The notes under the pieces: generated by a model
Told to the model about the DNA's origin: nothing
What the model saw: the letters and a program-made list of their open reading frames with translations, nothing else
Database searches by the model: none
Virus record (IMG/VR): IMGVR_UViG_2531839665_000019
Span: 1 to 39,711 of that record
Strand: one strand, 5' to 3'
Source of the DNA: a virus
Lineage: Duplodnaviria > Heunggongvirae > Uroviricota > Caudoviricetes
Length of the DNA: 39,711 bases
Shown here: piece by piece, positions 1 through 39,711 of the stretch
Position numbering within the stretch: the stretch's first letter is position 1
Layout of the letters: the number at the start of each line of letters is the position of its first letter
Made by a program: the position numbers and the translations under genes

Positions 1-579
1 CTAATTACTGCTGGTCGCCATCGCTCGGATTGAGCGTAAATCATCCAGGTTGCTCAACCTCTCTTTCATCTCCCGCTGACGTTGATAAATCTCGTCGTTG
101 CGATCGACCTGCGCCTGCGCCATTGCTGCTGCCAGTTCTTCCAGTTCCGGCATCGACAGTTTCACCTGTTGATTATCGGCGTCACCCCACGCCATAACGT
201 CCCGCGCCGTGTCAGATTTCGCAGCCATTACCACAGGATAAAGACGGGCCATTGAGTCGGGGCCAGCATTCCAGGTACGACCGTTCCATTCGAACGTGAA
301 CGGCAGTGCTTCCTGTTCTGTTCGCCACGCCTCGATTTCCCGTTTTTTGGCATCTTTTGCCGCTGCGATAAGTTCCGGCGTGACGGTGAACGGGGCGATT
401 TCGCCCCATTTGCCGCTCTGCAACTCTTCCCAGATGCGCTGGCCTGTCGGTGCGGTATCGTCCTGCATGGCGGTATACGGGACGAATTCCCTTTCACCTT
501 CAAATAACACCTCGCAGTCAACCGCACCATTTTCAAGGTAATGCGCGTTTCTGATGCCTTTTACCGCTCTGATTTTCAT
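1..579 (-). CDS. tail fibre assembly/chaperone protein (second fibre module)
   Basis: 192 aa ORF directly downstream of the 628 aa fibre gene; ATG at 579 with GGGGA SD; stop at 1-3. Family assignment by position and size only. Confidence 0.55.
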   Translation of the reverse strand: MKIRAVKGIRNAHYLENGAVDCEVLFEGEREFVPYTAMQDDTAPTGQRIWEELQSGKWGEIAPFTVTPELIAAAKDAKKREIEAWRTEQEALPFTFEWNGRTWNAGPDSMARLYPVVMAAKSDTARDVMAWGDADNQQVKLSMPELEELAAAMAQAQVDRNDEIYQRQREMKERLSNLDDLRSIRAMATSSN

Positions 580-592
580 GTTTTATTCCCCG

Positions 593-2479
593 TTACTCGA
601 TGCGCACAAACAGGCAGATACGACCGCTTGTTCCGTAAGAGTCCCTGACCCCGGATAGCGCCATATAACGCCCCGGAAAAGTGTACCCTGTTGCTCCTGC
701 ACTTGGTGTTGAACCGTAAGAGCCAGGCCCAGCAGAAGATATTGTGCACGAAAGATTAACTCCGCCCAGTTGTGACCCCTGCACCACATCACCCAGGCCA
801 ATTTTGATTTCTTTATCCCCGGAAGTTGTTCCGCGATAAACGGCCAGCACCGGAACACCAATTCCCGGATACTGAAAATAAGCGCCACTTCCCGACATGG
901 TCGAAAGATGCTCACTTAACATGTTTGACGTCAGAGACAGATTTATGACTGAAGTCAGCCCCCACGTCACCTCCCCGTCAGCATATGCAGAGCTGTACTG
1001 TGCATAAAAAACAGACTGGTCAGAATTTGGCTGATATCTGCTGTAAAAAAATAATCCTTTGTCAGTTTTTGCTGGATTACCGGTACTCATCCCGGACGGA
1101 AAAAGCTTCACATCGACAATACCTATAAAACAATCGAGGTCTGGAAAAATTTTTGAATTGTACGAATAAATAAAATAACAACCCTCCGTGACGTTTTTTA
1201 CCCACTCAAGGAATTTTTCATCGGAATTAAAATCAAGGCGCTCAGATTGTCTGAACGCATAACCAAAACCAAAGGCACCAGGCAGTGCCAGCCTGCCCGG
1301 TGTGCGGTCGCGGATATCGCTCTGGGGTTCCATCGTCGCAGCCGCTTTCAGTTCAAGCTCCGTGCGCATGGCTTCAGGTGTGTCCAGTGCCAGTAATGCG
1401 CGGGCTTTTTCTGACAGCTGCGCCAGTAAAATCCGGCCCTCTGCACTGAAATAAGGCAGTGTGTTTTCTTCCGGTGTTATCTGGCTGACAGCCGTTAACA
1501 CGTCATTAAGCGGCTGTTTACCTGCCAGTGCTTTAGTGACCGTTGTCGCAAAGTTCGGGTCATGGCCCAGCGCCGCTGCCAGCTCATTCAGCGTGTCCAG
1601 GGCTTCCGGTGACGAGCCAACCAGCGCAGCAAGCAGTTTGCGGACAAACGCCGCGTTCGCCATCTCCAGCCCGGTCGCATCGTCCGGTGGTGTTGGTGTG
1701 GTTGGCGTACCTGTGAACGCCGGGCTGTCCAGCGGCGCTTTTGTTTTCGTCTCGTCCATGACGGTTTTGACAGCCATTGGTGTGGCAGCCAGTTCTTCGC
1801 TGTCGTTGTCTGTATCACTACAGAGTTGCACCAGACCTTTTTCTGTTGTGGAAGCATTGCTTCCCTTCAGGTCATCAACTATCCGTTGCGCCTCGTCCCT
1901 GTGCTGTTTCGCTTCCTGCGCATTGCCTGCGCTCGCATCCTGACTGGCTTTAGCCTGTCGGGCATATTCGGCAGCGTTATTTTCGCGGCCCAGTGCAACA
2001 TTTGCCGATTGCTCAGCACTGGTCGCCGCTGAAGATGCAGCATTCCGATGGAGACGGGCATTTTTGGCTGCATTAATGGCTTCACTCCTTGCAGTGTCTG
2101 ATGCCTGCTCGCTTTCCGCTGCCGCTTCCGCGCTCTGCTGTGCCTGTTGCGCCAGTTCCTCAAAGCGTTTCACTACATCTGGCTTTAAATCGCTTTCATC
2201 AAGGGCAGTCAGAAAGTCGTTCAGCGTGCCGGGCTTTGAATCGTCGTAAACCGAAATGTCACCCACGCAGCACTTAGGGCCGTTCTTTTGCTTGATGTGT
2301 ACGGTGTATTTGCCTTTTGGTGCTTCAAAGGCATACTGTCCCGCTACATCGGTTTCAATAACCGCAAATGATTCTGTGACCACTTCACTGGTATTAACCA
2401 GTGCATCTAAATAAATTTTGCATTCCGCCATCGGAACGCCAGCGCCATTAATCAGCGCCCCTGAAATTAATACAGACAT
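593..2479 (-). CDS. tail fibre protein (628 aa, prophage tail-fibre N-terminal type)
   Basis: N-terminal region and Ala/Gln-rich coiled segment typical of enterobacterial side tail fibres; contains KGLVQL...AATP..AVK motif; ATG at 2479 with GAGG SD. Confidence 0.8.
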   Translation of the reverse strand: MSVLISGALINGAGVPMAECKIYLDALVNTSEVVTESFAVIETDVAGQYAFEAPKGKYTVHIKQKNGPKCCVGDISVYDDSKPGTLNDFLTALDESDLKPDVVKRFEELAQQAQQSAEAAAESEQASDTARSEAINAAKNARLHRNAASSAATSAEQSANVALGRENNAAEYARQAKASQDASAGNAQEAKQHRDEAQRIVDDLKGSNASTTEKGLVQLCSDTDNDSEELAATPMAVKTVMDETKTKAPLDSPAFTGTPTTPTPPDDATGLEMANAAFVRKLLAALVGSSPEALDTLNELAAALGHDPNFATTVTKALAGKQPLNDVLTAVSQITPEENTLPYFSAEGRILLAQLSEKARALLALDTPEAMRTELELKAAATMEPQSDIRDRTPGRLALPGAFGFGYAFRQSERLDFNSDEKFLEWVKNVTEGCYFIYSYNSKIFPDLDCFIGIVDVKLFPSGMSTGNPAKTDKGLFFYSRYQPNSDQSVFYAQYSSAYADGEVTWGLTSVINLSLTSNMLSEHLSTMSGSGAYFQYPGIGVPVLAVYRGTTSGDKEIKIGLGDVVQGSQLGGVNLSCTISSAGPGSYGSTPSAGATGYTFPGRYMALSGVRDSYGTSGRICLFVRIE

Positions 2480-2493
2480 AGAGCCTCTGAATG

Positions 2494-2516
2494 ATAAAAA
2501 GCCGCCTGCTGGCGGC
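2494..2516 (-). terminator. putative intrinsic terminator between the two fibre modules
   Basis: Minus strand reads GCCGCC-AGCA-GGCGGC hairpin followed by TTTTTAT, lying between the Tfa stop (2525) and the next fibre start (2479). Confidence 0.45.
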
Positions 2517-2524
2517 TGTGGAAT

Positions 2525-3100
2525 TTATTCAAAGTCTGACCAGTCGATATCTGGTGCATTTTCCGGTTGAATACGATTTAACTTTATTCGTAATTTTCTG
2601 AGGGCTGTCAGTTGCTCCTGTTCCTCTGGTGTTGCTTCACCAAAATCAACAGCATCCTGTAAGATTGCGATTTGTTCTCCAGTCTGTTTCAGCAGGCTGG
2701 TTTTCTTTTCTGCCGCCTGATTAATCAGCGCATCACGCTTCGCCTCTTCATCCGTCACCCACTGACTGCCATCCCAGCGCTGGTATTCTCCGTCTGGTGC
2801 AATAAATGTGACATTTTCAGGAAGTTCCCCCAGTTCAGATATCGGGACTGCATTTCCGGTTTCTGTTGAATAAACCGTTTCCCCCCGATGGTCTTCAACC
2901 AGACGCCATGAATTGTCAGCAGTATCAAACATTGCTGTAAAACCTTCGGGGATTTCCGGCGGTACAATATCCGTACAGTTTGCGGGTAATCCGGTATGAG
3001 GCGGTATATAAGCGTCACCACTGCCGATAAATTCTTTTGTATCTTCAAGAAAATTAAATACACGAATGGTCCGTGCTTTATCGCTCATTTTAAAAGTCAT
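2525..3100 (-). CDS. tail fibre assembly protein (lambda Tfa-like)
   Basis: 191 aa; N-terminus FIGSGDAYIPPHTGLPANCTD and overall pattern match lambda-type Tfa chaperones. Confidence 0.8.
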   Translation of the reverse strand: MTFKMSDKARTIRVFNFLEDTKEFIGSGDAYIPPHTGLPANCTDIVPPEIPEGFTAMFDTADNSWRLVEDHRGETVYSTETGNAVPISELGELPENVTFIAPDGEYQRWDGSQWVTDEEAKRDALINQAAEKKTSLLKQTGEQIAILQDAVDFGEATPEEQEQLTALRKLRIKLNRIQPENAPDIDWSDFE

Positions 3101-4134
3101 TATGCAAGCCTCACAATATAGTTAAATGCGATGTTTTTGACGGTGTTTTCCGTATTGCCCGCAGCGTTAACGGTGATGGTGTGTCCGTGTGGACCAATAG
3201 CAACGGAGTGTGCATGTGCACCAATTGGAACGGCGTGCGCATGGTTACCTGTAGTGTTTGTGACACCAGACCAGGTTCTGGAAGCGTTAAAGTTTACAGG
3301 AACACCATAAGTAAAATTAGAACCCGTAAATCCATGGGCTGCCGCAGAGCCACCCAGTGTAAATGCTCCACTTGCTGTATAGAAATTACCGCTATCACTT
3401 CTGAAGTAACCGAGAGTACCGGTAATTTCCATAGTGCCTCGGTTGTGGTTATGGTCACCAGTGGCATTTGAAGACTTAGTACCATAATCAAACGACGACG
3501 TGGTTTTCGTCCCCAAATCCGTACTGGATGCACTGGCACTGTGGGCGTGTGATTTAATGCCGTCCTGCTCCTGAGACAATACAGCACGACCACTGGCAGG
3601 CTTACCCTTGATTGTCCAGCCCCGCATATCCGGGATAATCCCGGATGGGTAGACAGCTGCAAGTTTAGGGTAAGAGCCTTTATCAAAGCTCTGCCCCTGC
3701 ATTAAGGCATAGCCGGGTGGCACTGAATCAGACGGCCACGGTATTGGGGTACCTACCGGTAAAGCCACTCCCTGCAATTCTGTTATTTTTTCCGCCAGTG
3801 ATTTTACTGCCTTTGGTGTGGCTGCTTCCGTTTCTGAATCACTGTCTGTTGCGCTACTGAGCTGAACGATGCCTTTCTTCGTTAATGATGCGTCAGGAAC
3901 TTTTTCCCCGACATATTGCGATATAGCATCAATCAGTTGATTTTGTTTCTTCGGGTCCGGTGATATATCAGCCGCACGGAGCACATTAATAAGTTCCTGT
4001 TGCAGGTCTCGAATGGCTCCCTGCTGATTATTCATGTGTTCAGCATAAACAATAGTGCCCTCAATGCCCTGAGTGGGGTCACCATCGTGAAACAATTGAT
4101 CCGGCGTATTCACCGGAGGCATTAAATTCTGCAT
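3100..4134 (-). CDS. tail fibre protein with tail-collar-like C-terminal domain (344 aa)
   Basis: [25 protein letters not shown] motif, [11 protein letters not shown]...PDMRGW collar-like segment, His/Gly-rich C-terminus; start overlaps upstream stop (TAATG). Confidence 0.75.
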
Positions 4135-4706
4135 TACTGCTTATCCTCATACGTGAAATAACAGTCTGTAAAAGCCGGTTTAAGGTCTTTAAAGGTATTT
4201 TCTAAAATGGATTCACCAAAGGCCGTCAGCGGCTCACCTGTTGCAGATGCGCCCGTTCTGAAACGGTATACCGGCGTTTTTGCACCAATAACATTGACCT
4301 GCCATACCCAGCGCATTTCAGGGATAAACAGACGGTCACCGCAACGATTTACCCCGGTGCGAAAGGCTCGTGGTTCGGTTATCGTTATGGTGTATCCCAG
4401 GCTTGCGGCCAGATTTTTAAAATAGGGAATGGACAGCCCGCCCGTTGCCGCCATTTTTACCAGGATGTTCTGCCGCCGCTCCTGTTGGGTTGCCCCTTCA
4501 CGGGGGACAACACCGTACACGCGCTCCCAGTCGGACAGCGTCATCGATGCCTGCAACGGGGTGATTTGTGCCAGAACGCGCGCTGCTGAGGCCTTCACGG
4601 CCTCCATGACGTTAGCCTCGGCTGTCAGCTCCGCGGAAATATATTTCCCGTTCAGGTCATAACTGACCGGCGGCAGCATGGCGCGAAATAAATCGACCAT
4701 ATTCAT
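4134..4706 (-). CDS. tail protein, Mu gp48-like (P2 gpI-like)
   Basis: 190 aa ORF in the conserved baseplate block after the J-like gene; assignment by synteny. Confidence 0.55.
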
Positions 4707-4709
4707 GAA

Positions 4710-5789
4710 TCACCCCTCACGCGGAAAAGGCTGAATATCAATATTTCCGGGGCGCAACCATTCCCACGTTGACGCATTAATCACGGCTTTTACATTCCCG
4801 TCAGGCGTGATTATTTTTCTGTCACTCACACCGGAAATGAGTGAAATCTGGGTTTCCAGTTGTGAAATAATTAATTCCTGCCCCGGCTCCAGTCGGTTCA
4901 TAAAATCCGTGACAACGTCAGTTATCTGCGGTTTTATCTGCTCAACGGTCAGGCCGCTGGTTTTTACCCGGACAACGAAATCAACGGCTTTTTTCGTCGG
5001 AGCCAGTACCATCGTGTCCTTCGCTGTAACCGGGCGGACTTCCTCAATATGTGCCAGCACGGCATTGATCAGTTCCTGCGAGGGGAGGTCATTGGCTGAC
5101 GTAATGGCCACATCAACAGTACCTTTCCCTCTGCGCAATGGCTCCACATATGCAGACGTAACGCCATCCACCTCCAGCGCCCAGCGTTTGTAATCATATT
5201 TATTACCGCCAGCGGGCGGCCTGCGCAGAATATCCAGATAACGCGCCAGCAGGTCAGCGTCGCTTTCCCTGTCCGTTCCGCCGGTCAGGGATTTAATCGT
5301 CACCGTGCTGTTGATGCCTTCCGGCGGACTGACCAGCGTTGCCGTCTGCGTCGCGGATGCGTTCGTCTGTGCCCCCGTAGCGGTGCTTTTTACCGTCACC
5401 TCTGCGCTGCCTTCATCACCGATGGTGCAGTCTGCTGTGGTGGCCACGCTGACACCTTCACCACGAATTTCCGCACCGGCTGGCAGCGTCTTACCGGGTG
5501 TGCCGGTAATCACCACCGGACCGGATGAGGCCGTTGCTTTTTTACGAAAAACATTGCGCGTGCGGCAGTGTAGCTCCAGATATTCAGGGTCTGCCGTGTC
5601 AGGAAACACCTGACGGAGGATCCATCCCTGATGCATAAAAAGCCCCTCCGCCACGCCGGATACAGCATTTGCACGAATGCGGTAGTCGCTGTCAGCGCCA
5701 GTATCTATGGTTTCTCCCGGCAGAGCGTTAGCGATATCACGTAGCTGGCGTTCTGTGTTTTCAGCAACGCCCGGAACAGGAAACGGCAT
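4710..5789 (-). CDS. baseplate J-like protein (Mu gp47-like)
   Basis: 359 aa; size and position in the V-W-J baseplate block. Confidence 0.7.
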   Translation of the reverse strand: MPFPVPGVAENTERQLRDIANALPGETIDTGADSDYRIRANAVSGVAEGLFMHQGWILRQVFPDTADPEYLELHCRTRNVFRKKATASSGPVVITGTPGKTLPAGAEIRGEGVSVATTADCTIGDEGSAEVTVKSTATGAQTNASATQTATLVSPPEGINSTVTIKSLTGGTDRESDADLLARYLDILRRPPAGGNKYDYKRWALEVDGVTSAYVEPLRRGKGTVDVAITSANDLPSQELINAVLAHIEEVRPVTAKDTMVLAPTKKAVDFVVRVKTSGLTVEQIKPQITDVVTDFMNRLEPGQELIISQLETQISLISGVSDRKIITPDGNVKAVINASTWEWLRPGNIDIQPFPREG

Positions 5790-6139
5790 TACATAATCCT
5801 CACAGGGTGTTCAAACGTCTGCGGTGTGCCCGCGTTATCCGTGACGGTGATTAACAGCAACAGCCAGCCGCGCTGGCCCGCTTTCGTGTCAACGGTAATG
5901 GATTTTGCCCGCCCGTCATCAAGCAGGGGCTGAAGTGCCTGGCTGGCATACTGCGCCGCCAGCCTGTGAACACGGGAAACGTCTTTTTCCCGCTTCAGTT
6001 CGTGCAGGCGTGACCCCAGCGACGCATCCGCCCAGTAACTGCCAAGCGGTGTCGCCAGTCGCAGATAAACCGCGTTATGGAGTGTATAAATCCGGCGGCG
6101 TTCGTAGTCGCCGGTTGCAGATGAAATCGTCTGGTCCAT
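5789..6139 (-). CDS. baseplate protein, Mu gp46-like (GPW/gp25-like)
   Basis: 116 aa ORF between V-like and J-like genes; synteny. Confidence 0.55.
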   Translation of the reverse strand: MDQTISSATGDYERRRIYTLHNAVYLRLATPLGSYWADASLGSRLHELKREKDVSRVHRLAAQYASQALQPLLDDGRAKSITVDTKAGQRGWLLLLITVTDNAGTPQTFEHPVRIM

Positions 6140-6192
6140 GCCGCCAGTCTGGCAGCATGGGCAGGTCAGAATCAGGTGAGGGTGTTCAGCAC

Positions 6193-6846
6193 TTAATTAA
6201 CCGGCGTGTCAGACATGCCGTGTGGGGTCGGGTGTTTGTGCGTTCCGATTTTAACGCCATTAATGGTGACGTCAACGGAGGTAATCACACCACCCACATG
6301 GTTGATGTTGCCTTCAAAGGTGGCGGCGTATTTCTTGCCCCCACTGATGGCCATGCCACCGTTGCCGGTGATTTTACCTTCCACCGTCAGCTTATCGCTG
6401 GCCGTCAGTAACGGTGTCGTGAATGCGGCGTTCTCCTCTGCCTCAACCTCATAGCGTTTGCATTTCACCCGGTAAACGTCACATTCGGTTTCAACAATCC
6501 GCCCGCGCTTCAGTACGATTTTCGCGCCTTCGTCGGTATACAGGGCCACCTCGCCGGGTTTCAGTTCCGTCAGGCGATATGCGCCGTGCTCTGTGGCCAC
6601 GACGACGGTATGGGAGGTATTACCGTTCAGCGGAACGGCAATACCCATTGAGCCGGGCGGCGGGGATGTGGTGAGGCCGTAATGCTGGAAATACTCCGCA
6701 CCGTCCAGCTGTTCGCCTGCCAGCCCGTTCAGCTGAAGTAGCTGTACTTTGGTAGAACTGTCTACCGTACCGGTCACCACCCTGAATGCCTGGCGAACGG
6801 CGGCCAGTGCCTGCTGTATGCGCTGATTAACCTTGTCCCACATCAT
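6193..6846 (-). CDS. baseplate assembly protein V / spike (Mu gp45-like)
   Basis: 217 aa; position after the P-like gene; beta-rich Gly-rich C-terminus. Confidence 0.65.
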   Translation of the reverse strand: MMWDKVNQRIQQALAAVRQAFRVVTGTVDSSTKVQLLQLNGLAGEQLDGAEYFQHYGLTTSPPPGSMGIAVPLNGNTSHTVVVATEHGAYRLTELKPGEVALYTDEGAKIVLKRGRIVETECDVYRVKCKRYEVEAEENAAFTTPLLTASDKLTVEGKITGNGGMAISGGKKYAATFEGNINHVGGVITSVDVTINGVKIGTHKHPTPHGMSDTPVN

Positions 6847-8054
6847 TTCTCCCAGACCTTAACAATGGCGACCTCTTTTTTCTTTTTGCCCCTGCGGTGA
6901 TGGCGTTTCTTCTCGCGCGGGAAGGCATCAGGTATCCACACGCCATCCTCCTTAAAGCGGAGCCGGGTTGTCTGCCCGCTCCGGCCTCCGCTGAACTCAC
7001 GCCCCATCAGAAAAAAGATGGCATCGATGCCGTGGGGTTCGCTGACAATCCGCACACGCTGGCCGGGCTGCCACAGGACACCGTCCGCCGTGCGATGGCC
7101 TGCAACCAGTGCGACGATATCCAGCCCCGACAGGCGGGCATCACTCATCATTTTTTTGGCGCGCCAGTTCACCTGCTCCATGTTGCTGGTGTCGCCCTGG
7201 GTGATTATCTGCGGGCGGTAATAATCCACGGTGGGGTCGGTGGCCACGGCTTTCATGTTATGAATGCCTGTCTGACCACTGCCTGTATTACCGCTGTCCT
7301 GCCCGGATAATGTGCGCACGCTGCCGTCCTCGTTCCAGATATCCAGCGGCACCACGGCCACCTGTTTCTTGCTGTCTGCGCGGCGGGCGTGGCTCTGGGC
7401 CAGCACCGTCAGCTCGGAGAAACAGCCGTTAATGGACCGGGTATCGTCCAGCTCCATCACGTTGTTCCCGGTGCCGTCCAGCTTCATAATCAGTGTATCC
7501 ACCGGCGTGGTGGTGTAGTCAGGGCCACCCACAACCAGCGTCCCGTCAGGCTCAAACCACGGCCATAAGCCGCGACCGGCGGCAGCTTTAGCCAGTGCAT
7601 CCCACGCACGCATCCCCGGCTCTATAACGACCTTGTCATTACGTGACACACCGGACGCCTGAATACGGATGCGCTGTATCCCCAGCGGTCTGACAATCCT
7701 GTCGATGACCTCGTCCAGCGTCAGCTGATTGGCGCTGAACACCGGCGCGGCACAGTCCACCAGAATGGCGGCATCATCACGCCCGGACAGGGTCAGCGTG
7801 CAGCTCTGACGGGATACACTGCGGCGCACGCTGTCCACGCGCCCACTGAGCACCGTCTCGTCTCCCACCTGCAAACGGACCGGCGCACCCCGGACGATAT
7901 CCGCCGGGAACACCTTTTCAGGCAGTCCCAGCTGAAGCTGCCAGCCGTCGGCGGCTTTCAGGAAATCGCTGTCAATACGATAACTGCTCCAGTCAGAATG
8001 CGACCTTCCGGCAATGACCAGGCTGATTTTGTCGTCGTTATTTTGCATAGGCAT
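6843..8054 (-). CDS. tail/baseplate protein, Mu P-like (gp44)
   Basis: 403 aa ORF following the N-like gene; start uncertain (overlaps upstream stop). Confidence 0.65.
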   Translation of the reverse strand: MPMQNNDDKISLVIAGRSHSDWSSYRIDSDFLKAADGWQLQLGLPEKVFPADIVRGAPVRLQVGDETVLSGRVDSVRRSVSRQSCTLTLSGRDDAAILVDCAAPVFSANQLTLDEVIDRIVRPLGIQRIRIQASGVSRNDKVVIEPGMRAWDALAKAAAGRGLWPWFEPDGTLVVGGPDYTTTPVDTLIMKLDGTGNNVMELDDTRSINGCFSELTVLAQSHARRADSKKQVAVVPLDIWNEDGSVRTLSGQDSGNTGSGQTGIHNMKAVATDPTVDYYRPQIITQGDTSNMEQVNWRAKKMMSDARLSGLDIVALVAGHRTADGVLWQPGQRVRIVSEPHGIDAIFFLMGREFSGGRSGQTTRLRFKEDGVWIPDAFPREKKRHHRRGKKKKEVAIVKVWEK

Positions 8055-9387
8055 TAATCACCATCCCGGCGGTTATGTTGTTCGGGTCACGCAGCTGCGG
8101 GTTCAGACGTTGCAGCTCTGCCGCACGGCTGTAATCACCGTACCACTGCCACGCCAGCAACAGCAGACAGCTGTCCGCCTGCACCTGTTTCTGCGTCAGC
8201 GGTGGGCGGCGTGACAGAACCAGCAGGCCGACATCCTGCACGGATGCCGCCACGTTCTTCATGCTCTGAATGATTTCCGGGTACATCAGCCCCAGCGGTG
8301 ATGCGGTTTCGGTTATCCGTTCGCGTTCGCCTTCATAGCGTTCACGGAACAGCGTGATGGCTGCCTGTAAGCGGGTGCGCACATCCCCGACCAGTCGCCC
8401 GATATCCGCCGGTATAAGCTGTTCTGACTGGGCTTCATCGGACAGTATCGCTGTCGCCACGCTGGCCAGCTCTGAGGCCGCCAGAACCGCATAAGCCGCT
8501 TTCACGTCCTGTACGTCTTCCACGGACGCATCCGGCGGAAGTGCCACAGACGGCGTTTTATCACCGCTGACCAGTGCGACCGGCAGCGCGACCAGCTCAT
8601 CCATATCTGCCATCACCTCATTCCAGCAGGTCATCACTGTCGCAGAACTGGCGACGCTGTCTTCTCCGGTCAGTCCGGTCGTGGTGGCGGAATCAGTACG
8701 TTCCAGCACCGGCACCGCGTGCCCGACATCTGACGTGTGGATTTCCAGCACCTCTGCCAGCCCGCCAATAAATTTCCCGGGTTCGCTGGCCAGCGACATC
8801 ATATTGTCGATGGATGAGAGAAAATCGCTTTTGAACGTCAGCAGGGTATTTACCAGTGTGGCGCGCACTGTCTGGATTTTTTTAATCACGCTGTTAATGG
8901 TCTTTAAAGGGGCTGTAACAGCGTCAAATAATTCGCTTAACTGCGCCAGTAACTTATCCAGTTCTTCAAATAACTGCTGTGCAAACAGCTCCGGTAACGG
9001 GGTGCTGAACAACGCGCTGCCGGTGCGGTTCTCCAGAAAACTCATGTCGATGGTGCAGCTGTCCGGGCTTTCTGCGTCATGGCGAATGCTGTAGCCGGTC
9101 ACAATCACCGACGGTACGGAGCCGAAAACCGGGTGAATCAGCTCACCATCGCCGCCTTTATCCAGGGCGGCGATCAGCTTTTCAAGTTTATATTCGTAAT
9201 ACTCCCCCCACAGGAACGCCGTCATGCGGAACGGTCGCGCCTTGCGTCCGAGGTCGTGCAAATCTGCCCCGTCAACAAACGGGTATTCATAGACCGCATG
9301 GTCGCGGCTGATTTGTTCGTCCGTGTTCAGTACGTCAAACTGCACACCGCGAAAGGAGGCGTTTTGCAGGTTTTCAGCCCAGCCCAT
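8038..9387 (-). CDS. DNA circularisation protein N-like (Mu gp43)
   Basis: 449 aa ORF immediately downstream of tape measure, as in Mu. Confidence 0.7.
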   Translation of the reverse strand: MGWAENLQNASFRGVQFDVLNTDEQISRDHAVYEYPFVDGADLHDLGRKARPFRMTAFLWGEYYEYKLEKLIAALDKGGDGELIHPVFGSVPSVIVTGYSIRHDAESPDSCTIDMSFLENRTGSALFSTPLPELFAQQLFEELDKLLAQLSELFDAVTAPLKTINSVIKKIQTVRATLVNTLLTFKSDFLSSIDNMMSLASEPGKFIGGLAEVLEIHTSDVGHAVPVLERTDSATTTGLTGEDSVASSATVMTCWNEVMADMDELVALPVALVSGDKTPSVALPPDASVEDVQDVKAAYAVLAASELASVATAILSDEAQSEQLIPADIGRLVGDVRTRLQAAITLFRERYEGERERITETASPLGLMYPEIIQSMKNVAASVQDVGLLVLSRRPPLTQKQVQADSCLLLLAWQWYGDYSRAAELQRLNPQLRDPNNITAGMVINAYAK

Positions 9388-11660
9388 CAGTAAGTTCCTC
9401 CCGTGCCTCTGTTACCGTCCTGAAGGTTGTATTTATTCACTGCTTCCGCCACGACCTGACCATCGAGCACCAGTTGTGTGGTGAAATTAATGGGGCTGGC
9501 AGGTGGTCCCCAGTGCGTGAGGTATTCCGGCTGGGTGATGCGTCCGGGTTGCCTGGATGCTGATTCAGGCGTTGTGTTTCCGGCGGCTTTGTTGACCTGC
9601 GCCGGTGATGGCAGGGCATCAGCTGCGGCTTTTTTCCTGTCTTCCTCCCAGCGCCTCAACCACTCTTCGTTTTCGGTGGAGTAGCCTTCCCCAAACTGCC
9701 ACCACGGCTGGTATTTTTTACGGGCAGCGTCGATGATTTCCTGGGGGTATCGGGCACGGATGCGCTTCCAGCGTTCTTCGCTTCCTTCGACGGCGGCGTC
9801 TTCTTCCGGGCTGGTTGCGGTGGCCAGTGCCGTAACGGTGCCACCGAAAGAAAGCAGGCTACCGGCAATGCCGGGGAATTTAAATCCTTTGCCTTTTTTG
9901 ACCGTGTTTTCAATGACATCACCGACAACCTCGCCAGCCTTGCCACCGGGTTTACCCCCGGTCAGGATTTTGATCCCGGCCCATGTCAGAGCCGCTGCGG
10001 TCATCGCTTCAATGGCGGTCGTGGCACCCACCACTGCTGTGGTCAGCCCCGGAAATTTTTCACCCGCCCAGCTTATGGCATCGGCCACAGTACCGGATGC
10101 ATCCGCCAGCTTTTTCACGCTGTCCATTTGTGAAAATTCAAGCGTGTTTTTAGCCTGTTCGGTTTTAAAGTCATTGAGGCCGGATATGAAGTTAAAATCC
10201 ACATCACCCGCGCGCTGGCCTTCCGGCAGGGTGCGCTGCTGATTAATCGCGTCTTCAACCTTTTTCCGGTATTCAGGGTTGTTACGGTAAGCCAGCAACG
10301 CTTTTAACGCCTGTTGGTCTGCAACCAGTTTCCCGACACCAAAGCCTTCAAGGAGTTTTGCCATCGAATCGTAAACAGCCGTCTGCTCACCTTTATCCCG
10401 GGCGGAGGCCAGTTTCTTTTGCAACTCCTGAAAGCGTTTATCGCTCGCAACGATTTTGTCTATCAGGCTGGACAGCGCATCTATCGGATCAAGCCCATGT
10501 TCGCGCGCCTGAACCAGCGTGCCGGAAAAATCAATTCCTTTACCGTTGTAATCAATGCTCTTTGCCGCTGTTTCAATATCGTGGCTGGTCAGTTTAGCCA
10601 GCAGGTTAAACACGTTATTTCCGGCTTCATCACTGCTTCCAGCCGTAATGGCGGCAGCTTCATTCAGCGCCAGAATCTTGACAAAATCATCCTTGCCTCT
10701 CATCCCCGCAGCTGACGCTGACCCCAGTTGCGAAGATAACCAGCGGGCCATGTCGCTCAGTTCAAAGCTGCCTTCTTTGCCCGCTGCAATTGCCATATTC
10801 AGAACGGTGGAAATATCTTCATCCCTGAATCCAAAGGTCTTTTTACCCTTAAGCATCACATTAGCCAGGTCTGTCGCTGATGCACCGGAAGCCGTGGCGT
10901 ATTTCATCAGTTCAGGCAGCCACTTACTGGCTGTTTCAAATGAAATACCGCCATCTTTCAGCAGGGCATCCAGCGTTTCGGCTGCATCCTCTTTCGTGCC
11001 ACCACCATAGGTCACCGCGTTACGGATGCTGCTTTTCATCTGCTCAAGACCAGCCCTGCGCCCCTCCAGTCCGCCATCACTGAAGGCGGTATTGGCCATC
11101 ATTGCCAGCTGGCGTTCGTAGCTCATCTGCTTTTTGACCGGCTGCGCCATAATGGCAGCACCTGCTGCAATACCACCGCCTATTGTCACGGCATTCCCGC
11201 CAAATGCAGCCGCACGGGCAAAACGCCCCCGTTCAGGGATAACAGGCGTTTTCGCCATCTTCATCTGAGCCTGAGTAACGCCATCCAGTTCACGCTTGAG
11301 TGCCCGGGCTTTTTCCCGGGTGGCCTGCATGGCGCGCTCCTGCTCCTGCGCAGATTCAAAACCGGCGCGGGCCAGACGGTTATAACTGGCAACCGTCAGA
11401 TAAATTTCACGCCGGATCTCGCGTTCTGCACGAATACCGAGCGTTTCCCGGGCACGGGCGGCACGCTGTATCTCTTTTGCGGCCTTTTTCGTGCTGTTAA
11501 TGCTTTCCTGCCCGGTACGCTTCTGCTCTGCGCCTGCCTTCCGGGTTGCCTTTGTTACACCTTCGGTGGCTTTGATAACCTGTTTTTGTCCCTTTTCCAG
11601 AACCTGCGAGGCTTCGTCCTTCGCAGTCAGGGTCATGCCAACTTTGAAATTACCGGCCAT
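9387..11660 (-). CDS. tail tape measure protein
   Basis: 757 aa; coiled-coil N-terminus, Gly/Ala-rich hydrophobic segments; located after tube and chaperone. Confidence 0.85.
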   Translation of the reverse strand: MAGNFKVGMTLTAKDEASQVLEKGQKQVIKATEGVTKATRKAGAEQKRTGQESINSTKKAAKEIQRAARARETLGIRAEREIRREIYLTVASYNRLARAGFESAQEQERAMQATREKARALKRELDGVTQAQMKMAKTPVIPERGRFARAAAFGGNAVTIGGGIAAGAAIMAQPVKKQMSYERQLAMMANTAFSDGGLEGRRAGLEQMKSSIRNAVTYGGGTKEDAAETLDALLKDGGISFETASKWLPELMKYATASGASATDLANVMLKGKKTFGFRDEDISTVLNMAIAAGKEGSFELSDMARWLSSQLGSASAAGMRGKDDFVKILALNEAAAITAGSSDEAGNNVFNLLAKLTSHDIETAAKSIDYNGKGIDFSGTLVQAREHGLDPIDALSSLIDKIVASDKRFQELQKKLASARDKGEQTAVYDSMAKLLEGFGVGKLVADQQALKALLAYRNNPEYRKKVEDAINQQRTLPEGQRAGDVDFNFISGLNDFKTEQAKNTLEFSQMDSVKKLADASGTVADAISWAGEKFPGLTTAVVGATTAIEAMTAAALTWAGIKILTGGKPGGKAGEVVGDVIENTVKKGKGFKFPGIAGSLLSFGGTVTALATATSPEEDAAVEGSEERWKRIRARYPQEIIDAARKKYQPWWQFGEGYSTENEEWLRRWEEDRKKAAADALPSPAQVNKAAGNTTPESASRQPGRITQPEYLTHWGPPASPINFTTQLVLDGQVVAEAVNKYNLQDGNRGTGGTY

Positions 11661-11822
11661 TTTTCTGCTTACCTTTTCTGCGTTTCTTTCTGAGGGATTT
11701 AAATGACTGGCGGGTGGTCTGTGAGGTGTCCTTTCTTCCTGAGCCGCTGCCGTTCAGCCTGTCAACGGCGGCAAGCCAGCCGTCCAGCTCGGGACGGCTC
11801 ATGGTCATGATTTGCTCTTCGG

Positions 11823-12206
11823 TTATTCCGTAGCGCCCGAGGATAAGGACTGCGAGCCGGAGTCCGGCGAGCCGGGATTCCCGCCGTTCCGCTTTACCTT
11901 CAGGACGTTGCGTGATGCCAGCAGAATATTAAAATCGTCCGGCGTCATGTTGTCGTGCAACAGATCCGCCGTCAGTTCTTCCTGCGGGATATCCCCAAGA
12001 CGGACCAGCGTTGCCGCCATCACTGCGCAACGGTAGTAATAATCTGCCGCGAAGCCGTCCACCGTCTGAAAGCGTTCTTCCGTTTCTTCCAGTGCCTGCC
12101 CGTTATCACGCATGACCGGCAGACGCAGCTCAAAGTTTTTATGAACGGTGCCGTTAAATACCACGCCATCAGACAGTTCGCCGGTCTGTGTATTAATCAA
12201 AGTCAT
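11823..12206 (-). CDS. tail assembly chaperone (Mu gp41-like)
   Basis: 127 aa ORF between tube and tape measure; the -1 frame stays open across its stop into a 51-codon extension. Confidence 0.6.
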   Translation of the reverse strand: MTLINTQTGELSDGVVFNGTVHKNFELRLPVMRDNGQALEETEERFQTVDGFAADYYYRCAVMAATLVRLGDIPQEELTADLLHDNMTPDDFNILLASRNVLKVKRNGGNPGSPDSGSQSLSSGATE

Positions 12207-12577
12207 CCTGTCACCTTCCTGAGTGCAGCCATTTTGATATCAATTTTCGCTTCACTGTCGACGGTGTATTTCTCACCCACTTCAACAGTGAAGCAGTCCA
12301 GATAGGAGGTGCGCTTACCGCTGTTGCTGAGCGGATAAATTGAAATTTTCACACCTTCCAGATTTTCCCAGTCCGGCTCGTTGGTATCAGGGATAACCGC
12401 CGAAACTGAAATATCGTAGGTGGCAATGCCACGGGCAAAGCCTTTGGCCCTGCCGGTTTTGTTCATGGTCTTGACCAGCTTTCGCCCGGTGTTGATCTGA
12501 ACATCGAAGTCGGTGATCTCGATTTCCTGGCTGTCCACCTCCAGCACAATCGAGCCGACATATTCTTTAATGGACAT
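12203..12577 (-). CDS. tail tube protein (Mu M-like)
   Basis: 124 aa ORF immediately after sheath. Confidence 0.7.
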   Translation of the reverse strand: MSIKEYVGSIVLEVDSQEIEITDFDVQINTGRKLVKTMNKTGRAKGFARGIATYDISVSAVIPDTNEPDWENLEGVKISIYPLSNSGKRTSYLDCFTVEVGEKYTVDSEAKIDIKMAALRKVTG

Positions 12578-12589
12578 TTACCGCGCTCC

Positions 12590-14011
12590 TTACAAAATCA
12601 TGTCGATGCGACCGGCAAACACATGCAGGCCGTTAACCACATCCGCCGGAACCACGCAGTCGAGACGGTTTGCATCTTTCCCGTTTCGCTGAACGCGCAG
12701 CTTTGCCTTGTTCGCTTCCACGTTCTCCAGAATCTCCGCTTCCTCCAGCTTGATCAGCACGTCATACAGTTCGCTTTCCACTTTTGCGATAGTGCGGGTG
12801 CTGAGTTTTTCGCGCGGGAAGCGAAGGCTGATGCGTTCGCGGCACGCCTTGCGGGTGTAGTCCAGCGTTCTGATGGACGTGATATCCAGTAACGAGACGT
12901 CAGTCACGCCCTGTGCGTTAACCGTGTACGTACTGACCGCACGCACAATCTGTACCGTGTTACCCGGGCCAACCTCAACCGGCGTCAGGCCATTATGCAG
13001 GGCGTTTTCCTGCTCGTTACGGCTTTCACGCTGTGACATGGCGACCACATCCAGCCCGGACAGTGCCAGCGAGTTCAGCGGACGCGCCGGGTCTTCCTCG
13101 CCCGCCATCACAGCGCCGTAGATGGCGGCCAGCACCGCTGGCAGCTTCACGGAGCCGCGATACCAGGGGACGGACACGCGCCCGCTGTTCACACCGGCTG
13201 CCAGGGTGATCCCGTTTCCGAGACTGCCCGTCCAGCCCGCACAGCCAATCGCGCCGCGCTGTTCCATCGCGTTCCCGGTTTTCTCCAGATGCTGCTTCAG
13301 GGCGGCAAGGGCTGGCGTGGTACTGAACGGACAAATCAGAATGTTGTGACCGGCGGCAAAGACCGCATCCAGTGCGGGCTGAATATCCGGGTCCATTTCA
13401 CCGTTCGCCATCGGCGTGGCGCTCACGGTCAGACCACCTGCCGTGGTGGATGCTGACAGGGTGATGTCATTCCCCCAGGCTCCTTTGGTCCGGGTGGTCA
13501 CCGTCAGCTGAGAGGCTTCCGATTTGTATTCCCCCGTCACCAGAAGCGAGGGCGTCTGCGTCATTGCTTCCACCAGTGCCGGAATGATTTTCGACGGTTC
13601 ATCACCGGTTTCCACATCCACCGTGACCTGCTCACCGGCAACCCATACCGACAGCGTGCCGCTGCTGGTTGCCGTGCCACTGACGGTAACTGCGCCGGTT
13701 GCCGCCTTTCCTGCGCCACTGTCTGCAATACCGATAACATCCAGTTGCAGATAGCTGTTGGCATTAATGGCCGCGCGCGCCATTGCAGCGGCCAGCGAAC
13801 CGGCCCCGAAATACACATCCGCTTCGTCTTCGGAATACACGGAAACGGCATTCAGGGGCGTGGCGGTGCCGCCTGACAGCATCGGGCCAATCACCAGAAC
13901 ACGCTGTTCATTACCCGGCAGCGTGTTAACGGCCAGCCGGGTATTAAACTCAAAATGCACGCCGGGCTTACGGATGCCGCCCGAAATGGTGTCAAACTGA
14001 ATTTCACTCAT
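12590..14011 (-). CDS. contractile tail sheath protein (Mu L-like)
   Basis: 473 aa; sheath-like composition; sheath-tube-chaperone-tape measure order. Confidence 0.85.
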   Translation of the reverse strand: MSEIQFDTISGGIRKPGVHFEFNTRLAVNTLPGNEQRVLVIGPMLSGGTATPLNAVSVYSEDEADVYFGAGSLAAAMARAAINANSYLQLDVIGIADSGAGKAATGAVTVSGTATSSGTLSVWVAGEQVTVDVETGDEPSKIIPALVEAMTQTPSLLVTGEYKSEASQLTVTTRTKGAWGNDITLSASTTAGGLTVSATPMANGEMDPDIQPALDAVFAAGHNILICPFSTTPALAALKQHLEKTGNAMEQRGAIGCAGWTGSLGNGITLAAGVNSGRVSVPWYRGSVKLPAVLAAIYGAVMAGEEDPARPLNSLALSGLDVVAMSQRESRNEQENALHNGLTPVEVGPGNTVQIVRAVSTYTVNAQGVTDVSLLDITSIRTLDYTRKACRERISLRFPREKLSTRTIAKVESELYDVLIKLEEAEILENVEANKAKLRVQRNGKDANRLDCVVPADVVNGLHVFAGRIDMIL

Positions 14012-14246
14012 CGGAATCCACCTGTTTCTCTCTCTTCGCCTTCGCTTTTACCTGCACGGCGTCCTGTTCAGCCGTCACGGTGGTTTCAGGCTCATCCTTC
14101 ACCAGAATCAGGTCACCGTCCTGAACGGCGCGCCGGTAATAAGCGGTGTTCTCAACGGTCACCGCTTCCGTGGTGATGTATTTCCGGGCGTTATCCTCCA
14201 TCGGGAACTTCATCCCGGGAGCCGCCTTAACCTTCATTTTGTTCAT
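14004..14246 (-). CDS. hypothetical phage protein (Mu gp38-like position)
   Basis: 80 aa ORF upstream of sheath. Confidence 0.45.
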   Translation of the reverse strand: MNKMKVKAAPGMKFPMEDNARKYITTEAVTVENTAYYRRAVQDGDLILVKDEPETTVTAEQDAVQVKAKAKREKQVDSDE

Positions 14247-14808
14247 GCTGTTGCTCTCTTAATTCATCCAGACCACAGATATCTGCGCCGTATTGCGTAC
14301 CAATTCGCAGTAAATCCGGATCCGGGTCTGACAGCCTGCCGTGGTAGCGGTTGAAGAGGCGGTCCGCTTCTGCGCCACGCTCCGGCCATTTGCCGTTCTC
14401 CAGCGCGTGCTCCACCCAGCGGGTATCGAACTCACAGGCAAACACGGACATTGCCCGCTCTGCCACGCCGGTGTTAAACAGCGTCCTGACCCGCCCGGGT
14501 TCGAAATAATCAATCTCCAGCCCCAAATCCTGACCGGTCAGCAGGCGACGGACGGATTCAACCAGCTGGTTTGTCCCGACCTCATCCCGGACAGTGCCTC
14601 CCTGTCTGGCGCTCTGTTCGCTGCGGGTGTTGTAATCACCCACCACAACCACAAAGCGTCCGGTGGCAATGTATTTCCGGCGTGACGTGGAATAGCGTTC
14701 GGTTTTCACGATGCCGCCGAACGTCACCCAGGCTGCCGGAAGGCTGCGAACAATCCGGCCCGGATCTTCATCCAGTTCACCGGCATAGGTGCGGACATCC
14801 TGCACCAT
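14227..14808 (-). CDS. Mu gp37-like protein (DUF1834-like)
   Basis: 193 aa; conserved Mu-like head-tail joining block. Confidence 0.5.
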   Translation of the reverse strand: MVQDVRTYAGELDEDPGRIVRSLPAAWVTFGGIVKTERYSTSRRKYIATGRFVVVVGDYNTRSEQSARQGGTVRDEVGTNQLVESVRRLLTGQDLGLEIDYFEPGRVRTLFNTGVAERAMSVFACEFDTRWVEHALENGKWPERGAEADRLFNRYHGRLSDPDPDLLRIGTQYGADICGLDELREQQHEQNEG

Positions 14809-14861
14809 ATGCCCCAGACCACAGCGCAGACGCTCAACCAGCGCCCGTTCAATTTCAGTAA

Positions 14862-15293
14862 TCAGAATGCACCTCCCCGCGTGGACTCACGCCCGAACTG
14901 ACGGGAGCCGGAGCGGATACGCACCTGTGACGATGACTGGATCACGCTGCCGGACGTATCCCGTCCGAGGTTGATTTGTCCTGCCGCGACTTTCTCCAGA
15001 AAGCGGATGGCATCCCGGTAGCGCATCTGAATTTCTTCTGAGCAGATACGGTAATCAGTCGCCAGGTGGTAACGGGCGATATCGCAGCAGTAACCCACCA
15101 GAATCCCCGGGCTGTCAGGCCACGGGGTCCGGTAACGCCCCACCAGATAGCCATCAATCTGGGCACTGGCGCGCGCAAGCGCGGAGGCCAGCTTTTCTTC
15201 GTCGATGAATCCCGTCATGTCTTCATCCGTCAGTGTGCGTGCCTCGCGTTCACTGAACGCCCTGATGAACTGTTCCGGTGTGGCGTAAGACAT
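14862..15293 (-). CDS. Mu gp36-like protein (DUF1320-like)
   Basis: 143 aa; MSYATPEQF... N-terminus and IDGYLVGRY motif recalled as DUF1320-like. Confidence 0.5.
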   Translation of the reverse strand: MSYATPEQFIRAFSEREARTLTDEDMTGFIDEEKLASALARASAQIDGYLVGRYRTPWPDSPGILVGYCCDIARYHLATDYRICSEEIQMRYRDAIRFLEKVAAGQINLGRDTSGSVIQSSSQVRIRSGSRQFGRESTRGGAF

Positions 15294-15296
15294 GGG

Positions 15297-15638
15297 TTAC
15301 TTCTCCTTTTTGTCCGCTTTTTGTGTTTTCCGTGCGGCGTTCAGCTGTGCGGTCAGTTCACTGACTTTCTGGCGTTCTTCTTCCAGTTGCGCCGTCAGTT
15401 CGCTGACTTTCTGACGCTCGGCATCCAGCTGTGCGGCCAGTTCATCACCCCGGGCCGCGTCGTTCTGGCCGGACGCTTTATCGCGCTCCACCACAATCAG
15501 CATGGGGTCAGCCTTCAGCACCGCCAGCTGTTCCGGGGTGAACGCATCCACAGGCCATGCCTTCGTGGTTGCGCTGTGTGCCACACCGCAGCGGCGAAAC
15601 CCCTCACGGCGGGCGGTAATTTCAATCACCTTTTCCAT
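15297..15638 (-). CDS. small coiled-coil protein with internal 14-aa tandem repeat
   Basis: 113 aa; C-terminus ERQKVSELTAQL repeated, encoded by a 42-bp tandem DNA repeat. Confidence 0.5.
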   Translation of the reverse strand: MEKVIEITARREGFRRCGVAHSATTKAWPVDAFTPEQLAVLKADPMLIVVERDKASGQNDAARGDELAAQLDAERQKVSELTAQLEEERQKVSELTAQLNAARKTQKADKKEK

Positions 15639-15641
15639 GCA

Positions 15642-16592
15642 TTACTCCGTCGTACCATCAGAACCAAATGCCATCTGCCAGAAGCCGTAACCGCCGTTAC
15701 AGCGCGCTTCGGCACCAAACAGGAACTTCTTACGCTTGAACACGTTGTCGCTGTTGTAGTCCGTCTGCTCCACAAAAACAGGCTTTTTACGCAGCTGATA
15801 AATCAGCGGTTTCACCGGTTTGGTGGTGTCAAACAGGAACCACGCAGAATCCGACGCCAGCTCCGGCATCACCAGCACTTCAGCGGTATTGCGGTACGGG
15901 TTCGGCGTGCCGTCCGGAAACTTCTCGGCGGTCATCAGGTAGTTCGCGTCATCCTCCAGCGCCGGTGGCACAACCAGCAGATTCGGGCGAATTTTGAGGG
16001 ATGCGCCTTCGTCATCTTTCAGACTACGCATGGCCGTACGGGCGGCACCGTAGGAGGCTTTCGCCTCGGCAAGCGAGCCAACTTTGAGTTTTTTGGTGCC
16101 TTTGTTGGACACCGATTTACCGGCGACCAGGTGGTCGGTATCAAAGAACATCTGACCGTCGTAACAGGGATTGGTAAAACCGTTACTGATAAGGGACGCC
16201 ACAATATCTGCCGGTAGCTCTGCTGCCGACTGTCCGGCTCCTTTCGCCTGAAGGGCATAGCCCATAATCTGGTCGTCCTCGATGTCGTTACGATCGACTT
16301 CAACCGTGGCTTCCCAGTCCTTGTTACGGATGGTGTAGTTAAATGCCGCCAGTGATTTGACGACCTTGTCACCAATCCACTCGCGCATTTTCGGGAAACG
16401 GCTTAACCAGCTGTAGTCGTTCTCCTTGCCGTTTGATGGCACTTCCATTGCCACCTTCTGCCAGTCAGTTGGTGACTGGTCGAAGGCTTTCTGGAAGGTG
16501 GCCTTCAGATTGATAAAAATCTGTTTGACGTTTTTAACGTTGACTAACACGTTTTGCTCCTTAACTGAAATGAACCCAGACGCCATCGTCAC
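15642..16592 (-). CDS. major head subunit (Mu T-like)
   Basis: 316 aa ORF downstream of protease/scaffold; start uncertain (overlaps upstream gene). Confidence 0.8.
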   Translation of the reverse strand: MTMASGFISVKEQNVLVNVKNVKQIFINLKATFQKAFDQSPTDWQKVAMEVPSNGKENDYSWLSRFPKMREWIGDKVVKSLAAFNYTIRNKDWEATVEVDRNDIEDDQIMGYALQAKGAGQSAAELPADIVASLISNGFTNPCYDGQMFFDTDHLVAGKSVSNKGTKKLKVGSLAEAKASYGAARTAMRSLKDDEGASLKIRPNLLVVPPALEDDANYLMTAEKFPDGTPNPYRNTAEVLVMPELASDSAWFLFDTTKPVKPLIYQLRKKPVFVEQTDYNSDNVFKRKKFLFGAEARCNGGYGFWQMAFGSDGTTE

Positions 16593-16956
16593 CGATGCCG
16601 ATCACTTTCCCGGCGACAGGGCGGGCGCTGCTGTTGTCGGTTTTCGCCACGGTCACGCTGTCTTCCACGTAGCATTCTTTACCAACCTGCGATTGCGTGA
16701 CCGGGTCTGAGGTGCTGTTCGCCATCAGAAAGGCTTTGCCGCAACGCACCAGAACGGTGGCGTCGCCATCGCTGCCCTTGCTGTTATCCACCCAGCCATC
16801 AGACACGCCCAGCGTAATCTGTGAGGCCGTGGCACTGGCCGGAACGGCATAACCGGATGCGTTAACGGCCACCATATGACCACCAAAAATTTCGGTCGCA
16901 GCGGCAACCGGCACCGGGTTCAGCTCGCCGTCACGATAGGGGGTATTGCGATCCAT
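16561..16956 (-). CDS. head-associated protein (possible decoration protein)
   Basis: 131 aa ORF between I and T genes; family uncertain. Confidence 0.45.
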   Translation of the reverse strand: MDRNTPYRDGELNPVPVAAATEIFGGHMVAVNASGYAVPASATASQITLGVSDGWVDNSKGSDGDATVLVRCGKAFLMANSTSDPVTQSQVGKECYVEDSVTVAKTDNSSARPVAGKVIGIGDDGVWVHFS

Positions 16957-18126
16957 TTACTCATCTCCTGCGTAACGGGCGACATCCTCTGGATCAACGC
17001 CCATCATTGAACAAATGGCGATATCGACATCGACGTCATCGCCGGTTTTAATCTGCGCCGGGGCAGGCGACGGCGTTTTGGGTGGTTTGCCGCCGGTCTG
17101 GGTCTGACTGAGCGCAACAAGTTTCGGTGCGTTATCCAGCCAGGACTTAAAGCCGTTGATATCGCGGCTGGCGTAATCTTTCGCCCAGCCTTCCTGTGCC
17201 GGAAGCAGTCGCCCGTCAGACAGCGCCGCCTGAATCAGTGCCCCGGCTTCGGCCTCACCGGACTGTTGCGCCAGTGCGGCATAACGCCCCTGAAGTTCTT
17301 CATATGCCGTCAGAGGGATATGCTTCGTCGGGTCATAGGCATTTGCTGACAGGCTGGCGATTTGCTCGTCTTTCTGATTCAGCAGGGCCAGCAGGCTGAC
17401 GGATGCCGCCGCCGTTCCCTGACCGTTCGAAATCATGTCAACGACCTTTTGCAGCTCGCTTTTAATATCTTCCGCCGTTGAGGTAACCGGGAGGTTAAGC
17501 ATCCAGCGCAGACTGGACAGCAAATCGTTTAACAGTTCTTCATCCACCGTTGTGGTCTCCGTTTCAGTTGACAGACTCGCCAGACGGCTGGCCGCAGCCA
17601 GCATGACCGCGTCCATACCGTCCAGCGCCGGGGTATTGGTCAGCGCAGCATGTAACAGCTCGATGACTTCGCCGCGCTTGTTGTATCCAAATACCGGGGA
17701 AATAAATTTGTACTCACCGGCGGCAATCATGGCCGCCGCGTTCTCCGTCCACTCCACACCGATGGCATACAGGCCTGAACCTTCACGCCATTCCACCTGG
17801 CTGAACCAGCCCGCCGCCGGGGCGGGCTTGCCGTTGTTTACGGCGCGCAGCGTCTGATGTTCGTAATCAATGACAAAAGGCGTGGTACGGGCTGCCACCT
17901 GTGCGACAAGCTGCGCGGCCAGTTCGGCAGTCAGCACCCATTTACCGCTTTCGACTTCATCGGTATGTGGGCGACCATCCACTGCGCTGAACTCGCCTGC
18001 AGGAAACAGCTGGATTTCGCTGTGAGTTGCTTTGGTGATTTCGAGGCTTAACGCCGCAATGTTCATCTTCATACGCGGCATGATGACGGAAGGAGAAAAC
18101 GGGGTACTGTTGAGGGTGTTCAGCAC
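16957..18126 (-). CDS. head protease/scaffold protein (Mu I-like)
   Basis: 389 aa ORF between G and T; listed start is GTG, internal ATGs exist, true start uncertain. Confidence 0.75.
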   Translation of the reverse strand: MLNTLNSTPFSPSVIMPRMKMNIAALSLEITKATHSEIQLFPAGEFSAVDGRPHTDEVESGKWVLTAELAAQLVAQVAARTTPFVIDYEHQTLRAVNNGKPAPAAGWFSQVEWREGSGLYAIGVEWTENAAAMIAAGEYKFISPVFGYNKRGEVIELLHAALTNTPALDGMDAVMLAAASRLASLSTETETTTVDEELLNDLLSSLRWMLNLPVTSTAEDIKSELQKVVDMISNGQGTAAASVSLLALLNQKDEQIASLSANAYDPTKHIPLTAYEELQGRYAALAQQSGEAEAGALIQAALSDGRLLPAQEGWAKDYASRDINGFKSWLDNAPKLVALSQTQTGGKPPKTPSPAPAQIKTGDDVDVDIAICSMMGVDPEDVARYAGDE

Positions 18127-18163
18127 CCTGCCATAACGGGAAAGGATAAAAGGGGAAATAAAA

Positions 18164-18190
18164 CCGTTTTTAAAACCCTTTTAAAAACGA
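18164..18190. promoter_or_regulatory. inverted repeat CGTTTTTAAAA-CCC-TTTTAAAAACG in the G-I intergenic region
   Basis: Near-perfect palindrome in the central 155-bp gap between G and I, where phage Mu carries its strong gyrase site and a late promoter. Confidence 0.35.
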
Positions 18191-18281
18191 TTCTGACAGC
18201 ATTTACGGGGTGCAGTGCTGTAATGCCTCATCCGTGAGGCGTTTATGTTGTCACAGCCGATTACAGCGCGTTTGTGACCAT

Positions 18282-18833
18282 TCAGTCAATCACACGCGCA
18301 AAATAGCGGTTTGCGGTGTTCTCCAGCTCGTCGATGTCGTCCTGTACAAGCTGAAGAAAGGGGCGCGCGGGCATGTTGACCGTATACGCTCCGACCGTTG
18401 CGCTCTGCACAAAATTACTGTTGCGCTTTTTCACAAAGCGGGTGCTGACGCTGCCGTTTTTGTACTGTTTAAAATACAGGTTCTGCGTCCGTGCCTGATG
18501 GCGGATTTCGCCGCCTTCGTTGTGGATACGGGCATAACGGACGTTTGTCCCGACCGTGGCCTCGTTATTGTTAACCGCAGAGCGGATACTGGCAGCCAGT
18601 CGCCCGGACTTCTGAAGGATTTGCCCGGGGCCGCGTCGCTTCGCATAAGCCGGACTCCAGCCCATCCATTTCGGGCGACCCTGTTGTTCAAAGTTAGTCT
18701 CAACCGCATCCAGCATGGAACCCGCAAGCGCCGTCATCAGGTCGCGCCGGTCCTTCACGGAACGAATCAGTTTACCCAGCGTGGTGTTATACGCCTTCAA
18801 ATCAATCTTAATATCCAGTTTACCGTTGCTCAT
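18282..18833 (-). CDS. virion morphogenesis protein (Mu G-like)
   Basis: 183 aa ORF between F-like and I-like genes. Confidence 0.65.
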   Translation of the reverse strand: MSNGKLDIKIDLKAYNTTLGKLIRSVKDRRDLMTALAGSMLDAVETNFEQQGRPKWMGWSPAYAKRRGPGQILQKSGRLAASIRSAVNNNEATVGTNVRYARIHNEGGEIRHQARTQNLYFKQYKNGSVSTRFVKKRNSNFVQSATVGAYTVNMPARPFLQLVQDDIDELENTANRYFARVID

Positions 18834-19996
18834 GATGCCTCCGGTGTGTCCTGCATAACCCAGTCTGTCAGCACGTCATCCTCAACCGTTGCCACTGACC
18901 AGCGGTTGCCCGACTGTAACGCATACCGCCACGCGTTGCCGTCCTGCGTGACATGCTCCGCCCGTTCGATGGTCTGCTGCATCAGCACATAGTCGGCAGC
19001 GGTCGGGGGCGTGTCTGTTGCACTGAGGCGCTGCATGACGTCAGCCGTAAGGTTTACCGTCTGCCGTGCAGCACCCGTGGCGGCGACCTGTTCCGGTGAA
19101 CGGATGGCCAGCGGATATCGCTGGCGTGCATCCAGTTCGCTGACATTCGCCAGCCCCCGGGCAAAGTCCGGCCCGGTCAGGGTGCCGGTGACATACTGGC
19201 GGGCGCTGCGGTAATCGTATTTTTCCAGTTCCGGCTGCCATGCCACCCGACCGGGATTAAATCCGAAGCCCGGGTCGGCGGTATACACGGAGCCGTCCGG
19301 CATCTTCAGGCCCATCGTTCTTATGGTCTGGCCCGGCTGGCCATATTCCTGCTTAACCTCAACCAGTCTCCCCTCGCTGCTCTGCACCGTCAGGCCATAT
19401 TTCTCCACATCAGACGCCGAACGCGCCCGGATACGGCAGCGGCATCCGTACCCGTCTGGCGCGTAGAAATACTCCCAGACCGGGTCATCCGCCCGGGCGG
19501 TAAAGCCGTTCAGGGCGGCGTGTTTCGGGCGGGTGTGAAGGTCCATCACCGCCACGCGTTCAAAATAAGGCCGGTCGGCCACGTTCGCCATCTGCTGCTG
19601 ATAACGTCCGGCGTTATATGACGACTGAATATTGGTATCAAATATCGTGCGCAACCGGCGCGGCGTCAGTTGTCTGCCATGCAGTTCGCCGGTGTCCTCG
19701 TCCACAATCAGTTTTTTACCCAGCCAGCCTTTTGATTCCAGCAGTGGTTCCAGTTGTGCTGCAAACTCCCGGAACGTCCCGCCGTCAGCCAGTGCCGCCG
19801 TCAGGCCATCACGGATATCCTTCAGCACATCCAGTTTCAGCACGCCAGCCACCGTGAACGCCCGGGCGTGTGCGATGTCCTTCACATCGTGCCAGCGGAA
19901 GCCGATAACGTATCCCTTACTTTCGAAATACTTAATCGCTTCTTCCGGCTTCAGGGTGTACGCATAACCCAGGTCAACATCGTCAGCTGTCGGCAT
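18830..19996 (-). CDS. minor head protein (Mu F-like)
   Basis: 388 aa ORF immediately after portal. Confidence 0.8.
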   Translation of the reverse strand: MPTADDVDLGYAYTLKPEEAIKYFESKGYVIGFRWHDVKDIAHARAFTVAGVLKLDVLKDIRDGLTAALADGGTFREFAAQLEPLLESKGWLGKKLIVDEDTGELHGRQLTPRRLRTIFDTNIQSSYNAGRYQQQMANVADRPYFERVAVMDLHTRPKHAALNGFTARADDPVWEYFYAPDGYGCRCRIRARSASDVEKYGLTVQSSEGRLVEVKQEYGQPGQTIRTMGLKMPDGSVYTADPGFGFNPGRVAWQPELEKYDYRSARQYVTGTLTGPDFARGLANVSELDARQRYPLAIRSPEQVAATGAARQTVNLTADVMQRLSATDTPPTAADYVLMQQTIERAEHVTQDGNAWRYALQSGNRWSVATVEDDVLTDWVMQDTPEAS

Positions 19997-21578
19997 TCAG
20001 TCGCCCCCAGATATCCGCCACAAAGAATGCCTGTGTCAGCAACTGTCGCAGCGTGTCATCCGGCAGTTCCGGCCACGCTTCCGCCAGTACGTTCATGGCC
20101 TCGTCCGCATCCCGGCCTTCCTGTATGGCCTGCACCAGTGGGGCCACCAGTTCGTTCATCCCCTGCGCGATGGCCTCTGCCGGAAGTTCTGCCCGGTCGA
20201 TGGCGCGCTGTGCCGGGTCGTCCTCCCCGTTGTCCTGCTGACTGAGTGCGACAACATTCAGCCGCTCACGCAGCTGGCTGAGGCCCGCCTGCACAGGGAG
20301 ACGCTGTGCCACCGGCACCAGTACCTCTTCGCCGTCTTTCGGGGTGGGGATACCGGTTTTTTTGCGTACCCACGACACCGGGATATCCTTCATCCCCACT
20401 TTGTTGACCAGCACGCTGACGGCTTCCGCCACGCCCTTAATGTCGGCTTCCTGCTGCACATCAAACACCAGTCGCGGCAGACGGCGTGGCGGGATATCCT
20501 GCCAGCCGTTCAGGCTGGCCATCATCTGTATCAGGCTGCTGAACATGCCGGACAGCTGGCGCGCATCGGCGGCCAGAATGTCGTGCCTTACCTCGTTATG
20601 CACATTACCCAGCGCGTTGGTGGAGGTTTTACCGTCGGCCTGGCTGGTCAGCGTACTGCCCAGAATCACTTTTGAGGTGGTACGTTCTGCCCATTCCACC
20701 ATCGACATGAACGCCTCCGGTCCGCCGGACGCGGCCTCCTTGAACTCAATTTCGTTACCCTGCGGCAGGGCTGCCACTGCTTCATGCCCCAGATTAACCA
20801 GGGCTTCGAGAATGTTGTCCCGGTCTTCGTCACTGGTGCCCTGTGCATAGTACGCAATGCGCGCCGGAAGGCCGTAAATCTCCAGAAATTCCGCCATATC
20901 ACGCAGCGCAAAGTTTTTGAACAGATACGGCCAGACCAGTACGCGGAACAGGCCGGATGAACCCAGGAACCCCGACCGGGCGTTGTAACGGTGAACCAGC
21001 CAGCCGAACGGCCACAGCGCGGAACCGTCTTTACCATCTTCCCCACGATTGCCGTCATCCAGCCGGAGTTCGTCATTGTGTTCTGGCAGGGTAATAAACC
21101 AGTTATGCGGGCGCAGCGTCACCGCATCCGGTAACCACGTTTTATCCACGAACGCCCAGCTGATTTCCTGACAGCTGAAGCCGTAACCGACGCTGGTCAT
21201 CCCGTTGAGGATGATGTCCTCCATGTCCGGGATACCATGCAGCCAGTCATCCACGGCGGCAGCCAGCTCCTTTTCTGCCTTCGAGGCATTGCGGGGCGGC
21301 TCCACCGACCAGTCCAGCGTCAGCAACGCTTTTTTGCGCTTTTCCATCTCGGCGAACAGATGGCCATCACGTTCTTCCATATCCGCAAACAGCATCGCCT
21401 GCGCCGGAAGATAGCCGCGCTCGGCGGCTTCCAGAATGCGCGGCAGTTTTCTGATGTTCAGACCACGGGACGGGTGGTCGGGATAAATGCGCAGCCGTTC
21501 CGCCACTCTGACCGACTGCGTGGTTTTTAGTGCCTCACGTTTCAGCGGGCGTCCGTAAATATCAACAAGCTGTGCCAT
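19983..21578 (-). CDS. portal protein (Mu gp29-like, DUF935)
   Basis: 531 aa ORF following the large terminase. Confidence 0.85.
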   Translation of the reverse strand: MAQLVDIYGRPLKREALKTTQSVRVAERLRIYPDHPSRGLNIRKLPRILEAAERGYLPAQAMLFADMEERDGHLFAEMEKRKKALLTLDWSVEPPRNASKAEKELAAAVDDWLHGIPDMEDIILNGMTSVGYGFSCQEISWAFVDKTWLPDAVTLRPHNWFITLPEHNDELRLDDGNRGEDGKDGSALWPFGWLVHRYNARSGFLGSSGLFRVLVWPYLFKNFALRDMAEFLEIYGLPARIAYYAQGTSDEDRDNILEALVNLGHEAVAALPQGNEIEFKEAASGGPEAFMSMVEWAERTTSKVILGSTLTSQADGKTSTNALGNVHNEVRHDILAADARQLSGMFSSLIQMMASLNGWQDIPPRRLPRLVFDVQQEADIKGVAEAVSVLVNKVGMKDIPVSWVRKKTGIPTPKDGEEVLVPVAQRLPVQAGLSQLRERLNVVALSQQDNGEDDPAQRAIDRAELPAEAIAQGMNELVAPLVQAIQEGRDADEAMNVLAEAWPELPDDTLRQLLTQAFFVADIWGRLNADS

Positions 21579-21581
21579 TAA

Positions 21582-23279
21582 TTACCATCCTCCTGAACCA
21601 AAACGCCCGCCACGGTCACGCCCGGTGCTGCGTGGGGTGTGAATCTGAAATTTTGCGCTGCGCGATACCGCCAGCGTCCACAGCATGTGCAGACAGTCCG
21701 GGCCATCATCGTGGTCGGCTTTGGGGTAGTGGCGTAGCTGGTCAATCAGCGTCTGATGTGCCGGACTGATGCGGATCAGGCCGTTGGCCATATGCGGCTG
21801 AAGAGACTCAATACGCAGCGCTTTATCCTCCAGCGGGATGACCGGCAGCGCCGGAACCGGCACGCCCAGCGCCGCCGAACGCTCAACCAGCACGGTACGC
21901 AGAAACTCCTGAAACTGGACGGACTCAAACGACCAGCACAGACAGTGGTATTCCCGCTGATACTTAATCACGTCTTCGATAAGTTTGTTTGGCAGACGTC
22001 GGCGGATATCGGCTTCAACCACATCCAGAATGCCGGTAAAGCGGTTAAAGCCCCCCACGAGAATGGCCGACGGGTCGCGGTTTTTGTTTTTCTTCCCGAG
22101 ACTGGGGTCAACAGCACCATAAAACACCCATTCATCAAGACGGTTAACCCAGAACTTAATGCAGCCAGCAAACAGCGCATCTTCACCGCTGACCGGGTCG
22201 TTCTGGTATTCAGAATCAAAGGTGTCATGACCGTCACGGACACGGATTTTCATCAGTGCCAGCAGGGGACGCGCCGCCCATGACACCACCGACCCGGCGA
22301 GCATGTCGGCTTCGTTCTGTCGGTAAAGTGCCTCTGCTGCTTCCGGCTGTTTGTTGCGGATGAGTTCTTCCCACTCGTCCCACAGCTTCATATTGGCAGG
22401 CCACTGAATGACAGCCTTAAAGCGGGCCGTTTTCCACATCGGGTTATTCAGCGTGCGTGACAGTACGGAGTCGTAATGCAGGATGGTCCCGATATAAATA
22501 ATATCGGTTTTACCGCCAGCCTCGCCCAGCGGCATCACGGTTTTGGTGAGCCAGTCATGCAGCTTGTCGCGCTGCTCCGGGTTACGCACCATCTCGTCGT
22601 TCTCGATGTCGTCGAGGATGACCAGGTCAGGACGGTACGGACCGTGGCGCAGACCACGCAGTTTTTTACCACTACCGGCAACGGTCACCTTGATATTGTT
22701 GGCCGTGACGATGGTCCCCATACGCCAGACGCGCCCCTGTCCGCACACTTCCGGGAAATCGTTTTTTAAACGGGGGTTAAATTCCAGTTCAGCCTTGATG
22801 GCTTCCAGCATCGGATAAGCCTGGTCGATACTGTCCATAATGATGACCGGGTAATGTTTAATGGCCCGGATAATGGTCCACAGGGTAAACAACTGAGTCA
22901 CCAGCGTGGATTTTGCTTCACCACGGGGGGCGGCGATGGCGTCGTTCTCCGGGTCCGGGCTTGCCACAACCTGTGGCAGACGGCTGAACAGGTATTTATG
23001 CAGCTCGCTTTTTGCCGGGTTGCGGACGTAGTGCGGGAAATAGTTTTCGACAAAATAATCGTAGCCCGTCACCGGGTCGCAGACTGCCGCCCGGCGGGCC
23101 TGTGTGGCCTGCGGGTTAACATCGAACCCCAGACATTCAGCCTCAATGGTCTGGCGGAGGTTGGCGATGTACTCCTGTAAGCTTCTCTGAAACTCTTTAA
23201 TGGAAAGTTTACGTTTTGCCACGTCACACCTGCGCTGCTTCTGCCTGCGCTTTTTCGAGACGTGCGCAGGCGATATCAA
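21582..23279 (-). CDS. terminase large subunit
   Basis: 565 aa; Walker A-like PRGEAKST and Walker B-like DLVILDDIEND; listed start is TTG and overlaps the MTase gene, so the true start is uncertain. Confidence 0.85.
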   Translation of the reverse strand: MISPAHVSKKRRQKQRRCDVAKRKLSIKEFQRSLQEYIANLRQTIEAECLGFDVNPQATQARRAAVCDPVTGYDYFVENYFPHYVRNPAKSELHKYLFSRLPQVVASPDPENDAIAAPRGEAKSTLVTQLFTLWTIIRAIKHYPVIIMDSIDQAYPMLEAIKAELEFNPRLKNDFPEVCGQGRVWRMGTIVTANNIKVTVAGSGKKLRGLRHGPYRPDLVILDDIENDEMVRNPEQRDKLHDWLTKTVMPLGEAGGKTDIIYIGTILHYDSVLSRTLNNPMWKTARFKAVIQWPANMKLWDEWEELIRNKQPEAAEALYRQNEADMLAGSVVSWAARPLLALMKIRVRDGHDTFDSEYQNDPVSGEDALFAGCIKFWVNRLDEWVFYGAVDPSLGKKNKNRDPSAILVGGFNRFTGILDVVEADIRRRLPNKLIEDVIKYQREYHCLCWSFESVQFQEFLRTVLVERSAALGVPVPALPVIPLEDKALRIESLQPHMANGLIRISPAHQTLIDQLRHYPKADHDDGPDCLHMLWTLAVSRSAKFQIHTPRSTGRDRGGRFGSGGW

Positions 23280-23964
23280 AATACTGGTTAGTCATTTCAA
23301 TGCCGGTAAATCGTCCGCCACGGGCAAGAACCGGAAGCGCGGTTGTCCCGCTTCCCATAAACGGATCGAGAACGTGCGCATCCGGTGCCAGCGGTTTAAC
23401 CAGCTCGGCCATCAGCTGAACCGGCTTTGCGGTCATGTGCAGTTTTTCGGACGGGACGACACGCTGCGTAATCACACCCGGGAACGGGCCACCGTGCGGG
23501 CATTTGTCGAGTTTTCCGTTGCTGCCCCAGACCACATACTCGGCCTGATGCCGGAAATAGCCGGTGTGTGGCGCACGGGAAGCCTGCGTTTTATCCCAGA
23601 CAACCAGACCGCGCCACAGCACACCACCGGCCTGAAATGCATCGGTAAGCGCCGGTAGTTGTCGCCAGTCACTGAACACCATGAAATAACCGCCGGGATT
23701 CAGCCTGTGCAATGCATGAGATATCCACATGGAACACCAGAACGCCCAGCTGCGCTGGTCGCGGTTATCGCCGGTGAACTCGGCATACTGAGTGTGACCG
23801 ACATACTTGTCCGAAGGGGCCATGCTGCGGTCTGATTTGTGTGTGCCACCACTGCTGTAAGGCGGGTCGGTAATGACGGCATCAAAACGTTCAGATAACG
23901 CCGGCAGCACATCAAGAACATCACCGCAATACAACGTTGCGTTACCAATAATCTGTTTTTGCAT
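23224..23964 (-). CDS. DNA methyltransferase, beta-class N6-adenine/N4-cytosine (orphan, no cognate nuclease seen)
   Basis: 246 aa; motif IV DPPY near the N-terminus, HMTAKP, and C-terminal AdoMet motif DPFMGSGTT. Confidence 0.9.
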   Translation of the reverse strand: MQKQIIGNATLYCGDVLDVLPALSERFDAVITDPPYSSGGTHKSDRSMAPSDKYVGHTQYAEFTGDNRDQRSWAFWCSMWISHALHRLNPGGYFMVFSDWRQLPALTDAFQAGGVLWRGLVVWDKTQASRAPHTGYFRHQAEYVVWGSNGKLDKCPHGGPFPGVITQRVVPSEKLHMTAKPVQLMAELVKPLAPDAHVLDPFMGSGTTALPVLARGGRFTGIEMTNQYFDIACARLEKAQAEAAQV

Positions 23965-24010
23965 TACAAATCCCGAATATCAGACGGCCCGGAAAACCGG
24001 GCCGCTGTGG

Positions 24011-24511
24011 TTAACTGAAATTATCCTCAAGCTCTTTAGCGAAGCCTTCGAGCACCTCAAGGAACGCGGCATACTGTGCCGGGTGACGCTCCTTGATGAA
24101 CGCGCCGAGCCGCTGCACCACTTCCAGTGCTGTGGCGAGCCGGTCGGTTTCCGGCAGGATTTTTTTACTGCTGGCCACCGCCTTACTGAGACTGTCAGAC
24201 AGACTCGCCAGCAGTTCGACGGACTCCTGCGGCGGGATGTCCGGGTTCTGGTTCAGCCGTTCAAGCGTCGTCTGACACTTCACCACCAGACTGATAAGCA
24301 CGGTGCGGGCGACACTTTCCAGCCCGTCACCGGCGAGCGCGTGAGCGGCACGCAGCTTGTCCCAGTCGTCGCCGTTTTTCATCGCCTGCGTTTTCCAGCG
24401 CCGCGCGGTGTCGTGCGGCACGGCGTACTTCATGGCGACGATATCCAGCGGAAGCTGGTCAAAGATGTACCCGTTACGGACTTTGTCCCTGATATCCTGT
24501 GACCACGCCAT
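24011..24511 (-). CDS. Mu gp27-like protein (putative small terminase subunit, DUF1804-like)
   Basis: 166 aa ORF upstream of MTase and large terminase. Confidence 0.45.
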   Translation of the reverse strand: MAWSQDIRDKVRNGYIFDQLPLDIVAMKYAVPHDTARRWKTQAMKNGDDWDKLRAAHALAGDGLESVARTVLISLVVKCQTTLERLNQNPDIPPQESVELLASLSDSLSKAVASSKKILPETDRLATALEVVQRLGAFIKERHPAQYAAFLEVLEGFAKELEDNFS

Positions 24512-24717
24512 TAAGTGTCCTTCTGAGCCTGTTCAATCAGGCATTTAACTTCGTAGGGATTTTCAAGAACATACACGTTTTTCCCGGTATCCAGCTCAAT
24601 GATCGTGCCACCATATGCACCACACTGACGGTAAAAATGGGTGATGCGTTCAGCGACTACCATGACAGCGCTGGTGCTCCCTGAGCCTGCGCATTCTGTA
24701 AATCTGATAATGCTCAC
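24511..24717 (-). CDS. hypothetical phage protein
   Basis: 68 aa ORF between lysis genes and gp27-like. Confidence 0.4.
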   Translation of the reverse strand: MSIIRFTECAGSGSTSAVMVVAERITHFYRQCGAYGGTIIELDTGKNVYVLENPYEVKCLIEQAQKDT

Positions 24718-24737
24718 TGTGTCAGACCTTCAAAAAA

Positions 24738-24920
24738 TCAGTTCTGCGAACACTGCCGGATGCCGTCAATAATCCGGCAGACCTGTGCCGCCGCGTCAAA
24801 CAGCTGGCCCGCTCTGTTAATGTCTGTGCATCCCACCGGAAGCAACATCATCAGAAACAGGGCCAGAACACAGCGCGCGGCTTTACGTGGCGTTCTGTGG
24901 GTCCAGTGACTTCTGTTCAT
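24738..24920 (-). CDS. small membrane/lipoprotein-like protein (possible o-spanin-like)
   Basis: 60 aa; basic N-terminus, hydrophobic stretch, Cys after LLPVG (non-canonical lipobox); immediately after endolysin. Confidence 0.35.
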   Translation of the reverse strand: MNRSHWTHRTPRKAARCVLALFLMMLLPVGCTDINRAGQLFDAAAQVCRIIDGIRQCSQN

Positions 24921-24933
24921 AACCCGTCCCGCA

Positions 24934-25311
24934 TCAACGTTTTAACTGGAAATGAGGCCCGTCTTTCAGCGTTTTCCAGTCTCCGCCCCATTCGATGGCG
25001 ACACCCAGCTCTGCGGCAGCCTGTTTAAAGGCACGGGCGATTTTTTCGTATAACGGCCAGTCCCATGAAATGGTGCTACCAACGTAAGCCACGACATCAA
25101 CGGCATCGCCAGTAAGGTGACGGCTGTTCATGGTCTGGCTCTTGCCTTCAGCGACAAGTTGTTTCTGACGTTCTTTCGTGCGTAAACCTTCGGTAATACC
25201 AAAATCGACGTCTGACAATGCCAGCGCACGACGTACAACCGCCACCAGTTGTGGCTTTACGCCAGCCAGATTTTTCTCGCTACGTTGACTGAAACGGAAT
25301 TTTCCCGACAT
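24934..25311 (-). CDS. endolysin, peptidase M15 family (L-alanyl-D-glutamate peptidase type)
   Basis: SRHLTGDAVD and DWKTLKDGPHFQL motifs; start ATG 25311 overlaps upstream stop (TGAATATG). Confidence 0.8.
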   Translation of the reverse strand: MSGKFRFSQRSEKNLAGVKPQLVAVVRRALALSDVDFGITEGLRTKERQKQLVAEGKSQTMNSRHLTGDAVDVVAYVGSTISWDWPLYEKIARAFKQAAAELGVAIEWGGDWKTLKDGPHFQLKR

Positions 25312-25313
25312 AT

Positions 25314-25592
25314 TCACCTCCGCAATAACGAAAGGATTTTTGACAAATTCCCGTGCGCCCACACGATAAGCGCACAGAAAACCAGATTCAGCGCCACAAC
25401 CAGCCAGCTGGAGTGCGTGTATGTACCGGACAGCCAGCGGAACGGGATGATGATGTAACCGAGCATCAGCCAGTACGCCAGCCAGGTAATCATCGGTTTA
25501 TGCGCTGCGCCGTGGCGGCGATACATAAACAACCCCAGCACAATGGCGAGACACAGCCAGACGTTCACAATACCGGCAAGGCTACTTTCCAT
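25314..25592 (-). CDS. membrane protein, holin/antiholin-like
   Basis: 92 aa with about 3 predicted TM segments; strong SD GGAGGGGG; between holin and endolysin. Confidence 0.5.
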   Translation of the reverse strand: MESSLAGIVNVWLCLAIVLGLFMYRRHGAAHKPMITWLAYWLMLGYIIIPFRWLSGTYTHSSWLVVALNLVFCALIVWAHGNLSKILSLLRR

Positions 25593-25974
25593 TTCCGCCC
25601 CCTCCGCCGCGCAGTCTGGAAAACAGGCTGAACAGCGATGAAATTTCCTGTTGATAAAGAAAAGTCAGTATCTTGATGGATAAAGCAGAGACACCGACCG
25701 CACACAATGCATCGAGCGGCTTGTCGTTGTAGTGGGTCAGCCACTGCATCAGTGACGCAGCCACGCCAGCCCCCAGAACGCCAACCACAAACGCGACGAG
25801 CAGGTGGATAGCCATTCGCCAGACCGGGATTTCTTTCTGCTGCGTGACAACAAAAAGCGCCCCGGCAAACGCGCCCACCACAACCCCGAAATCGGTATTG
25901 GTGAGAAGGCCAAACACACTGGCACCACCGATGGTGACTGCCACAGCTCCGCCGCCTGATAAGGGTTCAGACAT
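25582..25974 (-). CDS. putative holin
   Basis: 130 aa from ATG 25974 (AGGAGA SD, 6 nt spacing); multiple hydrophobic Gly/Ala-rich TM segments; first gene of lysis cassette. Confidence 0.55.
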   Translation of the reverse strand: MSEPLSGGGAVAVTIGGASVFGLLTNTDFGVVVGAFAGALFVVTQQKEIPVWRMAIHLLVAFVVGVLGAGVAASLMQWLTHYNDKPLDALCAVGVSALSIKILTFLYQQEISSLFSLFSRLRGGGGGNGK

Positions 25975-26131
25975 GAGTTTCTCCTGTAAATCTGAGCCAC
26001 TGACGGCCCGTAAATAACACCCTGTCAAAGGCACAAAAGCCTTTTGCAGGGCGCTATCCCTTAAGGTGCCTTGTGGTCTGAGTGGACAGGGTAAACGGTC
26101 TGGTATGGTGGGTACTGCTGGGGGAGTTCAG

Positions 26132-26151
26132 CACCCCGCGGCGGCGGGGTG
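26132..26151. other. GC-rich hairpin (8-bp stem CACCCCGC/GCGGGGTG) at the early/late boundary
   Basis: Perfect inverted repeat in the 120-bp gap upstream of the lysis cassette; no flanking U-tract on either strand. Confidence 0.3.
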
Positions 26152-26156
26152 ATAAA

Positions 26157-26435
26157 TCAGAAGCGGGAAAGAGAATCCGGCGTAATAAGAGGTTTATTAC
26201 AAAGCGGAGCAGAGGCGTTCGCCTTTTCCATCGCTGCGCGCATCTCGTTTTCGCTGGCGATGATGTCAGCAATGGCACACTGCAACGCTTCTTCCTGAAC
26301 AACCATATCCGGTTGTTCGGCCATTCGGTTTAACTGACTGGCCAAATTTTTCATATAAGCAAAGCGACGTCCGGCAGCATCCCGGGCCTGCTCTGAGTAG
26401 GCCGTATACTCGCCAAGTGCCATATAGTTGGTCAT
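26157..26435 (-). CDS. hypothetical phage protein
   Basis: 92 aa from ATG 26435 with AAGGAG SD; follows the Mor-like gene. Confidence 0.5.
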   Translation of the reverse strand: MTNYMALGEYTAYSEQARDAAGRRFAYMKNLASQLNRMAEQPDMVVQEEALQCAIADIIASENEMRAAMEKANASAPLCNKPLITPDSLSRF

Positions 26436-26461
26436 AAGTGTCTCCTTTTTTCTGAGGCCCA

Positions 26462-26929
26462 TTAATCAAAAAGCCCCACCTGGGTGGGGCTTTTCAGCGA
26501 AGTCTGTTTTTGTCGTCGGTGTATCAGCTGCCATGCGTACCGGTCTGAAATGCCGTAACGGGGACAGAGCAGTGCCAGCGCCTGCCGGTGTGAGCATCCG
26601 TCTTTTACATGCTGCTGTAAATCAGCCATAAAACGGGTGTTACGCAGGGCACGTAACGCATGATCGCAACGGGGAATGTAAAACGGAGCACCGCCAAGAA
26701 AGCGGATCAGTTTGTTGATTTCGTCTTCGGTCAGCACGTCATGTAACAGGGCATGGACACCGCCGGTGCGTCCGGCGTGTGCGCCGGTTTTACCGCTTAA
26801 CGTCACGCCACCAAAAGAACGAATCAACCGGGTCAGGGCGGGGAAGCCAATCACGCTAATCAGTTGCTGCACGGAATCGGGCAGCAGTGCCTGCGCATCG
26901 CGAAGATCTGTTTCACTGAAGGTCTGCAT
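26462..26929 (-). CDS. mor: Mor/C-family transcriptional activator
   Basis: 155 aa; C-terminal LGGAPFYIPR...YGISDRYAWQLI matches the Mor/C pattern GG..YIPR......YG.S. Confidence 0.8.
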   Translation of the reverse strand: MQTFSETDLRDAQALLPDSVQQLISVIGFPALTRLIRSFGGVTLSGKTGAHAGRTGGVHALLHDVLTEDEINKLIRFLGGAPFYIPRCDHALRALRNTRFMADLQQHVKDGCSHRQALALLCPRYGISDRYAWQLIHRRQKQTSLKSPTQVGLFD

Positions 26930-27024
26930 GATGGCGTCTCCGGTAGTAACTTACTGTTATTATAGCCATACATGATCGCCTGTACAGACCACAAAAAAGC
27001 CCCTGCAAGGCAGGGGCTGATTCT

Positions 27025-27438
27025 TTATTGTTTACGTGCTGCTCTGGCTCGTTTTCTGGCGTCTTTTGTCAGCGCCACCATCACCCCGAACAGTTGATCA
27101 TCTGTCAGCCATTCGATCACATGTTGCTTATACATGTGAGATGCCAGTCCTTCCGCATATGCCCAGGAACGACCGGCATCAGCCAGCAACGCTTCAATTT
27201 TGGATAATACCGATTTTCTGCTCATTGCCACACGGGGGCGGCGACCTTTACCGGCGGGGGCTTTACGCGGAAATCCCTGTTCGTGCATGTATTCCCGGAT
27301 GATGCGCAGTTCATCGAGGTTGCAGCGTGTGGTGCTGGTTTTACCGGTCAGGCGGGCCAGCGTCTGGCGATAAAGGACATCATCCCACCCCAGATACGCC
27401 TGACCGGCTTTAATGGCTCCGATCATCTTTTTCAGCAT
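27025..27438 (-). CDS. GemA-like regulatory protein (DUF1018, Mu gp16-like)
   Basis: N-terminus IKAGQAYLGWDDVLYRQTLARLTGKTSTTRCNLDELRII resembles the GemA pattern; start taken at internal ATG 27438. Confidence 0.6.
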   Translation of the reverse strand: MLKKMIGAIKAGQAYLGWDDVLYRQTLARLTGKTSTTRCNLDELRIIREYMHEQGFPRKAPAGKGRRPRVAMSRKSVLSKIEALLADAGRSWAYAEGLASHMYKQHVIEWLTDDQLFGVMVALTKDARKRARAARKQ

Positions 27439-27688
27439 GTTTGTTATCCTCAAAACGCACGGTAAAACGTGAAACGCCAATCCCTGACAGGAACGCAGCG
27501 GCACGGTCAAGAGACAGCCACGTCTTGTAATCGCCACGGCGTTCCTGTAGAAAATAGGACACCCCGGCGCGACGATTCACAGCAAAGAGGTGATACACAC
27601 CACCGAACCGCTGCACGACGAACTCATCCACGCCACCGCTTTCAGCCTGTTGCCTGAAAGCTGCCATTCCGATTTGTTCAATCTTCAT
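27410..27688 (-). CDS. hypothetical phage protein
   Basis: ORF downstream of a double palindrome; start ambiguous (27724, 27688 or 27667), none with a good SD. Confidence 0.35.
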   Translation of the reverse strand: MKIEQIGMAAFRQQAESGGVDEFVVQRFGGVYHLFAVNRRAGVSYFLQERRGDYKTWLSLDRAAAFLSGIGVSRFTVRFEDNKHAEKDDRSH

Positions 27689-27693
27689 AATGA

Positions 27694-27738
27694 CCAAAAC
27701 ACTACTTTTGGCAGACCAAAACATATGTTTTGGTCTGC
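27694..27738. promoter_or_regulatory. tandem palindromes sharing CCAAAAC/GTTTTGG half-sites (candidate operator)
   Basis: CCAAAAC-ACTAC-TTTTGG followed by the perfect 28-bp palindrome GCAGACCAAAACATATGTTTTGGTCTGC (27711-27738); centres about 22 bp apart. Confidence 0.45.
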
Positions 27739-27768
27739 GCTTGATTGTTATTTGCTCAATGTGGTGAA

Positions 27769-28020
27769 TTATTTATCACCATCACTGAGCGTCACTTCAT
27801 GGCAGGATGGCGTGCCATCTTTCCCGGCAGAGCAATAAATAAACTTATCTCCGTCGGTCATGGTGGCACTTCCATCATCACAATGCGTAATGGTTTTGAT
27901 GAAATTTCTCCTTACCACGCAATGCCCACTTTCCGCATCATCAGAAGCCTTGTTAGTTGTTACACAAAGCGCAATACCCGTAACAATCAGAGCGATAATA
28001 AAAATGTCAACCCATCTCAT
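27769..28020 (-). CDS. small Cys-rich exported/membrane-anchored protein
   Basis: 83 aa from ATG 28020; N-terminal hydrophobic segment WVDIFIIALIVTGIALC then four Cys in about 60 aa; low-GC region. Confidence 0.5.
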   Translation of the reverse strand: MRWVDIFIIALIVTGIALCVTTNKASDDAESGHCVVRRNFIKTITHCDDGSATMTDGDKFIYCSAGKDGTPSCHEVTLSDGDK

Positions 28021-28024
28021 CTTT

Positions 28025-28210
28025 TCACCCCGCGTAATCAGGTCCGTGTTCCCATCTGGCATCGAGTATTTCCGTTCCATCTGTCCGGCATGGGTTATCA
28101 AGTGCCATTTTTCCGCACTCCCCATACTCGACATCGACAAAATCAGCAATATCATTGTCCGTTGCGTTATCAGGAACGTCGATTTCAACCGTTACGGTGA
28201 TAGTTTTCAT
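28025..28210 (-). CDS. small highly acidic protein (candidate DNA mimic)
   Basis: 61 aa from ATG 28210 (GGAG SD); about 28 percent Asp/Glu. Confidence 0.45.
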   Translation of the reverse strand: MKTITVTVEIDVPDNATDNDIADFVDVEYGECGKMALDNPCRTDGTEILDARWEHGPDYAG

Positions 28211-28251
28211 CAGGTTGTTACTCCGTGATTCAGAAAATTTCATGCCGGGAC

Positions 28252-28665
28252 TCAGTATGTGAAATAGACAGTTGCCACACCGTTATAGTGGTCAAACGAC
28301 ACGGCGTTTACCTCATAACTGGCCGGGAGCTTCGAGCCAAGAACGTATCCGGGCCACGTTTTCCATGGAATTTCTCTGCTCTCACCATCGCCATATACCG
28401 TACATCCCAGTGAGCCTACAGCTTCAGAAGAACGCTTACCGCACGTTATGAACCCCAGATTTTGCTTACTGCCCTTAACAGAAATCGGGAGAGCACTGGC
28501 TGATGCATTAGCAGCACGCTGTGCCTGTTGATTTGCGATATTCGCAGAGTTCGCAGCAGCTGCGGTAGCAGCCGTGGTCGCAGCGGCAGATGCCACAATA
28601 ACTGCTGAGGCCTGCGCCTGTTGGGTAATTGTCAGCAATACCGCCACAAAAATCATTTTCTTCAC
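28252..28665 (-). CDS. secreted protein with signal peptide and Ala-rich linker
   Basis: GTG start at 28665 with AGGAGG SD at 6 nt; signal peptide MKKMIFVAVLLTITQQAQA; two Cys in a beta-rich C-terminal domain. Confidence 0.6.
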   Translation of the reverse strand: MKKMIFVAVLLTITQQAQASAVIVASAAATTAATAAAANSANIANQQAQRAANASASALPISVKGSKQNLGFITCGKRSSEAVGSLGCTVYGDGESREIPWKTWPGYVLGSKLPASYEVNAVSFDHYNGVATVYFTY

Positions 28666-28843
28666 CTGGTACCTCCTTTACATACCGTGATTTTTCCAGC
28701 GGTTTTGGGCTGCGCTTCTGTTTCGCCAGACACCGTAAAAACGAATAGAGGACCACTCTCTAAAACCAAGATATCTATAGCGAACAACAAGCCGATTTGA
28801 GATACGGATAAGCTGCCAGGGTTTTGCTGTCAGCAGTCTTGCT

Positions 28844-29050
28844 TTACGGTTTTTCATCGTTTTGCTCTCCTGTGTGTACTACTGGCTCTGCGCTACCAGC
28901 CCTGCGGCGCTCCTGAAGTTCAGTCAGGGACTGCCGTAAAAGCGTCCACCACTCTCTGTCTACAATCGGCCCGCGCATATCAAGCATTTTGTCAGCATCG
29001 GCAATCAGTCTGGTCAGGCTCTTATCGCTTATTCTGGTTTGCTGGTTCAC
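28844..29050 (-). CDS. hypothetical phage early protein
   Basis: 68 aa ORF in co-directional early operon. Confidence 0.4.
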   Translation of the reverse strand: MNQQTRISDKSLTRLIADADKMLDMRGPIVDREWWTLLRQSLTELQERRRAGSAEPVVHTGEQNDEKP

Positions 29051-29271
29051 TGCGCCGCCTCCTGTTTTGCCACTTTAAACGCCCGTAACATCGGAACCGT
29101 TTTACCGGTGATGACGGTTTTCATTAAAAGGCCACCGCCACTCTGGTGGCGCACTTCAGGAGCCACAAACAGCGCCGCATCCACAACCCGGTTATAGCGG
29201 CGAAACTCCCAGAGCCAGCAGGTAACAATGATTTTTGCTTTAGTCCCATAGTTATAAAATTCAATATTCAT
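29047..29271 (-). CDS. hypothetical phage early protein
   Basis: 74 aa ORF, start/stop overlapping neighbours. Confidence 0.4.
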   Translation of the reverse strand: MNIEFYNYGTKAKIIVTCWLWEFRRYNRVVDAALFVAPEVRHQSGGGLLMKTVITGKTVPMLRAFKVAKQEAAQ

Positions 29272-29495
29272 TTGCAGTTAAACCTCCTTTTATGACGCTC
29301 TACGGCGGCTTTCATGGCGTTGTGCACGGTTCTTTTAATAATCCGGTGTCCTGCACTGTCATAGAACCGCCACCGGGAAGCCCCCGGATATTTAGGGAAC
29401 TCAACCGCCGCGCTACCGTCATTCATCCTGTATTCGTGGCGTTCTCCCGGGGGCTGGTATATTGCTTCGGTAACACTGAGAAGTTTAAAAGCCAT
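29268..29495 (-). CDS. hypothetical phage early protein
   Basis: 75 aa ORF, translationally coupled to neighbours. Confidence 0.4.
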   Translation of the reverse strand: MAFKLLSVTEAIYQPPGERHEYRMNDGSAAVEFPKYPGASRWRFYDSAGHRIIKRTVHNAMKAAVERHKRRFNCK

Positions 29496-29497
29496 CG

Positions 29498-30208
29498 TTA
29501 CACCCTCCCCAGTGCCAGCGTTTTGTTGCTCTGACCATTAACCCCCTGATGCAGTCTGGCGTTTTTCCCGGCGATAAAACCGGCAGTAGCGGCAAACTCT
29601 GCACCCCGGCACGCTTTAGCCGTACGCATATCCCCGTCGCGCAGGCCTTTAGTGCTGTGCAGGTTCTTTCTGTAAAGCTCAAGGCGGCTTTTTTCTTCCG
29701 GGGAGACGTCATACACCGCAATGACATCACGGGCACCAAAGACCCAGCCTTCGCAGAACTGGTCGCCACGGGCTACCCGCGTGGACGGACCGCAACGTTT
29801 GCAGTGTTTATCCTGATATTTTTTACGTTCAGCCATCATCTGACGGGAAAGCACATCAAACGCGTATGCCGCAATTTCCGGGCGGCTGTCAGGACCATAA
29901 AAACGAACGTAACGTTTGAGTGAACCAGAAGCCCGGTATTCGCCGGATATGTAACACTCGACACCGAAGGCTTTACAGACCAGGTCACACAGGATGTGCA
30001 TATAACGCGGCGGTGTACTGGCATCACTCGGCGCACCCGCGCTGGCAGCTTCCTGAATGTCGAACAATTCCGCGTCGTTTTCGCTGATGCCATGCTGGCG
30101 CATATAAGCCTGGGCTTTTGCAATAGCGTTAGCGGCTTCTTCCGGGCTTGATGTTCCTCTGGCAAGGCGTAACAGTTTTTTGATTTTGGCAATGTATTTA
30201 TCTTTCAT
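29498..30208 (-). CDS. DUF2786-like phage protein with Cys cluster
   Basis: 236 aa; N-terminus KIKKLLRLARGTSSPEEAANAIAKAQAYM resembles DUF2786; Cys cluster CKRCG...FCEGW suggests metal binding. Confidence 0.55.
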   Translation of the reverse strand: MKDKYIAKIKKLLRLARGTSSPEEAANAIAKAQAYMRQHGISENDAELFDIQEAASAGAPSDASTPPRYMHILCDLVCKAFGVECYISGEYRASGSLKRYVRFYGPDSRPEIAAYAFDVLSRQMMAERKKYQDKHCKRCGPSTRVARGDQFCEGWVFGARDVIAVYDVSPEEKSRLELYRKNLHSTKGLRDGDMRTAKACRGAEFAATAGFIAGKNARLHQGVNGQSNKTLALGRV

Positions 30209-30221
30209 GGTCGTCTGAACC

Positions 30222-30404
30222 TCAGCATCCTGAATTCTGAATTACGCAACTTCCGGCACGGCCTTCAGGAACGTGGGGAGTTCGTTCTGGCTGCGGTACT
30301 GAATGAACATCTGCTGTCGATTGAGAACTGGTCGCAAGACGATTAAAACAAACGATTGTCAGATTAATTTCGCGGGCGAACTTTTTTTGCTTAGCGATAT
30401 TCAT
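30222..30404 (-). CDS. small hypothetical protein
   Basis: 60 aa ORF; ATG 30404 preceded by a conserved hairpin element and GAGAGAG. Confidence 0.3.
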   Translation of the reverse strand: MNIAKQKKFAREINLTIVCFNRLATSSQSTADVHSVPQPERTPHVPEGRAGSCVIQNSGC

Positions 30405-30420
30405 AAATAAACTCTCTCTG

Positions 30421-30455
30421 ATTCAGGCGTAAGCCAGCCCCGGCGGGTTTACGCC
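30421..30455. repeat. conserved intergenic hairpin element, copy A
   Basis: ATTCAGGCGTAAGCCAGCCCCGGCGGGTTTACGCC; about 14-bp imperfect stem; followed on plus strand by AT-rich AATTAAAAAC. Confidence 0.55.
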
Positions 30456-30484
30456 ATATACAAATAAAATTAAAAACAGACTTA

Positions 30485-31030
30485 TTAACTACGACGTTCA
30501 GTTTTCCGGTAATGGCGGTCAACAGATTTAACGAACGCCTTCACATCACGGGAAATCGAATCCAGCGGATAATATTTATCCAGCAGTTCCATTCCGCTGA
30601 ATCGAATCTGAAAAAAATCAGGCTTATCTTTATATGACTCCATCAGGTCAATAAACCGCAGCTGACGCGGGAGGGATTCCTGCACGCCTGAAATAGTGAG
30701 CAAATCATCTTCAAGGATATATGCGAGGTCTTCCATATCCTTACAGTCAGACATCATGGATATTCTTGTCAGTATGTTCCGTGTGGCGATATACAGCGCG
30801 GCTGTGTCATTCGCCATCATGGCGAACAAATCCCCCTGAATATAAGCCCCCTTACTGGCCATAGCATTCCCGGCAATCTGCGCATCAAGTACCACATACA
30901 TAAAATCGCCAGGTGCACCCAGATGGCCCAGCAATGATGACGCCCATAACGTTACATTGGTTAACTTCCCAGATGAACGGACAGCAAAACCTTCAGGAGT
31001 AACAATAAATTCCCAGACTTTATCTTTCAT
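30485..31030 (-). CDS. hypothetical protein (low-GC cassette)
   Basis: 181 aa from ATG 31030; flanked by hairpin elements; lower GC than phage backbone. Confidence 0.5.
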   Translation of the reverse strand: MKDKVWEFIVTPEGFAVRSSGKLTNVTLWASSLLGHLGAPGDFMYVVLDAQIAGNAMASKGAYIQGDLFAMMANDTAALYIATRNILTRISMMSDCKDMEDLAYILEDDLLTISGVQESLPRQLRFIDLMESYKDKPDFFQIRFSGMELLDKYYPLDSISRDVKAFVKSVDRHYRKTERRS

Positions 31031-31045
31031 ATACAAATCCCCTTA

Positions 31046-31074
31046 ATTCAGGCGCAGACCTGTTTACCTGCGCC
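31046..31074. repeat. conserved intergenic hairpin element, copy B (divergent stem)
   Basis: ATTCAGGCGCAGACCTGTTTACCTGCGCC; same ATTCAGGCG...CGCC flanks as copies A and C; followed by A-run and GTTAAAAATCG. Confidence 0.45.
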
Positions 31075-31094
31075 ATAAAAAAACGAAGTCAGAG

Positions 31095-31487
31095 TTAAAA
31101 ATCGAAGACGTCAGTTAATTCCCGCTTCAGTGAAACGCACTCAGAATAAAAGCCCTCGCTCTCACCGCACCATCTGACGACTACACAGCCTTTTGATGTG
31201 CCGAACTTAAAGAAACTCCATGTCTGATGACCTTCCCCAACATCACATTCTTCGGTAACCACTTCAGCCTCTGTCAGCGGTTCATCTTTCAGGTCGTCAA
31301 GGTCTCCGACGATGTCCTCAATCCAGACTTTTTCGCAGCCTTCCTGAAAGTGGAAAAATGTAAACACGGTTCCCCATACTCCCCGGGAATAATCACCACG
31401 AAAAACAAGTTCATCGTTTTCATTCTTAACTACTTCTTTAAATGTACGCCCGAGCATTTCATTGATAACGGTAACACTCATTTTCAT
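31095..31487 (-). CDS. acidic hypothetical protein (low-GC cassette)
   Basis: 130 aa, Asp/Glu-rich; ATG 31487 preceded by hairpin copy C and GGAGAAATG. Confidence 0.5.
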   Translation of the reverse strand: MKMSVTVINEMLGRTFKEVVKNENDELVFRGDYSRGVWGTVFTFFHFQEGCEKVWIEDIVGDLDDLKDEPLTEAEVVTEECDVGEGHQTWSFFKFGTSKGCVVVRWCGESEGFYSECVSLKRELTDVFDF

Positions 31488-31495
31488 TTCTCCAG

Positions 31496-31530
31496 ATTCA
31501 GGCGTAAGTCAGCCCCGGCTGGTTTACGCC
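31496..31530. repeat. conserved intergenic hairpin element, copy C
   Basis: ATTCAGGCGTAAGTCAGCCCCGGCTGGTTTACGCC; differs from copy A at two stem positions, partly compensatory. Confidence 0.55.
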
Positions 31531-31561
31531 TGTTTTAAATAACAATTAAAAACAAATTAAA

Positions 31562-31753
31562 TTAATGCGGTGCTTTCAGTGTTTCGACTTTTACGAAATA
31601 AGGCTCGACATTAATTTCAACCACACAACCACATTTAAAATCTCTGGCAGGTGAAACGGTTTTCACCACACGACCACCACGCAACGCCGGATGTGCAGTG
31701 TGCATGAAGCGAGTCCCTACCGGATACTGCTTATTAAAGTTCTTCGCATTCAT
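31562..31753 (-). CDS. small hypothetical protein
   Basis: 63 aa ORF in early operon. Confidence 0.4.
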   Translation of the reverse strand: MNAKNFNKQYPVGTRFMHTAHPALRGGRVVKTVSPARDFKCGCVVEINVEPYFVKVETLKAPH

Positions 31754-31967
31754 GGCGTGGCCTCCAGCCCTTCAGGTGAGCGTTAGCGCAGAACTCCGCA
31801 CGATGTTCAGCCCAGATGCGGCGCAGGGTGCTACACGGGCTTTGTGCTGCCTTACGCCACAGCTTTTCAGCCTCGGCATAATCACCGCGCTGTTCAGCTC
31901 TTGACGCTCCCAGTGAATACGCCGCGCAACGGTTCCCGGCTCTGTACTCTTTGATATCCTGATGCAT
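31734..31967 (-). CDS. small helical protein, possibly ANR-family-like regulator
   Basis: 77 aa from ATG 31967 (AGGGG SD, coupled to upstream stop); GDYAEAEKLWRKAAQSP resembles my recollection of the ANR (Aar-like) signature. Confidence 0.4.
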   Translation of the reverse strand: MHQDIKEYRAGNRCAAYSLGASRAEQRGDYAEAEKLWRKAAQSPCSTLRRIWAEHRAEFCANAHLKGWRPRHECEEL

Positions 31968-31968
31968 G

Positions 31969-32613
31969 TTAAACCCCTGCAATATCAAGCGGGATTGCGC
32001 GATATTCGTCAGAATCGCCGACGCGCTCATACACACGAATATAGCTCTTGCTGCCAATCACCTGGACGGCTTCACCAATCAGCGTCATTGCGTTATTCCA
32101 GCGTTCGTCCTCAATTTCAAGGCGACGCAAGGCCAGAACGCGCCCGGTGTTAATGTTGCCTTCCTTGTCCGTGCTGAATGCCTCGCTGATGATGGCTTTG
32201 ATTTCAGGGCGTGCACCTTCCGTCCAGTCAGCCAGGCAATCATCAATCAGCGACTTCGCGGTCTGAATGCGTTCATCAAACGCGATACGGTCCTGCATGG
32301 CGCGCTGAATCTTGTAACGCCCGTCAAAGCTGTAAAGCGTGATATTCCCTTTTTTGCCGCCTTTCACAGCACCGTATTTCTCCGCCGACAGGTCAATAAA
32401 TGCCTGGATATCACCAAACGCACGCAGTTTCAGTTCACGCAGTGAGGCGGAGGCAGCAATCACCATCTCCACAAGCTCACCGACCAGCTGCTCACGGTCG
32501 CGGTCAATATCTTTGATAAGGCTTTCAGGTGTCATTACGCCACGGGCATCCACCCAGTAACCTTCAGGCGCTTGAGTTTTCGTGTATTGCTTAACTTTAT
32601 TTTCAGTCGTCAT
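31969..32613 (-). CDS. hypothetical phage early protein (possibly DUF3164-like)
   Basis: 214 aa ORF; family assignment is weak recall only. Confidence 0.5.
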   Translation of the reverse strand: MTTENKVKQYTKTQAPEGYWVDARGVMTPESLIKDIDRDREQLVGELVEMVIAASASLRELKLRAFGDIQAFIDLSAEKYGAVKGGKKGNITLYSFDGRYKIQRAMQDRIAFDERIQTAKSLIDDCLADWTEGARPEIKAIISEAFSTDKEGNINTGRVLALRRLEIEDERWNNAMTLIGEAVQVIGSKSYIRVYERVGDSDEYRAIPLDIAGV

Positions 32614-32642
32614 AATTAAATTACCTCAGTGATATTTACAGA

Positions 32643-32858
32643 TTAATGTGTGTTATGTGCGCAGGGTTCCACGCCAACAGAAAATAAATCAACGCCGTTA
32701 AATTCTTTATTAAGAGTTTGATTCATTACCTCCCATAACCGTTGTCTTACACCGACCTCTTCATCCGTAAATCCTTTTTTATCAATAGCCCCCATACTCC
32801 TGACACGAAGCGTGCCGTTTTCATCGGTGTAGATAATTACTTCTAACTTGACCGCCAT
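32643..32858 (-). CDS. small hypothetical protein
   Basis: 71 aa ORF downstream of B. Confidence 0.4.
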   Translation of the reverse strand: MAVKLEVIIYTDENGTLRVRSMGAIDKKGFTDEEVGVRQRLWEVMNQTLNKEFNGVDLFSVGVEPCAHNTH

Positions 32859-32870
32859 TCTGATTTCCTC

Positions 32871-33110
32871 TTATTGCCATACGACGGTGCAGCCGTCGAT
32901 ACAGGACGTTTTCACCACGCGGCGCAGGCCGCTGAATGTCTGGACGATTTCCGTTACCGGCCATACAGGACCACCCACGGGCGGGCAGGCATAAACCACA
33001 GGTAAACGGTGATGCTGTCCCGTTACACGACCGCCGGTGGTGTGAATGGCCACACGGGCACGGGAACGGACGGCGTTAATGGTCTGCTTGTCCATCGTCT
33101 TATTCTCCAT
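32871..33110 (-). CDS. small hypothetical protein (kil-position gene)
   Basis: 79 aa ORF immediately downstream of MuB-like gene; no sequence support for function. Confidence 0.35.
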   Translation of the reverse strand: MENKTMDKQTINAVRSRARVAIHTTGGRVTGQHHRLPVVYACPPVGGPVWPVTEIVQTFSGLRRVVKTSCIDGCTVVWQ

Positions 33111-34003
33111 CAGTGAATTAACATTTCTGCGAATTTATCAATGGCCTGCACACTGACCGGCGCATCGCTGATATCACAAATCCGGTACACACCACGCGCC
33201 AGTTTGAACAGGCGGCGGGCATTACCCAGCGAACGTGTATAAAGCGCCTCGCTGATTTCCGGTTCTGCTGCTTCCGGCATCAGCCCGGTGGCTATCTGGT
33301 TAAAATCTTCCTGCGCCAGCGTATCGCCCAGGTTAAGCGCCAGCGCCACACGGCTGTATAACTGGGCGAACTCACCGCGACGTCCCTTGAGGTTAATCAG
33401 AAGGCGTGGCATACCCGCCAGGACAATCCCGATACCCGCTTTGTCATGCAGACGGCGCAGAACCTCCAGTGCGCGATAGGGGAGCAGTTCAGCCTCGTCC
33501 ACCATCAGCAGGCGACCGGAATCACGCAGTTCTCGCACACATGCATCAATCAGTTCGTGGATATTGCCGCGAACTTTTACCCCCAGCTGGCGGCACAGCT
33601 CCTCAAGCAGTGTTCTGGCTGTATAGCCCGGGTCGGCTTCAATCAGGACCGCATCCCGGTTTCTGGCGGCGTATTCACGCAGAATCATTGTTTTGCCAAG
33701 ACCTGCCGCGCCATACAGTACGCAGATTTCACATTCCAGGTGAGCATAGGCCAACACCTCCAGTCCTTTGGCAGCCATACCGGTGGCAACAAATTTCGCT
33801 TTAATACGGCGGCTGTTTTCCTTTTCCCGCTCACGGGTCACAAAGGCAGAAATGCGTTCTTCAATATCAGCCATATCGCCCTGATATTTACCCTGTAAAT
33901 ACTGGTTGATAACGGCGCTGCTACGACCAATAGCACGGGCGACGTGGGTTTGCGTATAGCCGCGACGGGTCATTACGTCATTTAATTGCGTAATTAAACT
34001 CAT
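33110..34003 (-). CDS. B: transposition ATPase MuB-like (AAA+)
   Basis: 297 aa; Walker A GAAGLGKT; N-terminal HTH-like region; immediately downstream of transposase. Confidence 0.85.
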   Translation of the reverse strand: MSLITQLNDVMTRRGYTQTHVARAIGRSSAVINQYLQGKYQGDMADIEERISAFVTREREKENSRRIKAKFVATGMAAKGLEVLAYAHLECEICVLYGAAGLGKTMILREYAARNRDAVLIEADPGYTARTLLEELCRQLGVKVRGNIHELIDACVRELRDSGRLLMVDEAELLPYRALEVLRRLHDKAGIGIVLAGMPRLLINLKGRRGEFAQLYSRVALALNLGDTLAQEDFNQIATGLMPEAAEPEISEALYTRSLGNARRLFKLARGVYRICDISDAPVSVQAIDKFAEMLIH

Positions 34004-34021
34004 AATTAAATACCTTTTAAA

Positions 34022-36064
34022 TTAACGGTTGTTTGTGCCGTTTTTCTTTAAATTGCGTTCGCGTTCAGATGCGAATAAATAAAGTTCTTCTTTTTCCTTT
34101 TTCTCCGGGCGTTCCAGTCCATATCCCAGATTAAAGTCAGGCTTCTGCGTAATGGCCGGGGTAAGCTCGCGTTTAGCCTCTTCGATTTTCTGCGTGGCCC
34201 GTGCAATGCGGCCCCTGACGCGTTTCTCCAGTTTTTGTTCGATAACTGGTTTAGCGAAGGCATCAACCTTGTTACCGTTCCAGATGGCATCGCAGATATA
34301 AGAGCCATCAGCCCGCCGGACAATGACGCTGTTTGCATCATGAATATCGTAACTGACCCTGACTTCATTCCCGTGCTCTGCGGCCAGATCATATGAGTAA
34401 TAAATATTGTTGAATAACTGAATTTCCCCGCGAAATGTTTTGCGCGTCACTTCCGGTCTGAACATTTCATGCAGTTCTTCCGGCGACAGGAAATCAATTT
34501 CAACATTCTGCTCTTTTATCAGTTTCCGGCGATACGCTGCCGGGCTGTAATATTCGCCATCCTCTTTGCGTGGTAGGCTGCTGTGTGGCCGGTTGTTATA
34601 GCGTCTGACCTCCAGCTCTATGGCTGCCATCAGTTGCTCAAAGGTAGGGATTTCATCCCTCGCCTTAACCTGCCGTTTTGTCAGCTCTTTCCCTTTGTGG
34701 GTGGCCTTAATGGCTGACTGCATAATCCGTTGCTGCATCATTACGGTTTCCTTGTCTGCATCCCTTGCGCAGTACGTCTGGAAACTCAGAGCCACGTCTT
34801 TGGGTATTCCTTTGTTTGCCCGTTCAATCACCCCGCGCCCCTGCGGGTTACCTGGTATCCCCGTGTGATGTTCCACACCCAGCCGGGGCAGAATCCCGGT
34901 AATATCGGCATCAAGCACCCGGTTTTTTTCACCGCCCCCGTTATCGGAGTAATAAATCAGCGGTATCCCGTGCTGCGCCATGCCGTAACGTAACGCATCA
35001 GCAACGGCTATCACGTTCTCCGACAGGGACAGTGACCAGCCCACAACAAAGCGTTGCCCAGCATCCATAACAAGCGTCACTTCTGGCCGGAAAATATTGC
35101 CGGTCAGGGGGTTAAACGCGGTCATTTTCATACAGTGACCATCCCCGACCCATACCGCATTAACTGGTAGCGATGTCCAGTCGCGCCGCACAAAGGGATT
35201 GAGCGAACGCCAGGCTGAACCGGTGGAGCGGAAACGCTCTTTAACAATCACCGGGACGCTGCTTAACACCCGTCTTACTGCGTGAACTGAAGGTAATGCT
35301 GCCAGCATTCCCGCATCATTCGCGTGCTTTTCATGCCACCAGGCTGAAAACTCTCGATACGCATATTCAACGGTCGGGCGCTTCCATGAGCGATAGAACA
35401 TAAAGAAATCGCTCAACCACCAGACCTGCTCCCACGGTGTTCCCTTATGATGACCGGGAGCCAGTAACGCCAGTAACTGATTGGCATCACCGCGCGCCAT
35501 CAGCCAGGCGGAATACCATTCCTGTAAACTCCCTGTACTGACGCCAGTTCGCTTACCCTGTCGGGCATTGGCGGTATTACCTGCCACAATAACACGCTCG
35601 GGCAAAGCCTCCTGGCGGATACCATCAACGATGTGTTTTATCGCCGCCGTCCTGGACATTCCTGCGTATTCACGCAGTTTATGCACTTCGGTAGCCAGCA
35701 ATATCCGCGCATCAGCGATGGCCTTTTGCTTGTCGGTCAGTGCCTGGACTTCGCGTAATGCCAGCTCCGGGCATTTGACCATCACCTCCAGTTCATCGCG
35801 GACGGTGACGTTTTTAACTGCCTTCTGCTCAACCACGGCGGGCAGTTGCGCATCTTCCAGAACCTGATGAGTCAGGCGCTTACGTAAAACTTTCTGCGCT
35901 TCAGTGGGCAGGCAGTCGATGTGATACTCGAATGCTTTGGTGCCTTCACGCTTGCGCTTCCATTCCGGGTGCGTCTCTGTGATCCGATTGAGCGTCCAGC
36001 GCACCCCCTGAACTGTACCGGGCAAACCAGGAAGACCGGCCAGCTCATTGGCTGAATAAAACAT
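34022..36064 (-). CDS. A: DDE transposase MuA-like
   Basis: 680 aa; N-terminus with LPGLPGT motif like MuA; catalytic-region motifs VWVGDGH and YYSDNGGGE; start coupled to ner stop. Confidence 0.9.
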   Translation of the reverse strand: MFYSANELAGLPGLPGTVQGVRWTLNRITETHPEWKRKREGTKAFEYHIDCLPTEAQKVLRKRLTHQVLEDAQLPAVVEQKAVKNVTVRDELEVMVKCPELALREVQALTDKQKAIADARILLATEVHKLREYAGMSRTAAIKHIVDGIRQEALPERVIVAGNTANARQGKRTGVSTGSLQEWYSAWLMARGDANQLLALLAPGHHKGTPWEQVWWLSDFFMFYRSWKRPTVEYAYREFSAWWHEKHANDAGMLAALPSVHAVRRVLSSVPVIVKERFRSTGSAWRSLNPFVRRDWTSLPVNAVWVGDGHCMKMTAFNPLTGNIFRPEVTLVMDAGQRFVVGWSLSLSENVIAVADALRYGMAQHGIPLIYYSDNGGGEKNRVLDADITGILPRLGVEHHTGIPGNPQGRGVIERANKGIPKDVALSFQTYCARDADKETVMMQQRIMQSAIKATHKGKELTKRQVKARDEIPTFEQLMAAIELEVRRYNNRPHSSLPRKEDGEYYSPAAYRRKLIKEQNVEIDFLSPEELHEMFRPEVTRKTFRGEIQLFNNIYYSYDLAAEHGNEVRVSYDIHDANSVIVRRADGSYICDAIWNGNKVDAFAKPVIEQKLEKRVRGRIARATQKIEEAKRELTPAITQKPDFNLGYGLERPEKKEKEELYLFASERERNLKKNGTNNR

Positions 36065-36300
36065 TACGCCGCCTTACTGGCATACCGGCTTGGCCAGATC
36101 TCCGCAGGTTCCACACCAATAGCATCGGCTATGATGCGTTCATATTTAGGGCATGAGCGATACAGTGCATTTTTTAAAGAGTCTTTTTTTAGACCAGCGC
36201 GTTCAGAAAGTTCACGCAATGTAAAACCTTTGGTGTGCACAGCGGCAACGATGTACTCGCGGTGCCAGTCTTTGTTCATTACTTCATTTCTAACCATCAT
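36064..36300 (-). CDS. ner: Ner-like DNA-binding regulator
   Basis: 78 aa from ATG 36300 (AAGGG SD); DWHREYIV...KNALYRSCPKYERIIADAIGVEPAEIWPSRY matches the Ner/Nlp pattern. Confidence 0.85.
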   Translation of the reverse strand: MMVRNEVMNKDWHREYIVAAVHTKGFTLRELSERAGLKKDSLKNALYRSCPKYERIIADAIGVEPAEIWPSRYASKAA

Positions 36301-36316
36301 TAGGTTACCCTTAAAA

Positions 36317-36359
36317 GTTATCCGTACGGATAACACCGCCGTGTTATCCCTTCGGATAC
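36317..36359. promoter_or_regulatory. two operator-like palindromes (GTTATCC-N4-GGATAAC) in the ner/repressor divergent control region
   Basis: Perfect palindrome GTTATCCGTACGGATAAC (36317-36334) and near-copy GTTATCCCTTCGGATAC (36343-36359), just upstream of ner. Confidence 0.5.
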
Positions 36360-36468
36360 AAGTATTGATCCATAAATAGAAAATTACAAGCTTTCTTTTC
36401 TTGATTTAGAGAAAAGAAAGTCTCTTTGTGGAGATTGGTTGAAAATCAATATGTTAGAAGGAAAGAAA

Positions 36469-37119
36469 ATGAGTAAACAAACCGCTGATGATTTTTCCTT
36501 TTCTCAGGATAGAAAAGAAAGCATTCAAGACAGAATCAAACAACTGATTGGCAGCAGGAGCCTGCGTAAAGCCACCTCAGACTGGGGATTACCGTACTCG
36601 ACCATAAATAACTACTTTGAAAAAGGCACCACACCTGGCCTAAATGTGGTCGCTACAATAGCAAAATTAGAGAATGTATCACTGGAATGGCTGGTCTATG
36701 GTGAGAACAAAAACATTCTAATGATAGAAAACACAAAGGTGGCTACAGAAGACGTTAACCGCCCCGATACAAGTATTGTTGACGAAATACTAAGACGAGC
36801 CGCTCCAGAAGATAGAGAGCGTCTTATTGATATGCTTTGTTGTATTGGTATCAAAGGAGTCCTGGAACGCTTACAACAACCCATCAGGCAAGCTACGCAG
36901 GCCGACAGCGACCAAGACGAACAGGAGAATGCCATCAGAAGCCTAAACATCAGGGAATCACTCAAAGACGTTATATGTATGGCTCTAGATGGTAATGAAG
37001 AAACCGACAAAGAGATTTTGCGACGCATCGAATCTCGTGCACGGGCTGGGTCGCCAGGTGGTCAGACCGCTGCCACGCCGGAACAAGAAACGAAGCCTGT
37101 AAGCAAAAAATCAGCATGA
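36469..37119 (+). CDS. phage repressor (CI-like HTH)
   Basis: Start taken at ATG 36469 (AGGA SD); HTH-like segment STINNYFEKGTTPGLNVVATIAKLENVSLEWLVYGE; divergent from ner/A/B as for the Mu c repressor. Confidence 0.7.
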   Translation: MSKQTADDFSFSQDRKESIQDRIKQLIGSRSLRKATSDWGLPYSTINNYFEKGTTPGLNVVATIAKLENVSLEWLVYGENKNILMIENTKVATEDVNRPDTSIVDEILRRAAPEDRERLIDMLCCIGIKGVLERLQQPIRQATQADSDQDEQENAIRSLNIRESLKDVICMALDGNEETDKEILRRIESRARAGSPGGQTAATPEQETKPVSKKSA

Positions 37120-37280
37120 ACGCCTACTGCCTGGTGGGCGCATGCTGCTAACTAATTAGCGACATCCACAACAAAACCAATACAGAAGACGGATAAGAAA
37201 GGGACAAATTAAGCAAGGTTAAAACGGGTTTTAAAATCTTTTAAAAGGCGATCGCTTTCCTGCACCACCAGATCAAAGTA

Positions 37281-37414
37281 GTCCAGAATAAAGCGTAAAA
37301 AAAGGCACTTTTGGTCATTTCTTTCAAAACGATCCAGAATCGGTGAAATCTCTCACATCCCGCACCACTCAAGGCTTGCAGGTTCGTCCAGGCTGCTCGG
37401 ACCCAGTCCAGAAT
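37281..37414. repeat. three copies of (G/A)TCCAGAAT near the prophage left end (candidate transposase-binding sites)
   Basis: GTCCAGAAT at 37281-37289, ATCCAGAAT at 37332-37340, GTCCAGAAT at 37406-37414, all in the same orientation within 135 bp. Confidence 0.4.
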
Positions 37415-37430
37415 TGATCACCACCCCACA

Positions 37431-37667
37431 AATACAGCGGTAGGTCTGGGGCTATACCCGGATTACGCAACGGCTGTTGATAAGATGGTTCGCGTGAAAG
37501 ATATCTTTATACCGATTGAGAGCAATGCCAAACGCTACGACGCGATGAATAAAGGCATTTTCAAAGACCTAACCAAACATACTGATGTGATCCTGAAAAA
37601 ATCGTATGAAGTGATGCATGGGGAATTGGGGAATGTGGATTCGATCCAGAGCTGGTCGAATGCGTAA
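37431..37667 (+). pseudogene. 3' fragment of host FGGY-family sugar kinase gene (ygcE-like), truncated by the prophage
   Basis: Open frame encodes ...NTAVGLGLYPDYATAVDKMVRVKDIFIP...SWSNA*, resembling FGGY kinase C-termini; upstream residues in the same frame are non-kinase-like; 5' boundary approximate. Confidence 0.45.
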
Positions 37668-37675
37668 GTGAGGAA

Positions 37676-37699
37676 GGCCGGGCGGGAAACTGCCCGGCC
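37676..37699 (+). other. GC-rich stem-loop downstream of the kinase stop
   Basis: GGCCGGGC-GGGAAACT-GCCCGGCC; 8-bp GC stem; no U-tract follows, so terminator function uncertain. Confidence 0.3.
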
Positions 37700-37713
37700 T
37701 GAACATACCTGAA

Positions 37714-37851
37714 TGGTTATCCCCGCTGACGCGGGGAACATAAGTTCGACAACTTAAAAAATGATAACAAGTCCGGTTTATCCCCGCTGATGCAGGGAAC
37801 ATAATAAAAACTTTAACTAGTTCGGTTTATCCCTGTTTTTACAAGGAATAT
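37714..37851 (-). CRISPR. degenerate type I-E CRISPR remnant (3 decayed repeats; spacers 32 and 20 bp)
   Basis: Repeats at 37714-37741, 37774-37802 and 37823-37851 with 2 to about 10 mismatches versus CGGTTTATCCCCGCTGGCGCGGGGAACTC. Confidence 0.6.
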
Positions 37852-38305
37852 TAACTACACTCGATGTCTTTAGAATAAAAGACAATACGAATCGCACTTT
37901 ATCAATTTTCACTTAAAGTATGAACTGGATATCTTTATTCATAAGAACTATTCATCAACAGCGTATAGAGGCGGTTATGTAAAACCACTCATTAGCCTCA
38001 AAACAAAGACAAACTTCCAGATTTATTACTTAACCAATGAATAACAAGCTTAAAAAACATACTGTTATTCTAAAGAAAAAATTAACAGGCATTAATTCAA
38101 TATTAAAAAAATAATAGATTAAAATTTCTTAACGATTTAAGAATCATACAAATAACACTTTGATTAAATTTAATTTTTTGTATCGATAATTGTGAACCTC
38201 TCTGGCATGGAGAACTATTTTGAACATGAGGTGTTACGTGGATATGTTGCTTATTACAAGTACTGCTAATATAAAAACTTGAGAAAGAGATAACGGGTTA
38301 TATGG

Positions 38306-38700
38306 TGGTTTATCCCCGCTGGCGCGGGGAACTCTAATCACGTTTTAGCGCGCCCTCGTCCGGTTTCGGTTTATCCCCGCTGGCGCGGGGAACTCAAGAC
38401 GACGTGATCCGCAAAGTCGAAGGCACGCGGTTTATCCCCGCTGGCGCGGGGAACTCTGTTTTTCTGCCGGTTTAACACGGTGCGATAACGGTTTATCCCC
38501 GCTGGCGCGGGGAACTCTGTTTCTGTCCCAACTGAACAGCGCCGATAGTCGGTTTATCCCCGCTGGCGCGGGGAACTCGAATGATCCCAAATTTGGGTTA
38601 CAGAACCAGTCGGTTTATCCCCGCTGGCGCGGGGAACTCGGACTTAAAGATCGCATCACAGTACTGGAGGGCGGTTTATCCCCGCTGGCGCGGGGAACTC
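38306..38700 (-). CRISPR. type I-E CRISPR array, 7 repeats / 6 spacers (E. coli ygcE-ygcF CRISPR2-type locus)
   Basis: 29-bp repeat CGGTTTATCCCCGCTGGCGCGGGGAACTC at 38306, 38367, 38428, 38489, 38550, 38611, 38672; all spacers exactly 32 bp; leader-distal repeat (38306) has a terminal base change. Confidence 0.95.
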
Positions 38701-38900
38701 TGTAAACATAACCTATTATTAATTAATGATTTTTTAAGCCAGTCACAATCTACCAACTTTATAGTATCACACAAACAACACATCCATTATGTTAAAGAGC
38801 ACTTAATCCATTGATTAAAAAGGTAAATATTTAAAATAACTCTATACAAACTAAAATCTACCAAACTTTACCGCAATAATTTTCACTCCAGCGAAAAATT
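38701..38900 (-). promoter_or_regulatory. CRISPR leader (AT-rich), adjacent to the leader-proximal repeat
   Basis: Minus strand begins CTGGCTTAAAAAATCATTAATTAATAATAGGTTATGTTTACA next to the repeat at 38672-38700, matching my recollection of the E. coli I-E leader end; extent approximate. Confidence 0.5.
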
Positions 38901-39039
38901 AATGCCACAGAATTTGTAGAGAATGCTAATGATTAGCCCTGGATGGGTAAAATGGAGGAGTTTTCAGAGGCGACAAACAATATAAATGAGTAGAAGTCTT
39001 TACAGGTTCCACCCATTTATAACGCTTATAAATGTTTAA

Positions 39040-39711
39040 TCAGGCAATATTTAGATATTTATGTGTTTGCATCGACAAACGCCAATTACGCGCAATGCAG
39101 GTTTCAATGCACAAACGTGTGGCATCATCCTTTTGGCTAATCGGCTGCAGTGCAATGACTCGCGGTTTATCATCGGTCAGCGTTGCCAGTAGTTCATCCA
39201 GTGCTTCAATATCACGTACGCGCCCCACTGGATGCTTGATTTCGTTGGCTCGCTCCAGTGCCTGTGACAACACGTCATAGCCGCCGCGCATGTTCAGCTT
39301 TGGCGATACGGTAACCCAGGTATTCGGTGTGCAGCGTACTTCATGAGTTCCACTGGTTTCGATCTGGCAGCTAAAACCGTTCTTTTCGAGCAGGTCAGTC
39401 AGTGGCAGCAAATCATGAATGCAAGGCTCACCACCCGTAATCACCACATGCCGCGCGGTATATCCCTGCCGACCAATGACAGCCAGCAAATCTTCACTGC
39501 TCGCCGCCCCCCACTTATCACTCTCTTTGGTCTTCGCCAGAATGCTGAAAAGGGAGACTTCCCGATCCTCAAGCTTTTCCCAGGTGTGTTTGGTGTCGCA
39601 CCAGGCACAGCCAACCGGGCATCCCTGTAAACGAATAAAAATGGCGGGGACGCCGGTAAAGTAACCCTCACCTTGCAGGGTCTGGAACATCTCGTTAATC
39701 GGGTACTGCAT
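39040..39711 (-). CDS. queE: 7-carboxy-7-deazaguanine synthase (radical SAM)
   Basis: 223 aa; N-terminus MQYPINEMFQTLQGEGYFTGVPAIFIRLQGCPVGCAWCDTKHTW with Cx3Cx2C-type cluster motif; recognised as E. coli QueE/YgcF. Confidence 0.95.
   Translation of the reverse strand: MQYPINEMFQTLQGEGYFTGVPAIFIRLQGCPVGCAWCDTKHTWEKLEDREVSLFSILAKTKESDKWGAASSEDLLAVIGRQGYTARHVVITGGEPCIHDLLPLTDLLEKNGFSCQIETSGTHEVRCTPNTWVTVSPKLNMRGGYDVLSQALERANEIKHPVGRVRDIEALDELLATLTDDKPRVIALQPISQKDDATRLCIETCIARNWRLSMQTHKYLNIA

Follow-up and report, generated by a model that had tools for sequence, protein, structure and literature searches.

A Mu-like transposable prophage with a 4-bp target duplication interrupts ygcE next to the CRISPR-II locus of Escherichia coli

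Introduction

Phage Mu (Muvirus mu, NC_000929), a temperate and transposable myophage, has a genome of about 37 kb bounded by TG...CA; each end carries three transposase-binding repeats, and insertion is random and leaves a short duplication of the target. Its repressor gene diverges from ner-A-B-kil, followed by the semi-essential region, GemA, Mor, lysis, packaging, head, tail and tail fibre genes. Transposable phages typically measure 36–39 kb, and the target duplication amounts to 5 bp for Mu and 6 bp for B3 (PMC8705779). By transposase, the closest described relatives of the prophage reported here are Pseudomonas phage VW-6B, Klebsiella phage ST405-OXA48phi1.1, the Yersinia vB_YpM phages, Mannheimia phage 3927AP2 and Haemophilus phage SuMu, all of them Mu-like myophages of 33–39 kb. 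A Mu-like prophage of E. coli, Mu_JNE082796, has been deposited as an insertion in Stx phages of O157 (GenBank LC727881, LC727895). Its depositors annotated a 4-bp 'duplication due to insertion', so this length was already present in GenBank for a relative. The published CRISPR-II locus of E. coli lies between ygcE and ygcF (queE) and consists of two arrays separated by about 0.5 kb, with the leader beside CRISPR2.3; insertion elements are reported in its flanks no more than sporadically (PMC3903273).

The DNA analysed here, a stretch of 39,711 bp referred to as the window, shows the same CRISPR-II layout with CRISPR2.2, CRISPR2.3 and the leader at CRISPR2.3, but a 37.5-kb prophage interrupts ygcE. 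With Mu this prophage shares the lifestyle and approximate size, the termini as read from the sequence, three putative transposase-binding sites per end, the gene order given above, and insertion at random that leaves a short duplication of the target. Unlike Mu, it encodes a CI-type HTH repressor in place of the winged-helix Mu c protein, an orphan N6/N4 methyltransferase upstream of TerL and two tandem tail-fibre sets, and its target duplication is 4 bp instead of 5 bp. The explanation we consider very probable is that an intact Mu-like phage transposed at random into ygcE and that the nearness to CRISPR is coincidental.

Results and Discussion

Positions 1–37430 of the window are a Mu-like transposable prophage (minus strand, genes running from the c-end to the S-end), of which only the last 82 bp (attR) are missing. 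The boundary between phage and host lies at 37430|37431. With positions 37100–39711 as query, homology to E. coli chromosomes begins at window position 37431, all top matches starting at query position 332, and matches to related prophages at other chromosomal sites end at 37430–37435 with a minimum of 37430. Alignment to prophage-free E. coli, the check proposed with the first-pass annotation, places this junction within ygcE. The Mu-like prophage in a host kinase gene that had been proposed there is borne out by the phage genes, the termini and the ygcE junction alike.

The second junction was read outside the window, from the sister assembly GCA_012861115.2, in which both prophage ends lie on one contig and the junction is identical to that of the window. 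This contig is identical to the window over 1–10579 and 24022–38396. Wherever compared, only the CRISPR2.3 spacers differ, and the sister assembly is therefore a different isolate. The record coordinates on this contig (L013 and L005) give the prophage a full length of 37,512 bp, the sum of 37,430 and 82, so the window is colinear with the sister contig. All phage genes are inside the window; only the terminal 82 bp fall just left of position 1, which locates the other end that had been assigned to the outside, and 82 bp separate the end of the last prophage gene from the terminus. On the sister contig the S-end ...GAAGTTACA adjoins the 5' 1246 nt of ygcE, which indicates a simple insertion.

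The intact target site in ygcE reads GCGATT-AATA-CAGCGG. The junction sequence is ...CCCCACA|AATACAGCGG in the window and GCGATTAATA|TGTAAC... in the sister assembly. AATA, which corresponds to nucleotides 1243–1246 of ygcE, is thus present at both ends, its right-hand copy at 37431–37434 (plus strand). Left of window position 1, the 82 bp of attR would be expected, followed by TATTAATCGC..., the complement of ygcE from nucleotide 1246 downwards. A duplication of 4 bp was found in six of six independent insertions of the same lineage (AATA, CATA, AGGT, CAGT, GATG and CCCT), replacing the 5 bp initially assumed.

The attL region (c-end) occupies 37120–37430, and its terminus on the minus strand reads 5'-TGTGGGGTGGTGATCAATTCTGGAC. 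It contains the motif ATTCTGGA(C/T) three times, at 37280–37289, 37331–37340 and 37405–37414, as putative transposase-binding sites. Counting both TG...CA termini, three plus three ATTCTGGAC-type repeats of this putative function are present. The terminal sequence TGTGGGG... is invariant at 14 loci and ...GTTACA at 11 loci, with all flanks different.

At 37431–37667 (plus strand) the window holds the 3' remnant of ygcE, the last 78 codons and the stop of an FGGY-family carbohydrate kinase. All 237 of its nucleotides agree with the 3' end of the uninterrupted ygcE of strain UTAK-6 (L001, 3001–3237), which confirms the fragment of roughly 80 codons recognized earlier. The 5' part on the sister contig agrees with the reference at 1245 of 1246 nucleotides, and the two parts (1246 + 237 nt) total exactly 1479 + 4 nt, so that the disruption of ygcE is documented from both sides. 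Beyond the other phage end lie yqcE and ygcW, in agreement with the synteny yqcE-ygcE-CRISPR-II-queE. The truncated 5' ORF ends ...GAAINM* with a predicted product of 416 aa. Judging from the removal of 76 C-terminal residues, YgcE function has probably been lost; ygcE is a non-essential sugar-kinase gene of E. coli.

The gene map was built from Pfam and PHROG matches, and synteny with Mu from BLASTP. Divergent from the early operon, a CI-type HTH lysogeny repressor of 216 aa is encoded at 36469–37119 (plus strand; Pfam PF07022, 25.7 bits with a cut-off of 22; phrog_3037 transcriptional repressor, 1.4e-59), and BLASTP of this protein with Mu c gave no match. The intergenic control region between repressor and ner (36301–36468, 34% GC) contains a 32-bp palindrome at 36390–36421 and, by its position, presumably serves as operator and early-promoter region. 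On the minus strand follow a Ner-like early regulator of 78 aa (36064–36300; Pfam HTH_35, 9e-26; 43% identical to Mu Ner), a MuA-type DDE transposase of 680 aa (34022–36064) and, directly downstream of A, a MuB-like AAA+ target-selection ATPase of 297 aa (33110–34003; Pfam AAA_22 and TniB; 32% identical to Mu B) that also gives a weak TnsC-like AAA+ match (1.4e-6). In Pfam the transposase exceeds the cut-off for two domains, HTH_Tnp_Mu_1 at 42 bits and Mu-transpos_C at 61 bits, and its rve core stays below threshold; its alignment with MuA spans 309 aa at about 23% identity. The remaining early/middle region (26462–33095, minus strand) comprises Kil (32871–33095), DUF3164 (31969–32613), GemA (27025–27438), Mor (26462–26929) and about 14 small accessory genes without assigned function; PADLOC returned no defence matches in it. 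The full Mu early module claimed in the first-pass annotation therefore holds for function and order but not for the repressor, which is of the CI-type HTH class and not a Mu c homologue.

The late genes are likewise on the minus strand. A lysis cassette (24934–25974) consists of two holins (25582–25974 and 25314–25592) and a Peptidase_M15_4 endolysin (24934–25311). Between DUF1804 (24011–24511) and the large terminase sits the orphan N6/N4 DNA methyltransferase of 246 aa (23224–23964; Pfam PF01555, 2.4e-24; PADLOC MTase_II, 5e-65), with no restriction partner detected nearby by PADLOC. The head module (14862–23222) follows the Mu order with TerL (21582–23222), portal (19983–21578), Mu F-like (18830–19996) and G-like (18282–18833) proteins, I-like protease/scaffold (16957–18126), a structural protein (16561–16956), T-like major head protein (15642–16550), the gene in gp35 position (15297–15638) and a gp36-like gene (14862–15293). 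The tail module (1–14808), again in Mu order, includes gp37 and gp38-like genes, sheath (12590–14011), tube (12203–12577), a tail assembly chaperone, tape measure (9387–11660), an N-like DNA-circularisation protein (8038–9387), baseplate P with gp45–48 homologues (4134–8054), tail fibre 1 with its assembly protein (2525–4134), tail fibre 2 (593–2479) and a DUF4376 protein (1–579). From portal to tail fibre the structural module is colinear with that of Mu, as had been proposed.

Mu-like prophages of the same lineage occur in RefSeq E. coli genomes, among them STEC308, UMNF18, STEC316, GF75 and E2348/69. They show 90–97% nucleotide identity over B-A-ner and attL, the same termini and the same duplication length, and PGAP annotates Mu transposase, AAA ATPase, DUF3164, GemA and Mor, among others. 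They differ in insertion site and in their mosaic accessory early genes and tail fibres; the immunity region of the E2348/69 prophage diverges beyond query position 3380, and the endolysin is either a GH108 or an M15 peptidase. More than 25 different flanks were found, including yjiL/yjiK, agaF/agaE, mhpT, ypdF, ycgB, yfcC, RHS and PAAR genes and other prophages. A search of 5,426 complete E. coli genomes did not reveal the present ygcE junction. At 10 different sites both the proteins and attR are identical, implying that the phage has been mobile recently. One truncated relative (L014) retains only repressor, ner and A, followed by host genes, and in the copy of STEC308 most head genes are gone and pseudogenes are present.

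Such truncated copies, and an attR that is absent from the window itself, would fit a defective or rearranged remnant beside a ygcE deletion. We regard this as very unlikely: on the sister contig both ends are present with a clean 4-bp duplication and the two ygcE parts add up exactly, the length lies within the range typical of transposable phages (PMC8705779), and identical copies are found at 10 sites. Further, of 55 genes that were mapped from relatives, 53 are intact ORFs in the window. Of the two flagged in this check, the tape-measure gene had mis-mapped coordinates and its ORF is also intact; the 51-aa gene of the chaperone region was probably mis-mapped as well. The prophage thus appears intact, and its intact ORFs and the near-identical copies at different sites suggest that it may be active.

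Downstream of the ygcE remnant, a GC-rich hairpin precedes CRISPR2.2, a vestigial array (37713–37849, minus strand) of two degenerate type I-E repeats with 5–6 mismatches (37713–37741 and 37774–37802), one spacer and a partial third repeat. After a gap of 455 bp with 28% GC follows the type I-E array CRISPR2.3 (38306–38700, minus strand), composed of seven 29-bp type 2 repeats and six 32-bp spacers with a periodicity of 61 bp, including a degenerate trailer repeat at 38306. It lies between ygcE and ygcF (queE), RefSeq annotates the homologous stretch as 'CRISPR', and four of the six spacers also occur in strain UTAK-6. An AT-rich CRISPR2.3 leader and queE upstream region (38701–39039, minus strand, 339 bp, 30% GC) separates the array from the complete queE (ygcF; 39040–39711, minus strand), which matches E. 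coli chromosomes. The CRISPR2-type arrays followed by queE were correctly recognized in the first reading. Type I-E repeats have a canonical crRNA orientation; together with the degenerate repeat at the far end, this points to arrays oriented on the minus strand with the leader on the queE side.

From the phage end to the first CRISPR2.2 repeat the distance is 282 bp, close to the estimate of about 300 bp. The insertion had also been placed right beside an AT-rich CRISPR leader. It does adjoin CRISPR-II, but at the trailer side of the vestigial CRISPR2.2, and the CRISPR2.3 leader is 1.27 kb away on the queE side. Transcription of the arrays on the minus strand puts the phage on the trailer and not the leader side. 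The short distance could nevertheless be taken as a sign of an insertion that was CRISPR-guided, leader-seeking or kept for altered CRISPR-II expression. In addition, two members of the lineage with the same insertion differ in internal CRISPR2.3 spacers, which could suggest array instability. Internal spacer loss is, however, common in E. coli arrays that have no prophage beside them, and the phage lies downstream of array transcription with the ygcE terminator hairpin in between. No spacer matched the prophage with up to 10 mismatches, Pfam and PADLOC found no cas or tniQ genes in the element, and Rfam gave no match to it and hence no guide RNA. A CRISPR-associated transposon was rejected on these grounds and on the scattered sites. 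Given that relatives are scattered over many unrelated sites and that none of the spacers matches the phage, the nearness looks coincidental, the outcome of a random and ordinary insertion event; a directed or selected one is even less probable than the defective remnant considered above, the more so as this junction is missing from all complete genomes searched.

The prophage is not Mu itself. Syntenic Mu homologues are detectable by BLASTP for 17 of 55 proteins (23–44% identical); TerL, repressor, GemA and Mor are undetectable in this comparison, and none of Mu c, C, gin, com and mom has a homologue among the prophage proteins, nor is there an invertible G segment. Megablast against the phage collection found no similarity outside the tail-fibre genes and one mosaic patch of about 190 bp in the early region, covering at most 6% of a query. 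Despite the common gene order and functional repertoire and the full Mu modules described at first, these comparisons and the 4-bp duplication refute an assignment to Mu itself or to the genus Muvirus (Mu, D108, SfMu), to which we give practically no chance.

The transposase is 40–49% identical over 92–99% of its length to those of VW-6B, Mannheimia 3927AP2 and the Klebsiella, Yersinia and SuMu phages (tblastn). The likeness to the five described groups named in the Introduction rests on the transposase; they have other hosts and show no similarity at the nucleotide level. For Mu_JNE082796 the transposase is 44.7% identical and 19 of the 55 prophage proteins are detectably similar (25–53% identity), but it is 39,968 bp long and has other end sequences. 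The INPHARED phage collection contained no close sequenced relative of the lineage. It might form, as we tentatively suggest, a genus-level group of transposable E. coli phages that has so far gone undescribed. The lineage appears to be very common: the exact transposase is indexed in 55 collection blocks and the exact Ner protein in 8,942, although Ner may also occur in related lineages.

Conclusion

The history of the locus may be pictured as follows. A temperate Mu-like transposable myophage would have infected an E. coli ancestor of the strain, and its MuA-type DDE transposase and MuB-like ATPase would have integrated it by transposition into an essentially random target, by chance nucleotides 1243–1246 of ygcE, a non-essential gene for an FGGY kinase. 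Strand transfer, staggered by 4 bp, would then have duplicated AATA and split ygcE into 1246 nt of 5' and 237 nt of 3' sequence. The CI-type repressor, divergent from ner-A-B, presumably silences the prophage, which afterwards may have been inherited vertically within a small clonal group.

Compared with Mu, the lineage combines a 4-bp instead of a 5-bp stagger with a CI-type repressor and a transposase whose N-terminal DNA-binding domain is still of the Mu type. Should the lineage prove inducible, the way in which transpososomes of the MuA family determine the distance between target cuts could be compared directly.

Results and Discussion

In a megablast search of complete E. coli genomes (n=5,426), window 37100-39711 matched nearly all of them, and in every top hit the match started at query base 332, corresponding to window position 37431, with ygcE, CRISPR and queE as the underlying features. 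In the reverse comparison, 25 complete genomes carried, at unrelated chromosomal sites, Mu-type prophages that align with window 33000-37480; these matches ended at 37430-37435, the shortest at 37430. The start of the host match and the end of the relatives' matches together place the phage/host boundary at 37430|37431. Strain UTAK-6 possesses an intact ygcE (1759-3237 of its record L001), which the window matches from position 3001. The remnant at 37431-37667 is identical to it in 237 of 237 nt and codes for the last 78 residues and the stop. The Mu-like prophage in ygcE proposed by the first-pass annotation could thus be confirmed, and alignment to prophage-free E. coli (UTAK-6 and the 5,426 complete genomes) located the junction and bore out the gene disruption.

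The other prophage end was obtained from contig AATKJF020000002.1 (GCA_012861115.2), which was found by look-up of both the last phage gene and the transposase. This sister contig is 100% identical to the window over 1-10579 and 24022-38396, the latter stretch covering the junction, the ygcE remnant, CRISPR2.2 and the AT-rich region; the sole differences are internal CRISPR2.3 spacers. Its phage sequence extends 82 bp further than position 1 of the window, reaches the invariant terminus ...AAACGCGAAGTTACA there and is followed by TATTAATCGCTGC..., the reverse complement of ygcE from nt 1246 down. This 5' part of ygcE shows 1245/1246 identity to the reference, with yqcE and ygcW beyond. By record coordinates the prophage has a length of 37,512 bp (37,430 + 82). 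Since the ygcE pieces total 1479 + 4 nt, a simple insertion without deletion took place. The truncated upstream ORF is predicted to encode 416 aa ending in ...GAAINM*, minus 76 C-terminal residues. For the source strain we expect 82 bp of attR to the left of window position 1, ending ...GAAGTTACA, and then TATTAATCGCTGC... (ygcE nt 1246 to 1, reverse complement).

Intact ygcE reads GCGATT-AATA-CAGCGG at the target, and the two junctions read GCGATTAATA|TGTAAC... and ...CCCCACA|AATACAGCGG. Their comparison gives AATA as the duplication (window 37431-37434). The target duplication anticipated at the far end is therefore present in the sister contig, at 82 bp from position 1 of the window, but with 4 bp instead of the expected 5. 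Five further independent insertions with both ends on one record were evaluated: STEC308 (CATA), GCA_013067765.1 (AGGT), GCA_014103455.1 (CAGT), UMNF18 (GATG) and STEC316 (CCCT). A 4-bp duplication was found in 6/6 independent insertions (window; records L002, L003/L018, L005/L013, L007/L015, L029/L030 and L031/L032), and a one-base shift of either terminus to accommodate 5 bp fails at all six. The termini are symmetric: both begin with TG and carry TTCTGGAC at positions 18-25. As the base outside TG differs among 14 loci, the ends are well defined. End repeats are present in 3 + 3 copies, the ATTCTGGAC repeats being putative transposase sites.

According to a 2021 paper on transposable prophages, which gives 5 bp (Mu) and 6 bp (B3) alone, a value of 4 bp might appear new (PMC8705779). 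Novelty is ruled out by GenBank LC727881, in which a 4-bp "duplication due to insertion" is already annotated for a related E. coli Mu-like prophage. The result corrects the earlier expectation and is no discovery.

The gene map was compiled from gene calls and precomputed Pfam annotation of contigs with identical proteins, together with our own Pfam and PHROG scans. All phage genes lie on the minus strand except the repressor (plus), and the ORFs are intact. Plus-strand ORFs within the phage (e.g. 15066-16217, 18210-18992, 23873-24502) overlap well-supported minus-strand genes and were rejected as spurious. From the right end, the early region opens with a CI-type repressor and Ner (HTH_35). 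Next come a transposase of 680 aa, in which HTH_Tnp_Mu_1 and Mu-transpos_C accompany a weak rve core, and a MuB-like AAA+ ATPase, and after these Kil, DUF3164, some 14 small accessory genes, GemA and Mor. The lysis module consists of two holins plus an endolysin of the M15 peptidase type, and the packaging module of DUF1804, an orphan N6/N4 DNA methyltransferase and TerL (phrog_38). Then follow the Mu-type portal, F, G, protease/scaffold and major head protein; gp36-38 homologues, sheath, tube, chaperone, tape measure and an N-type DNA-circularisation protein of the tail; and P with gp45-48 homologues of the baseplate, before two tail-fibre sets. Every small protein already belongs to a PHROG family. 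Neither Rfam matches at gathering thresholds nor tRNAs were detected. Among ten early-region/accessory proteins, PADLOC revealed no defence cargo beyond the orphan methyltransferase and a B ATPase with weak TnsC-like similarity.

The type II-like methyltransferase (23224-23964, minus strand), located between DUF1804 and the large terminase, is kept in two relatives (L016, L017); in analogy to Mom of Mu, it probably has an anti-restriction role. The endolysin at 24934-25311 (minus strand) is a 125-aa Peptidase_M15_4 protein; close relatives (L015 20753-21298, L016 6117-6662) carry in its place, likewise behind these two holins, a 181-aa GH108 + PG_binding_3 endolysin. The lysis module is swapped within the lineage.

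The Mu-type early module and Mu-ordered structural module that had been read from the sequence were both recovered, with Ner, transposase, MuB-like ATPase and Mor, and with 17 homologues in strict Mu order at 23-44% identity (BLASTP against all Mu proteins). The same search gave no homologue of Mu c, C, gin, com or mom. In contrast to Mu, the prophage has no com/mom operon, gin or invertible G segment, but two tandem tail-fibre sets. In Mu, repressor and transposase share an N-terminal DNA-binding domain and compete for operator and enhancer. Unlike this pair, a CI-type HTH repressor (PF07022) is combined here with a transposase retaining the Mu-type N-terminal HTH_Tnp_Mu_1. A 32-bp palindrome (36390-36421) lies within the 168-bp repressor/ner intergenic region, which together with the repressor gene spans window 36301-37119.

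Megablast of both prophage halves against INPHARED gave no match beyond the tail-fibre genes and a patch of about 190 bp in the early region. By transposase, the closest described phage is VW-6B (49%); the Mu-like prophage inside O157 Stx phages reaches 44.7%, and Klebsiella ST405-OXA48phi1.1, Yersinia vB_YpM phages, Mannheimia 3927AP2 and SuMu are also near. With Mu-ordered homologues at low identity, no counterparts of these five Mu genes and no genome-wide nucleotide match, sequence comparison classes the element as a genuine Mu-type transposable phage, not a Muvirus.

The tail-fibre/assembly genes (window 1-3763) are the only sizeable prophage part with nucleotide matches in the phage collection. 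They show 80-86% nucleotide identity to lambdoid side-tail-fibre genes (phiP27, Rac-SA53, mEp460, PhiR42_1) and to an Actinobacillus phage, a pattern suggesting that host-range genes have been exchanged horizontally. Within the early accessory genes, 34 bp (28839-28872) agree at 100% with many Stx-converting phages, 933W and VT2-Sakai among them, and the surrounding 190 bp or so show 92% identity to Escherichia phage HEMP4. This patch resembles a small mosaic joint close to ead/Ea22-like genes.

The lineage is abundant and without a characterised isolate: exact proteins indexed in collection blocks amount to 8,942 for Ner, 171 for the portal and 55 for the transposase. Relatives occur at more than 25 different sites, other prophages among them, namely a P2-like one (L008), an unrelated tailed phage (L012) and lambdoid ones (L015/L007, L021). 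GCA_047262035.1 contains two copies in one genome. The STEC308 copy (L002 14268-15818) has an internal deletion that brings the tape-measure/N region next to sequence immediately after Mor; all head genes are lost and pseudogenes are present, and both termini and the 4-bp duplication are kept. A contig of SRR10254090 (L014) is truncated, with repressor, ner and A directly followed by host genes.

Downstream of the ygcE remnant, a pair of degenerate type I-E repeats with part of a third (CRISPR2.2, 37713-37849) is followed, on the far side from the phage, by an AT-rich stretch of 455 bp (37851-38305, 28% GC) and by CRISPR2.3 (38306-38700) with seven perfect or near-perfect 29-bp repeats and six 32-bp spacers. 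A second AT-rich stretch (339 bp, 30% GC) separates CRISPR2.3 from the complete queE. This layout equals that published for CRISPR-II, where 0.5 kb separates CRISPR2.2 from CRISPR2.3 between ygcE and ygcF and a leader adjoins CRISPR2.3 (PMC3903273). The I-E repeat has its crRNA orientation on the minus strand, and 38306 is the site of the degenerate terminal repeat; together these assign the CRISPR2.3 leader to the AT-rich stretch beside queE. The insertion had been described as right beside the leader. This is only loosely true: CRISPR-II is indeed the neighbour, but the leader is 1.27 kb away on the queE side, and the phage lies downstream of both arrays, past the ygcE terminator hairpin.

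CRISPR2.3 contains six spacers in the window (38335-38671) and three in the sister contig (L013 7548-7759); the first and last are common, and each array has spacers absent from the other. The same insertion and flanks with differing spacers imply internal spacer loss or recombination after insertion, and the identical leader-proximal spacer in three strains means that none was acquired recently.

Self-targeting or immunity was rejected, as 0/7 spacers match the prophage (both strands, up to 10 mismatches). A BLAST search of the array against the phage collection gave matches solely to records themselves holding CRISPR repeats. Pfam and PADLOC revealed no CRISPR-related genes encoded by the element. 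In Pseudomonas Mu-like phages, anti-CRISPRs sit between G and the protease/scaffold genes; here this gap measures 155 bp and is without ORF, so that an anti-CRISPR locus was discarded. The junction itself is absent from all complete E. coli genomes searched (n=5,426). We found no sign of meaning in the CRISPR neighbourhood, which looks incidental.

Anatomy, termini, 3 + 3 end repeats, duplication, scattered sites and intact ORFs were observed directly; the following steps are modelled on established Mu biology. The N-like protein would circularise the infecting linear DNA non-covalently. An A/B transpososome would link the 3'-OH ends of the phage to target phosphates spaced by 4 bp, and gap repair would yield the AATA duplication. 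The divergent ner-A-B early operon would be shut off by the CI-type repressor, probably via the control region with the 36390-36421 palindrome. Induction would lead to replicative transposition, Mor-dependent late transcription and headful packaging.

Conclusion

The first-pass interpretation is supported, with corrections. A literature search gave nothing relevant on this insertion, on ygcE with Mu-like elements, or on JNE082796. The element is a particular insertion of a known, already annotated kind, and the event is ordinary, one more random Mu-type insertion, predicted to knock out a dispensable gene. Mildly notable for the lineage are its abundance without a characterised isolate, the 4-bp duplication, and the CI-type repressor with a Mu-type transposase. 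Those who curate or call prophage boundaries should reckon with duplications of 4 bp instead of 5 bp in this and a related E. coli Mu-like lineage, and for a small E. coli sublineage the insertion offers a clean clonal marker.

Follow-up and report, generated by a model that had tools for sequence, protein, structure and literature searches.

Why should a DNA methyltransferase gene with no partner endonuclease sit inside the packaging module of a Mu-like prophage? The locus that raises this question lies in a stretch of caudovirus DNA of 39,711 nt (IMG/VR record IMGVR_UViG_2531839665_000019), here called the window. The gene and the two motifs that identify its product are:

nt 23224–23964, minus strand: orphan beta-class DNA amino-methyltransferase gene, probably N6-adenine, 246 aa, ATG start, TGA stop
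nt 23857–23868, minus strand: catalytic motif IV, DPPY (aa 33–36), GAC CCG CCT TAC in the sequence
nt 23341–23367, minus strand: AdoMet-binding motif I, DPFMGSGTT (aa 200–208), read from the sequence

An earlier sequence-only reading had proposed this ORF, its DPPY and DPFMGSGTT motifs and a beta-class assignment. The frame and both motifs are as described, and the class assignment is borne out by motif order, profile score and matches to solved beta-class enzymes. Motif IV is N-terminal and motif I (F-M-G-S-G, aa 202–206) C-terminal, which is the beta-class order, and the protein scores 86.9 bits (E 2.4e-24) against Pfam PF01555 (N6_N4_Mtase), well above the gathering cutoff of 26.7 bits. It also matches PHROG 67 ('DNA methyltransferase', E 2.6e-54) and PADLOC MTase_II (E 5e-65), and its homologues number more than 7,500. 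Residues D33, P34, P35 and Y36, together with D200, F202, G204 and S205, are invariant among 37 diverse homologues; given this conservation and the three profile matches, the motif pair is not a chance occurrence. Foldseek matched the AF2 model (pLDDT 83.8, pTM 0.84) with a probability of 1.00 to M.BceJIV, CcrM, M1.HpyAVI and M.MboIIA, with TM values of 0.6–0.8 for the top matches M.BceJIV, CcrM and M1.HpyAVI. The model shows a very small protein in which nothing more than short disordered loops stands where a target-recognition domain would be. The gene is under purifying selection (dN/dS 0.06–0.24).

Its immediate surroundings comprise the following features:

nt 24011–24511, minus strand: gene for a DUF1804 DNA-binding protein in the small-terminase position (PF08822, E 6e-53; PHROG 756, E 6e-68)
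nt 23984–24005, minus strand: GC-rich hairpin with a 9-bp stem and UUUU loop, within the 46 nt that separate the DUF1804 and methyltransferase genes
nt 23220–23231, minus strand: junction of the methyltransferase stop and the terL start (Shine-Dalgarno-like AGGTG, TGA, one base, GTG)
nt 21582–23222, minus strand: terminase large subunit gene (terL), 546 aa from GTG 23222 (PHROG 38, E 1e-143; TIGR01630, E 2e-24)
nt 19983–21578: Mu portal gene, next after terL

The sequence-only reading had seated the gene between the small and large terminase genes, without an adjacent restriction endonuclease and with its 3' end overlapping terL. TerL is confirmed, but the supposed small terminase is a DUF1804 protein, with homologues in D3112, DMS3 and JBD30; the PHROG 756 label is 'DNA binding protein', and the protein is a small terminase by position only, its gene immediately preceding terL, an arrangement shared with Mu-like phages of the D3112/DMS3 type. 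No nuclease gene adjoins the methyltransferase gene in the immediate locus, as had been stated, the flanking genes being those for DUF1804 and TerL. The overlap is real for the terL open frame, which extends to a TTG at 23279 and so shares 56 nt with the methyltransferase ORF, but not for the conserved start. PGAP places the terL start at GTG 23222 in three genomes, and the same CAGGTGTGACGTG stands ahead of terL in prophages without the methyltransferase. The likely start is GTG 23222, one base past the methyltransferase stop (TGAcGTG), and a true gene overlap was rejected because this start is conserved. The junction suggests translational coupling of the two genes rather than overlap.

The hairpin in the upstream spacer has a fold energy of −28.8 kcal/mol (z = −3.2), is followed by no T-run and was not called as a terminator. 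It is unchanged in a methyltransferase-less prophage, and analogous hairpins occur at two other loci (L012 and L015). Since an identical hairpin precedes terL in prophages lacking the methyltransferase, it is an element of the phage backbone, and the possibilities that it is part of a methyltransferase cassette or a Com-type regulatory site were rejected on the same grounds. An Rfam scan of nt 21000–27500 returned nothing relevant. Being stable and just upstream of the gene, the hairpin could attenuate transcription, which counts against the explanation preferred below.

Comparison with complete E. coli genomes shows the gene to be accessory cargo in a Mu-like prophage. Among 55 genomes in which the DUF1804–terL region is found at 95–99% identity, the methyltransferase is present in 36, always in the order DUF1804–methyltransferase–TerL, and absent from 19. 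The latter lack about 736 bp, almost exactly the ORF, and the indel covers no further gene. As 19 related prophages do without the enzyme, any benefit it brings must be conditional. The DUF1804–terL junction is a general cargo slot, with other small genes there at loci L013–L015 and L035. The prophage occurs in pathogenic lineages of E. coli, E2348/69 and a number of STEC strains among them. Strains with the gene include E2348/69, STEC316 and C5, an orthologue is also present in RM9088, and STEC346 and UMNF18 are natural relatives without it; in STEC316 the prophage end directly follows the tail-fibre chaperone, with no mom. No match emerged when nt 21500–24800 were compared by megablast with 50,697 phage records, and isolated phages carry relatives of the methyltransferase at the protein level only (≤54% identity).

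The timing of expression can be approached through the genes upstream:

nt 26462–26929, minus strand: gene for a Mor/C-family transcription activator (PF08765, E 1.9e-6)
nt 25582–26034, minus strand: holin gene (PF16931 and PF13539 are the Pfam matches of the holin and endolysin genes)
nt 24934–25362, minus strand: M15 endolysin gene, an upstream lysis gene in the same strand block

The Mor/C-family activator, whose gene is preceded by a promoter-like site (nt 26959–26986) and a terminator-like site (nt 26998–27018), probably switches on the late operon. The methyltransferase gene follows the holin, endolysin and DUF1804 genes on the same strand with tight spacing. Scanning the minus strand from the lysis genes to the methyltransferase (including nt 24511–23964) found no sigma-70-like promoter, in a search confined to matches to the sigma-70 consensus; an internal or activator-dependent promoter may still exist. 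There is no terminator between the methyltransferase stop and the terL start, which abut. The gene thus shows neither the own promoter, within this consensus-only scan, nor the own terminator of a phage moron. Because it has no visible promoter of its own, its transcription probably starts at a Mor/C-dependent late promoter and is shared with the lysis and packaging genes. Late timing is not a rule for the family, since the homologue bpm of phage BPP-1 lies in an early operon (cro-bpm-primase).

Taken together, the identity, class and fold of the enzyme, its orphan status, its accessory nature, the selection on it and the gene order are established. We consider it probable that this stand-alone beta-class methyltransferase, most probably forming m6A, is expressed late as optional cargo of a Mu-like prophage and shields phage DNA from restriction. 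Phage orphan m6A methyltransferases are a known kind, of which the window protein is probably one more member. Both late expression and self-protection, which the sequence-only reading had suggested, are probable from genomic context and from the relatives. In the proposed scheme, the prophage would hold the gene in the variable DUF1804–terL slot, and transcription from the Mor/C-dependent promoter would yield a transcript shared with the lysis and packaging genes, with terL initiation coupled to the methyltransferase stop codon. The enzyme would act late in the lytic cycle, modifying phage copies shortly before headful packaging, when those of a transposing phage are still integrated in the host DNA. 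The methylated DNA, once injected, would resist the restriction enzymes of the next host. Functionally, the enzyme would fill the role of mom, which is missing from this prophage lineage.

Known systems resemble the window enzyme to differing degrees. Judged by alignment, its nearest characterised relative is M.EcoGIX from the leading region of pESBL (27% identity over the full length, E 9e-24), likewise a small (227 aa) beta-class orphan DPPY enzyme of a mobile element. M.EcoGIX has a documented anti-restriction role upon entering a new host and targets the degenerate motif SAY (PMC7736820). It differs in being plasmid-borne, expressed early, on the entering single strand, and in being ssDNA-specific and linked to DNA polymerase I, whereas the window gene is phage-borne and in a late operon. 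The window protein falls outside NCBIfam NF010253 (PRK13699), to which M.EcoGIX and M.BceJIII belong, as it scores 75.6 bits against a cutoff of 244. Closer in sequence are the methylase of BPP-1 (Bpm, 53% identity) and the N-4/N-6 methylases of the P2-like Burkholderia phage KS5 (gp20) and Escherichia phage Chuche, which are of the same family (44–54% identity in alignments that span more than 93% of the length) and, like the window enzyme, phage orphans; no published target for any of the three was found in the literature. More widely, homologues at 45–80% identity occupy other slots in Mu-like and P2-like phages, mostly late ones; the positions taken include lysis, tail, portal-adjacent and early slots. 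The methylases of P2-like phages are found in tail, portal or integrase-side slots, often with com ahead of them (in KS5, Com is gp21).

Sequence-profile comparison places M1.HpyAVI (PDB 5HEK/5HFJ) first among solved structures (E 3e-29, full length). M1.HpyAVI, M.BceJIV and CcrM share the beta-class fold of the window protein at an identity of merely 21–24%, but are chromosomal enzymes with defined sites, whereas the window enzyme is phage-borne. CcrM has, in addition, a C-terminal DNA-binding extension that the 246-aa protein lacks, and against the CcrM family NF050803 the window protein scores 51 bits (cutoff 830), the alignment being confined to the C-terminal motif region.

The Mom system of phage Mu offers a functional parallel, as a late, optional adenine modification of a transposing phage that acts against restriction, and relatives of the window enzyme occupy the place behind com. 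There is no sequence kinship with Mom, however, whose product is N6-carbamoylmethyl/acetamido-adenine and not m6A, and the window has no com. In Mu-like prophages mom has been replaced by the promiscuous orphan m6A methyltransferases Hia5, Hin1523 and Nma1821, and Com, the translational activator of Mu mom, also controls the Hin1523/Hia5 methylases (PMC3299994). These enzymes are alpha-class and Dam-related, with DPPY near residue 194 and the mom position behind com. Membership of the Hia5/Hin1523 group was rejected for the window protein, which has the beta order with DPPY at residue 33, lies in another position and has no com. M.EcoGII, a beta-class orphan of an E. coli Stx/lambdoid prophage, methylates adenine non-specifically and is silent in the lysogen (PMC5778455); it is larger (349 aa versus 246 aa). 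Kinship with it was also rejected, as the M.EcoGII-type gene of STEC316 aligns at the motif I and IV segments only (E 4e-6, 56 aa).

These comparisons bear on how specific the enzyme is. It may be a promiscuous hypermethylase in the manner of Mom, acting on adenine in a degenerate context of 2–3 nt or in any context, a beta-class counterpart of Hia5/Hin1523 and M.EcoGII that would confer blanket protection. We hold this to be rather doubtful, and it is a variant of the preferred explanation, not an exclusive alternative. One argument for it is the Com association: a Com zinc-finger gene (PF10122) lies directly ahead of a homologue in about 19 of 106 loci (about 18%), a count made with home-made ORF calls, which are noisy in GC-rich loci, and then confirmed with Pfam. 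The homologues so placed share 47–60% identity with the window enzyme, and the known targets of Com, Mom and Hin1523/Hia5, are host-harmful modifiers (PMC3299994). The degenerate target of M.EcoGIX, the tiny size of the window protein with its disordered loops, and the retention of 45–55% identity in the family across phyla, those loops included, point the same way. Set against this, M.BceJIV and CcrM, its structural neighbours, recognise sites of 5–6 bp, and M1.HpyAVI is equally small yet is described as site-specific. M.EcoGII resembles the window protein in the motifs alone, and the Hia5 family has an unrelated, alpha-class architecture. No com gene was detected in the window (tblastn and a CxxC...CxxC motif scan), so that the upstream or overlapping Com gene of a com-mom-type operon is missing here. 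The fuller proposal is that this family of about 250 aa forms, alongside Mom and the alpha-class Hia5 group, a third independent lineage of host-harmful broad adenine modifiers kept under Com or strict late control, and that the window copy is a Mom substitute moved into the lysis-packaging operon, where it would methylate in a very short or degenerate context instead of at a 4–6-bp site; we advance it tentatively, as an unlikely possibility.

Returning to the enzyme as a stand-alone m6A methyltransferase, adenine is the probable target base, judging from DPPY and from the relatives. M.EcoGIX and M1.HpyAVI, the nearest characterised ones, both make m6A, BPP-1 Bpm is annotated as an adenine methylase, and the source annotations of the homologues are adenine-specific. 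PF01555 also includes N4-cytosine enzymes, which counts against a firm m6A call, and a rotifer N4-cytosine enzyme and M.PvuII are among the structural and sequence matches. That the window protein is itself an N4-cytosine methyltransferase nevertheless appears improbable, as its closest matches are all m6A makers and its motif IV is the DPPY invariant in the family, whereas SPPY or SPPF is the typical motif of N4-cytosine enzymes of the beta class.

Expression from the resident prophage, with epigenetic change of host gene expression or protection of the host chromosome, would make the gene one of lysogenic conversion. Orphan methyltransferases can act as regulators, and this one has been kept under selection. 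The related phage methyltransferases M.EcoGI and M.EcoGII are, however, silent in lysogens (PMC5778455). The window gene is embedded in a structural late operon, with a hairpin upstream and no promoter-like site ahead of it in the scan described above, and we judge lysogenic conversion very improbable. Least credible is a role in packaging or regulation, in which methylation would mark a pac-type site (as in P1, where Dam methylation is used for pac cleavage) or late promoters and would account for the seat between terminase genes: the gene does lie inside the packaging module, apparently coupled to terL, but this role was rejected because the gene is missing from 19 prophages whose DUF1804 and TerL are near-identical, the junction takes other cargo, and the homologues occupy such varied slots that the terminase neighbourhood is incidental.

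If the window enzyme proves site-specific, the finding amounts to routine annotation. Should the family turn out to be promiscuous, as the link with Com hints, the M.EcoGII/Hia5 toolbox would gain a compact enzyme, and Com control would have been co-opted on three occasions for different DNA modifiers. The natural methyltransferase-plus and -minus versions of the same prophage provide a ready comparison for the effect of the gene. Orphan methyltransferases carried by phages are one determinant of the restriction barriers that can be passed by a temperate phage and by the genes it transfers.

The sequence-only reading had described a beta-class DNA methyltransferase, and the open reading frame was recovered exactly as proposed, with both motifs read directly from the DNA.

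23224–23964, minus strand: methyltransferase ORF (ATG start, TGA stop, 246 aa)
23857–23868, minus strand: DPPY, aa 33–36 (GAC CCG CCT TAC)
23341–23367, minus strand: DPFMGSGTT, aa 200–208 (GAT CCG TTT ATG GGA AGC GGG ACA ACC)

Motif I lies C-terminal to motif IV, which is the beta-class order, and the protein matches Pfam PF01555 N6_N4_Mtase (E 2.4e-24, 86.9 bits; cutoff 26.7 bits), PHROG 67 'DNA methyltransferase' (E 2.6e-54) and a PADLOC model for Type II methyltransferases (E 5e-65). Across 37 aligned homologues, with identity down to 55%, residues D33, P34, P35, Y36, D200, F202, G204 and S205 are invariant, as is a block of residues in two loops, GDNRDxRSW and SRAPHTGYFRHQ. The AlphaFold2 model (pLDDT 83.8, pTM 0.84) is confident except in these two loops, and its best Foldseek matches are M.BceJIV, CcrM and M1.HpyAVI, all beta-class m6A enzymes; M1.HpyAVI is also the nearest solved structure by sequence profile (E 3e-29, full length). 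Together, the motifs, the matches in independent libraries and the modelled fold confirm the observation far beyond chance. Neither GC content nor GC3 stands out in this region, and dN/dS values of 0.06–0.24 (against relatives with 70–98% nucleotide identity) show that the gene is maintained by selection. It therefore encodes a selected, intact beta-class DNA amino-methyltransferase. The E. coli alleles at L009–L011 (93% identity) differ from that of the window almost only at aa 64–109 (also delimited as aa 75–109), a patch comprising helix 70–86 and the next strand; this pattern points to recombination of the segment and not to evenly spread divergence.

The window is a Mu-like prophage that carries in succession, mainly on the minus strand, genes for a repressor, MuA-type transposase, MuB-like ATPase, GemA, a Mor/C-family activator, holin, M15 endolysin, a 68-aa protein, a DUF1804 protein, the methyltransferase, TerL, the portal protein of Mu type and Mu-type head and tail proteins; the series ends with tail fibres at the start of the window. 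Among annotated sequences its nearest relatives are E. coli prophages with an identical gene order.

36439–37119, plus strand: repressor
26462–26929, minus strand: Mor/C-family activator
24011–24511, minus strand: DUF1804 protein (PHROG 756 'DNA binding protein')

The gene had been placed between the small and large terminase genes, without an adjacent restriction endonuclease. No nuclease gene flanks it (its neighbours are DUF1804 and TerL), and TerL does lie downstream, but the upstream DUF1804 protein is a small terminase by position only; it occupies this position also in Pseudomonas phages D3112, DMS3 and JBD30, and none of the libraries or records searched labels it a terminase. In E. 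coli STEC316 (L034, NZ_CP041431.1) the prophage copy terminates right after the DUF4376 tail-fibre chaperone, so at its right end this lineage carries neither mom nor another modification gene.

Several other features of the region were observed. Two consecutive tail-fibre/chaperone pairs occupy nt 1–4134 on the minus strand (3100–4134 with 2525–3100, and 593–2479 with 1–579); the window shows no invertase, whereas Mu has its invertible G segment. In the interval that separates gemA from the Mor/C-family gene, a strong terminator-like hairpin followed by a T-run (26998–27018, minus strand) directly precedes a sigma-70-like promoter (26959–26986, minus strand), and this element looks like the boundary of early and middle transcription. 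A type I-E-like CRISPR array (38306–38721; seven repeats, 61-nt period, repeat CGGTTTATCCCCGCTGGCGCGGGGAACTC), with degenerate repeat copies at 37717–37853, lies between the repressor end of the prophage and a radical-SAM gene (39040–39711), which places the prophage insertion beside a host CRISPR locus or within what remains of one. In STEC316 the same prophage interrupts the holin gene of a prophage that is Stx2e-converting (4289–4366 and 42247–42507); the lysis cassette of the latter, which begins just downstream of stxAB, is split by the insertion.

The 3' end of the methyltransferase had also been said to overlap terL. The mechanically called TerL frame does extend to TTG 23279, giving a 56-nt overlap, but this holds for the open frame and not for the genes. 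At the junction (...GCG CAG GTG TGA c GTG GCA AAA CGT...) the methyltransferase stop is separated by one base from a GTG, with a Shine-Dalgarno-like AGGTG five bases upstream of it. PGAP places the terL start at the equivalent of GTG 23222 in three genomes; the arrangement of stop, 1–2 nt and GTG-GCx-AAR-CGN is retained in L012, L013 and L015, related prophages in which the methyltransferase is only 74–78% identical; and prophages without the methyltransferase carry an identical CAGGTGTGACGTG upstream of terL. These three observations support GTG 23222 as the start; the two genes thus abut, probably with translational coupling, and do not overlap.

Among 5,426 complete E. coli genomes, 55 matched a 2,930 bp query (DUF1804, methyltransferase and terL) at 95–99% identity. 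The methyltransferase is present in 36 of these, while the other 19 gave a two-piece match spanning 2,194 bp in which it is not annotated. Alignment of filled and empty sites (the latter from strain STEC346) showed a difference of about 736 bp, which starts a little upstream of the ATG and stops shortly before the last codons. The 46-nt spacer holds a GC-rich hairpin (23984–24005, minus strand; -28.8 kcal/mol, z = -3.2) which, like the terL ribosome-binding region, is found in both filled and empty sites; the hairpin is thus a backbone feature and the cassette essentially a bare ORF. This hairpin, which lacks a T-tract, stands directly 3' of the DUF1804 stop and is recorded as a conserved feature also for L121, L012 and L015, with different sequences forming a similar stem in more distant relatives; it may serve to stabilise or process the mRNA, or in attenuation upstream of terL. 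In related prophages the junction holds other small genes, among them one for a lipoprotein in L015, a pair of small ORFs in L014 and several in Salmonella L035. Cargo across L013–L015 and L035–L037 includes the lipoprotein, 57–74-aa ORFs and, in Salmonella, a 159-aa gene on the reverse strand, and no Pfam match is on record for these small genes. The DUF1804-terL junction is a general cargo slot, a small-gene hot spot in Mu-like prophages of Enterobacterales. A transposing phage that lacks mom thus carries the methyltransferase as an optional gene within a late structural operon.

More than 7,500 homologues were retrieved. IMG/VR copies with at least 74% identity occupy the same DUF1804-terL slot in Mu-like phages, and more distant ones lie elsewhere.

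Positions of homologues outside the DUF1804-terL slot (identity to the window protein)
After a Mu F-like head gene: 68%
P2-like element, between invertase and tail sheath: 65%
Salmonella Mu-like prophages, between holin and lysozyme: 62%
Delftia P2-like prophage, adjoining the portal gene: 60%
Bordetella phage BPP-1, Bpm (annotated adenine methylase), early cro-bpm-primase operon: 53%

Homologues with 45–55% identity occur in Mycobacterium and Propionibacterium phages and in Planctomycetes, Firmicutes and other genomes. The gene is mobile among slots that mostly belong to late operons. In about 19 of 106 homologue loci a small zinc-finger ORF (IRCxxCxxKLA...IKCPRCG) lies immediately upstream of, or overlaps, the methyltransferase start; five representatives match PF10122 'Mu-like prophage protein Com' (E 1e-11 to 5e-19). 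The window itself has no com gene. The pairing is also annotated in Escherichia phage Chuche (GenBank) and was described in Burkholderia phage KS5 by Lynch et al. (gp20 methylase, gp21 Com; PMC3091744).

Hia5, Hin1523 and Nma1821 of Mu-like prophages take the place of mom behind com and accept almost any adenine for methylation, but are alpha-class, Dam-related enzymes with DPPY near residue 194 (PMC3299994); the beta-class order of the window enzyme rules out membership of that group. M.EcoGII is a 349-aa non-specific beta-class enzyme of lambdoid prophages (PMC5778455); its homologue from the Stx phage of STEC316 resembles the window protein in the segments of motif I and motif IV only. The best characterised relative is M.EcoGIX, a 227-aa methylase from the leading region of IncI plasmid pESBL, which aligns end to end (27% identity, E 9e-24). 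On single strands it produces m6A within the degenerate context SAY, and it shields the entering plasmid from restriction (PMC7736820). Plasmids with a member of its family number more than 5,000; with 75.6 bits, against an NCBIfam cutoff of 244 bits, the window protein is a homologue but not a member. The 3-nt degenerate site of M.EcoGIX, the near absence of a target-recognition domain from the window protein and the guarding of Mom and Hia5-type enzymes by Com elsewhere support the reading as a promiscuous, host-harmful modifier, the most interesting of the alternatives, although site-specific small relatives exist and we consider this reading rather unlikely.

N4-cytosine enzymes of the beta class typically carry SPPY or SPPF. 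The DPPY motif and the m6A-making relatives point to adenine as the probable target base, so N4-cytosine activity is possible but disfavoured. The genes lie on one strand with tight spacing and a promoter scan found no sigma-70-like promoter for the methyltransferase, which argues for late transcription, probably from a Mor/C-dependent promoter upstream of the holin gene; this operon context does not favour an epigenetic regulator expressed in the lysogen. A P1 Dam-like role in packaging or pac-marking is unlikely given 19 near-identical prophages without the gene and homologues with no tie to terminase genes.

Translation would be coupled into terL, phage copies would be methylated before headful packaging, and injected DNA would then escape restriction in a new host. 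M.EcoGIX has a documented anti-restriction role of this kind, and one has been argued for M.EcoGII and Hia5; for the window enzyme we infer it. It coincides with the self-protective role proposed in the sequence-only reading. That reading was in essence correct, the exceptions being the gene overlap and the firm small-terminase label. The enzyme is one more phage-borne orphan beta-class methyltransferase, of a kind already known; what the analysis usefully adds is a corrected start for terL, a natural presence/absence polymorphism, the gene's mobility and, in relatives, its linkage to Com.

Follow-up and report, generated by a model that had tools for sequence, protein, structure and literature searches.

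Two small genes in the early region of a Mu-like prophage appear to encode proteins with export signals, and the question raised by this locus is what such proteins would do in the bacterial envelope. An earlier note on this DNA, made from its letters alone, proposed superinfection exclusion or receptor masking. The window, i.e. the whole stretch of DNA analysed (39,711 nucleotides, positions 1 to 39,711 of IMG/VR virus record IMGVR_UViG_2531839665_000019), was found to be a Mu-like transposable E. coli prophage lying on the minus strand, with the following landmarks.

36439-37119, plus strand: CI-type repressor (family matches)
36064-36336: Ner-like wHTH protein (family matches)
34022-36064: MuA transposase (family matches)
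33110-34003: MuB-like AAA+ protein (family matches)
28678-28857, minus strand: very basic 59-aa ORF directly upstream of gA, PGAP-annotated in relatives
27711-27738: perfect palindrome with a 12-bp stem just downstream of gC, kept in relatives
27025-27537: GemA (family matches)
26462-26929: Mor (family matches)
~24511-26034: lysis cassette (two holins, M15 peptidase)
24738-24920: lipoprotein candidate inside the lysis cassette

Leftward from the MuB-like gene come genes for DUF3164, DUF7448 and DUF2786/DUF7168 proteins, then GemA and Mor; left of Mor lie the lysis cassette, DUF1804, a DNA methylase and the Mu portal and tail genes. The segment 27769-28665 contains three minus-strand genes, designated gA, gB and gC. 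They lie in a variable slot of the Mu-type early operon, flanked by the DUF2786/DUF7168 gene on one side and gemA/mor on the other; the palindrome at 27711-27738 forms the right edge of this slot. The early-region location proposed in the earlier note was thus borne out by the matches to the repressor, Ner-like protein, MuA, MuB, DUF3164, DUF2786, GemA and Mor, and the GC content of the segment is indeed below that of the phage core (0.480 versus 0.556 in the late region, 1-26000). Since the gene order follows c/ner/A/B...gemA-mor, the slot is the counterpart of the dispensable early region of Mu. The semi-essential region of Mu from B to gemA/mor shares with gA-gC the position in the operon, the dispensability and the variability; the matches of gA, gB and gC, however, are confined to uncharacterised PHROGs and include no named family of Mu early genes. 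A megablast search of the phage collection revealed no isolated phage matching this prophage beyond short mosaic joints, and related E. coli prophages show ~94 % identity to it.

The three genes of the slot are:

28252-28665, minus strand: gA, 137 aa, phrog_8805, with a GTG start at 28665 and a stop at 28252-28254
28025-28210, minus strand: gB, 61 aa, acidic (pI 4.05), phrog_8773, from PHROG and PGAP calls
27769-28020, minus strand: gC, 83 aa, predicted membrane-anchored four-Cys protein, phrog_8391, with the ATG at 28020

Two adjacent exported genes had been described here. Two genes do encode predicted exported proteins; they are separated by gB and hence not adjacent. For the left gene, the 139-aa ORF (27769-28188) implied by the earlier coordinates is a mechanical ORF only; gC starts at the ATG at 28020 according to phrog_8391 and to the PGAP annotation of relatives. 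The gB start (MKTITV), preceded by GGAG 10 nt upstream of the ATG, is agreed by PHROG 8773 and PGAP, and a CDS of 186 nt is called in relatives. No export signal or hydrophobic segment was found in gB, whose product would be cytoplasmic and unrelated to gA and gC. The gA protein matches phrog_8805 with an E value of 7.5e-81, and E. coli entries match it at 100 % identity. All three genes are real, as demonstrated by their homologues and, for gA and gC, by purifying selection.

The gA gene and its product comprise the following elements (in this and later descriptions a slash marks the cleavage point):

28672-28678, minus strand: Shine-Dalgarno sequence AAGGAGG, read directly from the sequence
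28609-28665, minus strand: signal peptide, residues 1-19, MKKMIFVAVLLTITQQAQA, by rule-based analysis, with predicted cleavage AQA/S
28483-28608, minus strand: linker rich in Ala/Thr/Asn/Gln, ~residues 20-61, with low pLDDT and indels
28255-28482, minus strand: C-terminal domain, residues 62-137, with Cys75 and Cys88, from the AF2 model and invariant alignment columns

The export calls were based on a rule-based script and on conservation across homologues. The N-terminus of gA consists of the n-region MKK, an 11-residue core MIFVAVLLTIT and QQAQA/S (residues 17-19/20), so that a positive n-region, a core within the range of 7-15 residues and small residues at -3/-1, the hallmarks of a Sec/SPase I substrate, are all present. 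The crude signal-peptide rule selected only 7 of the 942 start/ORF combinations in the window, gA among them. All homologues down to 44 % identity keep the positive n-region, the hydrophobic core and the small-residue cleavage site despite sequence change. An exhaustive profile search of 1.8 billion cluster representatives gave only 16 matches, and the seven with E values below 1e-10 (109-134 aa) each carry a Sec-type signal of differing sequence. A PROSITE-type lipobox is absent from gA; some homologues on P1/D6-like elements possess a canonical one (LSSC in P0054, LSAC in P0066). By this rule-based analysis neither exported protein of the window has a canonical lipobox.

The description of gA as a signal peptide, an Ala-rich linker and a two-Cys C-terminal domain was upheld by the rules and by homologue conservation. 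The linker is a variable, low-complexity segment with length differences and indels among homologues and with a pLDDT of 37-46 in the full-length model, which as a whole was poor (pLDDT 52). When the C-terminal domain was modelled by itself from a more diverse alignment, a confident AF2 fold of six strands and one helix resulted (pLDDT 90.2, pTM 0.77). Cys75 and Cys88 are invariant in 28 homologues and also in 14 more diverse ones, and the family shares the motifs GF(I/V)TCGK, SLGC, (I/V)P(W/Y), WPGY.LG, FD.YN and ATVYF.Y. Purifying selection acts on gA (dN/dS 0.09-0.44). In comparison with the homologue from phage Av-05, dN was 0.162 and dS 0.629 for the domain, and the two values were roughly equal for residues 1-61 (dN 0.178 versus dS 0.192); the C-terminal domain is under tighter constraint than the linker. 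A Foldseek search of the PDB with the domain model gave nothing significant, the BFVD fold search returned only a member of the gA family, and the domain profile had no match below E 0.5 among PDB sequences. The C-terminal YFTY of gA was also considered as the beta-signal of an outer-membrane protein or as a DegS-activating tail. Both readings were rejected because homologues run past this motif (…YFTYTEKK, …YFEYR, …YFEYW) and because in the model it falls within an internal strand of the sheet.

In gC, the hydrophobic N-terminal anchor and four-Cys domain noticed earlier were confirmed and correspond to:

27955-28005, minus strand: hydrophobic anchor, residues 6-22, IFIIALIVTGIALCVTT, KD17 2.76
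27802-27921, minus strand: four-Cys domain with Cys34/47/63/73, from alignment A5

The N-terminus reads MRWVD-IFIIALIVTGIALCVTT-NKASDD, with a hydrophobic segment of 17-19 residues at about residues 4-22. The flanking charges, with R2 preceding the segment and a net negative stretch following it, favour an N-in/C-out orientation, and the segment has the make-up of a type II signal anchor, not that defined by the signal-peptide rule. No AXA site and no canonical PROSITE-type lipobox were found in gC, and cleavage at VTT/N is conceivable. The anchor contains IALC, a non-canonical lipobox with Leu at -1, and an atypical lipobox is possible because the Cys that ends the anchor is conserved in anchor-type relatives. 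The gC family comprises 43 clusters by profile search, all from Enterobacteriaceae, all hypothetical and mostly of 69-73 aa. Most members possess a clean cleavable signal (...IIPAAMA/AD.PHC...) followed by the same four-Cys domain; in the subgroup from E. coli, Salmonella and Citrobacter, to which the gC of the window belongs, an uncleaved-looking anchor takes the place of the signal. Since homologues, including those of Klebsiella phages, carry cleavable signals on the four-Cys domain, this domain was assigned to the periplasm. Cys34/47/63/73 are invariant in the nine sequences of alignment A5, down to 33 % identity, and a more distant cluster (P0115) has three Cys only. The dN/dS values of 0.35-0.40 point to purifying selection, and the gC profile found nothing below E 0.5 among PDB sequences. 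Among the 22 genes of the early operon, from ner to the lysis cassette, a hydrophobic N-terminal export signal occurs in gA and gC only.

The distribution of the three genes bears on whether they work together. One could imagine that gA, gB and gC form a single three-component system, e.g. an exported effector with a partner or immunity protein, as they are contiguous, tightly spaced and on the same strand both in this prophage and in four complete genomes of E. coli. Collinear Mu-like prophages, however, contain in this slot gA only (L009, L010), gA and gC (L011), gA and gB (L012) or all three (the window, L002), and alignment A6 revealed gC as a clean indel exactly after the gB stop. Moreover, gA has moved without the other two into lytic phages and P1/D6-like plasmids, where its neighbours vary from case to case, and Klebsiella phages carry members of the gC family but neither gA nor gB. 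The domains of gA and gC are also unrelated (hhalign probability 0.9 %), and the idea that they share one domain was rejected on the same value. These variants define the genes as independent cassettes and not as one system, so the three-gene system was rejected as highly improbable and the word cluster, used for the locus in the earlier note, does not hold in the functional sense. Among 5426 complete E. coli genomes gA was found in 69, gB in ~6 and gC in ~7, with the whole gB-gC region in four. As gB and gC are missing from most related prophages, they are dispensable, a point that counts against the exclusion reading given below.

The gA family includes 60 homologue clusters, every one hypothetical. 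In the 69 E. coli genomes it occupies 47 chromosomal and 24 plasmid places, the plasmids being of 85-102 kb among the matches listed. The contexts are all phage (Mu-like, P1/D6-like plasmids, or beside terminase genes). A copy was also found on a Cronobacter element, another in the lytic phage Av-05 (Vequintavirinae; 80 % nucleotide identity) and others in the 45-kb phages KW1E_UTAR, KLB16 and KLB22, the copies in 45-kb phages lying beside terminase genes. The neighbours of gA change from context to context, and no conservation between contexts was found in the DNA upstream of it. The gC family extends to lytic Klebsiella phages of the genus Webervirus and to the jumbo phage YC1.

The arrangement of the genes suggests when they would be expressed. 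The GTG of gA lies six bases past AAGGAGG. The 59-aa ORF upstream, with its TAA stop codon at 28678-28680, ends inside this gA Shine-Dalgarno sequence and is probably translationally coupled to gA; the gC ATG lies four bases past the gB stop. A scan of the minus strand for the sigma-70 consensus gave no match upstream of gA, gB or gC, the sole match being located within the 3' end of gC. No intrinsic terminator with a T-run was found after gA-gC. The gA strand in two other gA contexts showed no promoter match either, and the idea of a conserved promoter travelling with gA was abandoned. Since the genes abut or overlap and no promoter was detected upstream of them, they were considered to be co-transcribed with the early genes. 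In Mu the region between B and gemA/mor is transcribed from the repressor-controlled early promoter. By analogy, gA-gC would be transcribed from such a promoter after infection or induction and not in the resting lysogen; this we infer, because the scan was a crude consensus match which a weak or non-sigma-70 promoter, allowing expression in the lysogen, might escape.

The timing of expression matters for a reading in which gA and/or gC are lysogenic-conversion factors, expressed by the resting prophage and altering the envelope to the benefit of the host. Such benefits might be stress tolerance, biofilm formation, serum resistance or adhesion, with lambda Bor and Lom or small periplasmic BhsA/YhcN-type proteins as models. 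As typical morons do, gA-gC display a deviant base composition (the low GC noted above) and presence/absence polymorphism among related prophages; the promoter and terminator that a moron should possess were not detected for gA, gB or gC in the crude scan, and the three lie tightly spaced within the early operon. Strictly lytic phages, which form no lysogen that could profit, carry members of both families as well. The likeness to the BhsA/YhcN-type proteins also fails: gA, with no Pfam match, gave a profile-profile (hhalign) probability of only 0.4 % against DUF1471/YhcN-BhsA, and unlike these proteins it has an additional predicted disulfide-bridged beta-hairpin and motifs of its own (GF[IV]TCGK, FDxYN, ATVYFxY). 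A host-fitness role was accordingly regarded as unlikely.

The best guess for gA and gC is superinfection exclusion, or an envelope block, during lytic growth, to which we assign a probability of about 40 %. Where a role is known for an early-expressed envelope protein of a lytic coliphage, it is mostly that of an exclusion factor (Llp of T5, PMC9586334; Cor, Imm and Sp, PMC11436027). According to the proposed mechanism, the cleavable Sec signal would direct gA to the periplasm, where a mature protein of ~118 aa, composed of the flexible Ala-rich linker and the compact 76-aa domain, would be released and its two invariant Cys joined by DsbA-type oxidation. gC would insert N-in/C-out into the inner membrane, exposing to the periplasm a domain of ~50 aa with four invariant Cys that would suffice for two disulfides; in its relatives this domain would be secreted in soluble form. 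Because no promoter was found, the transcript appears to be early and the families occur in strictly lytic phages, both proteins would act in the envelope of the already infected or induced cell, and exclusion would operate in lytic growth instead of serving a resting lysogen. Each protein would bind either a component of the host envelope or the apparatus by which an arriving phage penetrates. Such binding would block adsorption or DNA entry of later phages, and progeny would not be wasted on cell debris. T5 Llp, T1/phi80 Cor and T4 Sp/Imm follow this principle, which gA and gC would realise through unrelated protein families.

Comparison with characterised exclusion factors showed both likenesses and differences. 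Llp of T5 and Cor of T1, phi80 and N15 are outer-membrane lipoproteins that block the FhuA receptor. Like them, gA and gC are small, Cys-containing, predicted to be early and envelope-targeted, and present in lytic and temperate phages; mature Llp, at ~60 aa, is near the gC ectodomain in size, and the canonical lipobox of Llp and Cor recurs in some gA homologues. Unlike them, gA and gC of the window have no canonical lipobox and no sequence similarity to these proteins, and gA has no fold match. In phage T4, Spackle (Sp) is periplasmic with a cleaved signal, as predicted for gA, and Imm is a small inner-membrane protein, as predicted for gC (83 aa); both are early products that would act on incoming phage DNA or on the penetration machinery. 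Nevertheless, gA and gC are unrelated in sequence to Sp and Imm, Sp chains were absent from the fold matches of the gA domain, a beta-rich structure with a single helix, gC has one membrane segment, unlike Imm, and gA and gC assort independently, unlike the Sp/Imm pair. In a wider search with all three proteins, PHROGs, Pfam, NCBIfam and PADLOC returned only the uncharacterised PHROGs 8805, 8773 and 8391. No sequence homology to the Llp, Cor, Sp, Imm, SieA/B or Sim families or to a defence model was found in gA, gB or gC, and no likeness of the gA domain fold to a solved member of an exclusion family. The PHROG identifiers of gA-gC were mentioned nowhere in the literature searched. Thus gA and gC fit a known kind, the small, early, envelope-targeted phage accessory proteins, and belong to no known exclusion family; their families are already catalogued (PHROGs 8805 and 8391, 'hypothetical protein' entries) without an assigned function.

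A periplasmic location and early expression would equally be compatible with control of phage exit, the proteins being regulators of holin/endolysin timing (antiholin-like, as T4 RI) or inhibitors of a host periplasmic hydrolase or protease. The lysis cassette of the prophage is indeed complex, comprising two holins as well as an M15 peptidase, and gA, with its hydrophobic N-terminus, helical low-complexity stalk and C-terminal head, loosely resembles i-spanins. The position of the genes speaks against such a role: they lie ~1.7 kb upstream of the lysis cassette with gemA and mor in between, and gA is located elsewhere among early or accessory genes or beside terminase, never by lysis genes. 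The cassette has its own lipoprotein candidate (24738-24920), the anchor of gC differs from a SAR domain in its strong hydrophobicity, and gC is missing from most otherwise similar prophages. Exit or envelope management was therefore judged quite unlikely. A spanin or lysis role in particular was rejected on the position upstream of gemA/mor, outside the lysis cassette; gA and gC are neither located in that cassette nor arranged as an i-/o-spanin gene pair of the Rz/Rz1 type.

Anti-defence genes are often found in the early accessory slots of phages, transposable ones included. The exported proteins might on this account neutralise an envelope-located immunity function of the host or of a prophage, for instance abortive-infection sensors associated with the membrane or periplasmic proteins that guard DNA entry, and periplasmic defence effectors that block DNA entry do exist (the HXS system, PMC13128918). 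Counter-defence against an entry block is disfavoured because an early protein appears only once the genome encoding it has entered and cannot rescue that entry. In addition, no sequence link to known anti-defence proteins was detected, and the supplements of an accessory-gene screen (PMC12373910) contained no matching sequence motif. Counter-defence was consequently considered very unlikely.

The reading as superinfection exclusion can be carried further for gA. It is possible, though doubtful, that its family represents a new periplasmic fold used as a portable early exclusion factor by varied enterobacterial phages. The carriers of this factor may include Mu-like prophages, P1/D6-like plasmids and rV5-like and 45-kb lytic phages, and it may act on a conserved component of the host envelope or on the machinery with which an incoming phage penetrates. 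The conserved V-V-I hydrophobic motif at the N-terminus of mature gA, together with the flexible linker, could serve as a tether or as a beta-strand-addition element. gC, with ~50 aa and four Cys, may be another mini-protein of this class, independent of gA. If gA or gC does block phage entry, they would extend the short list of exclusion modules of coliphages by new, tiny and easily transferred ones. They would also point to an envelope target common to Mu-like, P1-like and rV5-like phages, and would bear on the design of phage-therapy cocktails and on the prediction of host range from prophage content. At present the pair is mainly useful as candidates for functional screens.

A further observation concerns the loss of gB. 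Within the gene, alignment A6 and the sequence revealed two copies of a direct repeat:

28164-28174, minus strand: upstream copy, CCTGATAACGC
28032-28042, minus strand: downstream copy, CCTGATTACGC

The loci without gB (L009, L010 and L011) retain its first ~50 nt and last few codons in the same alignment. Since the endpoints of the deletion match the direct repeat CCTGAT(A/T)ACGC present in the window, gB was lost from these prophages by microhomology deletion.

The homologues of gA, the gene of the 137-aa protein with a predicted Sec signal, are divergent in sequence, but a run of beta-branched hydrophobic residues is conserved directly after the predicted cleavage site. The variants of this run are AVIVA, VVIA, VVVA, VVIT and AIIA, and it could constitute a strand-addition or tethering motif. 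A subgroup of the family, comprising P0054, P0066 and P0076 (P-numbers denote homologous proteins or clusters, L-numbers related genomic loci), carries a canonical lipobox (LSAC or LSSC) in addition to an HA|S site.

Window 28594-28608, P0067-P0074 and L007:3860-4213: mature N-terminal run of the gA family
P1/D6-like elements and L004:6001-6405: lipobox subgroup P0054, P0066 and P0076

The lipobox Cys is missing, however, from P0053, a close relative of this subgroup. On the basis of these protein sequences the gA family seems to switch between a soluble form and one with a lipid anchor.

The neighbours of gA on both sides are as follows.

28678-28857, minus strand: putative 59-aa ORF directly upstream of gA, product extremely basic and Arg/Trp-rich
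28025-28210, minus strand: gB (phrog_8773), encoding a cytoplasmic 61-aa protein, very acidic (pI 4.05), with two Cys, between both exported genes
28164-28174 and 28032-28042: direct repeats CCTGAT(A/T)ACGC

The putative 59-aa ORF is annotated as hypothetical in relatives by PGAP, and its stop codon overlaps the Shine-Dalgarno sequence of gA. At 28839-28872, a 34-bp segment spanning the Shine-Dalgarno sequence and the start of this ORF matches Stx-converting phages (933W, VT2-Sakai, Min27 and others) with 100 % identity; phages D6, phiV10 and HEMP4 match over a longer stretch at approximately 90 %. The 34-bp segment appears to be a mosaic recombination joint, shared with lambdoid early-region genes. 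On the other side of gA, gB has been lost from the gB-less related prophages examined by a deletion between the direct repeats, with the 5' and 3' stubs of the gene still in place.

Directly downstream of gC, the gene of the 83-aa protein with a predicted membrane anchor, a palindromic element was found.

Within 27692-27738: perfect palindrome with a 12-bp stem, GCAGACCAAAACATATGTTTTGGTCTGC

A third exact copy of TGTTTTGGTC lies 13 nt beyond the palindrome, and the three exact copies present in the whole window are all located at 27692-27738. The element is kept in five related loci and its predicted RNA fold reaches -27.8 kcal/mol (z -4.9); no T-run follows it. Upstream of the 92-aa gene and gemA, it may serve as a binding site for a protein or as an RNA element. 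The mechanical ORF starts of these two genes, giving 170 aa for GemA (27025-27537, minus strand) and 104 aa for the upstream gene (27410-27724, minus strand), are overlong. PGAP calls in relatives give approximately 132 aa and 92 aa, respectively, the latter starting with MKIEQIG at 27688, and the two genes overlap in these calls by approximately 29 nt.

Further leftwards lie the lysis cassette and the presumed terminase region.

25582-26034 and 25314-25592: two holins
24934-25362: M15 peptidase
24738-24920, minus strand: 60-aa ORF of the lysis cassette, whose hydrophobic stretch is followed by a lipobox-like LPVGC
23224-23964, minus strand: N6/N4 DNA methylase gene, flanked by the DUF1804 (terminase-small-like) gene on one side and by the presumed large terminase on the other
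21582-23279: presumed large terminase, for which no Pfam match was obtained

The 60-aa ORF, with the holins and the peptidase nearby, is a candidate o-spanin gene.

At the right end of the prophage, past the repressor gene, the GC content falls to 0.44 (37200-39711).

39040-39711: radical-SAM protein gene

The segment 37200-39711 probably represents host sequence adjoining the right end of the prophage, and this end would be located near 37.2 kb.

Follow-up and report, generated by a model that had tools for sequence, protein, structure and literature searches.

What is a small hairpin doing three times over between the genes of a prophage early operon? The locus lies in a Mu-like prophage of E. 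coli C5 (NZ_CP010122.1), and the operon is transcribed from the minus strand of the window, by which we mean the whole stretch of 39,711 nucleotides that was analysed and that is identical to the C5 sequence. The original prediction, made from the letters alone, had placed the hairpins in the early region of a phage, and this is borne out. The operon runs from the Mu transposase through a MuB-like ATPase, two small genes, a DUF3164 gene, an ANR-like gene and a gene for a 63-residue protein into the hairpin block, beyond which come a DUF2786/DUF7168 gene and, further along, GemA and Mor. In the order of transcription, the block and its borders comprise:

31562-31753, minus strand: conserved early gene for a basic 63-aa protein (phrog_5591), the usual upstream neighbour of the primary hairpin
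31531-31561, minus strand: AT-rich spacer C, with TTTTTAA and TTTAAAACA right before the stem
31496-31530, minus strand: hairpin copy C, GGCGTAAACCAGCCGGGGCTGACTTACGCC plus a TGAAT tail, the primary backbone copy (60.8 bits, E 5e-14)
31095-31487, minus strand: cargo gene 1, for an acidic DUF7448 protein, likely start 31481 (128 aa)
31075-31094, minus strand: T-rich spacer B, CGTTTTTTTAT, found after DUF7448 in L001, L004 and L060
31046-31074, minus strand: hairpin copy B, GGCGCAGGTAAACAGGTCTGCGCC and a TGAAT tail, a short form whose outer stem is compensated (35.9 bits, E 2e-6)
30485-31030, minus strand: cargo gene 2, a 181-aa ORFan (phrog_7741) restricted to E. coli and missing in L004
30456-30484, minus strand: spacer A, TTTTTAATTTTATTTGTATAT, always after the 181-aa gene
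30421-30455, minus strand: hairpin copy A, GGCGTAAACCCGCCGGGGCTGGCTTACGCC and a TGAAT tail, of the sequence type seen most often in the family (69.7 bits)
30209-30404, minus strand: segment of about 200 nt with a doubtful 60-aa ORF, present or absent as a block (L003, L004, L049 and L053 are without it)
29498-30208, minus strand: DUF2786/DUF7168 gene, the next conserved backbone gene, directly downstream of 15 element copies

Repeat modules had been predicted on the transcribed strand at 30421-30455, 31046-31074 and 31496-31530, and these coordinates proved exact. The pattern GGCG-N10-30-CGCCTGAAT has four matches in the window against 0.05 expected from shuffles; the fourth, at 9563, forms no hairpin, and the three true copies all lie on the minus strand. 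Copies A and C are 82% identical across 57 nt. All three fold in one manner: an outer stem of 7 bp leads past an internal mismatch to an inner stem that is closed by a G-rich tetraloop, with energies of -13 to -20 kcal/mol. The stem amounts to 11-13 bp, with a flanking extension for copy C (z -2.9) and none for A or B. The view that the stem differences between A and C are partly compensatory was a fair one: they fall at hairpin positions 11 and 22, where one change (C.U to A-U) gains a pair and the other (C-G to C.A) breaks the neighbouring pair.

The surroundings of the hairpin are as regular as its fold. A stop codon is followed by an AT-rich spacer of 20-47 nt, a GC-rich hairpin of 24-31 nt, a short A/U-rich tail, a Shine-Dalgarno (SD) sequence and a start codon. 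The SD always begins 1-10 nt past the tail, the end of the stem always lies about 17-28 nt from the start codon, and the SD is not sequestered by the hairpin. The TGAAT tail, originally taken as part of the module, is indeed present in the three copies of the window, but it varies in relatives (TAAAT, AAAAT, TGATT, TGAAA and ATAAT).

The predicted genes of the block needed some revision. Cargo gene 1, given as 130 aa, more likely encodes 128 aa from the ATG at 31481, which is the PGAP start and has an SD 8 nt upstream. Its DUF7448 product has a pI of 4.4, and DUF7448 occupies the same slot in Klebsiella and Salmonella Mu-like prophages. The 181-aa protein is represented in the protein collection by 21 clusters, all at least 83% identical and all from E. 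coli; its AF2 model is all-helical but unusable (pLDDT 48). The proposed 60-aa gene is probably no gene, since PGAP does not call it and the substitutions among ten variants show no codon-position bias; the segment of about 200 nt that holds it is probably a remnant or a leader fused to the shortened 5' end of the DUF2786 gene. Pfam, PHROG, PADLOC and PDB sequence searches were uninformative about function and gave no defence-system or Pfam assignment for any of the cargo. A phage DNA database returned no match to the 1.6-kb block, and the window cassettes are known only from prophages.

The hairpin had also been presented as a feature of a low-GC gene cassette. The GC content of the block is indeed low (0.441, against 0.533 for the whole window), but that of the conserved 63-aa gene is 0.448; the backbone gene being equally low, low GC is not specific to the cargo. 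Nor is the hairpin the mark of a foreign cassette: it is old and belongs to the conserved backbone of the phages, with one copy in most relatives and in Mu itself. It stands behind the conserved gene of about 63 codons in some 150 Mu-like prophages, whose hosts are Escherichia, Klebsiella, Salmonella, Serratia, Providencia, Morganella and Cedecea. Klebsiella and Salmonella come from protein-anchored look-ups and the last four genera from genome records, which also have the element in Symbiopectobacterium. Klebsiella phages and phage VW-6B, in which homologues of the 63-aa protein have 45-54% aa identity, still keep the hairpin. An exact-pattern scan of viral contigs gave 79 loci, mostly on Mu-like contigs of 33-36 kb; the same kind of scan of genome contigs gave 73 matches, of which 6 are family members and the rest mostly chance or unrelated hairpins. 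Among E. coli genomes, the element occurs at 90 places in 59 of 5426, with 1-4 per genome, while a 1.6-kb query from the prophage region found 58 E. coli records, a figure compared with the 59 hairpin genomes by number only.

Since the 63-aa family is too diverged for an alignment-based locus search, the DUF3164 protein was used as an anchor that avoids pattern ascertainment. The element was present in 43 of the 53 loci found in this way, 200-500 nt downstream of the anchor and always on the sense strand. Eleven loci (L222 and ten others) had no match, eight of them with an HU-like gene after DUF3164. Most of the DUF3164 loci without the element belong to a lineage that looks different and is apparently higher in GC.

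A covariance model of the hairpin (R1), built from 31 distinct copies, finds three copies in the window and a single one in the entire Mu genome, in both cases only on the strand that is sense to the early operon. The Mu copy (6354-6405) lies inside the 98-nt gap between gam and gene 11, which is the sole large gap of the Mu early operon ahead of gemA; neither of the two Mu GenBank records annotates it. One Salmonella prophage has three copies, a Mu-type one after gam and window-type ones after the 63-aa gene and after DUF7448, and this links the two types.

The proposal that a structure is conserved here, and that the repeats are not due to chance, is supported. The hairpin is better conserved than anything else in its neighbourhood: it is 85% identical in nucleotide sequence to that of the window, as compared with 70% for the DUF3164 gene, 64% for the region of the 63-aa gene and 59% for the spacer. 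Its stem covaries. In the model-based alignment (70 distinct rows), 92.5% of the cells are paired, against about 40% when the 3' partners are slid. Changes on both sides are seen in 7 of the 11 pairs, which none of 500 shuffles attains, although the sample is phylogenetically related and the covariation counts exceed the number of independent events. The outer stem is GGCGTAA/TTACGCC, GGCGCAG/CTGCGCC (copy B of the window) or GGCGCGA/TCGCGCC (Mu and SfMu). The inner stem varies in register and in sequence (CGC/GCG, GUC/GAC, GUC/GAU, CGU/ACG), with loops of the form NGGR. Nearly fixed are the GGCG/CGCC base, an A at position 8 and the loop motif CGYCRGG. Ahead of the stem, alignment A1 has an invariant TT at -9/-8, and many copies have a TTTAA-like motif at a distance of 4-9 nt. 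The near-invariance of GGCG/CGCC and the recurrence of the loop motif suggest recognition by a specific factor. Part of this picture could have another origin, as repeated gene conversion, instead of function, could account for the strong conservation of the hairpin.

Which strand is the active one? Each of the four single-sided changes in the outer stem leaves the sense strand with G.U and the antisense strand with A.C, and a frequent C-to-U change next to the loop keeps a wobble on the sense strand. In the other direction, position 8 of most variants is mismatched (A.C) on the sense strand where the antisense strand would have G.U, and of 32 variants 24 fold more stably as the antisense strand. 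Sense-strand RNA is more likely to be the active form, though the element may instead act on the opposite strand or as DNA.

The role that had been suspected for the element, that of a boundary of variable cargo, was looked for in other Mu-like prophages, and the element does border such cargo; the outcome that had been named as a refutation, an element with no tie to variable gene content, was not what the comparison gave. Among 95 copies, the upstream genes fall into 5 clusters, with the 63-aa family in 78 of 91, while the immediate downstream genes fall into 17 unrelated clusters. In the sequences of relatives, what comes after the 63-aa gene and its hairpin is DUF7448, the 181-aa gene, the 60-aa segment or, in many, the DUF2786 gene directly, and all combinations occur. 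The E. coli relatives carry no cargo at all, the 60-aa segment, the 181-aa gene, both of these, DUF7448, or all three; in the 58 E. coli genomes that have the region, coverage falls into classes of 100%, about 72%, about 60% and about 51%, which correspond to different cassette sets. Cassettes also change place: in another lineage, a 125-aa cassette occupies slot 2 of L078 (which has three copies of the element) and slot 1 of L047, and is absent from L010. In the Mu lineage proper, SfMu and three Yersinia phages have a 555-nt DUF5420 gene ahead of the SD of gene 11, inserted no more than about 8 nt past the tail side of the Mu hairpin.

The junctions of these presence/absence differences lie within the hairpin or at its 3' edge. 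The AT-rich spacer always accompanies the upstream gene, and the SD region the downstream gene. The hairpin itself goes either way. Type B follows its upstream gene, DUF7448, as it does in the window, whereas a CCAGGG variant is tied to the 60-aa segment and a GTCGGGG variant to DUF2786, regardless of the upstream gene. Hairpin variants thus co-segregate now with the upstream and now with the downstream gene, which indicates that crossovers occur across the element, and crossover points on both sides of the loop fit homologous exchange and not a precise site-specific cut. The idea of a recombination site at cassette boundaries is accordingly retained as to the boundaries and given up as to a site-specific cut. 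Comparison of the relatives shows the hairpin to mark the start of variable DNA, where the conserved transposition/early block meets a hypervariable one, and to be the only stretch alike enough between diverged phages for recombination; it also shows that extra cargo genes each bring their own spacer and hairpin. Each gene had been described as preceded by a hairpin; "followed" is no less apt, as the upstream gene takes its spacer and its hairpin type along, and the unit is a gene together with its 3' spacer and a hairpin.

The explanation that we propose, and to which we give about an even chance, is that of a conserved intercistronic mRNA hairpin, a punctuation mark for processing or stability, which also serves as a portable patch of homology for modular exchange. 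The hairpin would punctuate the long early mRNA. The unstructured AU-rich spacer would be a likely entry site for an endonuclease of the RNase E type, and the stable hairpin would protect the end left by processing: it would serve the downstream cistron as a 5' cap, or else the upstream cistron as a 3' barrier. Such capping would uncouple the stability and the translation of the two blocks. A functional sequence that is kept near-identical between phages could then be used by recombination as a linker: the conserved 30-55 bp would offer homology to the host or phage homologous recombination machinery, a single crossover would unite the left arm of one phage with the right arm of another, and exchange among direct copies would delete, duplicate or re-order cassettes. 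On this view the window would owe its own cargo, namely DUF7448, the 181-aa ORFan and a remnant, to such exchanges.

One may ask whether the hairpin has any part in recombination, or whether it has a housekeeping role at most and cargo simply accumulates at a permissive hot spot, the sole sizeable untranslated gap of an operon whose genes otherwise overlap and are translationally coupled, where alone insertions would survive selection. We consider this fairly unlikely. It would fit the 98-nt gap of Mu, alone in its size before gemA, and the tight packing around the block of the window, where neighbouring genes overlap or stand 1-29 nt apart. It would also fit the DUF5420 cargo of SfMu, which has no second hairpin, so that homology at both ends is not always present. 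Breakpoints, however, are not scattered over the 80-100 nt of the gap: variable DNA begins a few nt from the stem, and the spacer of 20-47 nt is always kept with the upstream gene. Moreover, cargo genes have hairpin copies of their own, the same cassettes re-assort between slots, and two other gaps of the same operon in L001, of 218 and 95 nt, are without the element.

It is decidedly unlikely, in our opinion, that the hairpin is in the first place an operator for a sequence-specific RNA- or ssDNA-binding protein of phage or host that controls the translation or stability of the downstream gene, cassette exchange being a by-product. Parallels exist in the binding of Com to mom mRNA and of N to boxB. 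A protein that read GGCG/CGCC could explain why this base is near-invariant, why A8 is conserved while its partner varies, why the loop CGYCRGG is retained while the register of the inner stem shifts, and why the spacing to the SD is fixed and short; and a basic protein, the 63-aa one (pI 9.8), is encoded directly upstream in most genomes. No homologue of this protein was detected, however, in Mu, in SfMu or in the L012/L085 group, though all have the hairpin; no RNA-binding domain is recognised in any neighbouring protein, and the hairpin leaves the SD unsequestered.

Very unlikely, too, is a terminator or insulator, acting on the sense strand as an attenuator of the early transcript or on the antisense strand as an intrinsic terminator against entry into the transposase block. 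As had been predicted, the hairpins are not classical terminators: no U-tract follows any of the three copies on the sense strand, and the GC-rich stem ends, in the window and elsewhere, in tails such as TGAATC, AAAATC or TGATTC (UGAAUC, AAAAUC and so on in RNA), for which reason a sense-strand intrinsic terminator was rejected. The antisense case is helped by the greater stability of the antisense fold in most variants and by the terminator scan, in which only copy C passes, on the plus strand, with the tail TGTTTTAAAT; the stem-loops of the T4-like PeSL elements, discussed below, do terminate (PMC2839356). Against it, the antisense tails of most variants are mixed A/T (ATATACAAAT, ATAAAAAAAC, ATAATTAAAT), the four single-sided changes of the outer stem become A.C on that strand, and no antisense genes or promoters are predicted near the element.

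A dedicated cassette-capture site, whose stem, folded as ssDNA or RNA, would be bound by a phage or host enzyme and cleaved at the 3' base, strikes us as highly improbable. The conserved unpaired A8 and the G-rich loop would then be recognition marks, and the Mu-like early operon would be an integron-like platform that shuffles small, possibly anti-defence, accessory genes. A site-specific or hairpin-dependent recombination site proper (attC-, IS200/IS605- or Xer-like), with the cut again at the 3' stem base, is barely credible: a gene with a 3' imperfect hairpin in tandem does resemble integron cassettes, two diverged lineages have the left edge of variable DNA only a few nt from the stem, and unpaired bases in the stem are conserved, but the annotated neighbours include no integrase, HUH or Y1 transposase, only MuA/MuB, the attC cores RYYYAAC/GTTRRRY are missing, crossovers fall on either side of the loop and the tail is not conserved.

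Several more specific identities were tried and rejected. No Rfam family reaches its gathering score in the window; Lnt comes nearest, at 26.7 bits against a cut-off of 55, and an E-value threshold likewise gave nothing. A promoter built on TGAAT/TAAAT or on the TTTAA motif is excluded, as a promoter scan of 27000-38500 found no sigma-70-like site in the three gaps and the spacing across the hairpin would be about 34 nt. A -1 frameshift signal (TTTAAAT plus hairpin) would sit past the stop codon, with stops in all frames, and a small ORF ending at the TGA of TGAAT is contradicted by the varying tail. As to a repressor site of the stoperator kind, the motif CTTTWAAWWAT upstream of the stem is neither enriched in Mu nor clustered in the operator, and the motif is common to phages that are heteroimmune. 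Spacing and core motifs rule out dif/Xer. An integron attC was rejected on the grounds that GGCGTAAAC…GTTTACGCC is unlike GTTRRRY, with no integrase among the annotated neighbours; a CsrA site, on the grounds that only Mu has GGA in the loop; and REP/BIME, on the grounds that the few places found in E. coli genomes are not hundreds of dispersed copies.

The closest described system is the PeSL of T4-type phages, of which the hairpin may be regarded as a Mu-phage analogue without promoter or terminator. PeSLs are intergenic promoter and stem-loop motifs that bound ORFan cassettes and mediate modular shuffling (PMC2839356; Arbiol et al. 2010), and the cassettes were treated again by Comeau et al. 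2014 (PMC4122927). Both elements are repeated intergenic arrangements of a stop codon, an AT-rich stretch, a stem-loop, an SD and a start, and in both, insertions, deletions and replacements among related phages end inside the motif, a pattern attributed to homologous exchange from copy to copy. A PeSL, however, has a consensus sigma-70 promoter and a tested terminator, and PeSL copies give rise to mini-circles, whereas the gaps of the Mu-like hairpin have no promoter-like site and no U-tract; there are about 50 PeSL copies per genome, as opposed to 1-3 Mu-like hairpins inside one long operon; and, unlike the PeSL, the Mu-like hairpin is found in temperate transposable phages, with a hairpin sequence conserved across genera.

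Lambdoid phages offer another comparison, with the morons and the "boundary" or "linker" sequences that Juhala et al. in 2000 and Clark et al. in 2001 reportedly described (summarised in PMC4378225). Morons, too, are single extra genes of deviant GC content between genes that are adjacent in relatives, with short conserved sequences at the junctions. They have a promoter and a terminator of their own, whereas none was found for the Mu-like cassettes, whose GC content of 0.44 against 0.53 is common to the 63-aa gene. The lambdoid linkers differ in that the Mu-like linker is a structured, covarying hairpin with a fixed place in the operon.

With respect to the mRNA, the early RNase III hairpins of T7 and stabilisers of the REP type punctuate messages between small genes and are not terminators. 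An RNase III site of the T7 early type is a dsRNA helix, interrupted by an internal loop, that makes about two turns. The resemblance is that of related hairpins placed between small accessory genes, which would set the ends and the stability of mRNA segments. The Mu-like stem, of about 11-13 bp with mismatches, is nevertheless short for RNase III, and REP has no sequence similarity to the Mu-like element, which appears confined to Mu-like prophages. Finally, integron attC cassettes likewise consist of a gene and a 3' imperfect inverted repeat with unpaired bases, in tandem arrays of one orientation, but the Mu-like element comes without an integrase or R''/R' cores, its cassettes have their own SD within a phage operon, and its crossovers are variable.

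A literature search, which covered a limited library, found no paper describing the Mu hairpin and nothing relevant on the structure or processing of Mu early transcripts. According to a comparison of Pseudomonas Mu-like phages in 2014, no mechanism of gene gain can be put forward until the flanks of accessory genes have been analysed (PMC4378225). In the enterobacterial Mu-like phages, the conserved structured linker, where the accessory block starts and cassettes re-assort, provides a concrete and testable answer. The model R1 together with the next ORF makes a search handle for the variable early genes of Mu-like prophages, and these genes are natural candidates for anti-defence or host-takeover functions. 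In Mu itself, a textbook phage, the one large gap of the early operon contains this unannotated hairpin, which points to a possible post-transcriptional control point there.

The original prediction counted a 60-aa product among the genes of the hairpin cassette, encoded in the following segment:

Window 30209-30404, minus strand: segment with the 60-aa ORF

This ORF is probably not a gene, since PGAP makes no call for it on the minus strand of the segment and, in a comparison of 10 variants, its substitutions are spread evenly across codon positions. The second half is more protein-like in another frame (ending in …MFIQYRSQNELPTFLKAVPEVA, then a stop). The DUF2786 gene joined to the segment starts with MKDKYIAK and not MENKSKYIAK, and on account of this fusion the segment resembles what is left of an earlier cassette.

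Another unusual reading frame lies in L056, one of the loci compared with the window, behind this element:

L056, about 726-777, minus strand: second hairpin

The initial seven codons of the ORF that follows are those of the 181-aa gene (MKDKVW…), and past codon seven comes an unrelated 123-aa reading frame. The ORF is a chimera, with its junction just within the gene start and not in the hairpin.

Both hairpin types occur together in L247, a Gam-encoding Mu-like prophage of Salmonella with three hairpins:

L247, 1442-1491: hairpin
L247, 2439-2490: hairpin
L247, 2898-2949: hairpin

One is of the Mu type and stands directly behind gam (CGGCGCG…CGCGCTG); the other two are of the window type, one behind the 63-aa gene and one behind DUF7448. 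In L246, from a Salmonella Mu-like prophage, the copy behind DUF7448 contains an 18-nt tandem duplication (TCGTCAGGGGATTGTTTA, twice, at 2911-2946), and the loops at loci L002 and L035 are shortened by single-G deletions; the element appears prone to slippage.

The pattern scan also gathered a separate hairpin family from Desulfobacula and Desulfobacteraceae MAGs (L107, L108, L153, L154, L156 and L157). These hairpins have the same termini (ATTCA-GGCGTAA…TTACGCC-TGAAT) around an unrelated inner sequence, recur beside a 'ttgttggagt' motif, and look like an unrelated repeat family.

Elsewhere in the window, GC content drops sharply to 0.26 at 37800-38199, close to the repressor end of the prophage. 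At about 28839-28872, 34 nt are identical to a segment found in many Stx-converting and 933W-like phages, where it belongs to a hypothetical or ead/Ea22-like gene region. The match points to the Mu-like early region having exchanged DNA with lambdoid phages.

Follow-up and report, generated by a model that had tools for sequence, protein, structure and literature searches.

Candidate transposase-binding sites at the ends of a Mu-like prophage inserted in Escherichia coli ygcE

Detailed data on end recognition by transposable phages come essentially from Mu, and the lack of such data for the other transposable phages has been stated (PMC8705779). The target-site duplication is 5 bp long in Mu and 6 bp long in B3, and a length of 5 or 6 bp is treated as a hallmark of these phages (PMC8705779). 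Packaging of Mu DNA starts from attL (PMC2837660). For the D3112-type phages of Pseudomonas aeruginosa, three putative 22-bp sites at each end were proposed by comparison (PMC4378225).

The window, that is the whole stretch of 39,711 bp analysed here, belongs to an E. coli chromosome and contains a Mu-like prophage on the minus strand, inserted in the host gene ygcE. A first-pass annotation had noted a 9-mer, (G/A)TCCAGAAT, three times just inside a prophage end and had likened its arrangement to L1–L3 of Mu. Both statements stand. The three copies were recovered at 37281, 37332 and 37406 by a pattern scan of the window, and the layout is that of Mu: L1 lies near the terminus and is followed by a long spacer and by L2 and L3, while at the right end R1 and R2 are 22 bp apart and R3 is inverted. 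The repeats are very probably the core halves of L1–L3, putative binding sites at attL for the phage's own MuA-family DDE transposase. The features considered are listed in Table 1.

Table 1. Features of the left end and the adjoining genes (positions in the window)
Feature	Position	Strand	Basis or remarks
MuB-like AAA+ ATPase gene	33110–34003	-	Pfam AAA_22 9.7e-23, TniB 3.5e-7
Transposase gene A, 680 aa	34022–36064	-	Pfam Mu-transpos_C 1.3e-16, HTH_Tnp_Mu_1 1.3e-10, weak rve
Co-varying patch, codons 137–188 of A	35501–35656	-	Varies with TTCTGGA versus TTCTGGG
Ner-like regulator gene	36064–36336	-	Pfam HTH_35 1.5e-25
CI-type repressor gene	36439–37119	+	Pfam Phage_CI_repr 1.6e-5; stop codon bounds the 311-bp left-end segment
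Putative site L3 (first-pass copy 1)	37278–37299, core 37281–37289	-	TTTACGCTTTATTCTGGACTAC; best hit in the window, 22.0 bits
Conserved block between L2 and L3	37309–37322	-	GAAATGACCAAAA, then a T-run; alignments of 10 and 16 left ends
Putative site L2 (first-pass copy 2)	37329–37350, core 37332–37340	-	ATTCTGGAT on the phage strand; core conserved
Conserved block in the L1–L2 spacer	37370–37380	-	GCAAGCCTTG, includes TGCAAGCCT; nearly invariant in alignments
Putative site L1 (first-pass copy 3)	37403–37424, core 37406–37414	-	22-bp stretch GTGGTGATCAATTCTGGACTGG; 17.5 bits
Conserved terminal heptamer TGTGGGG	37424–37430	-	Starts 16/16 related left ends, flanks unrelated
Left terminus	37429–37430	-	CA on +; K-12 ygcE empty site
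4-bp target-site duplication, one copy	37431–37434		AATA on +, TATT in phage orientation

The prophage shares with Mu the TG...CA termini, three sites per end, bipartite sites of ~22 bp, and the gene order repressor, ner, A, B; the right end of Mu likewise has two abutting sites and, at 56–78, a third one in the opposite orientation. It differs from Mu in the L1–L2 and L2–L3 spacings (74 and 51 bp here, roughly 105 and 40 bp in Mu), in the target duplication (4 bp instead of 5 bp; PMC8705779), in the transposase (~15% identical) and in having a CI-type repressor. The sequence of the 9-mer had been said to depart from the Mu consensus, and no cross-match was obtained in either direction. The Mu consensus had no match within 6 mismatches in the ends of this family, but it was imperfectly registered and found Mu's own sites only at 4–5 mismatches; the reverse scan, in which the prophage family consensus matched nothing in the Mu ends at up to 3 mismatches, is the more reliable negative. 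Mu was absent from the tblastn hits listed for the transposase, and assignment to phage Mu sensu stricto (Muvirus) was rejected on site consensus, 5-bp duplication and transposase kinship.

The features common to Mu-type ends in the wider sense are present, namely TG...CA termini, three sites per end in mirror-image terminal placement, MuA- and MuB-like genes, and near-random insertion (61 genomes) with a short target duplication (4 bp). A transposase-site array is an expected feature of Mu-like phages, and the recognition sequence is lineage-specific; the general picture of how these phages work is unchanged. The earlier suggestion of a distinct transposase specificity is supported by the different site sequence, and it fits because the transposase is only remotely related to MuA.

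The D3112-type phages resemble the prophage in having three imperfect repeats of ~22 bp per end (on the left at 10, 93 and 124 bp) and TGT termini (PMC4378225). Their transposases are ~30% identical to that of the window and thus closer to it than MuA. They differ in site sequence, spacing and host range, and their R1 is reported to face the opposite way from R2 and R3; their sites are likewise putative and were derived from sequence comparison (PMC4378225).

The closest isolated phages are Pseudomonas phage VW-6B (transposase 49% identical) and Klebsiella phage Kp4866-3 (46%); no description of their ends was found in the searchable literature. The right end of VW-6B, TGTAGCGCGGCGAAAAATTCTGGACTG, has TTCTGGAC at an unchanged offset and repeats the core after 22 bp, but its third copy is direct and not inverted; the comparison covers the right end, the record being without a left end. 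Kp4866-3 shares the layout (left ~20/90/133, right ~22/44/78) but has the core TTGATACTG. When the left end was compared with isolated phages at the nucleotide level, the sole match was one of 73% over the ner region in two Yersinia phages. The TnsB arrays of Tn7 and CRISPR-associated transposons are alike in their repeated sites, asymmetric ends and MuA-like DDE transposase, but these elements are not phages and have other site numbers. The target duplication of Tn7-type elements is 5 bp.

Prophage termini and target duplication

The left terminus was mapped by comparison with the uninterrupted ygcE of K-12. The empty site reads ...gcgatt/aatacagcgg and the window ...ccccaCA/aatacagcgg, i.e. 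caccaccccaCA/aatacagcgg (the slash marks the junction), so that the prophage ends exactly at 37430, with a terminal CA on the plus strand that is 5'-TG on the phage strand. The first-pass annotation had inferred an end near 37430 and had named a junction far from this position as grounds for doubt; the position mapped is 37430 itself, which can be used as the exact prophage boundary in annotation. To the right of the prophage lie the 3' part of ygcE, CRISPR repeats and queE. The repeats are of Type I-E (CGGTTTATCCCCGCTGGCGCGGGGAACTC, at 37700–37850 and 38300–38700, with seven regular copies and degenerate ones nearer ygcE) and begin ~270 bp from the prophage end; the insertion in ygcE lies next to the CRISPR locus.

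The right end is not contained in the window, which starts inside the prophage at the stop codon of a DUF4376 gene. It was recovered from GCA_012861115.2 (locus L027), which was reached via the tail-fibre protein of the window. This genome carries the same insertion, because the locus is 100% identical to positions 1–2479 of the window and the flank past the right terminus, tattaatcgctgc, is ygcE.

The target duplication was read from the left flank in the window (ccgctgTATT/TG...), the right flank in GCA_012861115.2 (...CA/TATTaatcgc) and the K-12 empty site (ccgctgtattaatcgc). Both ends were retrieved from nine further E. coli prophages, of which eight are flanked by a duplication of exactly 4 bp; together with the window's own insertion this makes nine of ten. 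When the flanks of the E2348/69 prophage were joined with 4 bp removed, an intact eutC was restored over 296/296 bases with no net indel. Moving the termini by one base to obtain a duplication of 5 bp was considered and rejected, because this empty-site test shows no net indel and because, whichever shift is applied, at most one insertion comes out at 5 bp. A literature search yielded no account of a Mu-like phage with a 4-bp duplication; this length and the natural co-variation of site and transposase described below are mildly surprising extras. A literature search on the E2348/69 prophage also gave nothing.

A related left end (73–98% identity) was found in 61 complete E. coli genomes, or ~1% of the complete genomes, in a different gene each time, which is the pattern expected of a transposable phage. 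The left ends of all nine prophages start with TGTGGGGT, and eight of the nine right ends finish with GAAGTTACA; the ten left ends and the nine right ends all have unrelated host flanks. Right arms 99.9–100% identical to that of the window adjoin six different host sequences, so that recent movement of the element by means of these ends is evident.

The exception among the right ends is F163 (NZ_OY754349.1), with a mutated terminus (AGTAAC instead of TGTAAC) and without a flanking duplication. It is flanked by phnJ on one side and by a truncated ABC-type ATPase gene on the other and is probably an immobilized prophage with an adjacent deletion. Two copies lie inside other prophages: that of JNE21-009 is flanked by DNA-circularization and baseplate genes of the surrounding prophage, and that of UMNF18 is in a P2-like tail gene.

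Repeats at the two ends

The pattern RTCCAGAAT has four matches in the window, at 37281, 37332 and 37406 (all on the plus strand) and at 22023, with 0.53 expected from shuffled sequences; four matches were reached in none of 100 shuffles. The three clustered copies have the same orientation, span ~134 bp and lie 17–150 bp inside the left end of the prophage; in phage orientation they read ATTCTGGAY at bases 17–25, 91–99 and 142–150 from the terminus. The match at 22023 was rejected as a site, since it is within the range of the shuffles, and was put down to chance or coding conservation. An 8-mer occurring three times within 160 bp was found at three loci in the window, these repeats, the CRISPR array and one coding gene, and at least one such triple occurs in ~10% of shuffled windows. 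The coding triple, the sole other one outside the CRISPR array, is TTCCAGCA at 8621, 8701 and 8743 (plus strand), three copies within 130 bp inside the DNA-circularization protein gene. Taken alone, the repeat is modestly improbable and is suggestive, not decisive; its significance derives from position, conservation and the other end. A scan of 36900–37700 for promoters and terminators gave no such signals.

Inverted copies at the other end had been proposed as a check on the repeats, and their lack as a refutation. The 82-bp right end has three copies: TTCTGGAC at 18–25, ATTCTGGAT at 39–47 and an inverted GTCCAGAAT at 68–76. Two are inverted relative to the left end and the third is flipped; the R1 core has the same offset from the terminus as L1 (18–25) and R2 lies 22 bp further in. 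The same layout was found in nine other prophages. Their right ends read, going inward, TGTAACTTCGCGTTTTTTTCTGGRC...CAATTCTGGRCGG...GYCCAGAATTG, with TTCTGGRC at 18–25 and 40–47 and a third copy at ~68–77 on the opposite strand.

Alignment to the ends of related Mu-like prophages, also proposed at first pass, showed the motif to be conserved in position and sequence. Sixteen left ends from six enterobacterial genera start with TGTGGGG and have TTCTGG cores at ~18, 90–94 and 141–145. Those from outside E. coli belong to prophages of Yersinia (transposase identity 77%), Salmonella (72 and 60%), Edwardsiella (71%), Pantoea (51%) and Serratia (50%). The hexamers are 96.5% conserved in the 16 left ends, compared with 74.9% for the remainder of bases 8–165, and equal conservation was reached by 4 of 20,000 random hexamer triples (P about 2e-4). 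In the Serratia relative the cores at the three positions have drifted to TTTTAGCAC, TTCTGCAC and TTCTGCAT. A common, uncharacterized family of transposable prophages of Enterobacteriaceae can be delimited by a simple signature, namely a 4-bp duplication, TTCTGG cores (left 18/92/143, right 18/40/68) and TGTGGGG at the terminus.

When the six site classes were aligned on the core, shared positions were found to be T at -10, GCG at -8 to -6 (G at -6 in 6/6 classes) and W W before TTCTGGRC. The full site is bipartite and ~18–22 bp long, with the consensus T.GCG...WWTTCTGGRC, and the 9-mer is its better-conserved half. A weight matrix was constructed from the right-end sites of other prophages only, with none from the window or orthologous to the window's sites. 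Over the 39.7-kb window it ranked L3 first and L1 second (scores in Table 1); on 100 shuffles the mean maximum was 11.0 bits and the overall maximum 18.6. In three complete prophages the top five hits were all end sites.

L1 contains TCAATTCTGG, invariant in the ten E. coli relatives, at the same distance from the terminus as R1. The upstream half of L2 is weak and L2 is absent from the top matrix hits, but its core GATTCTGG (phage bases 91–98) is invariant in the same ten relatives and lies at 90–94 in 16/16 left ends. L3 is conserved at 141–145 in the 16 left ends.

The block in the L1–L2 spacer is possibly a host-factor or bending element. Its 9-mer TGCAAGCCT (37372–37380, phage bases 50–58) also occurs in the Mu L1–L2 spacer at Mu bases 84–92; the chance of such a match is roughly 0.02, and it could be a shared spacer element, for instance for bending or a host factor. 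The third-best matrix hit is TTAGCGGCTTCTTCCGGGCTTG at 30129–30150 (plus strand, 15.7 bits, below the shuffle maximum), in a DUF2786 gene. It is kept in 4/4 complete prophages (AH19B041 at 38441, L005 at 7021, JNE21-009 at 29231); as an internal transposase site it was rejected, its score being in the shuffle range and its retention probably due to coding conservation.

Four GATC (Dam) sites are present in the 311-bp left end, at 37250, 37271, 37331 and 37416; one overlaps the L2 core, one abuts L1 and one is 10 bp from L3. A DNA methyltransferase is encoded by the phage at ~23224–23964, and methylation control of end binding, by analogy with IS10 and Tn5, is conceivable.

Weighing of alternative readings

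As transposase sites, the three on the left and the three in the 82-bp right end would position transposase subunits for end pairing; cleavage of the DNA would then follow the terminal CA, and the ends would be joined to target positions staggered by 4 bp. We infer from the site comparison physical binding by the transposase, as well as the subdomains that would read the half-sites and the sites that would be essential.

The repeats might instead be pac sites or be bound by a host architectural protein (IHF, HU or Fis). Mu is packaged from its left end, host HU acts in the Mu L1–L2 spacer, and the left end contains other conserved blocks, all of which would suit such a role. A pac site, however, is needed at one end only, and the motif stands at mirror-image positions at both. 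The core is unlike the IHF consensus when compared by eye, and the motif changes together with the phage's own transposase in the Klebsiella and Serratia relatives and in the A/G variants described below, which is unexpected for a host-protein site. We regard a packaging or host-factor role as decidedly unlikely.

A role in immunity, with the repressor or the Ner-like protein using the repeats as operator-like sites, is very improbable. The repressor gene does end 160 bp from the first copy, and the repressor and transposase of Mu share a type of DNA-binding domain. The core is nevertheless lacking in the repressor–ner intergenic region (36300–36500), where operators are expected, and a distance of 37 kb separates the immunity region from the right end, where the motif is found as well. 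The prophage of AH19B041 bears most directly on this point: its left end is 97–100% identical to that of the window and has the same sites, yet its immunity module is completely different, with 30–57% identity over the N-terminal part of the repressor, the operators, ner and residues 1–40 of A. With the module replaced and the sites unchanged, the sites do not track the repressor. The first ~40 residues of A change with the immunity module, which speaks against recognition of the end sites by the immunity proteins.

Finally, functionless repeats arising by chance or left neutrally by a local duplication are scarcely credible in spite of the ~10% of shuffled windows with a triple 8-mer within 160 bp, because 16 left ends retain them even where transposase identity has fallen to 50% (P about 2e-4) and right ends have them too.

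Transposase and its co-variation with the sites

In a phmmer comparison the transposase matched MuA with E = 5e-4 over the core only and was barely closer to MuA than to retroviral integrases. Its structure was modelled using 28 homologues (mean pLDDT 72); the model comprises a winged-helix domain (residues 1–75), a helical region (86–275), a catalytic core (300–530) and a beta-barrel (539–595). The best structural match was the Mu transpososome (4FCY; E = 3.5e-15, 581 aligned columns, ~15% identity), followed by TnsB proteins; the MuA core alone aligns over ~340 columns. In structure, the transposase is only a remote relative of MuA. From their position and the alignment length, residues 86–275 would correspond to the end-binding subdomains I-beta/I-gamma of MuA.

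Two variants of the core were found among the E. coli prophages. TTCTGGA(C/T) is present at 6/6 sites in the phage of the window and in JNE21-009 and in the left ends of AH19B041 and Z1323CEC0011; the TTCTGGG variant TTCTGGGC is present at 6/6 sites in six other prophages and in the right ends of AH19B041 and Z1323CEC0011. The transposases of the window and of E2348/69 are 97.4% identical, with 16 of the 18 differences in residues 81–200 (P = 4e-11). At the DNA level, the left end and repressor are divergent (42–77%), as is a patch in A (74–88%), and between these stretches lie ~600 bp at 96–100% identity.

The left-end variant is associated with the patch haplotype in 10/10 prophages. The A-type patch (4/4) has S137, T139, I149, Q151, E156, Q181, E182 and L188, and the G-type patch (6/6) has T137, K139, V149, M151, D156, D181, S182 and V188; the immunity modules that lie between left end and patch differ within both groups. 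The distant relatives all have A at the variable core position, and among them Q181 is kept in 6/6 and L188 in 5/6. This is what co-adaptation of site and reader would look like, and it could partly be linkage between site and patch. In AH19B041 and Z1323CEC0011 the left ends and the patch are A-type but the right ends are G-type. The A/G difference is thus not an absolute specificity barrier; these mosaics indicate that ends are exchanged as modules and that, at the right end at least, either variant is accepted by the transposase.

A wider proposal, which we put forward tentatively and hold to be possible rather than probable, is that the enterobacterial family has a distinct MuA-type transposition system with its own end code, a 4-bp stagger and site variants read by matching variants of residues 137–188. 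Patch variants such as Q181/E182 and D181/S182 would then match TTCTGGA and TTCTGGG, respectively. If true, this would provide a natural specificity pair, usable to learn how MuA-family transposases recognize ends. The family would be useful for comparison, since it has the architecture of Mu but neither its site sequence nor its stagger, and offers natural co-variants of site and protein.

Residues 1–40 of A (35945–36064), which are part of the winged-helix domain (HTH_Tnp_Mu_1), are swapped together with the module comprising ner, the operators and the N-terminal part of the repressor (36064–36830). Between relatives the swapped module is 30–57% identical, compared with 94–100% for the rest of A. 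The swap is reminiscent of Mu/D108 and suggests a transposition enhancer in the operator region.

Follow-up and report, generated by a model that had tools for sequence, protein, structure and literature searches.

The stretch of DNA analysed here, referred to as the window, is 39,711 nucleotides long, and homology to the E. coli chromosome opens exactly at its position 37431 when it is compared by megablast with complete E. coli genomes. A megablast search with 37100-39711 matched 5424 of 5426 complete E. coli genomes, and the features annotated beneath the matches are ygcE, CRISPR and queE. The homologous part begins with the 3' fragment of ygcE (37431..37667, plus strand), which maps onto K-12 ygcE as nt 1243-1479 of 1479 and has its stop codon at 37665-37667. 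It ends with queE, also called ygcF (39040..39711, minus strand), an ORF of 223 aa that is annotated as queE beneath the match in all listed E. coli genomes. Directly past the ygcE stop codon, a GC-rich hairpin of the form GGCCGGGC-N8-GCCCGGCC (37676..37699) can be read from the sequence; the terminator scan missed it because it has no T run. This hairpin could act as a putative barrier that keeps read-through from ygcE or from the prophage out of the arrays.

Between the two genes lie a main CRISPR array, CRISPR2.3 (38306..38700, minus strand), and a remnant array, CRISPR2.2 (37713..37851, minus strand). The stretch that separates them (37852..38305) is AT-rich, with 28% GC, and shows no significant similarity to the CRISPR2.3 leader. 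An Rfam search at gathering and E-value thresholds returned no meaningful family.

In CRISPR2.3, seven 29-nt repeats recur exactly every 61 nt and enclose six 32-nt spacers; the repeats are of the 'type 2' form, G(A/T)GTTCCCCGCGCCAGCGGGGATAAACCG, in its CRISPR-A variant. On the plus strand the repeat reads CGGTTTATCCCCGCTGGCGCGGGGAACTC and occurs at 38306, 38367, 38428, 38489, 38550, 38611 and 38672. Six of the seven copies are perfect, and the copy at 38306, at the end opposite the leader, has T in place of C at its first position. An earlier note on this DNA, made from the sequence alone, had described an intact six-spacer type I-E array with a degenerate leader-distal repeat, and this is what the array shows. 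Folded as RNA, the repeat forms a 7-bp hairpin at -15.1 kcal/mol (z = -3.6).

What stands on the plus strand is the reverse complement of GAGTTCCCCGCGCCAGCGGGGATAAACCG, the canonical repeat of the E. coli type I-E system. The minus strand is therefore the one on which the array is read, which puts the leader on the queE side, from 38701 to about 38900. The spacers, all on the minus strand and 32 nt each, are S1 (38335-38366), S2 (38396-38427), S3 (38457-38488), S4 (38518-38549), S5 (38579-38610) and S6 (38640-38671), of which S6 is leader-proximal. The spacer sequences quoted in the earlier note are antisense to the crRNA.

Leader 2.3 (38701..38900, minus strand) adjoins the last repeat and is AT-rich, with 27% GC. 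The 340 nt after the last repeat are identical to those of K-12 at 339 positions, as expected of the conserved leader. The leader is the site of the array promoter according to the literature (PMC3903273, PMC3737337). The placement of the promoter here rests on that literature because a promoter consensus scan found no consensus sigma-70 site on the leader's minus strand; the scan returned fewer promoter-like sites than it did in shuffled sequence. Past the leader, the intergenic stretch runs on to 39039.

CRISPR2.2 consists of three repeats, at 37713-37741 (6 mismatches), 37774-37802 (5 mismatches) and 37823-37851 (strongly decayed), all of which still form the 7-bp hairpin on folding. The decayed sister array proposed earlier is thus real, while the "two remnant spacers" ascribed to it turn out to be one 32-nt spacer (37742-37773) and one 20-nt stretch (37803-37822). 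K-12, UTAK-6, JB2 and 2015C-3163 all carry identical copies of the first two repeats and of the 32-nt spacer, and in all four the second remnant repeat is likewise separated by 503 nt from the main array. CRISPR2.2 is a species-wide fossil array.

The type I-E system of E. coli is split between CRISPR-I, which lies between iap and cysH together with the cas genes, and CRISPR-II, which lies between ygcE and ygcF (PMC3903273, Almendros et al. 2014). CRISPR-II is composed of CRISPR2.2 and CRISPR2.3, 0.5 kb apart, and the leader adjacent to CRISPR2.3 is similar in all strains (PMC3903273). The window has the same flanking genes, and it has two arrays about 0.5 kb apart of which the first is a short remnant. 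We put the probability at roughly 90% that 37431-39711 is the canonical E. coli CRISPR-II locus, type I-E, with a Mu-like neighbour inserted in ygcE. Both the kind of locus and its layout are already known, this being the textbook second CRISPR locus of nearly all E. coli, located between ygcE and queE.

In K-12 MG1655, CRISPR-II shares with the window the flanking genes, the CRISPR2.2 repeats and 32-nt spacer, the gap between the arrays, the near-identical leader and the count of seven repeats and six spacers. It differs in that all six spacers are different and that ygcE is intact and free of a prophage. The repeats differ as well: those of K-12 are of the CRISPR-T variant (GTGTTCCCC..., GTG...), whereas those of the window are CRISPR-A (GAGTTCCCC..., GAG...). 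CRISPR-A repeats go together with non-K-12 cas-EO genes (PMC3737337), and the window agrees with this non-K-12 I-E variant (CRISPR-A, cas-EO of O157:H7; PMC3737337) in having A at position 2 of the repeat. The spacers would have been acquired by the machinery of this non-K-12 "CRISPR-A / cas-EO" variant.

The remainder of the window (1..37430, minus strand) is a Mu-like transposable prophage of about 37.5 kb, recognised by its matches to PHROGs. At its right end it extends 82 bp past the start of the window; its left end, which carries the repressor, is at 37430 beside the ygcE fragment and 283 bp from the first remnant repeat, so that the earlier note was correct in placing a prophage right beside the arrays. 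At the left end are a repressor (36439-37119, plus strand; phrog_3037), a Ner-like gene (36064-36336; phrog_769), a MuA-like transposase of the DDE type (34022-36064; phrog_310, E = 4.6e-196) and a MuB-like ATPase (33110-34003; phrog_296, E = 1.6e-103). PHROGs also match Kil and Mor genes, a DNA methyltransferase, and holins and an endolysin for lysis. The head and tail are represented by a terminase, a protease, a DUF935 portal, the Mu-F-like and gpT head proteins, Mu-type tail genes and tail-fibre genes. The prophage shares with phage Mu the transposase and ATPase placed next to a repressor and Ner at one end, as well as Mor and the Mu-type head genes. No gin/mom region like that of Mu was seen, and the element ends 82 bp after a tail-fibre assembly-like gene.

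The insertion point is at ygcE nt 1243 of 1479, in codon 415, and severs the 3' fragment from its own 5' part, which is found on the far side of the prophage in a matching contig. The termini are 5'-TGTAAC... and ...CCCCACA-3', which resemble Mu in their 5'-TG...CA-3' ends and in the short target duplication that flanks them. The duplication differs from the 5 bp of Mu, being a perfect 4 bp (AATA here and CGAC in STEC316); a length of 5 bp is obtained only under a different end assignment. Relatives of the prophage at 95-97% identity are present in 49 complete E. coli genomes, and an identical tail-fibre assembly-like protein occurs in at least 10 unrelated chromosomal contexts, which gives the element the many insertion sites also known for Mu. 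Insertion at essentially random sites by transposition fits both the 49 genomes and these contexts. The phage would then have inserted in ygcE essentially at random, downstream of the array, and left the leader untouched. No megablast similarity to the prophage was found in the isolated-phage collection, and the transposases of isolated phages share no more than 49% identity with its own.

The earlier note had asked whether any of the spacers match this prophage, which would imply silencing or anti-CRISPR activity. A Hamming scan of every spacer, including the remnant spacers, against both strands of the window gave no match to the prophage. At the best non-self sites, the 32-nt spacers mismatched at 11-13 of 32 positions and the short remnant stretch at 6 of 20. 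Two hundred shuffles of each 32-nt spacer gave the same distribution as the real spacers, with means of 12.3-12.8 mismatches. A PAM together with a perfect seed was found in the prophage for S5 only, at two sites, which is within chance expectation; over their whole length, these two sites show 11/32 and 13/32 identity. No near-complete, PAM-flanked match to a spacer was found in the resident prophage, more than 99% of which lies in the window (the portion outside is 82 bp), nor did the spacers match a 97%-identical relative of the prophage.

Self-targeting by the CRISPR-II spacers is therefore excluded, and with no spacer match nothing implies self-targeting, silencing or anti-CRISPR activity. 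The corresponding scenario, in which a spacer hits the adjacent prophage and the cell survives by means of an anti-CRISPR protein or silenced cas genes, draws on the circumstance that the prophage adjoins the array and on the many small early prophage genes without a known function. A further circumstance is that Mu-like phages of Pseudomonas are known carriers of anti-CRISPR genes. Twenty prophage genes, mostly small early and lysis genes, were compared with PHROGs and none was annotated as an anti-CRISPR, and the gap between the virion-morphogenesis and protease genes (18127-18281) holds no inserted gene. With the spacer alignments at the level of shuffled controls, the two PAM-plus-seed sites so poorly matched overall and the close relative likewise without a match, this scenario is scarcely credible. 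The prophage belongs to a Mu-like lineage that is common in E. coli genomes and absent from isolated-phage collections, evidently mobile, and untargeted by this array.

The spacers themselves are shared with other strains. Each of the six has a 100% identical copy in the CRISPR arrays of other E. coli, and one or more of them, at no less than 99% identity, are present in 267 E. coli genomes. Read from the leader-distal to the leader-proximal end, CRISPR2.3 of the window is S1-S2-S3-S4-S5-S6, that of 2015C-3163 (NZ_CP027219.1) is X0-S1-X1-S2-S3-S4-S5-S6, that of UTAK-6 is S3-S4-S5-S6 and that of JB2 is S1-X1-S5-S6. The array of 2015C-3163 has identical repeats and carries S1-S6 in the same order with S6 at the leader; it differs in an extra X0 at the leader-distal end, an extra X1 between S1 and S2, and a ygcE without the prophage. 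As judged from this comparison, the window array is a two-deletion derivative of the 8-spacer array, with X0 and X1 missing. It is clonally inherited, showing only losses against the complete-genome relatives compared, with S5-S6 fixed at the leader end. The six spacers are an inherited clonal set, derived by deletion from the 8-spacer array of other strains, a pattern in keeping with published work, in which E. coli I-E arrays are described as largely frozen and passed on clonally.

Counterparts outside CRISPR arrays were found for two spacers. S4 has its counterpart in lambdoid prophages of E. coli A30 (29/32) and D217-5 (28/32), in a gene just upstream of the small terminase subunit gene. 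The mismatches between S4 and these counterparts are confined to third codon positions, and the match is directly preceded by ATG. S5 was the only spacer to match among 50,697 phage records searched by BLAST, and it matched, at 28/32 and with an ATG PAM, an O-like replication gene of Edwardsiella phage GF-2. The match falls within the iteron-like NDPKIGIL repeat region of the GF-2 gene, and S5 itself encodes NDPKFGLQNQ. Both sets of counterparts are diverged, with 3-4 mismatches, and their BLAST E-values of 0.2-0.3 are weak when taken alone.

Of the I-E PAMs (AAG or ATG, 5' of the crRNA-sense protospacer), the diverged counterparts of S4 and S5 both have ATG. For CRISPR-A arrays, the PAM reported to dominate is ATG, given as CAT in that paper (PMC3737337, Diez-Villasenor et al. 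2013), so that the window resembles the non-K-12 I-E variant (PMC3737337) in its PAM too, as seen here from two diverged counterparts only. Two old E. coli spacers are in this way traced to a lambdoid late gene (S4) and an O-type replication gene (S5), and at least two of the spacers would have come from phages unrelated to the neighbouring prophage.

For S1, S2, S3 and S6, no counterpart was found in the phage, plasmid, IMG/VR, GTDB-genome and metagenome collections searched. The phage and plasmid searches used BLAST with a word size of 11 and E up to 10, and the matches among the 72,556 plasmid records were chromosomes mislabelled as plasmids and one spacer of a CRISPR array. The latter, on plasmid pIOMTU792, was rejected as a protospacer, since the similar sequence is itself a spacer of a CRISPR2.1 array. 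IMG/VR, scanned for exact matches to each of the six spacers with N at every sixth position, gave 0 hits, as did searches of GTDB species genomes with S6 and S2. In metagenome contigs, S6 gave 5 hits, all of them CRISPR arrays. Some metagenomic arrays carry further spacers on the leader side of S6.

No cas genes were found within the window, either in the ORF list or among the PHROGs matches, in agreement with the earlier note. This absence reflects the split layout that is normal for the I-E system in E. coli. The cas genes fall outside because the 37.5-kb prophage in ygcE displaces the iap-cysH locus past the edge of the window: all of the sequence up to 37430 is prophage, and the cas locus would fall about 16 kb beyond the window start. 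In UTAK-6, the order of genes is iap, CRISPR2.1, cas2 through cas3, hok, cysHIJ, queD, ygcN through yqcE, ygcE, CRISPR-II and queE, with a full cas set in which cas3 is annotated as frameshifted. In 2015C-3163, the cas-E operon is intact and cas3 starts 14.9 kb beyond the ygcE start. Both of the spacer-sharing relatives inspected (n=2) have cas3 through cas2 and CRISPR2.1 at 15-25 kb beyond ygcE.

A contig from a public assembly, AATKJF020000002.1 (GCA_012861115.2), is identical to window 1-10579 at 10579/10579 positions and continues past the window start. There it carries the last 82 bp of the prophage, followed by the 5' part of ygcE and by yqcE, ygcW, ygcU, ygcS, ygcR, ygcQ, ygcP, ygcO and ygcN, which is the normal order, heading toward cysH and cas. 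Judging from the relatives, the cas-E operon is probably present at iap-cysH in this genome. Cascade and Cas3, made from genes of CRISPR-I (iap-cysH), a separate locus some 15 kb past ygcE, would then use the crRNAs of CRISPR-II.

It is unlikely, if still worth weighing, that the strain has lost its cas-E operon and that CRISPR2.2 and CRISPR2.3 are true orphan arrays, inert fossils that merely persist. Loss of the cas-E operon is seen in BL21 and many B2 strains. The window is without a cas gene, and the array shows only losses of spacers against its relatives and no gains. Some E. coli strains are also on record as keeping CRISPR2.3 and its leader without cas genes (PMC3737337, PMC3903273). 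On the other side, spacer-sharing 2015C-3163 has an intact operon and UTAK-6 the full set, with the cas3 frameshift as annotated; the synteny toward cysH is normal up to ygcN on the matching contig; and the repeats are perfectly conserved. We favour the split system with its cas genes at CRISPR-I, and the case illustrates that, where a large prophage has inserted and the window then ends, a normal split CRISPR-Cas system may be taken for an orphan array.

Based on the literature and on the anatomy of the locus, the array would be transcribed on the minus strand from the queE-side leader, and the pre-crRNA would be cut by Cas6e at the repeat hairpins. Transcription from the leader and processing by Cas6e are both suggested by the identity of the leader and the intact repeat hairpins. 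Seen from the leader, the prophage is on the far, downstream side of the array, its end 876 bp away from the last repeat of CRISPR2.3. No effect of the prophage on transcription initiation is expected, because it is downstream and the leader is so nearly identical to that of K-12.

A different kind of effect would be read-through on the plus strand from the repressor gene, giving antisense RNA across CRISPR2.2 and CRISPR2.3 and less crRNA. The repressor gene (36439-37119, plus strand) does point out of the prophage end toward the arrays, and the terminator scan called no terminator-like site on the plus strand from 37119 to the arrays. This topology is unchanged from other strains, in that ygcE converges on the arrays in the same direction in every E. 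coli. The GC-rich hairpin after the ygcE stop codon also lies on this path as a putative barrier, and the leader is intact and the prophage end is well removed from the main array, so altered array expression by this route is very improbable.

The description of the arrays in the earlier note was right and its interpretation is partly supported; what it had named as counting against its proposal, no spacer match to the prophage and an unremarkable, transcriptionally unaffected array, is essentially what was found. For the prophage to be more than a bystander, its repressor transcript would have to damp CRISPR-II crRNA by antisense, or an unannotated early gene would have to inhibit the E. coli I-E system; in a weaker variant, a CRISPR2.1 spacer of this same genome, outside the window, would target the prophage. 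The chance of this is slight in the extreme. If it were true, antisense damping or an I-E inhibitor would allow a transposable phage to live 283 bp away from a CRISPR locus.

The gene ygcE is disrupted by a Mu-like transposable prophage, complete and about 37.5 kb long, which occupies positions 1-37430 of the window and continues for 82 bp past the window start, as seen in the source contig (L018, AATKJF020000002.1). It looks like a member of an apparently active, uncharacterised E. coli Mu-like lineage. Copies at 95-97% identity are held by 49 complete E. coli genomes, and an identical form of the prophage's tail-fibre assembly-like protein occurs in 10 or more distinct chromosomal contexts. 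Among the isolated phages of the collection there was no match to the prophage at the DNA level, and its transposase shares no more than 49% identity with the transposases of isolated phages.

If TG...CA termini are assumed, the target is perfectly duplicated over 4 bp, AATA, at window 37426-37435 and in the flank of the other end in L018. With the same termini, the STEC316 loci L005 and L026, the former holding a 97%-identical relative, also show a perfect duplication of 4 bp, CGAC, whereas the duplication typical of Mu is 5 bp. A 5-bp duplication is obtained only by setting the left end one base earlier, and it then contains one mismatch in this genome.

The prophage carries two consecutive pairs of tail-fibre and assembly-protein genes (593-4134), both on the same strand. 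In the first pair the fibre gene lies at 3100-4134 and the assembly gene at 2525-3100; in the second they lie at 593-2479 and 1-579. No invertase was seen, and the STEC316 and UMNF18 relatives carry the first fibre gene as a pseudogene. A DNA methyltransferase gene (23224-23964; phrog_67, E = 2.6e-54) adjoins the large terminase gene, and its product may have an anti-restriction role.

In the main CRISPR array (CRISPR2.3, 38306-38700), spacer S3 (38457-38488) has a counterpart elsewhere: a different spacer, identical to it at 27 of 29 positions (L004 1501-1529), which is offset by 3 nt and runs the opposite way with respect to its own repeats. The two arrays have thus sampled both strands of one and the same invader region. 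About 130 other E. coli genomes carry this offset, S3-like spacer in their CRISPR arrays. The one case inspected is a CRISPR2.1 array with iap, cas1 and cas2 on the IncHI2 plasmid pIOMTU792 (NZ_LC542972.1), recorded as a 293-kb IncHI2A conjugative plasmid. There the chromosomal segment iap, CRISPR2.1, cas2e and cas1e lies at 245-248 kb; either an I-E locus has been mobilised here or the record contains an artefact of assembly.

S3 also resembles its neighbour S4 (38518-38549). Ungapped, the two are identical at 16 of 32 positions (window 38457-38549), and in the RNA sense both begin with TATCG and finish with A(A/G)AAACA, which is why Tandem Repeats Finder reports 85% matches for this part of the array. 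Both spacers may have been taken from homologous sites in related elements, or the likeness may be chance.

The most decayed repeat of the remnant array CRISPR2.2 (37823-37851) matches the consensus at 18 of 29 positions, yet still forms the same 7-bp hairpin: two C-G pairs have become U-A by double (compensatory) changes, and one pair is G-U. C-to-T transitions could have produced this by chance, or it could be a vestige of selection that once acted on the hairpin.
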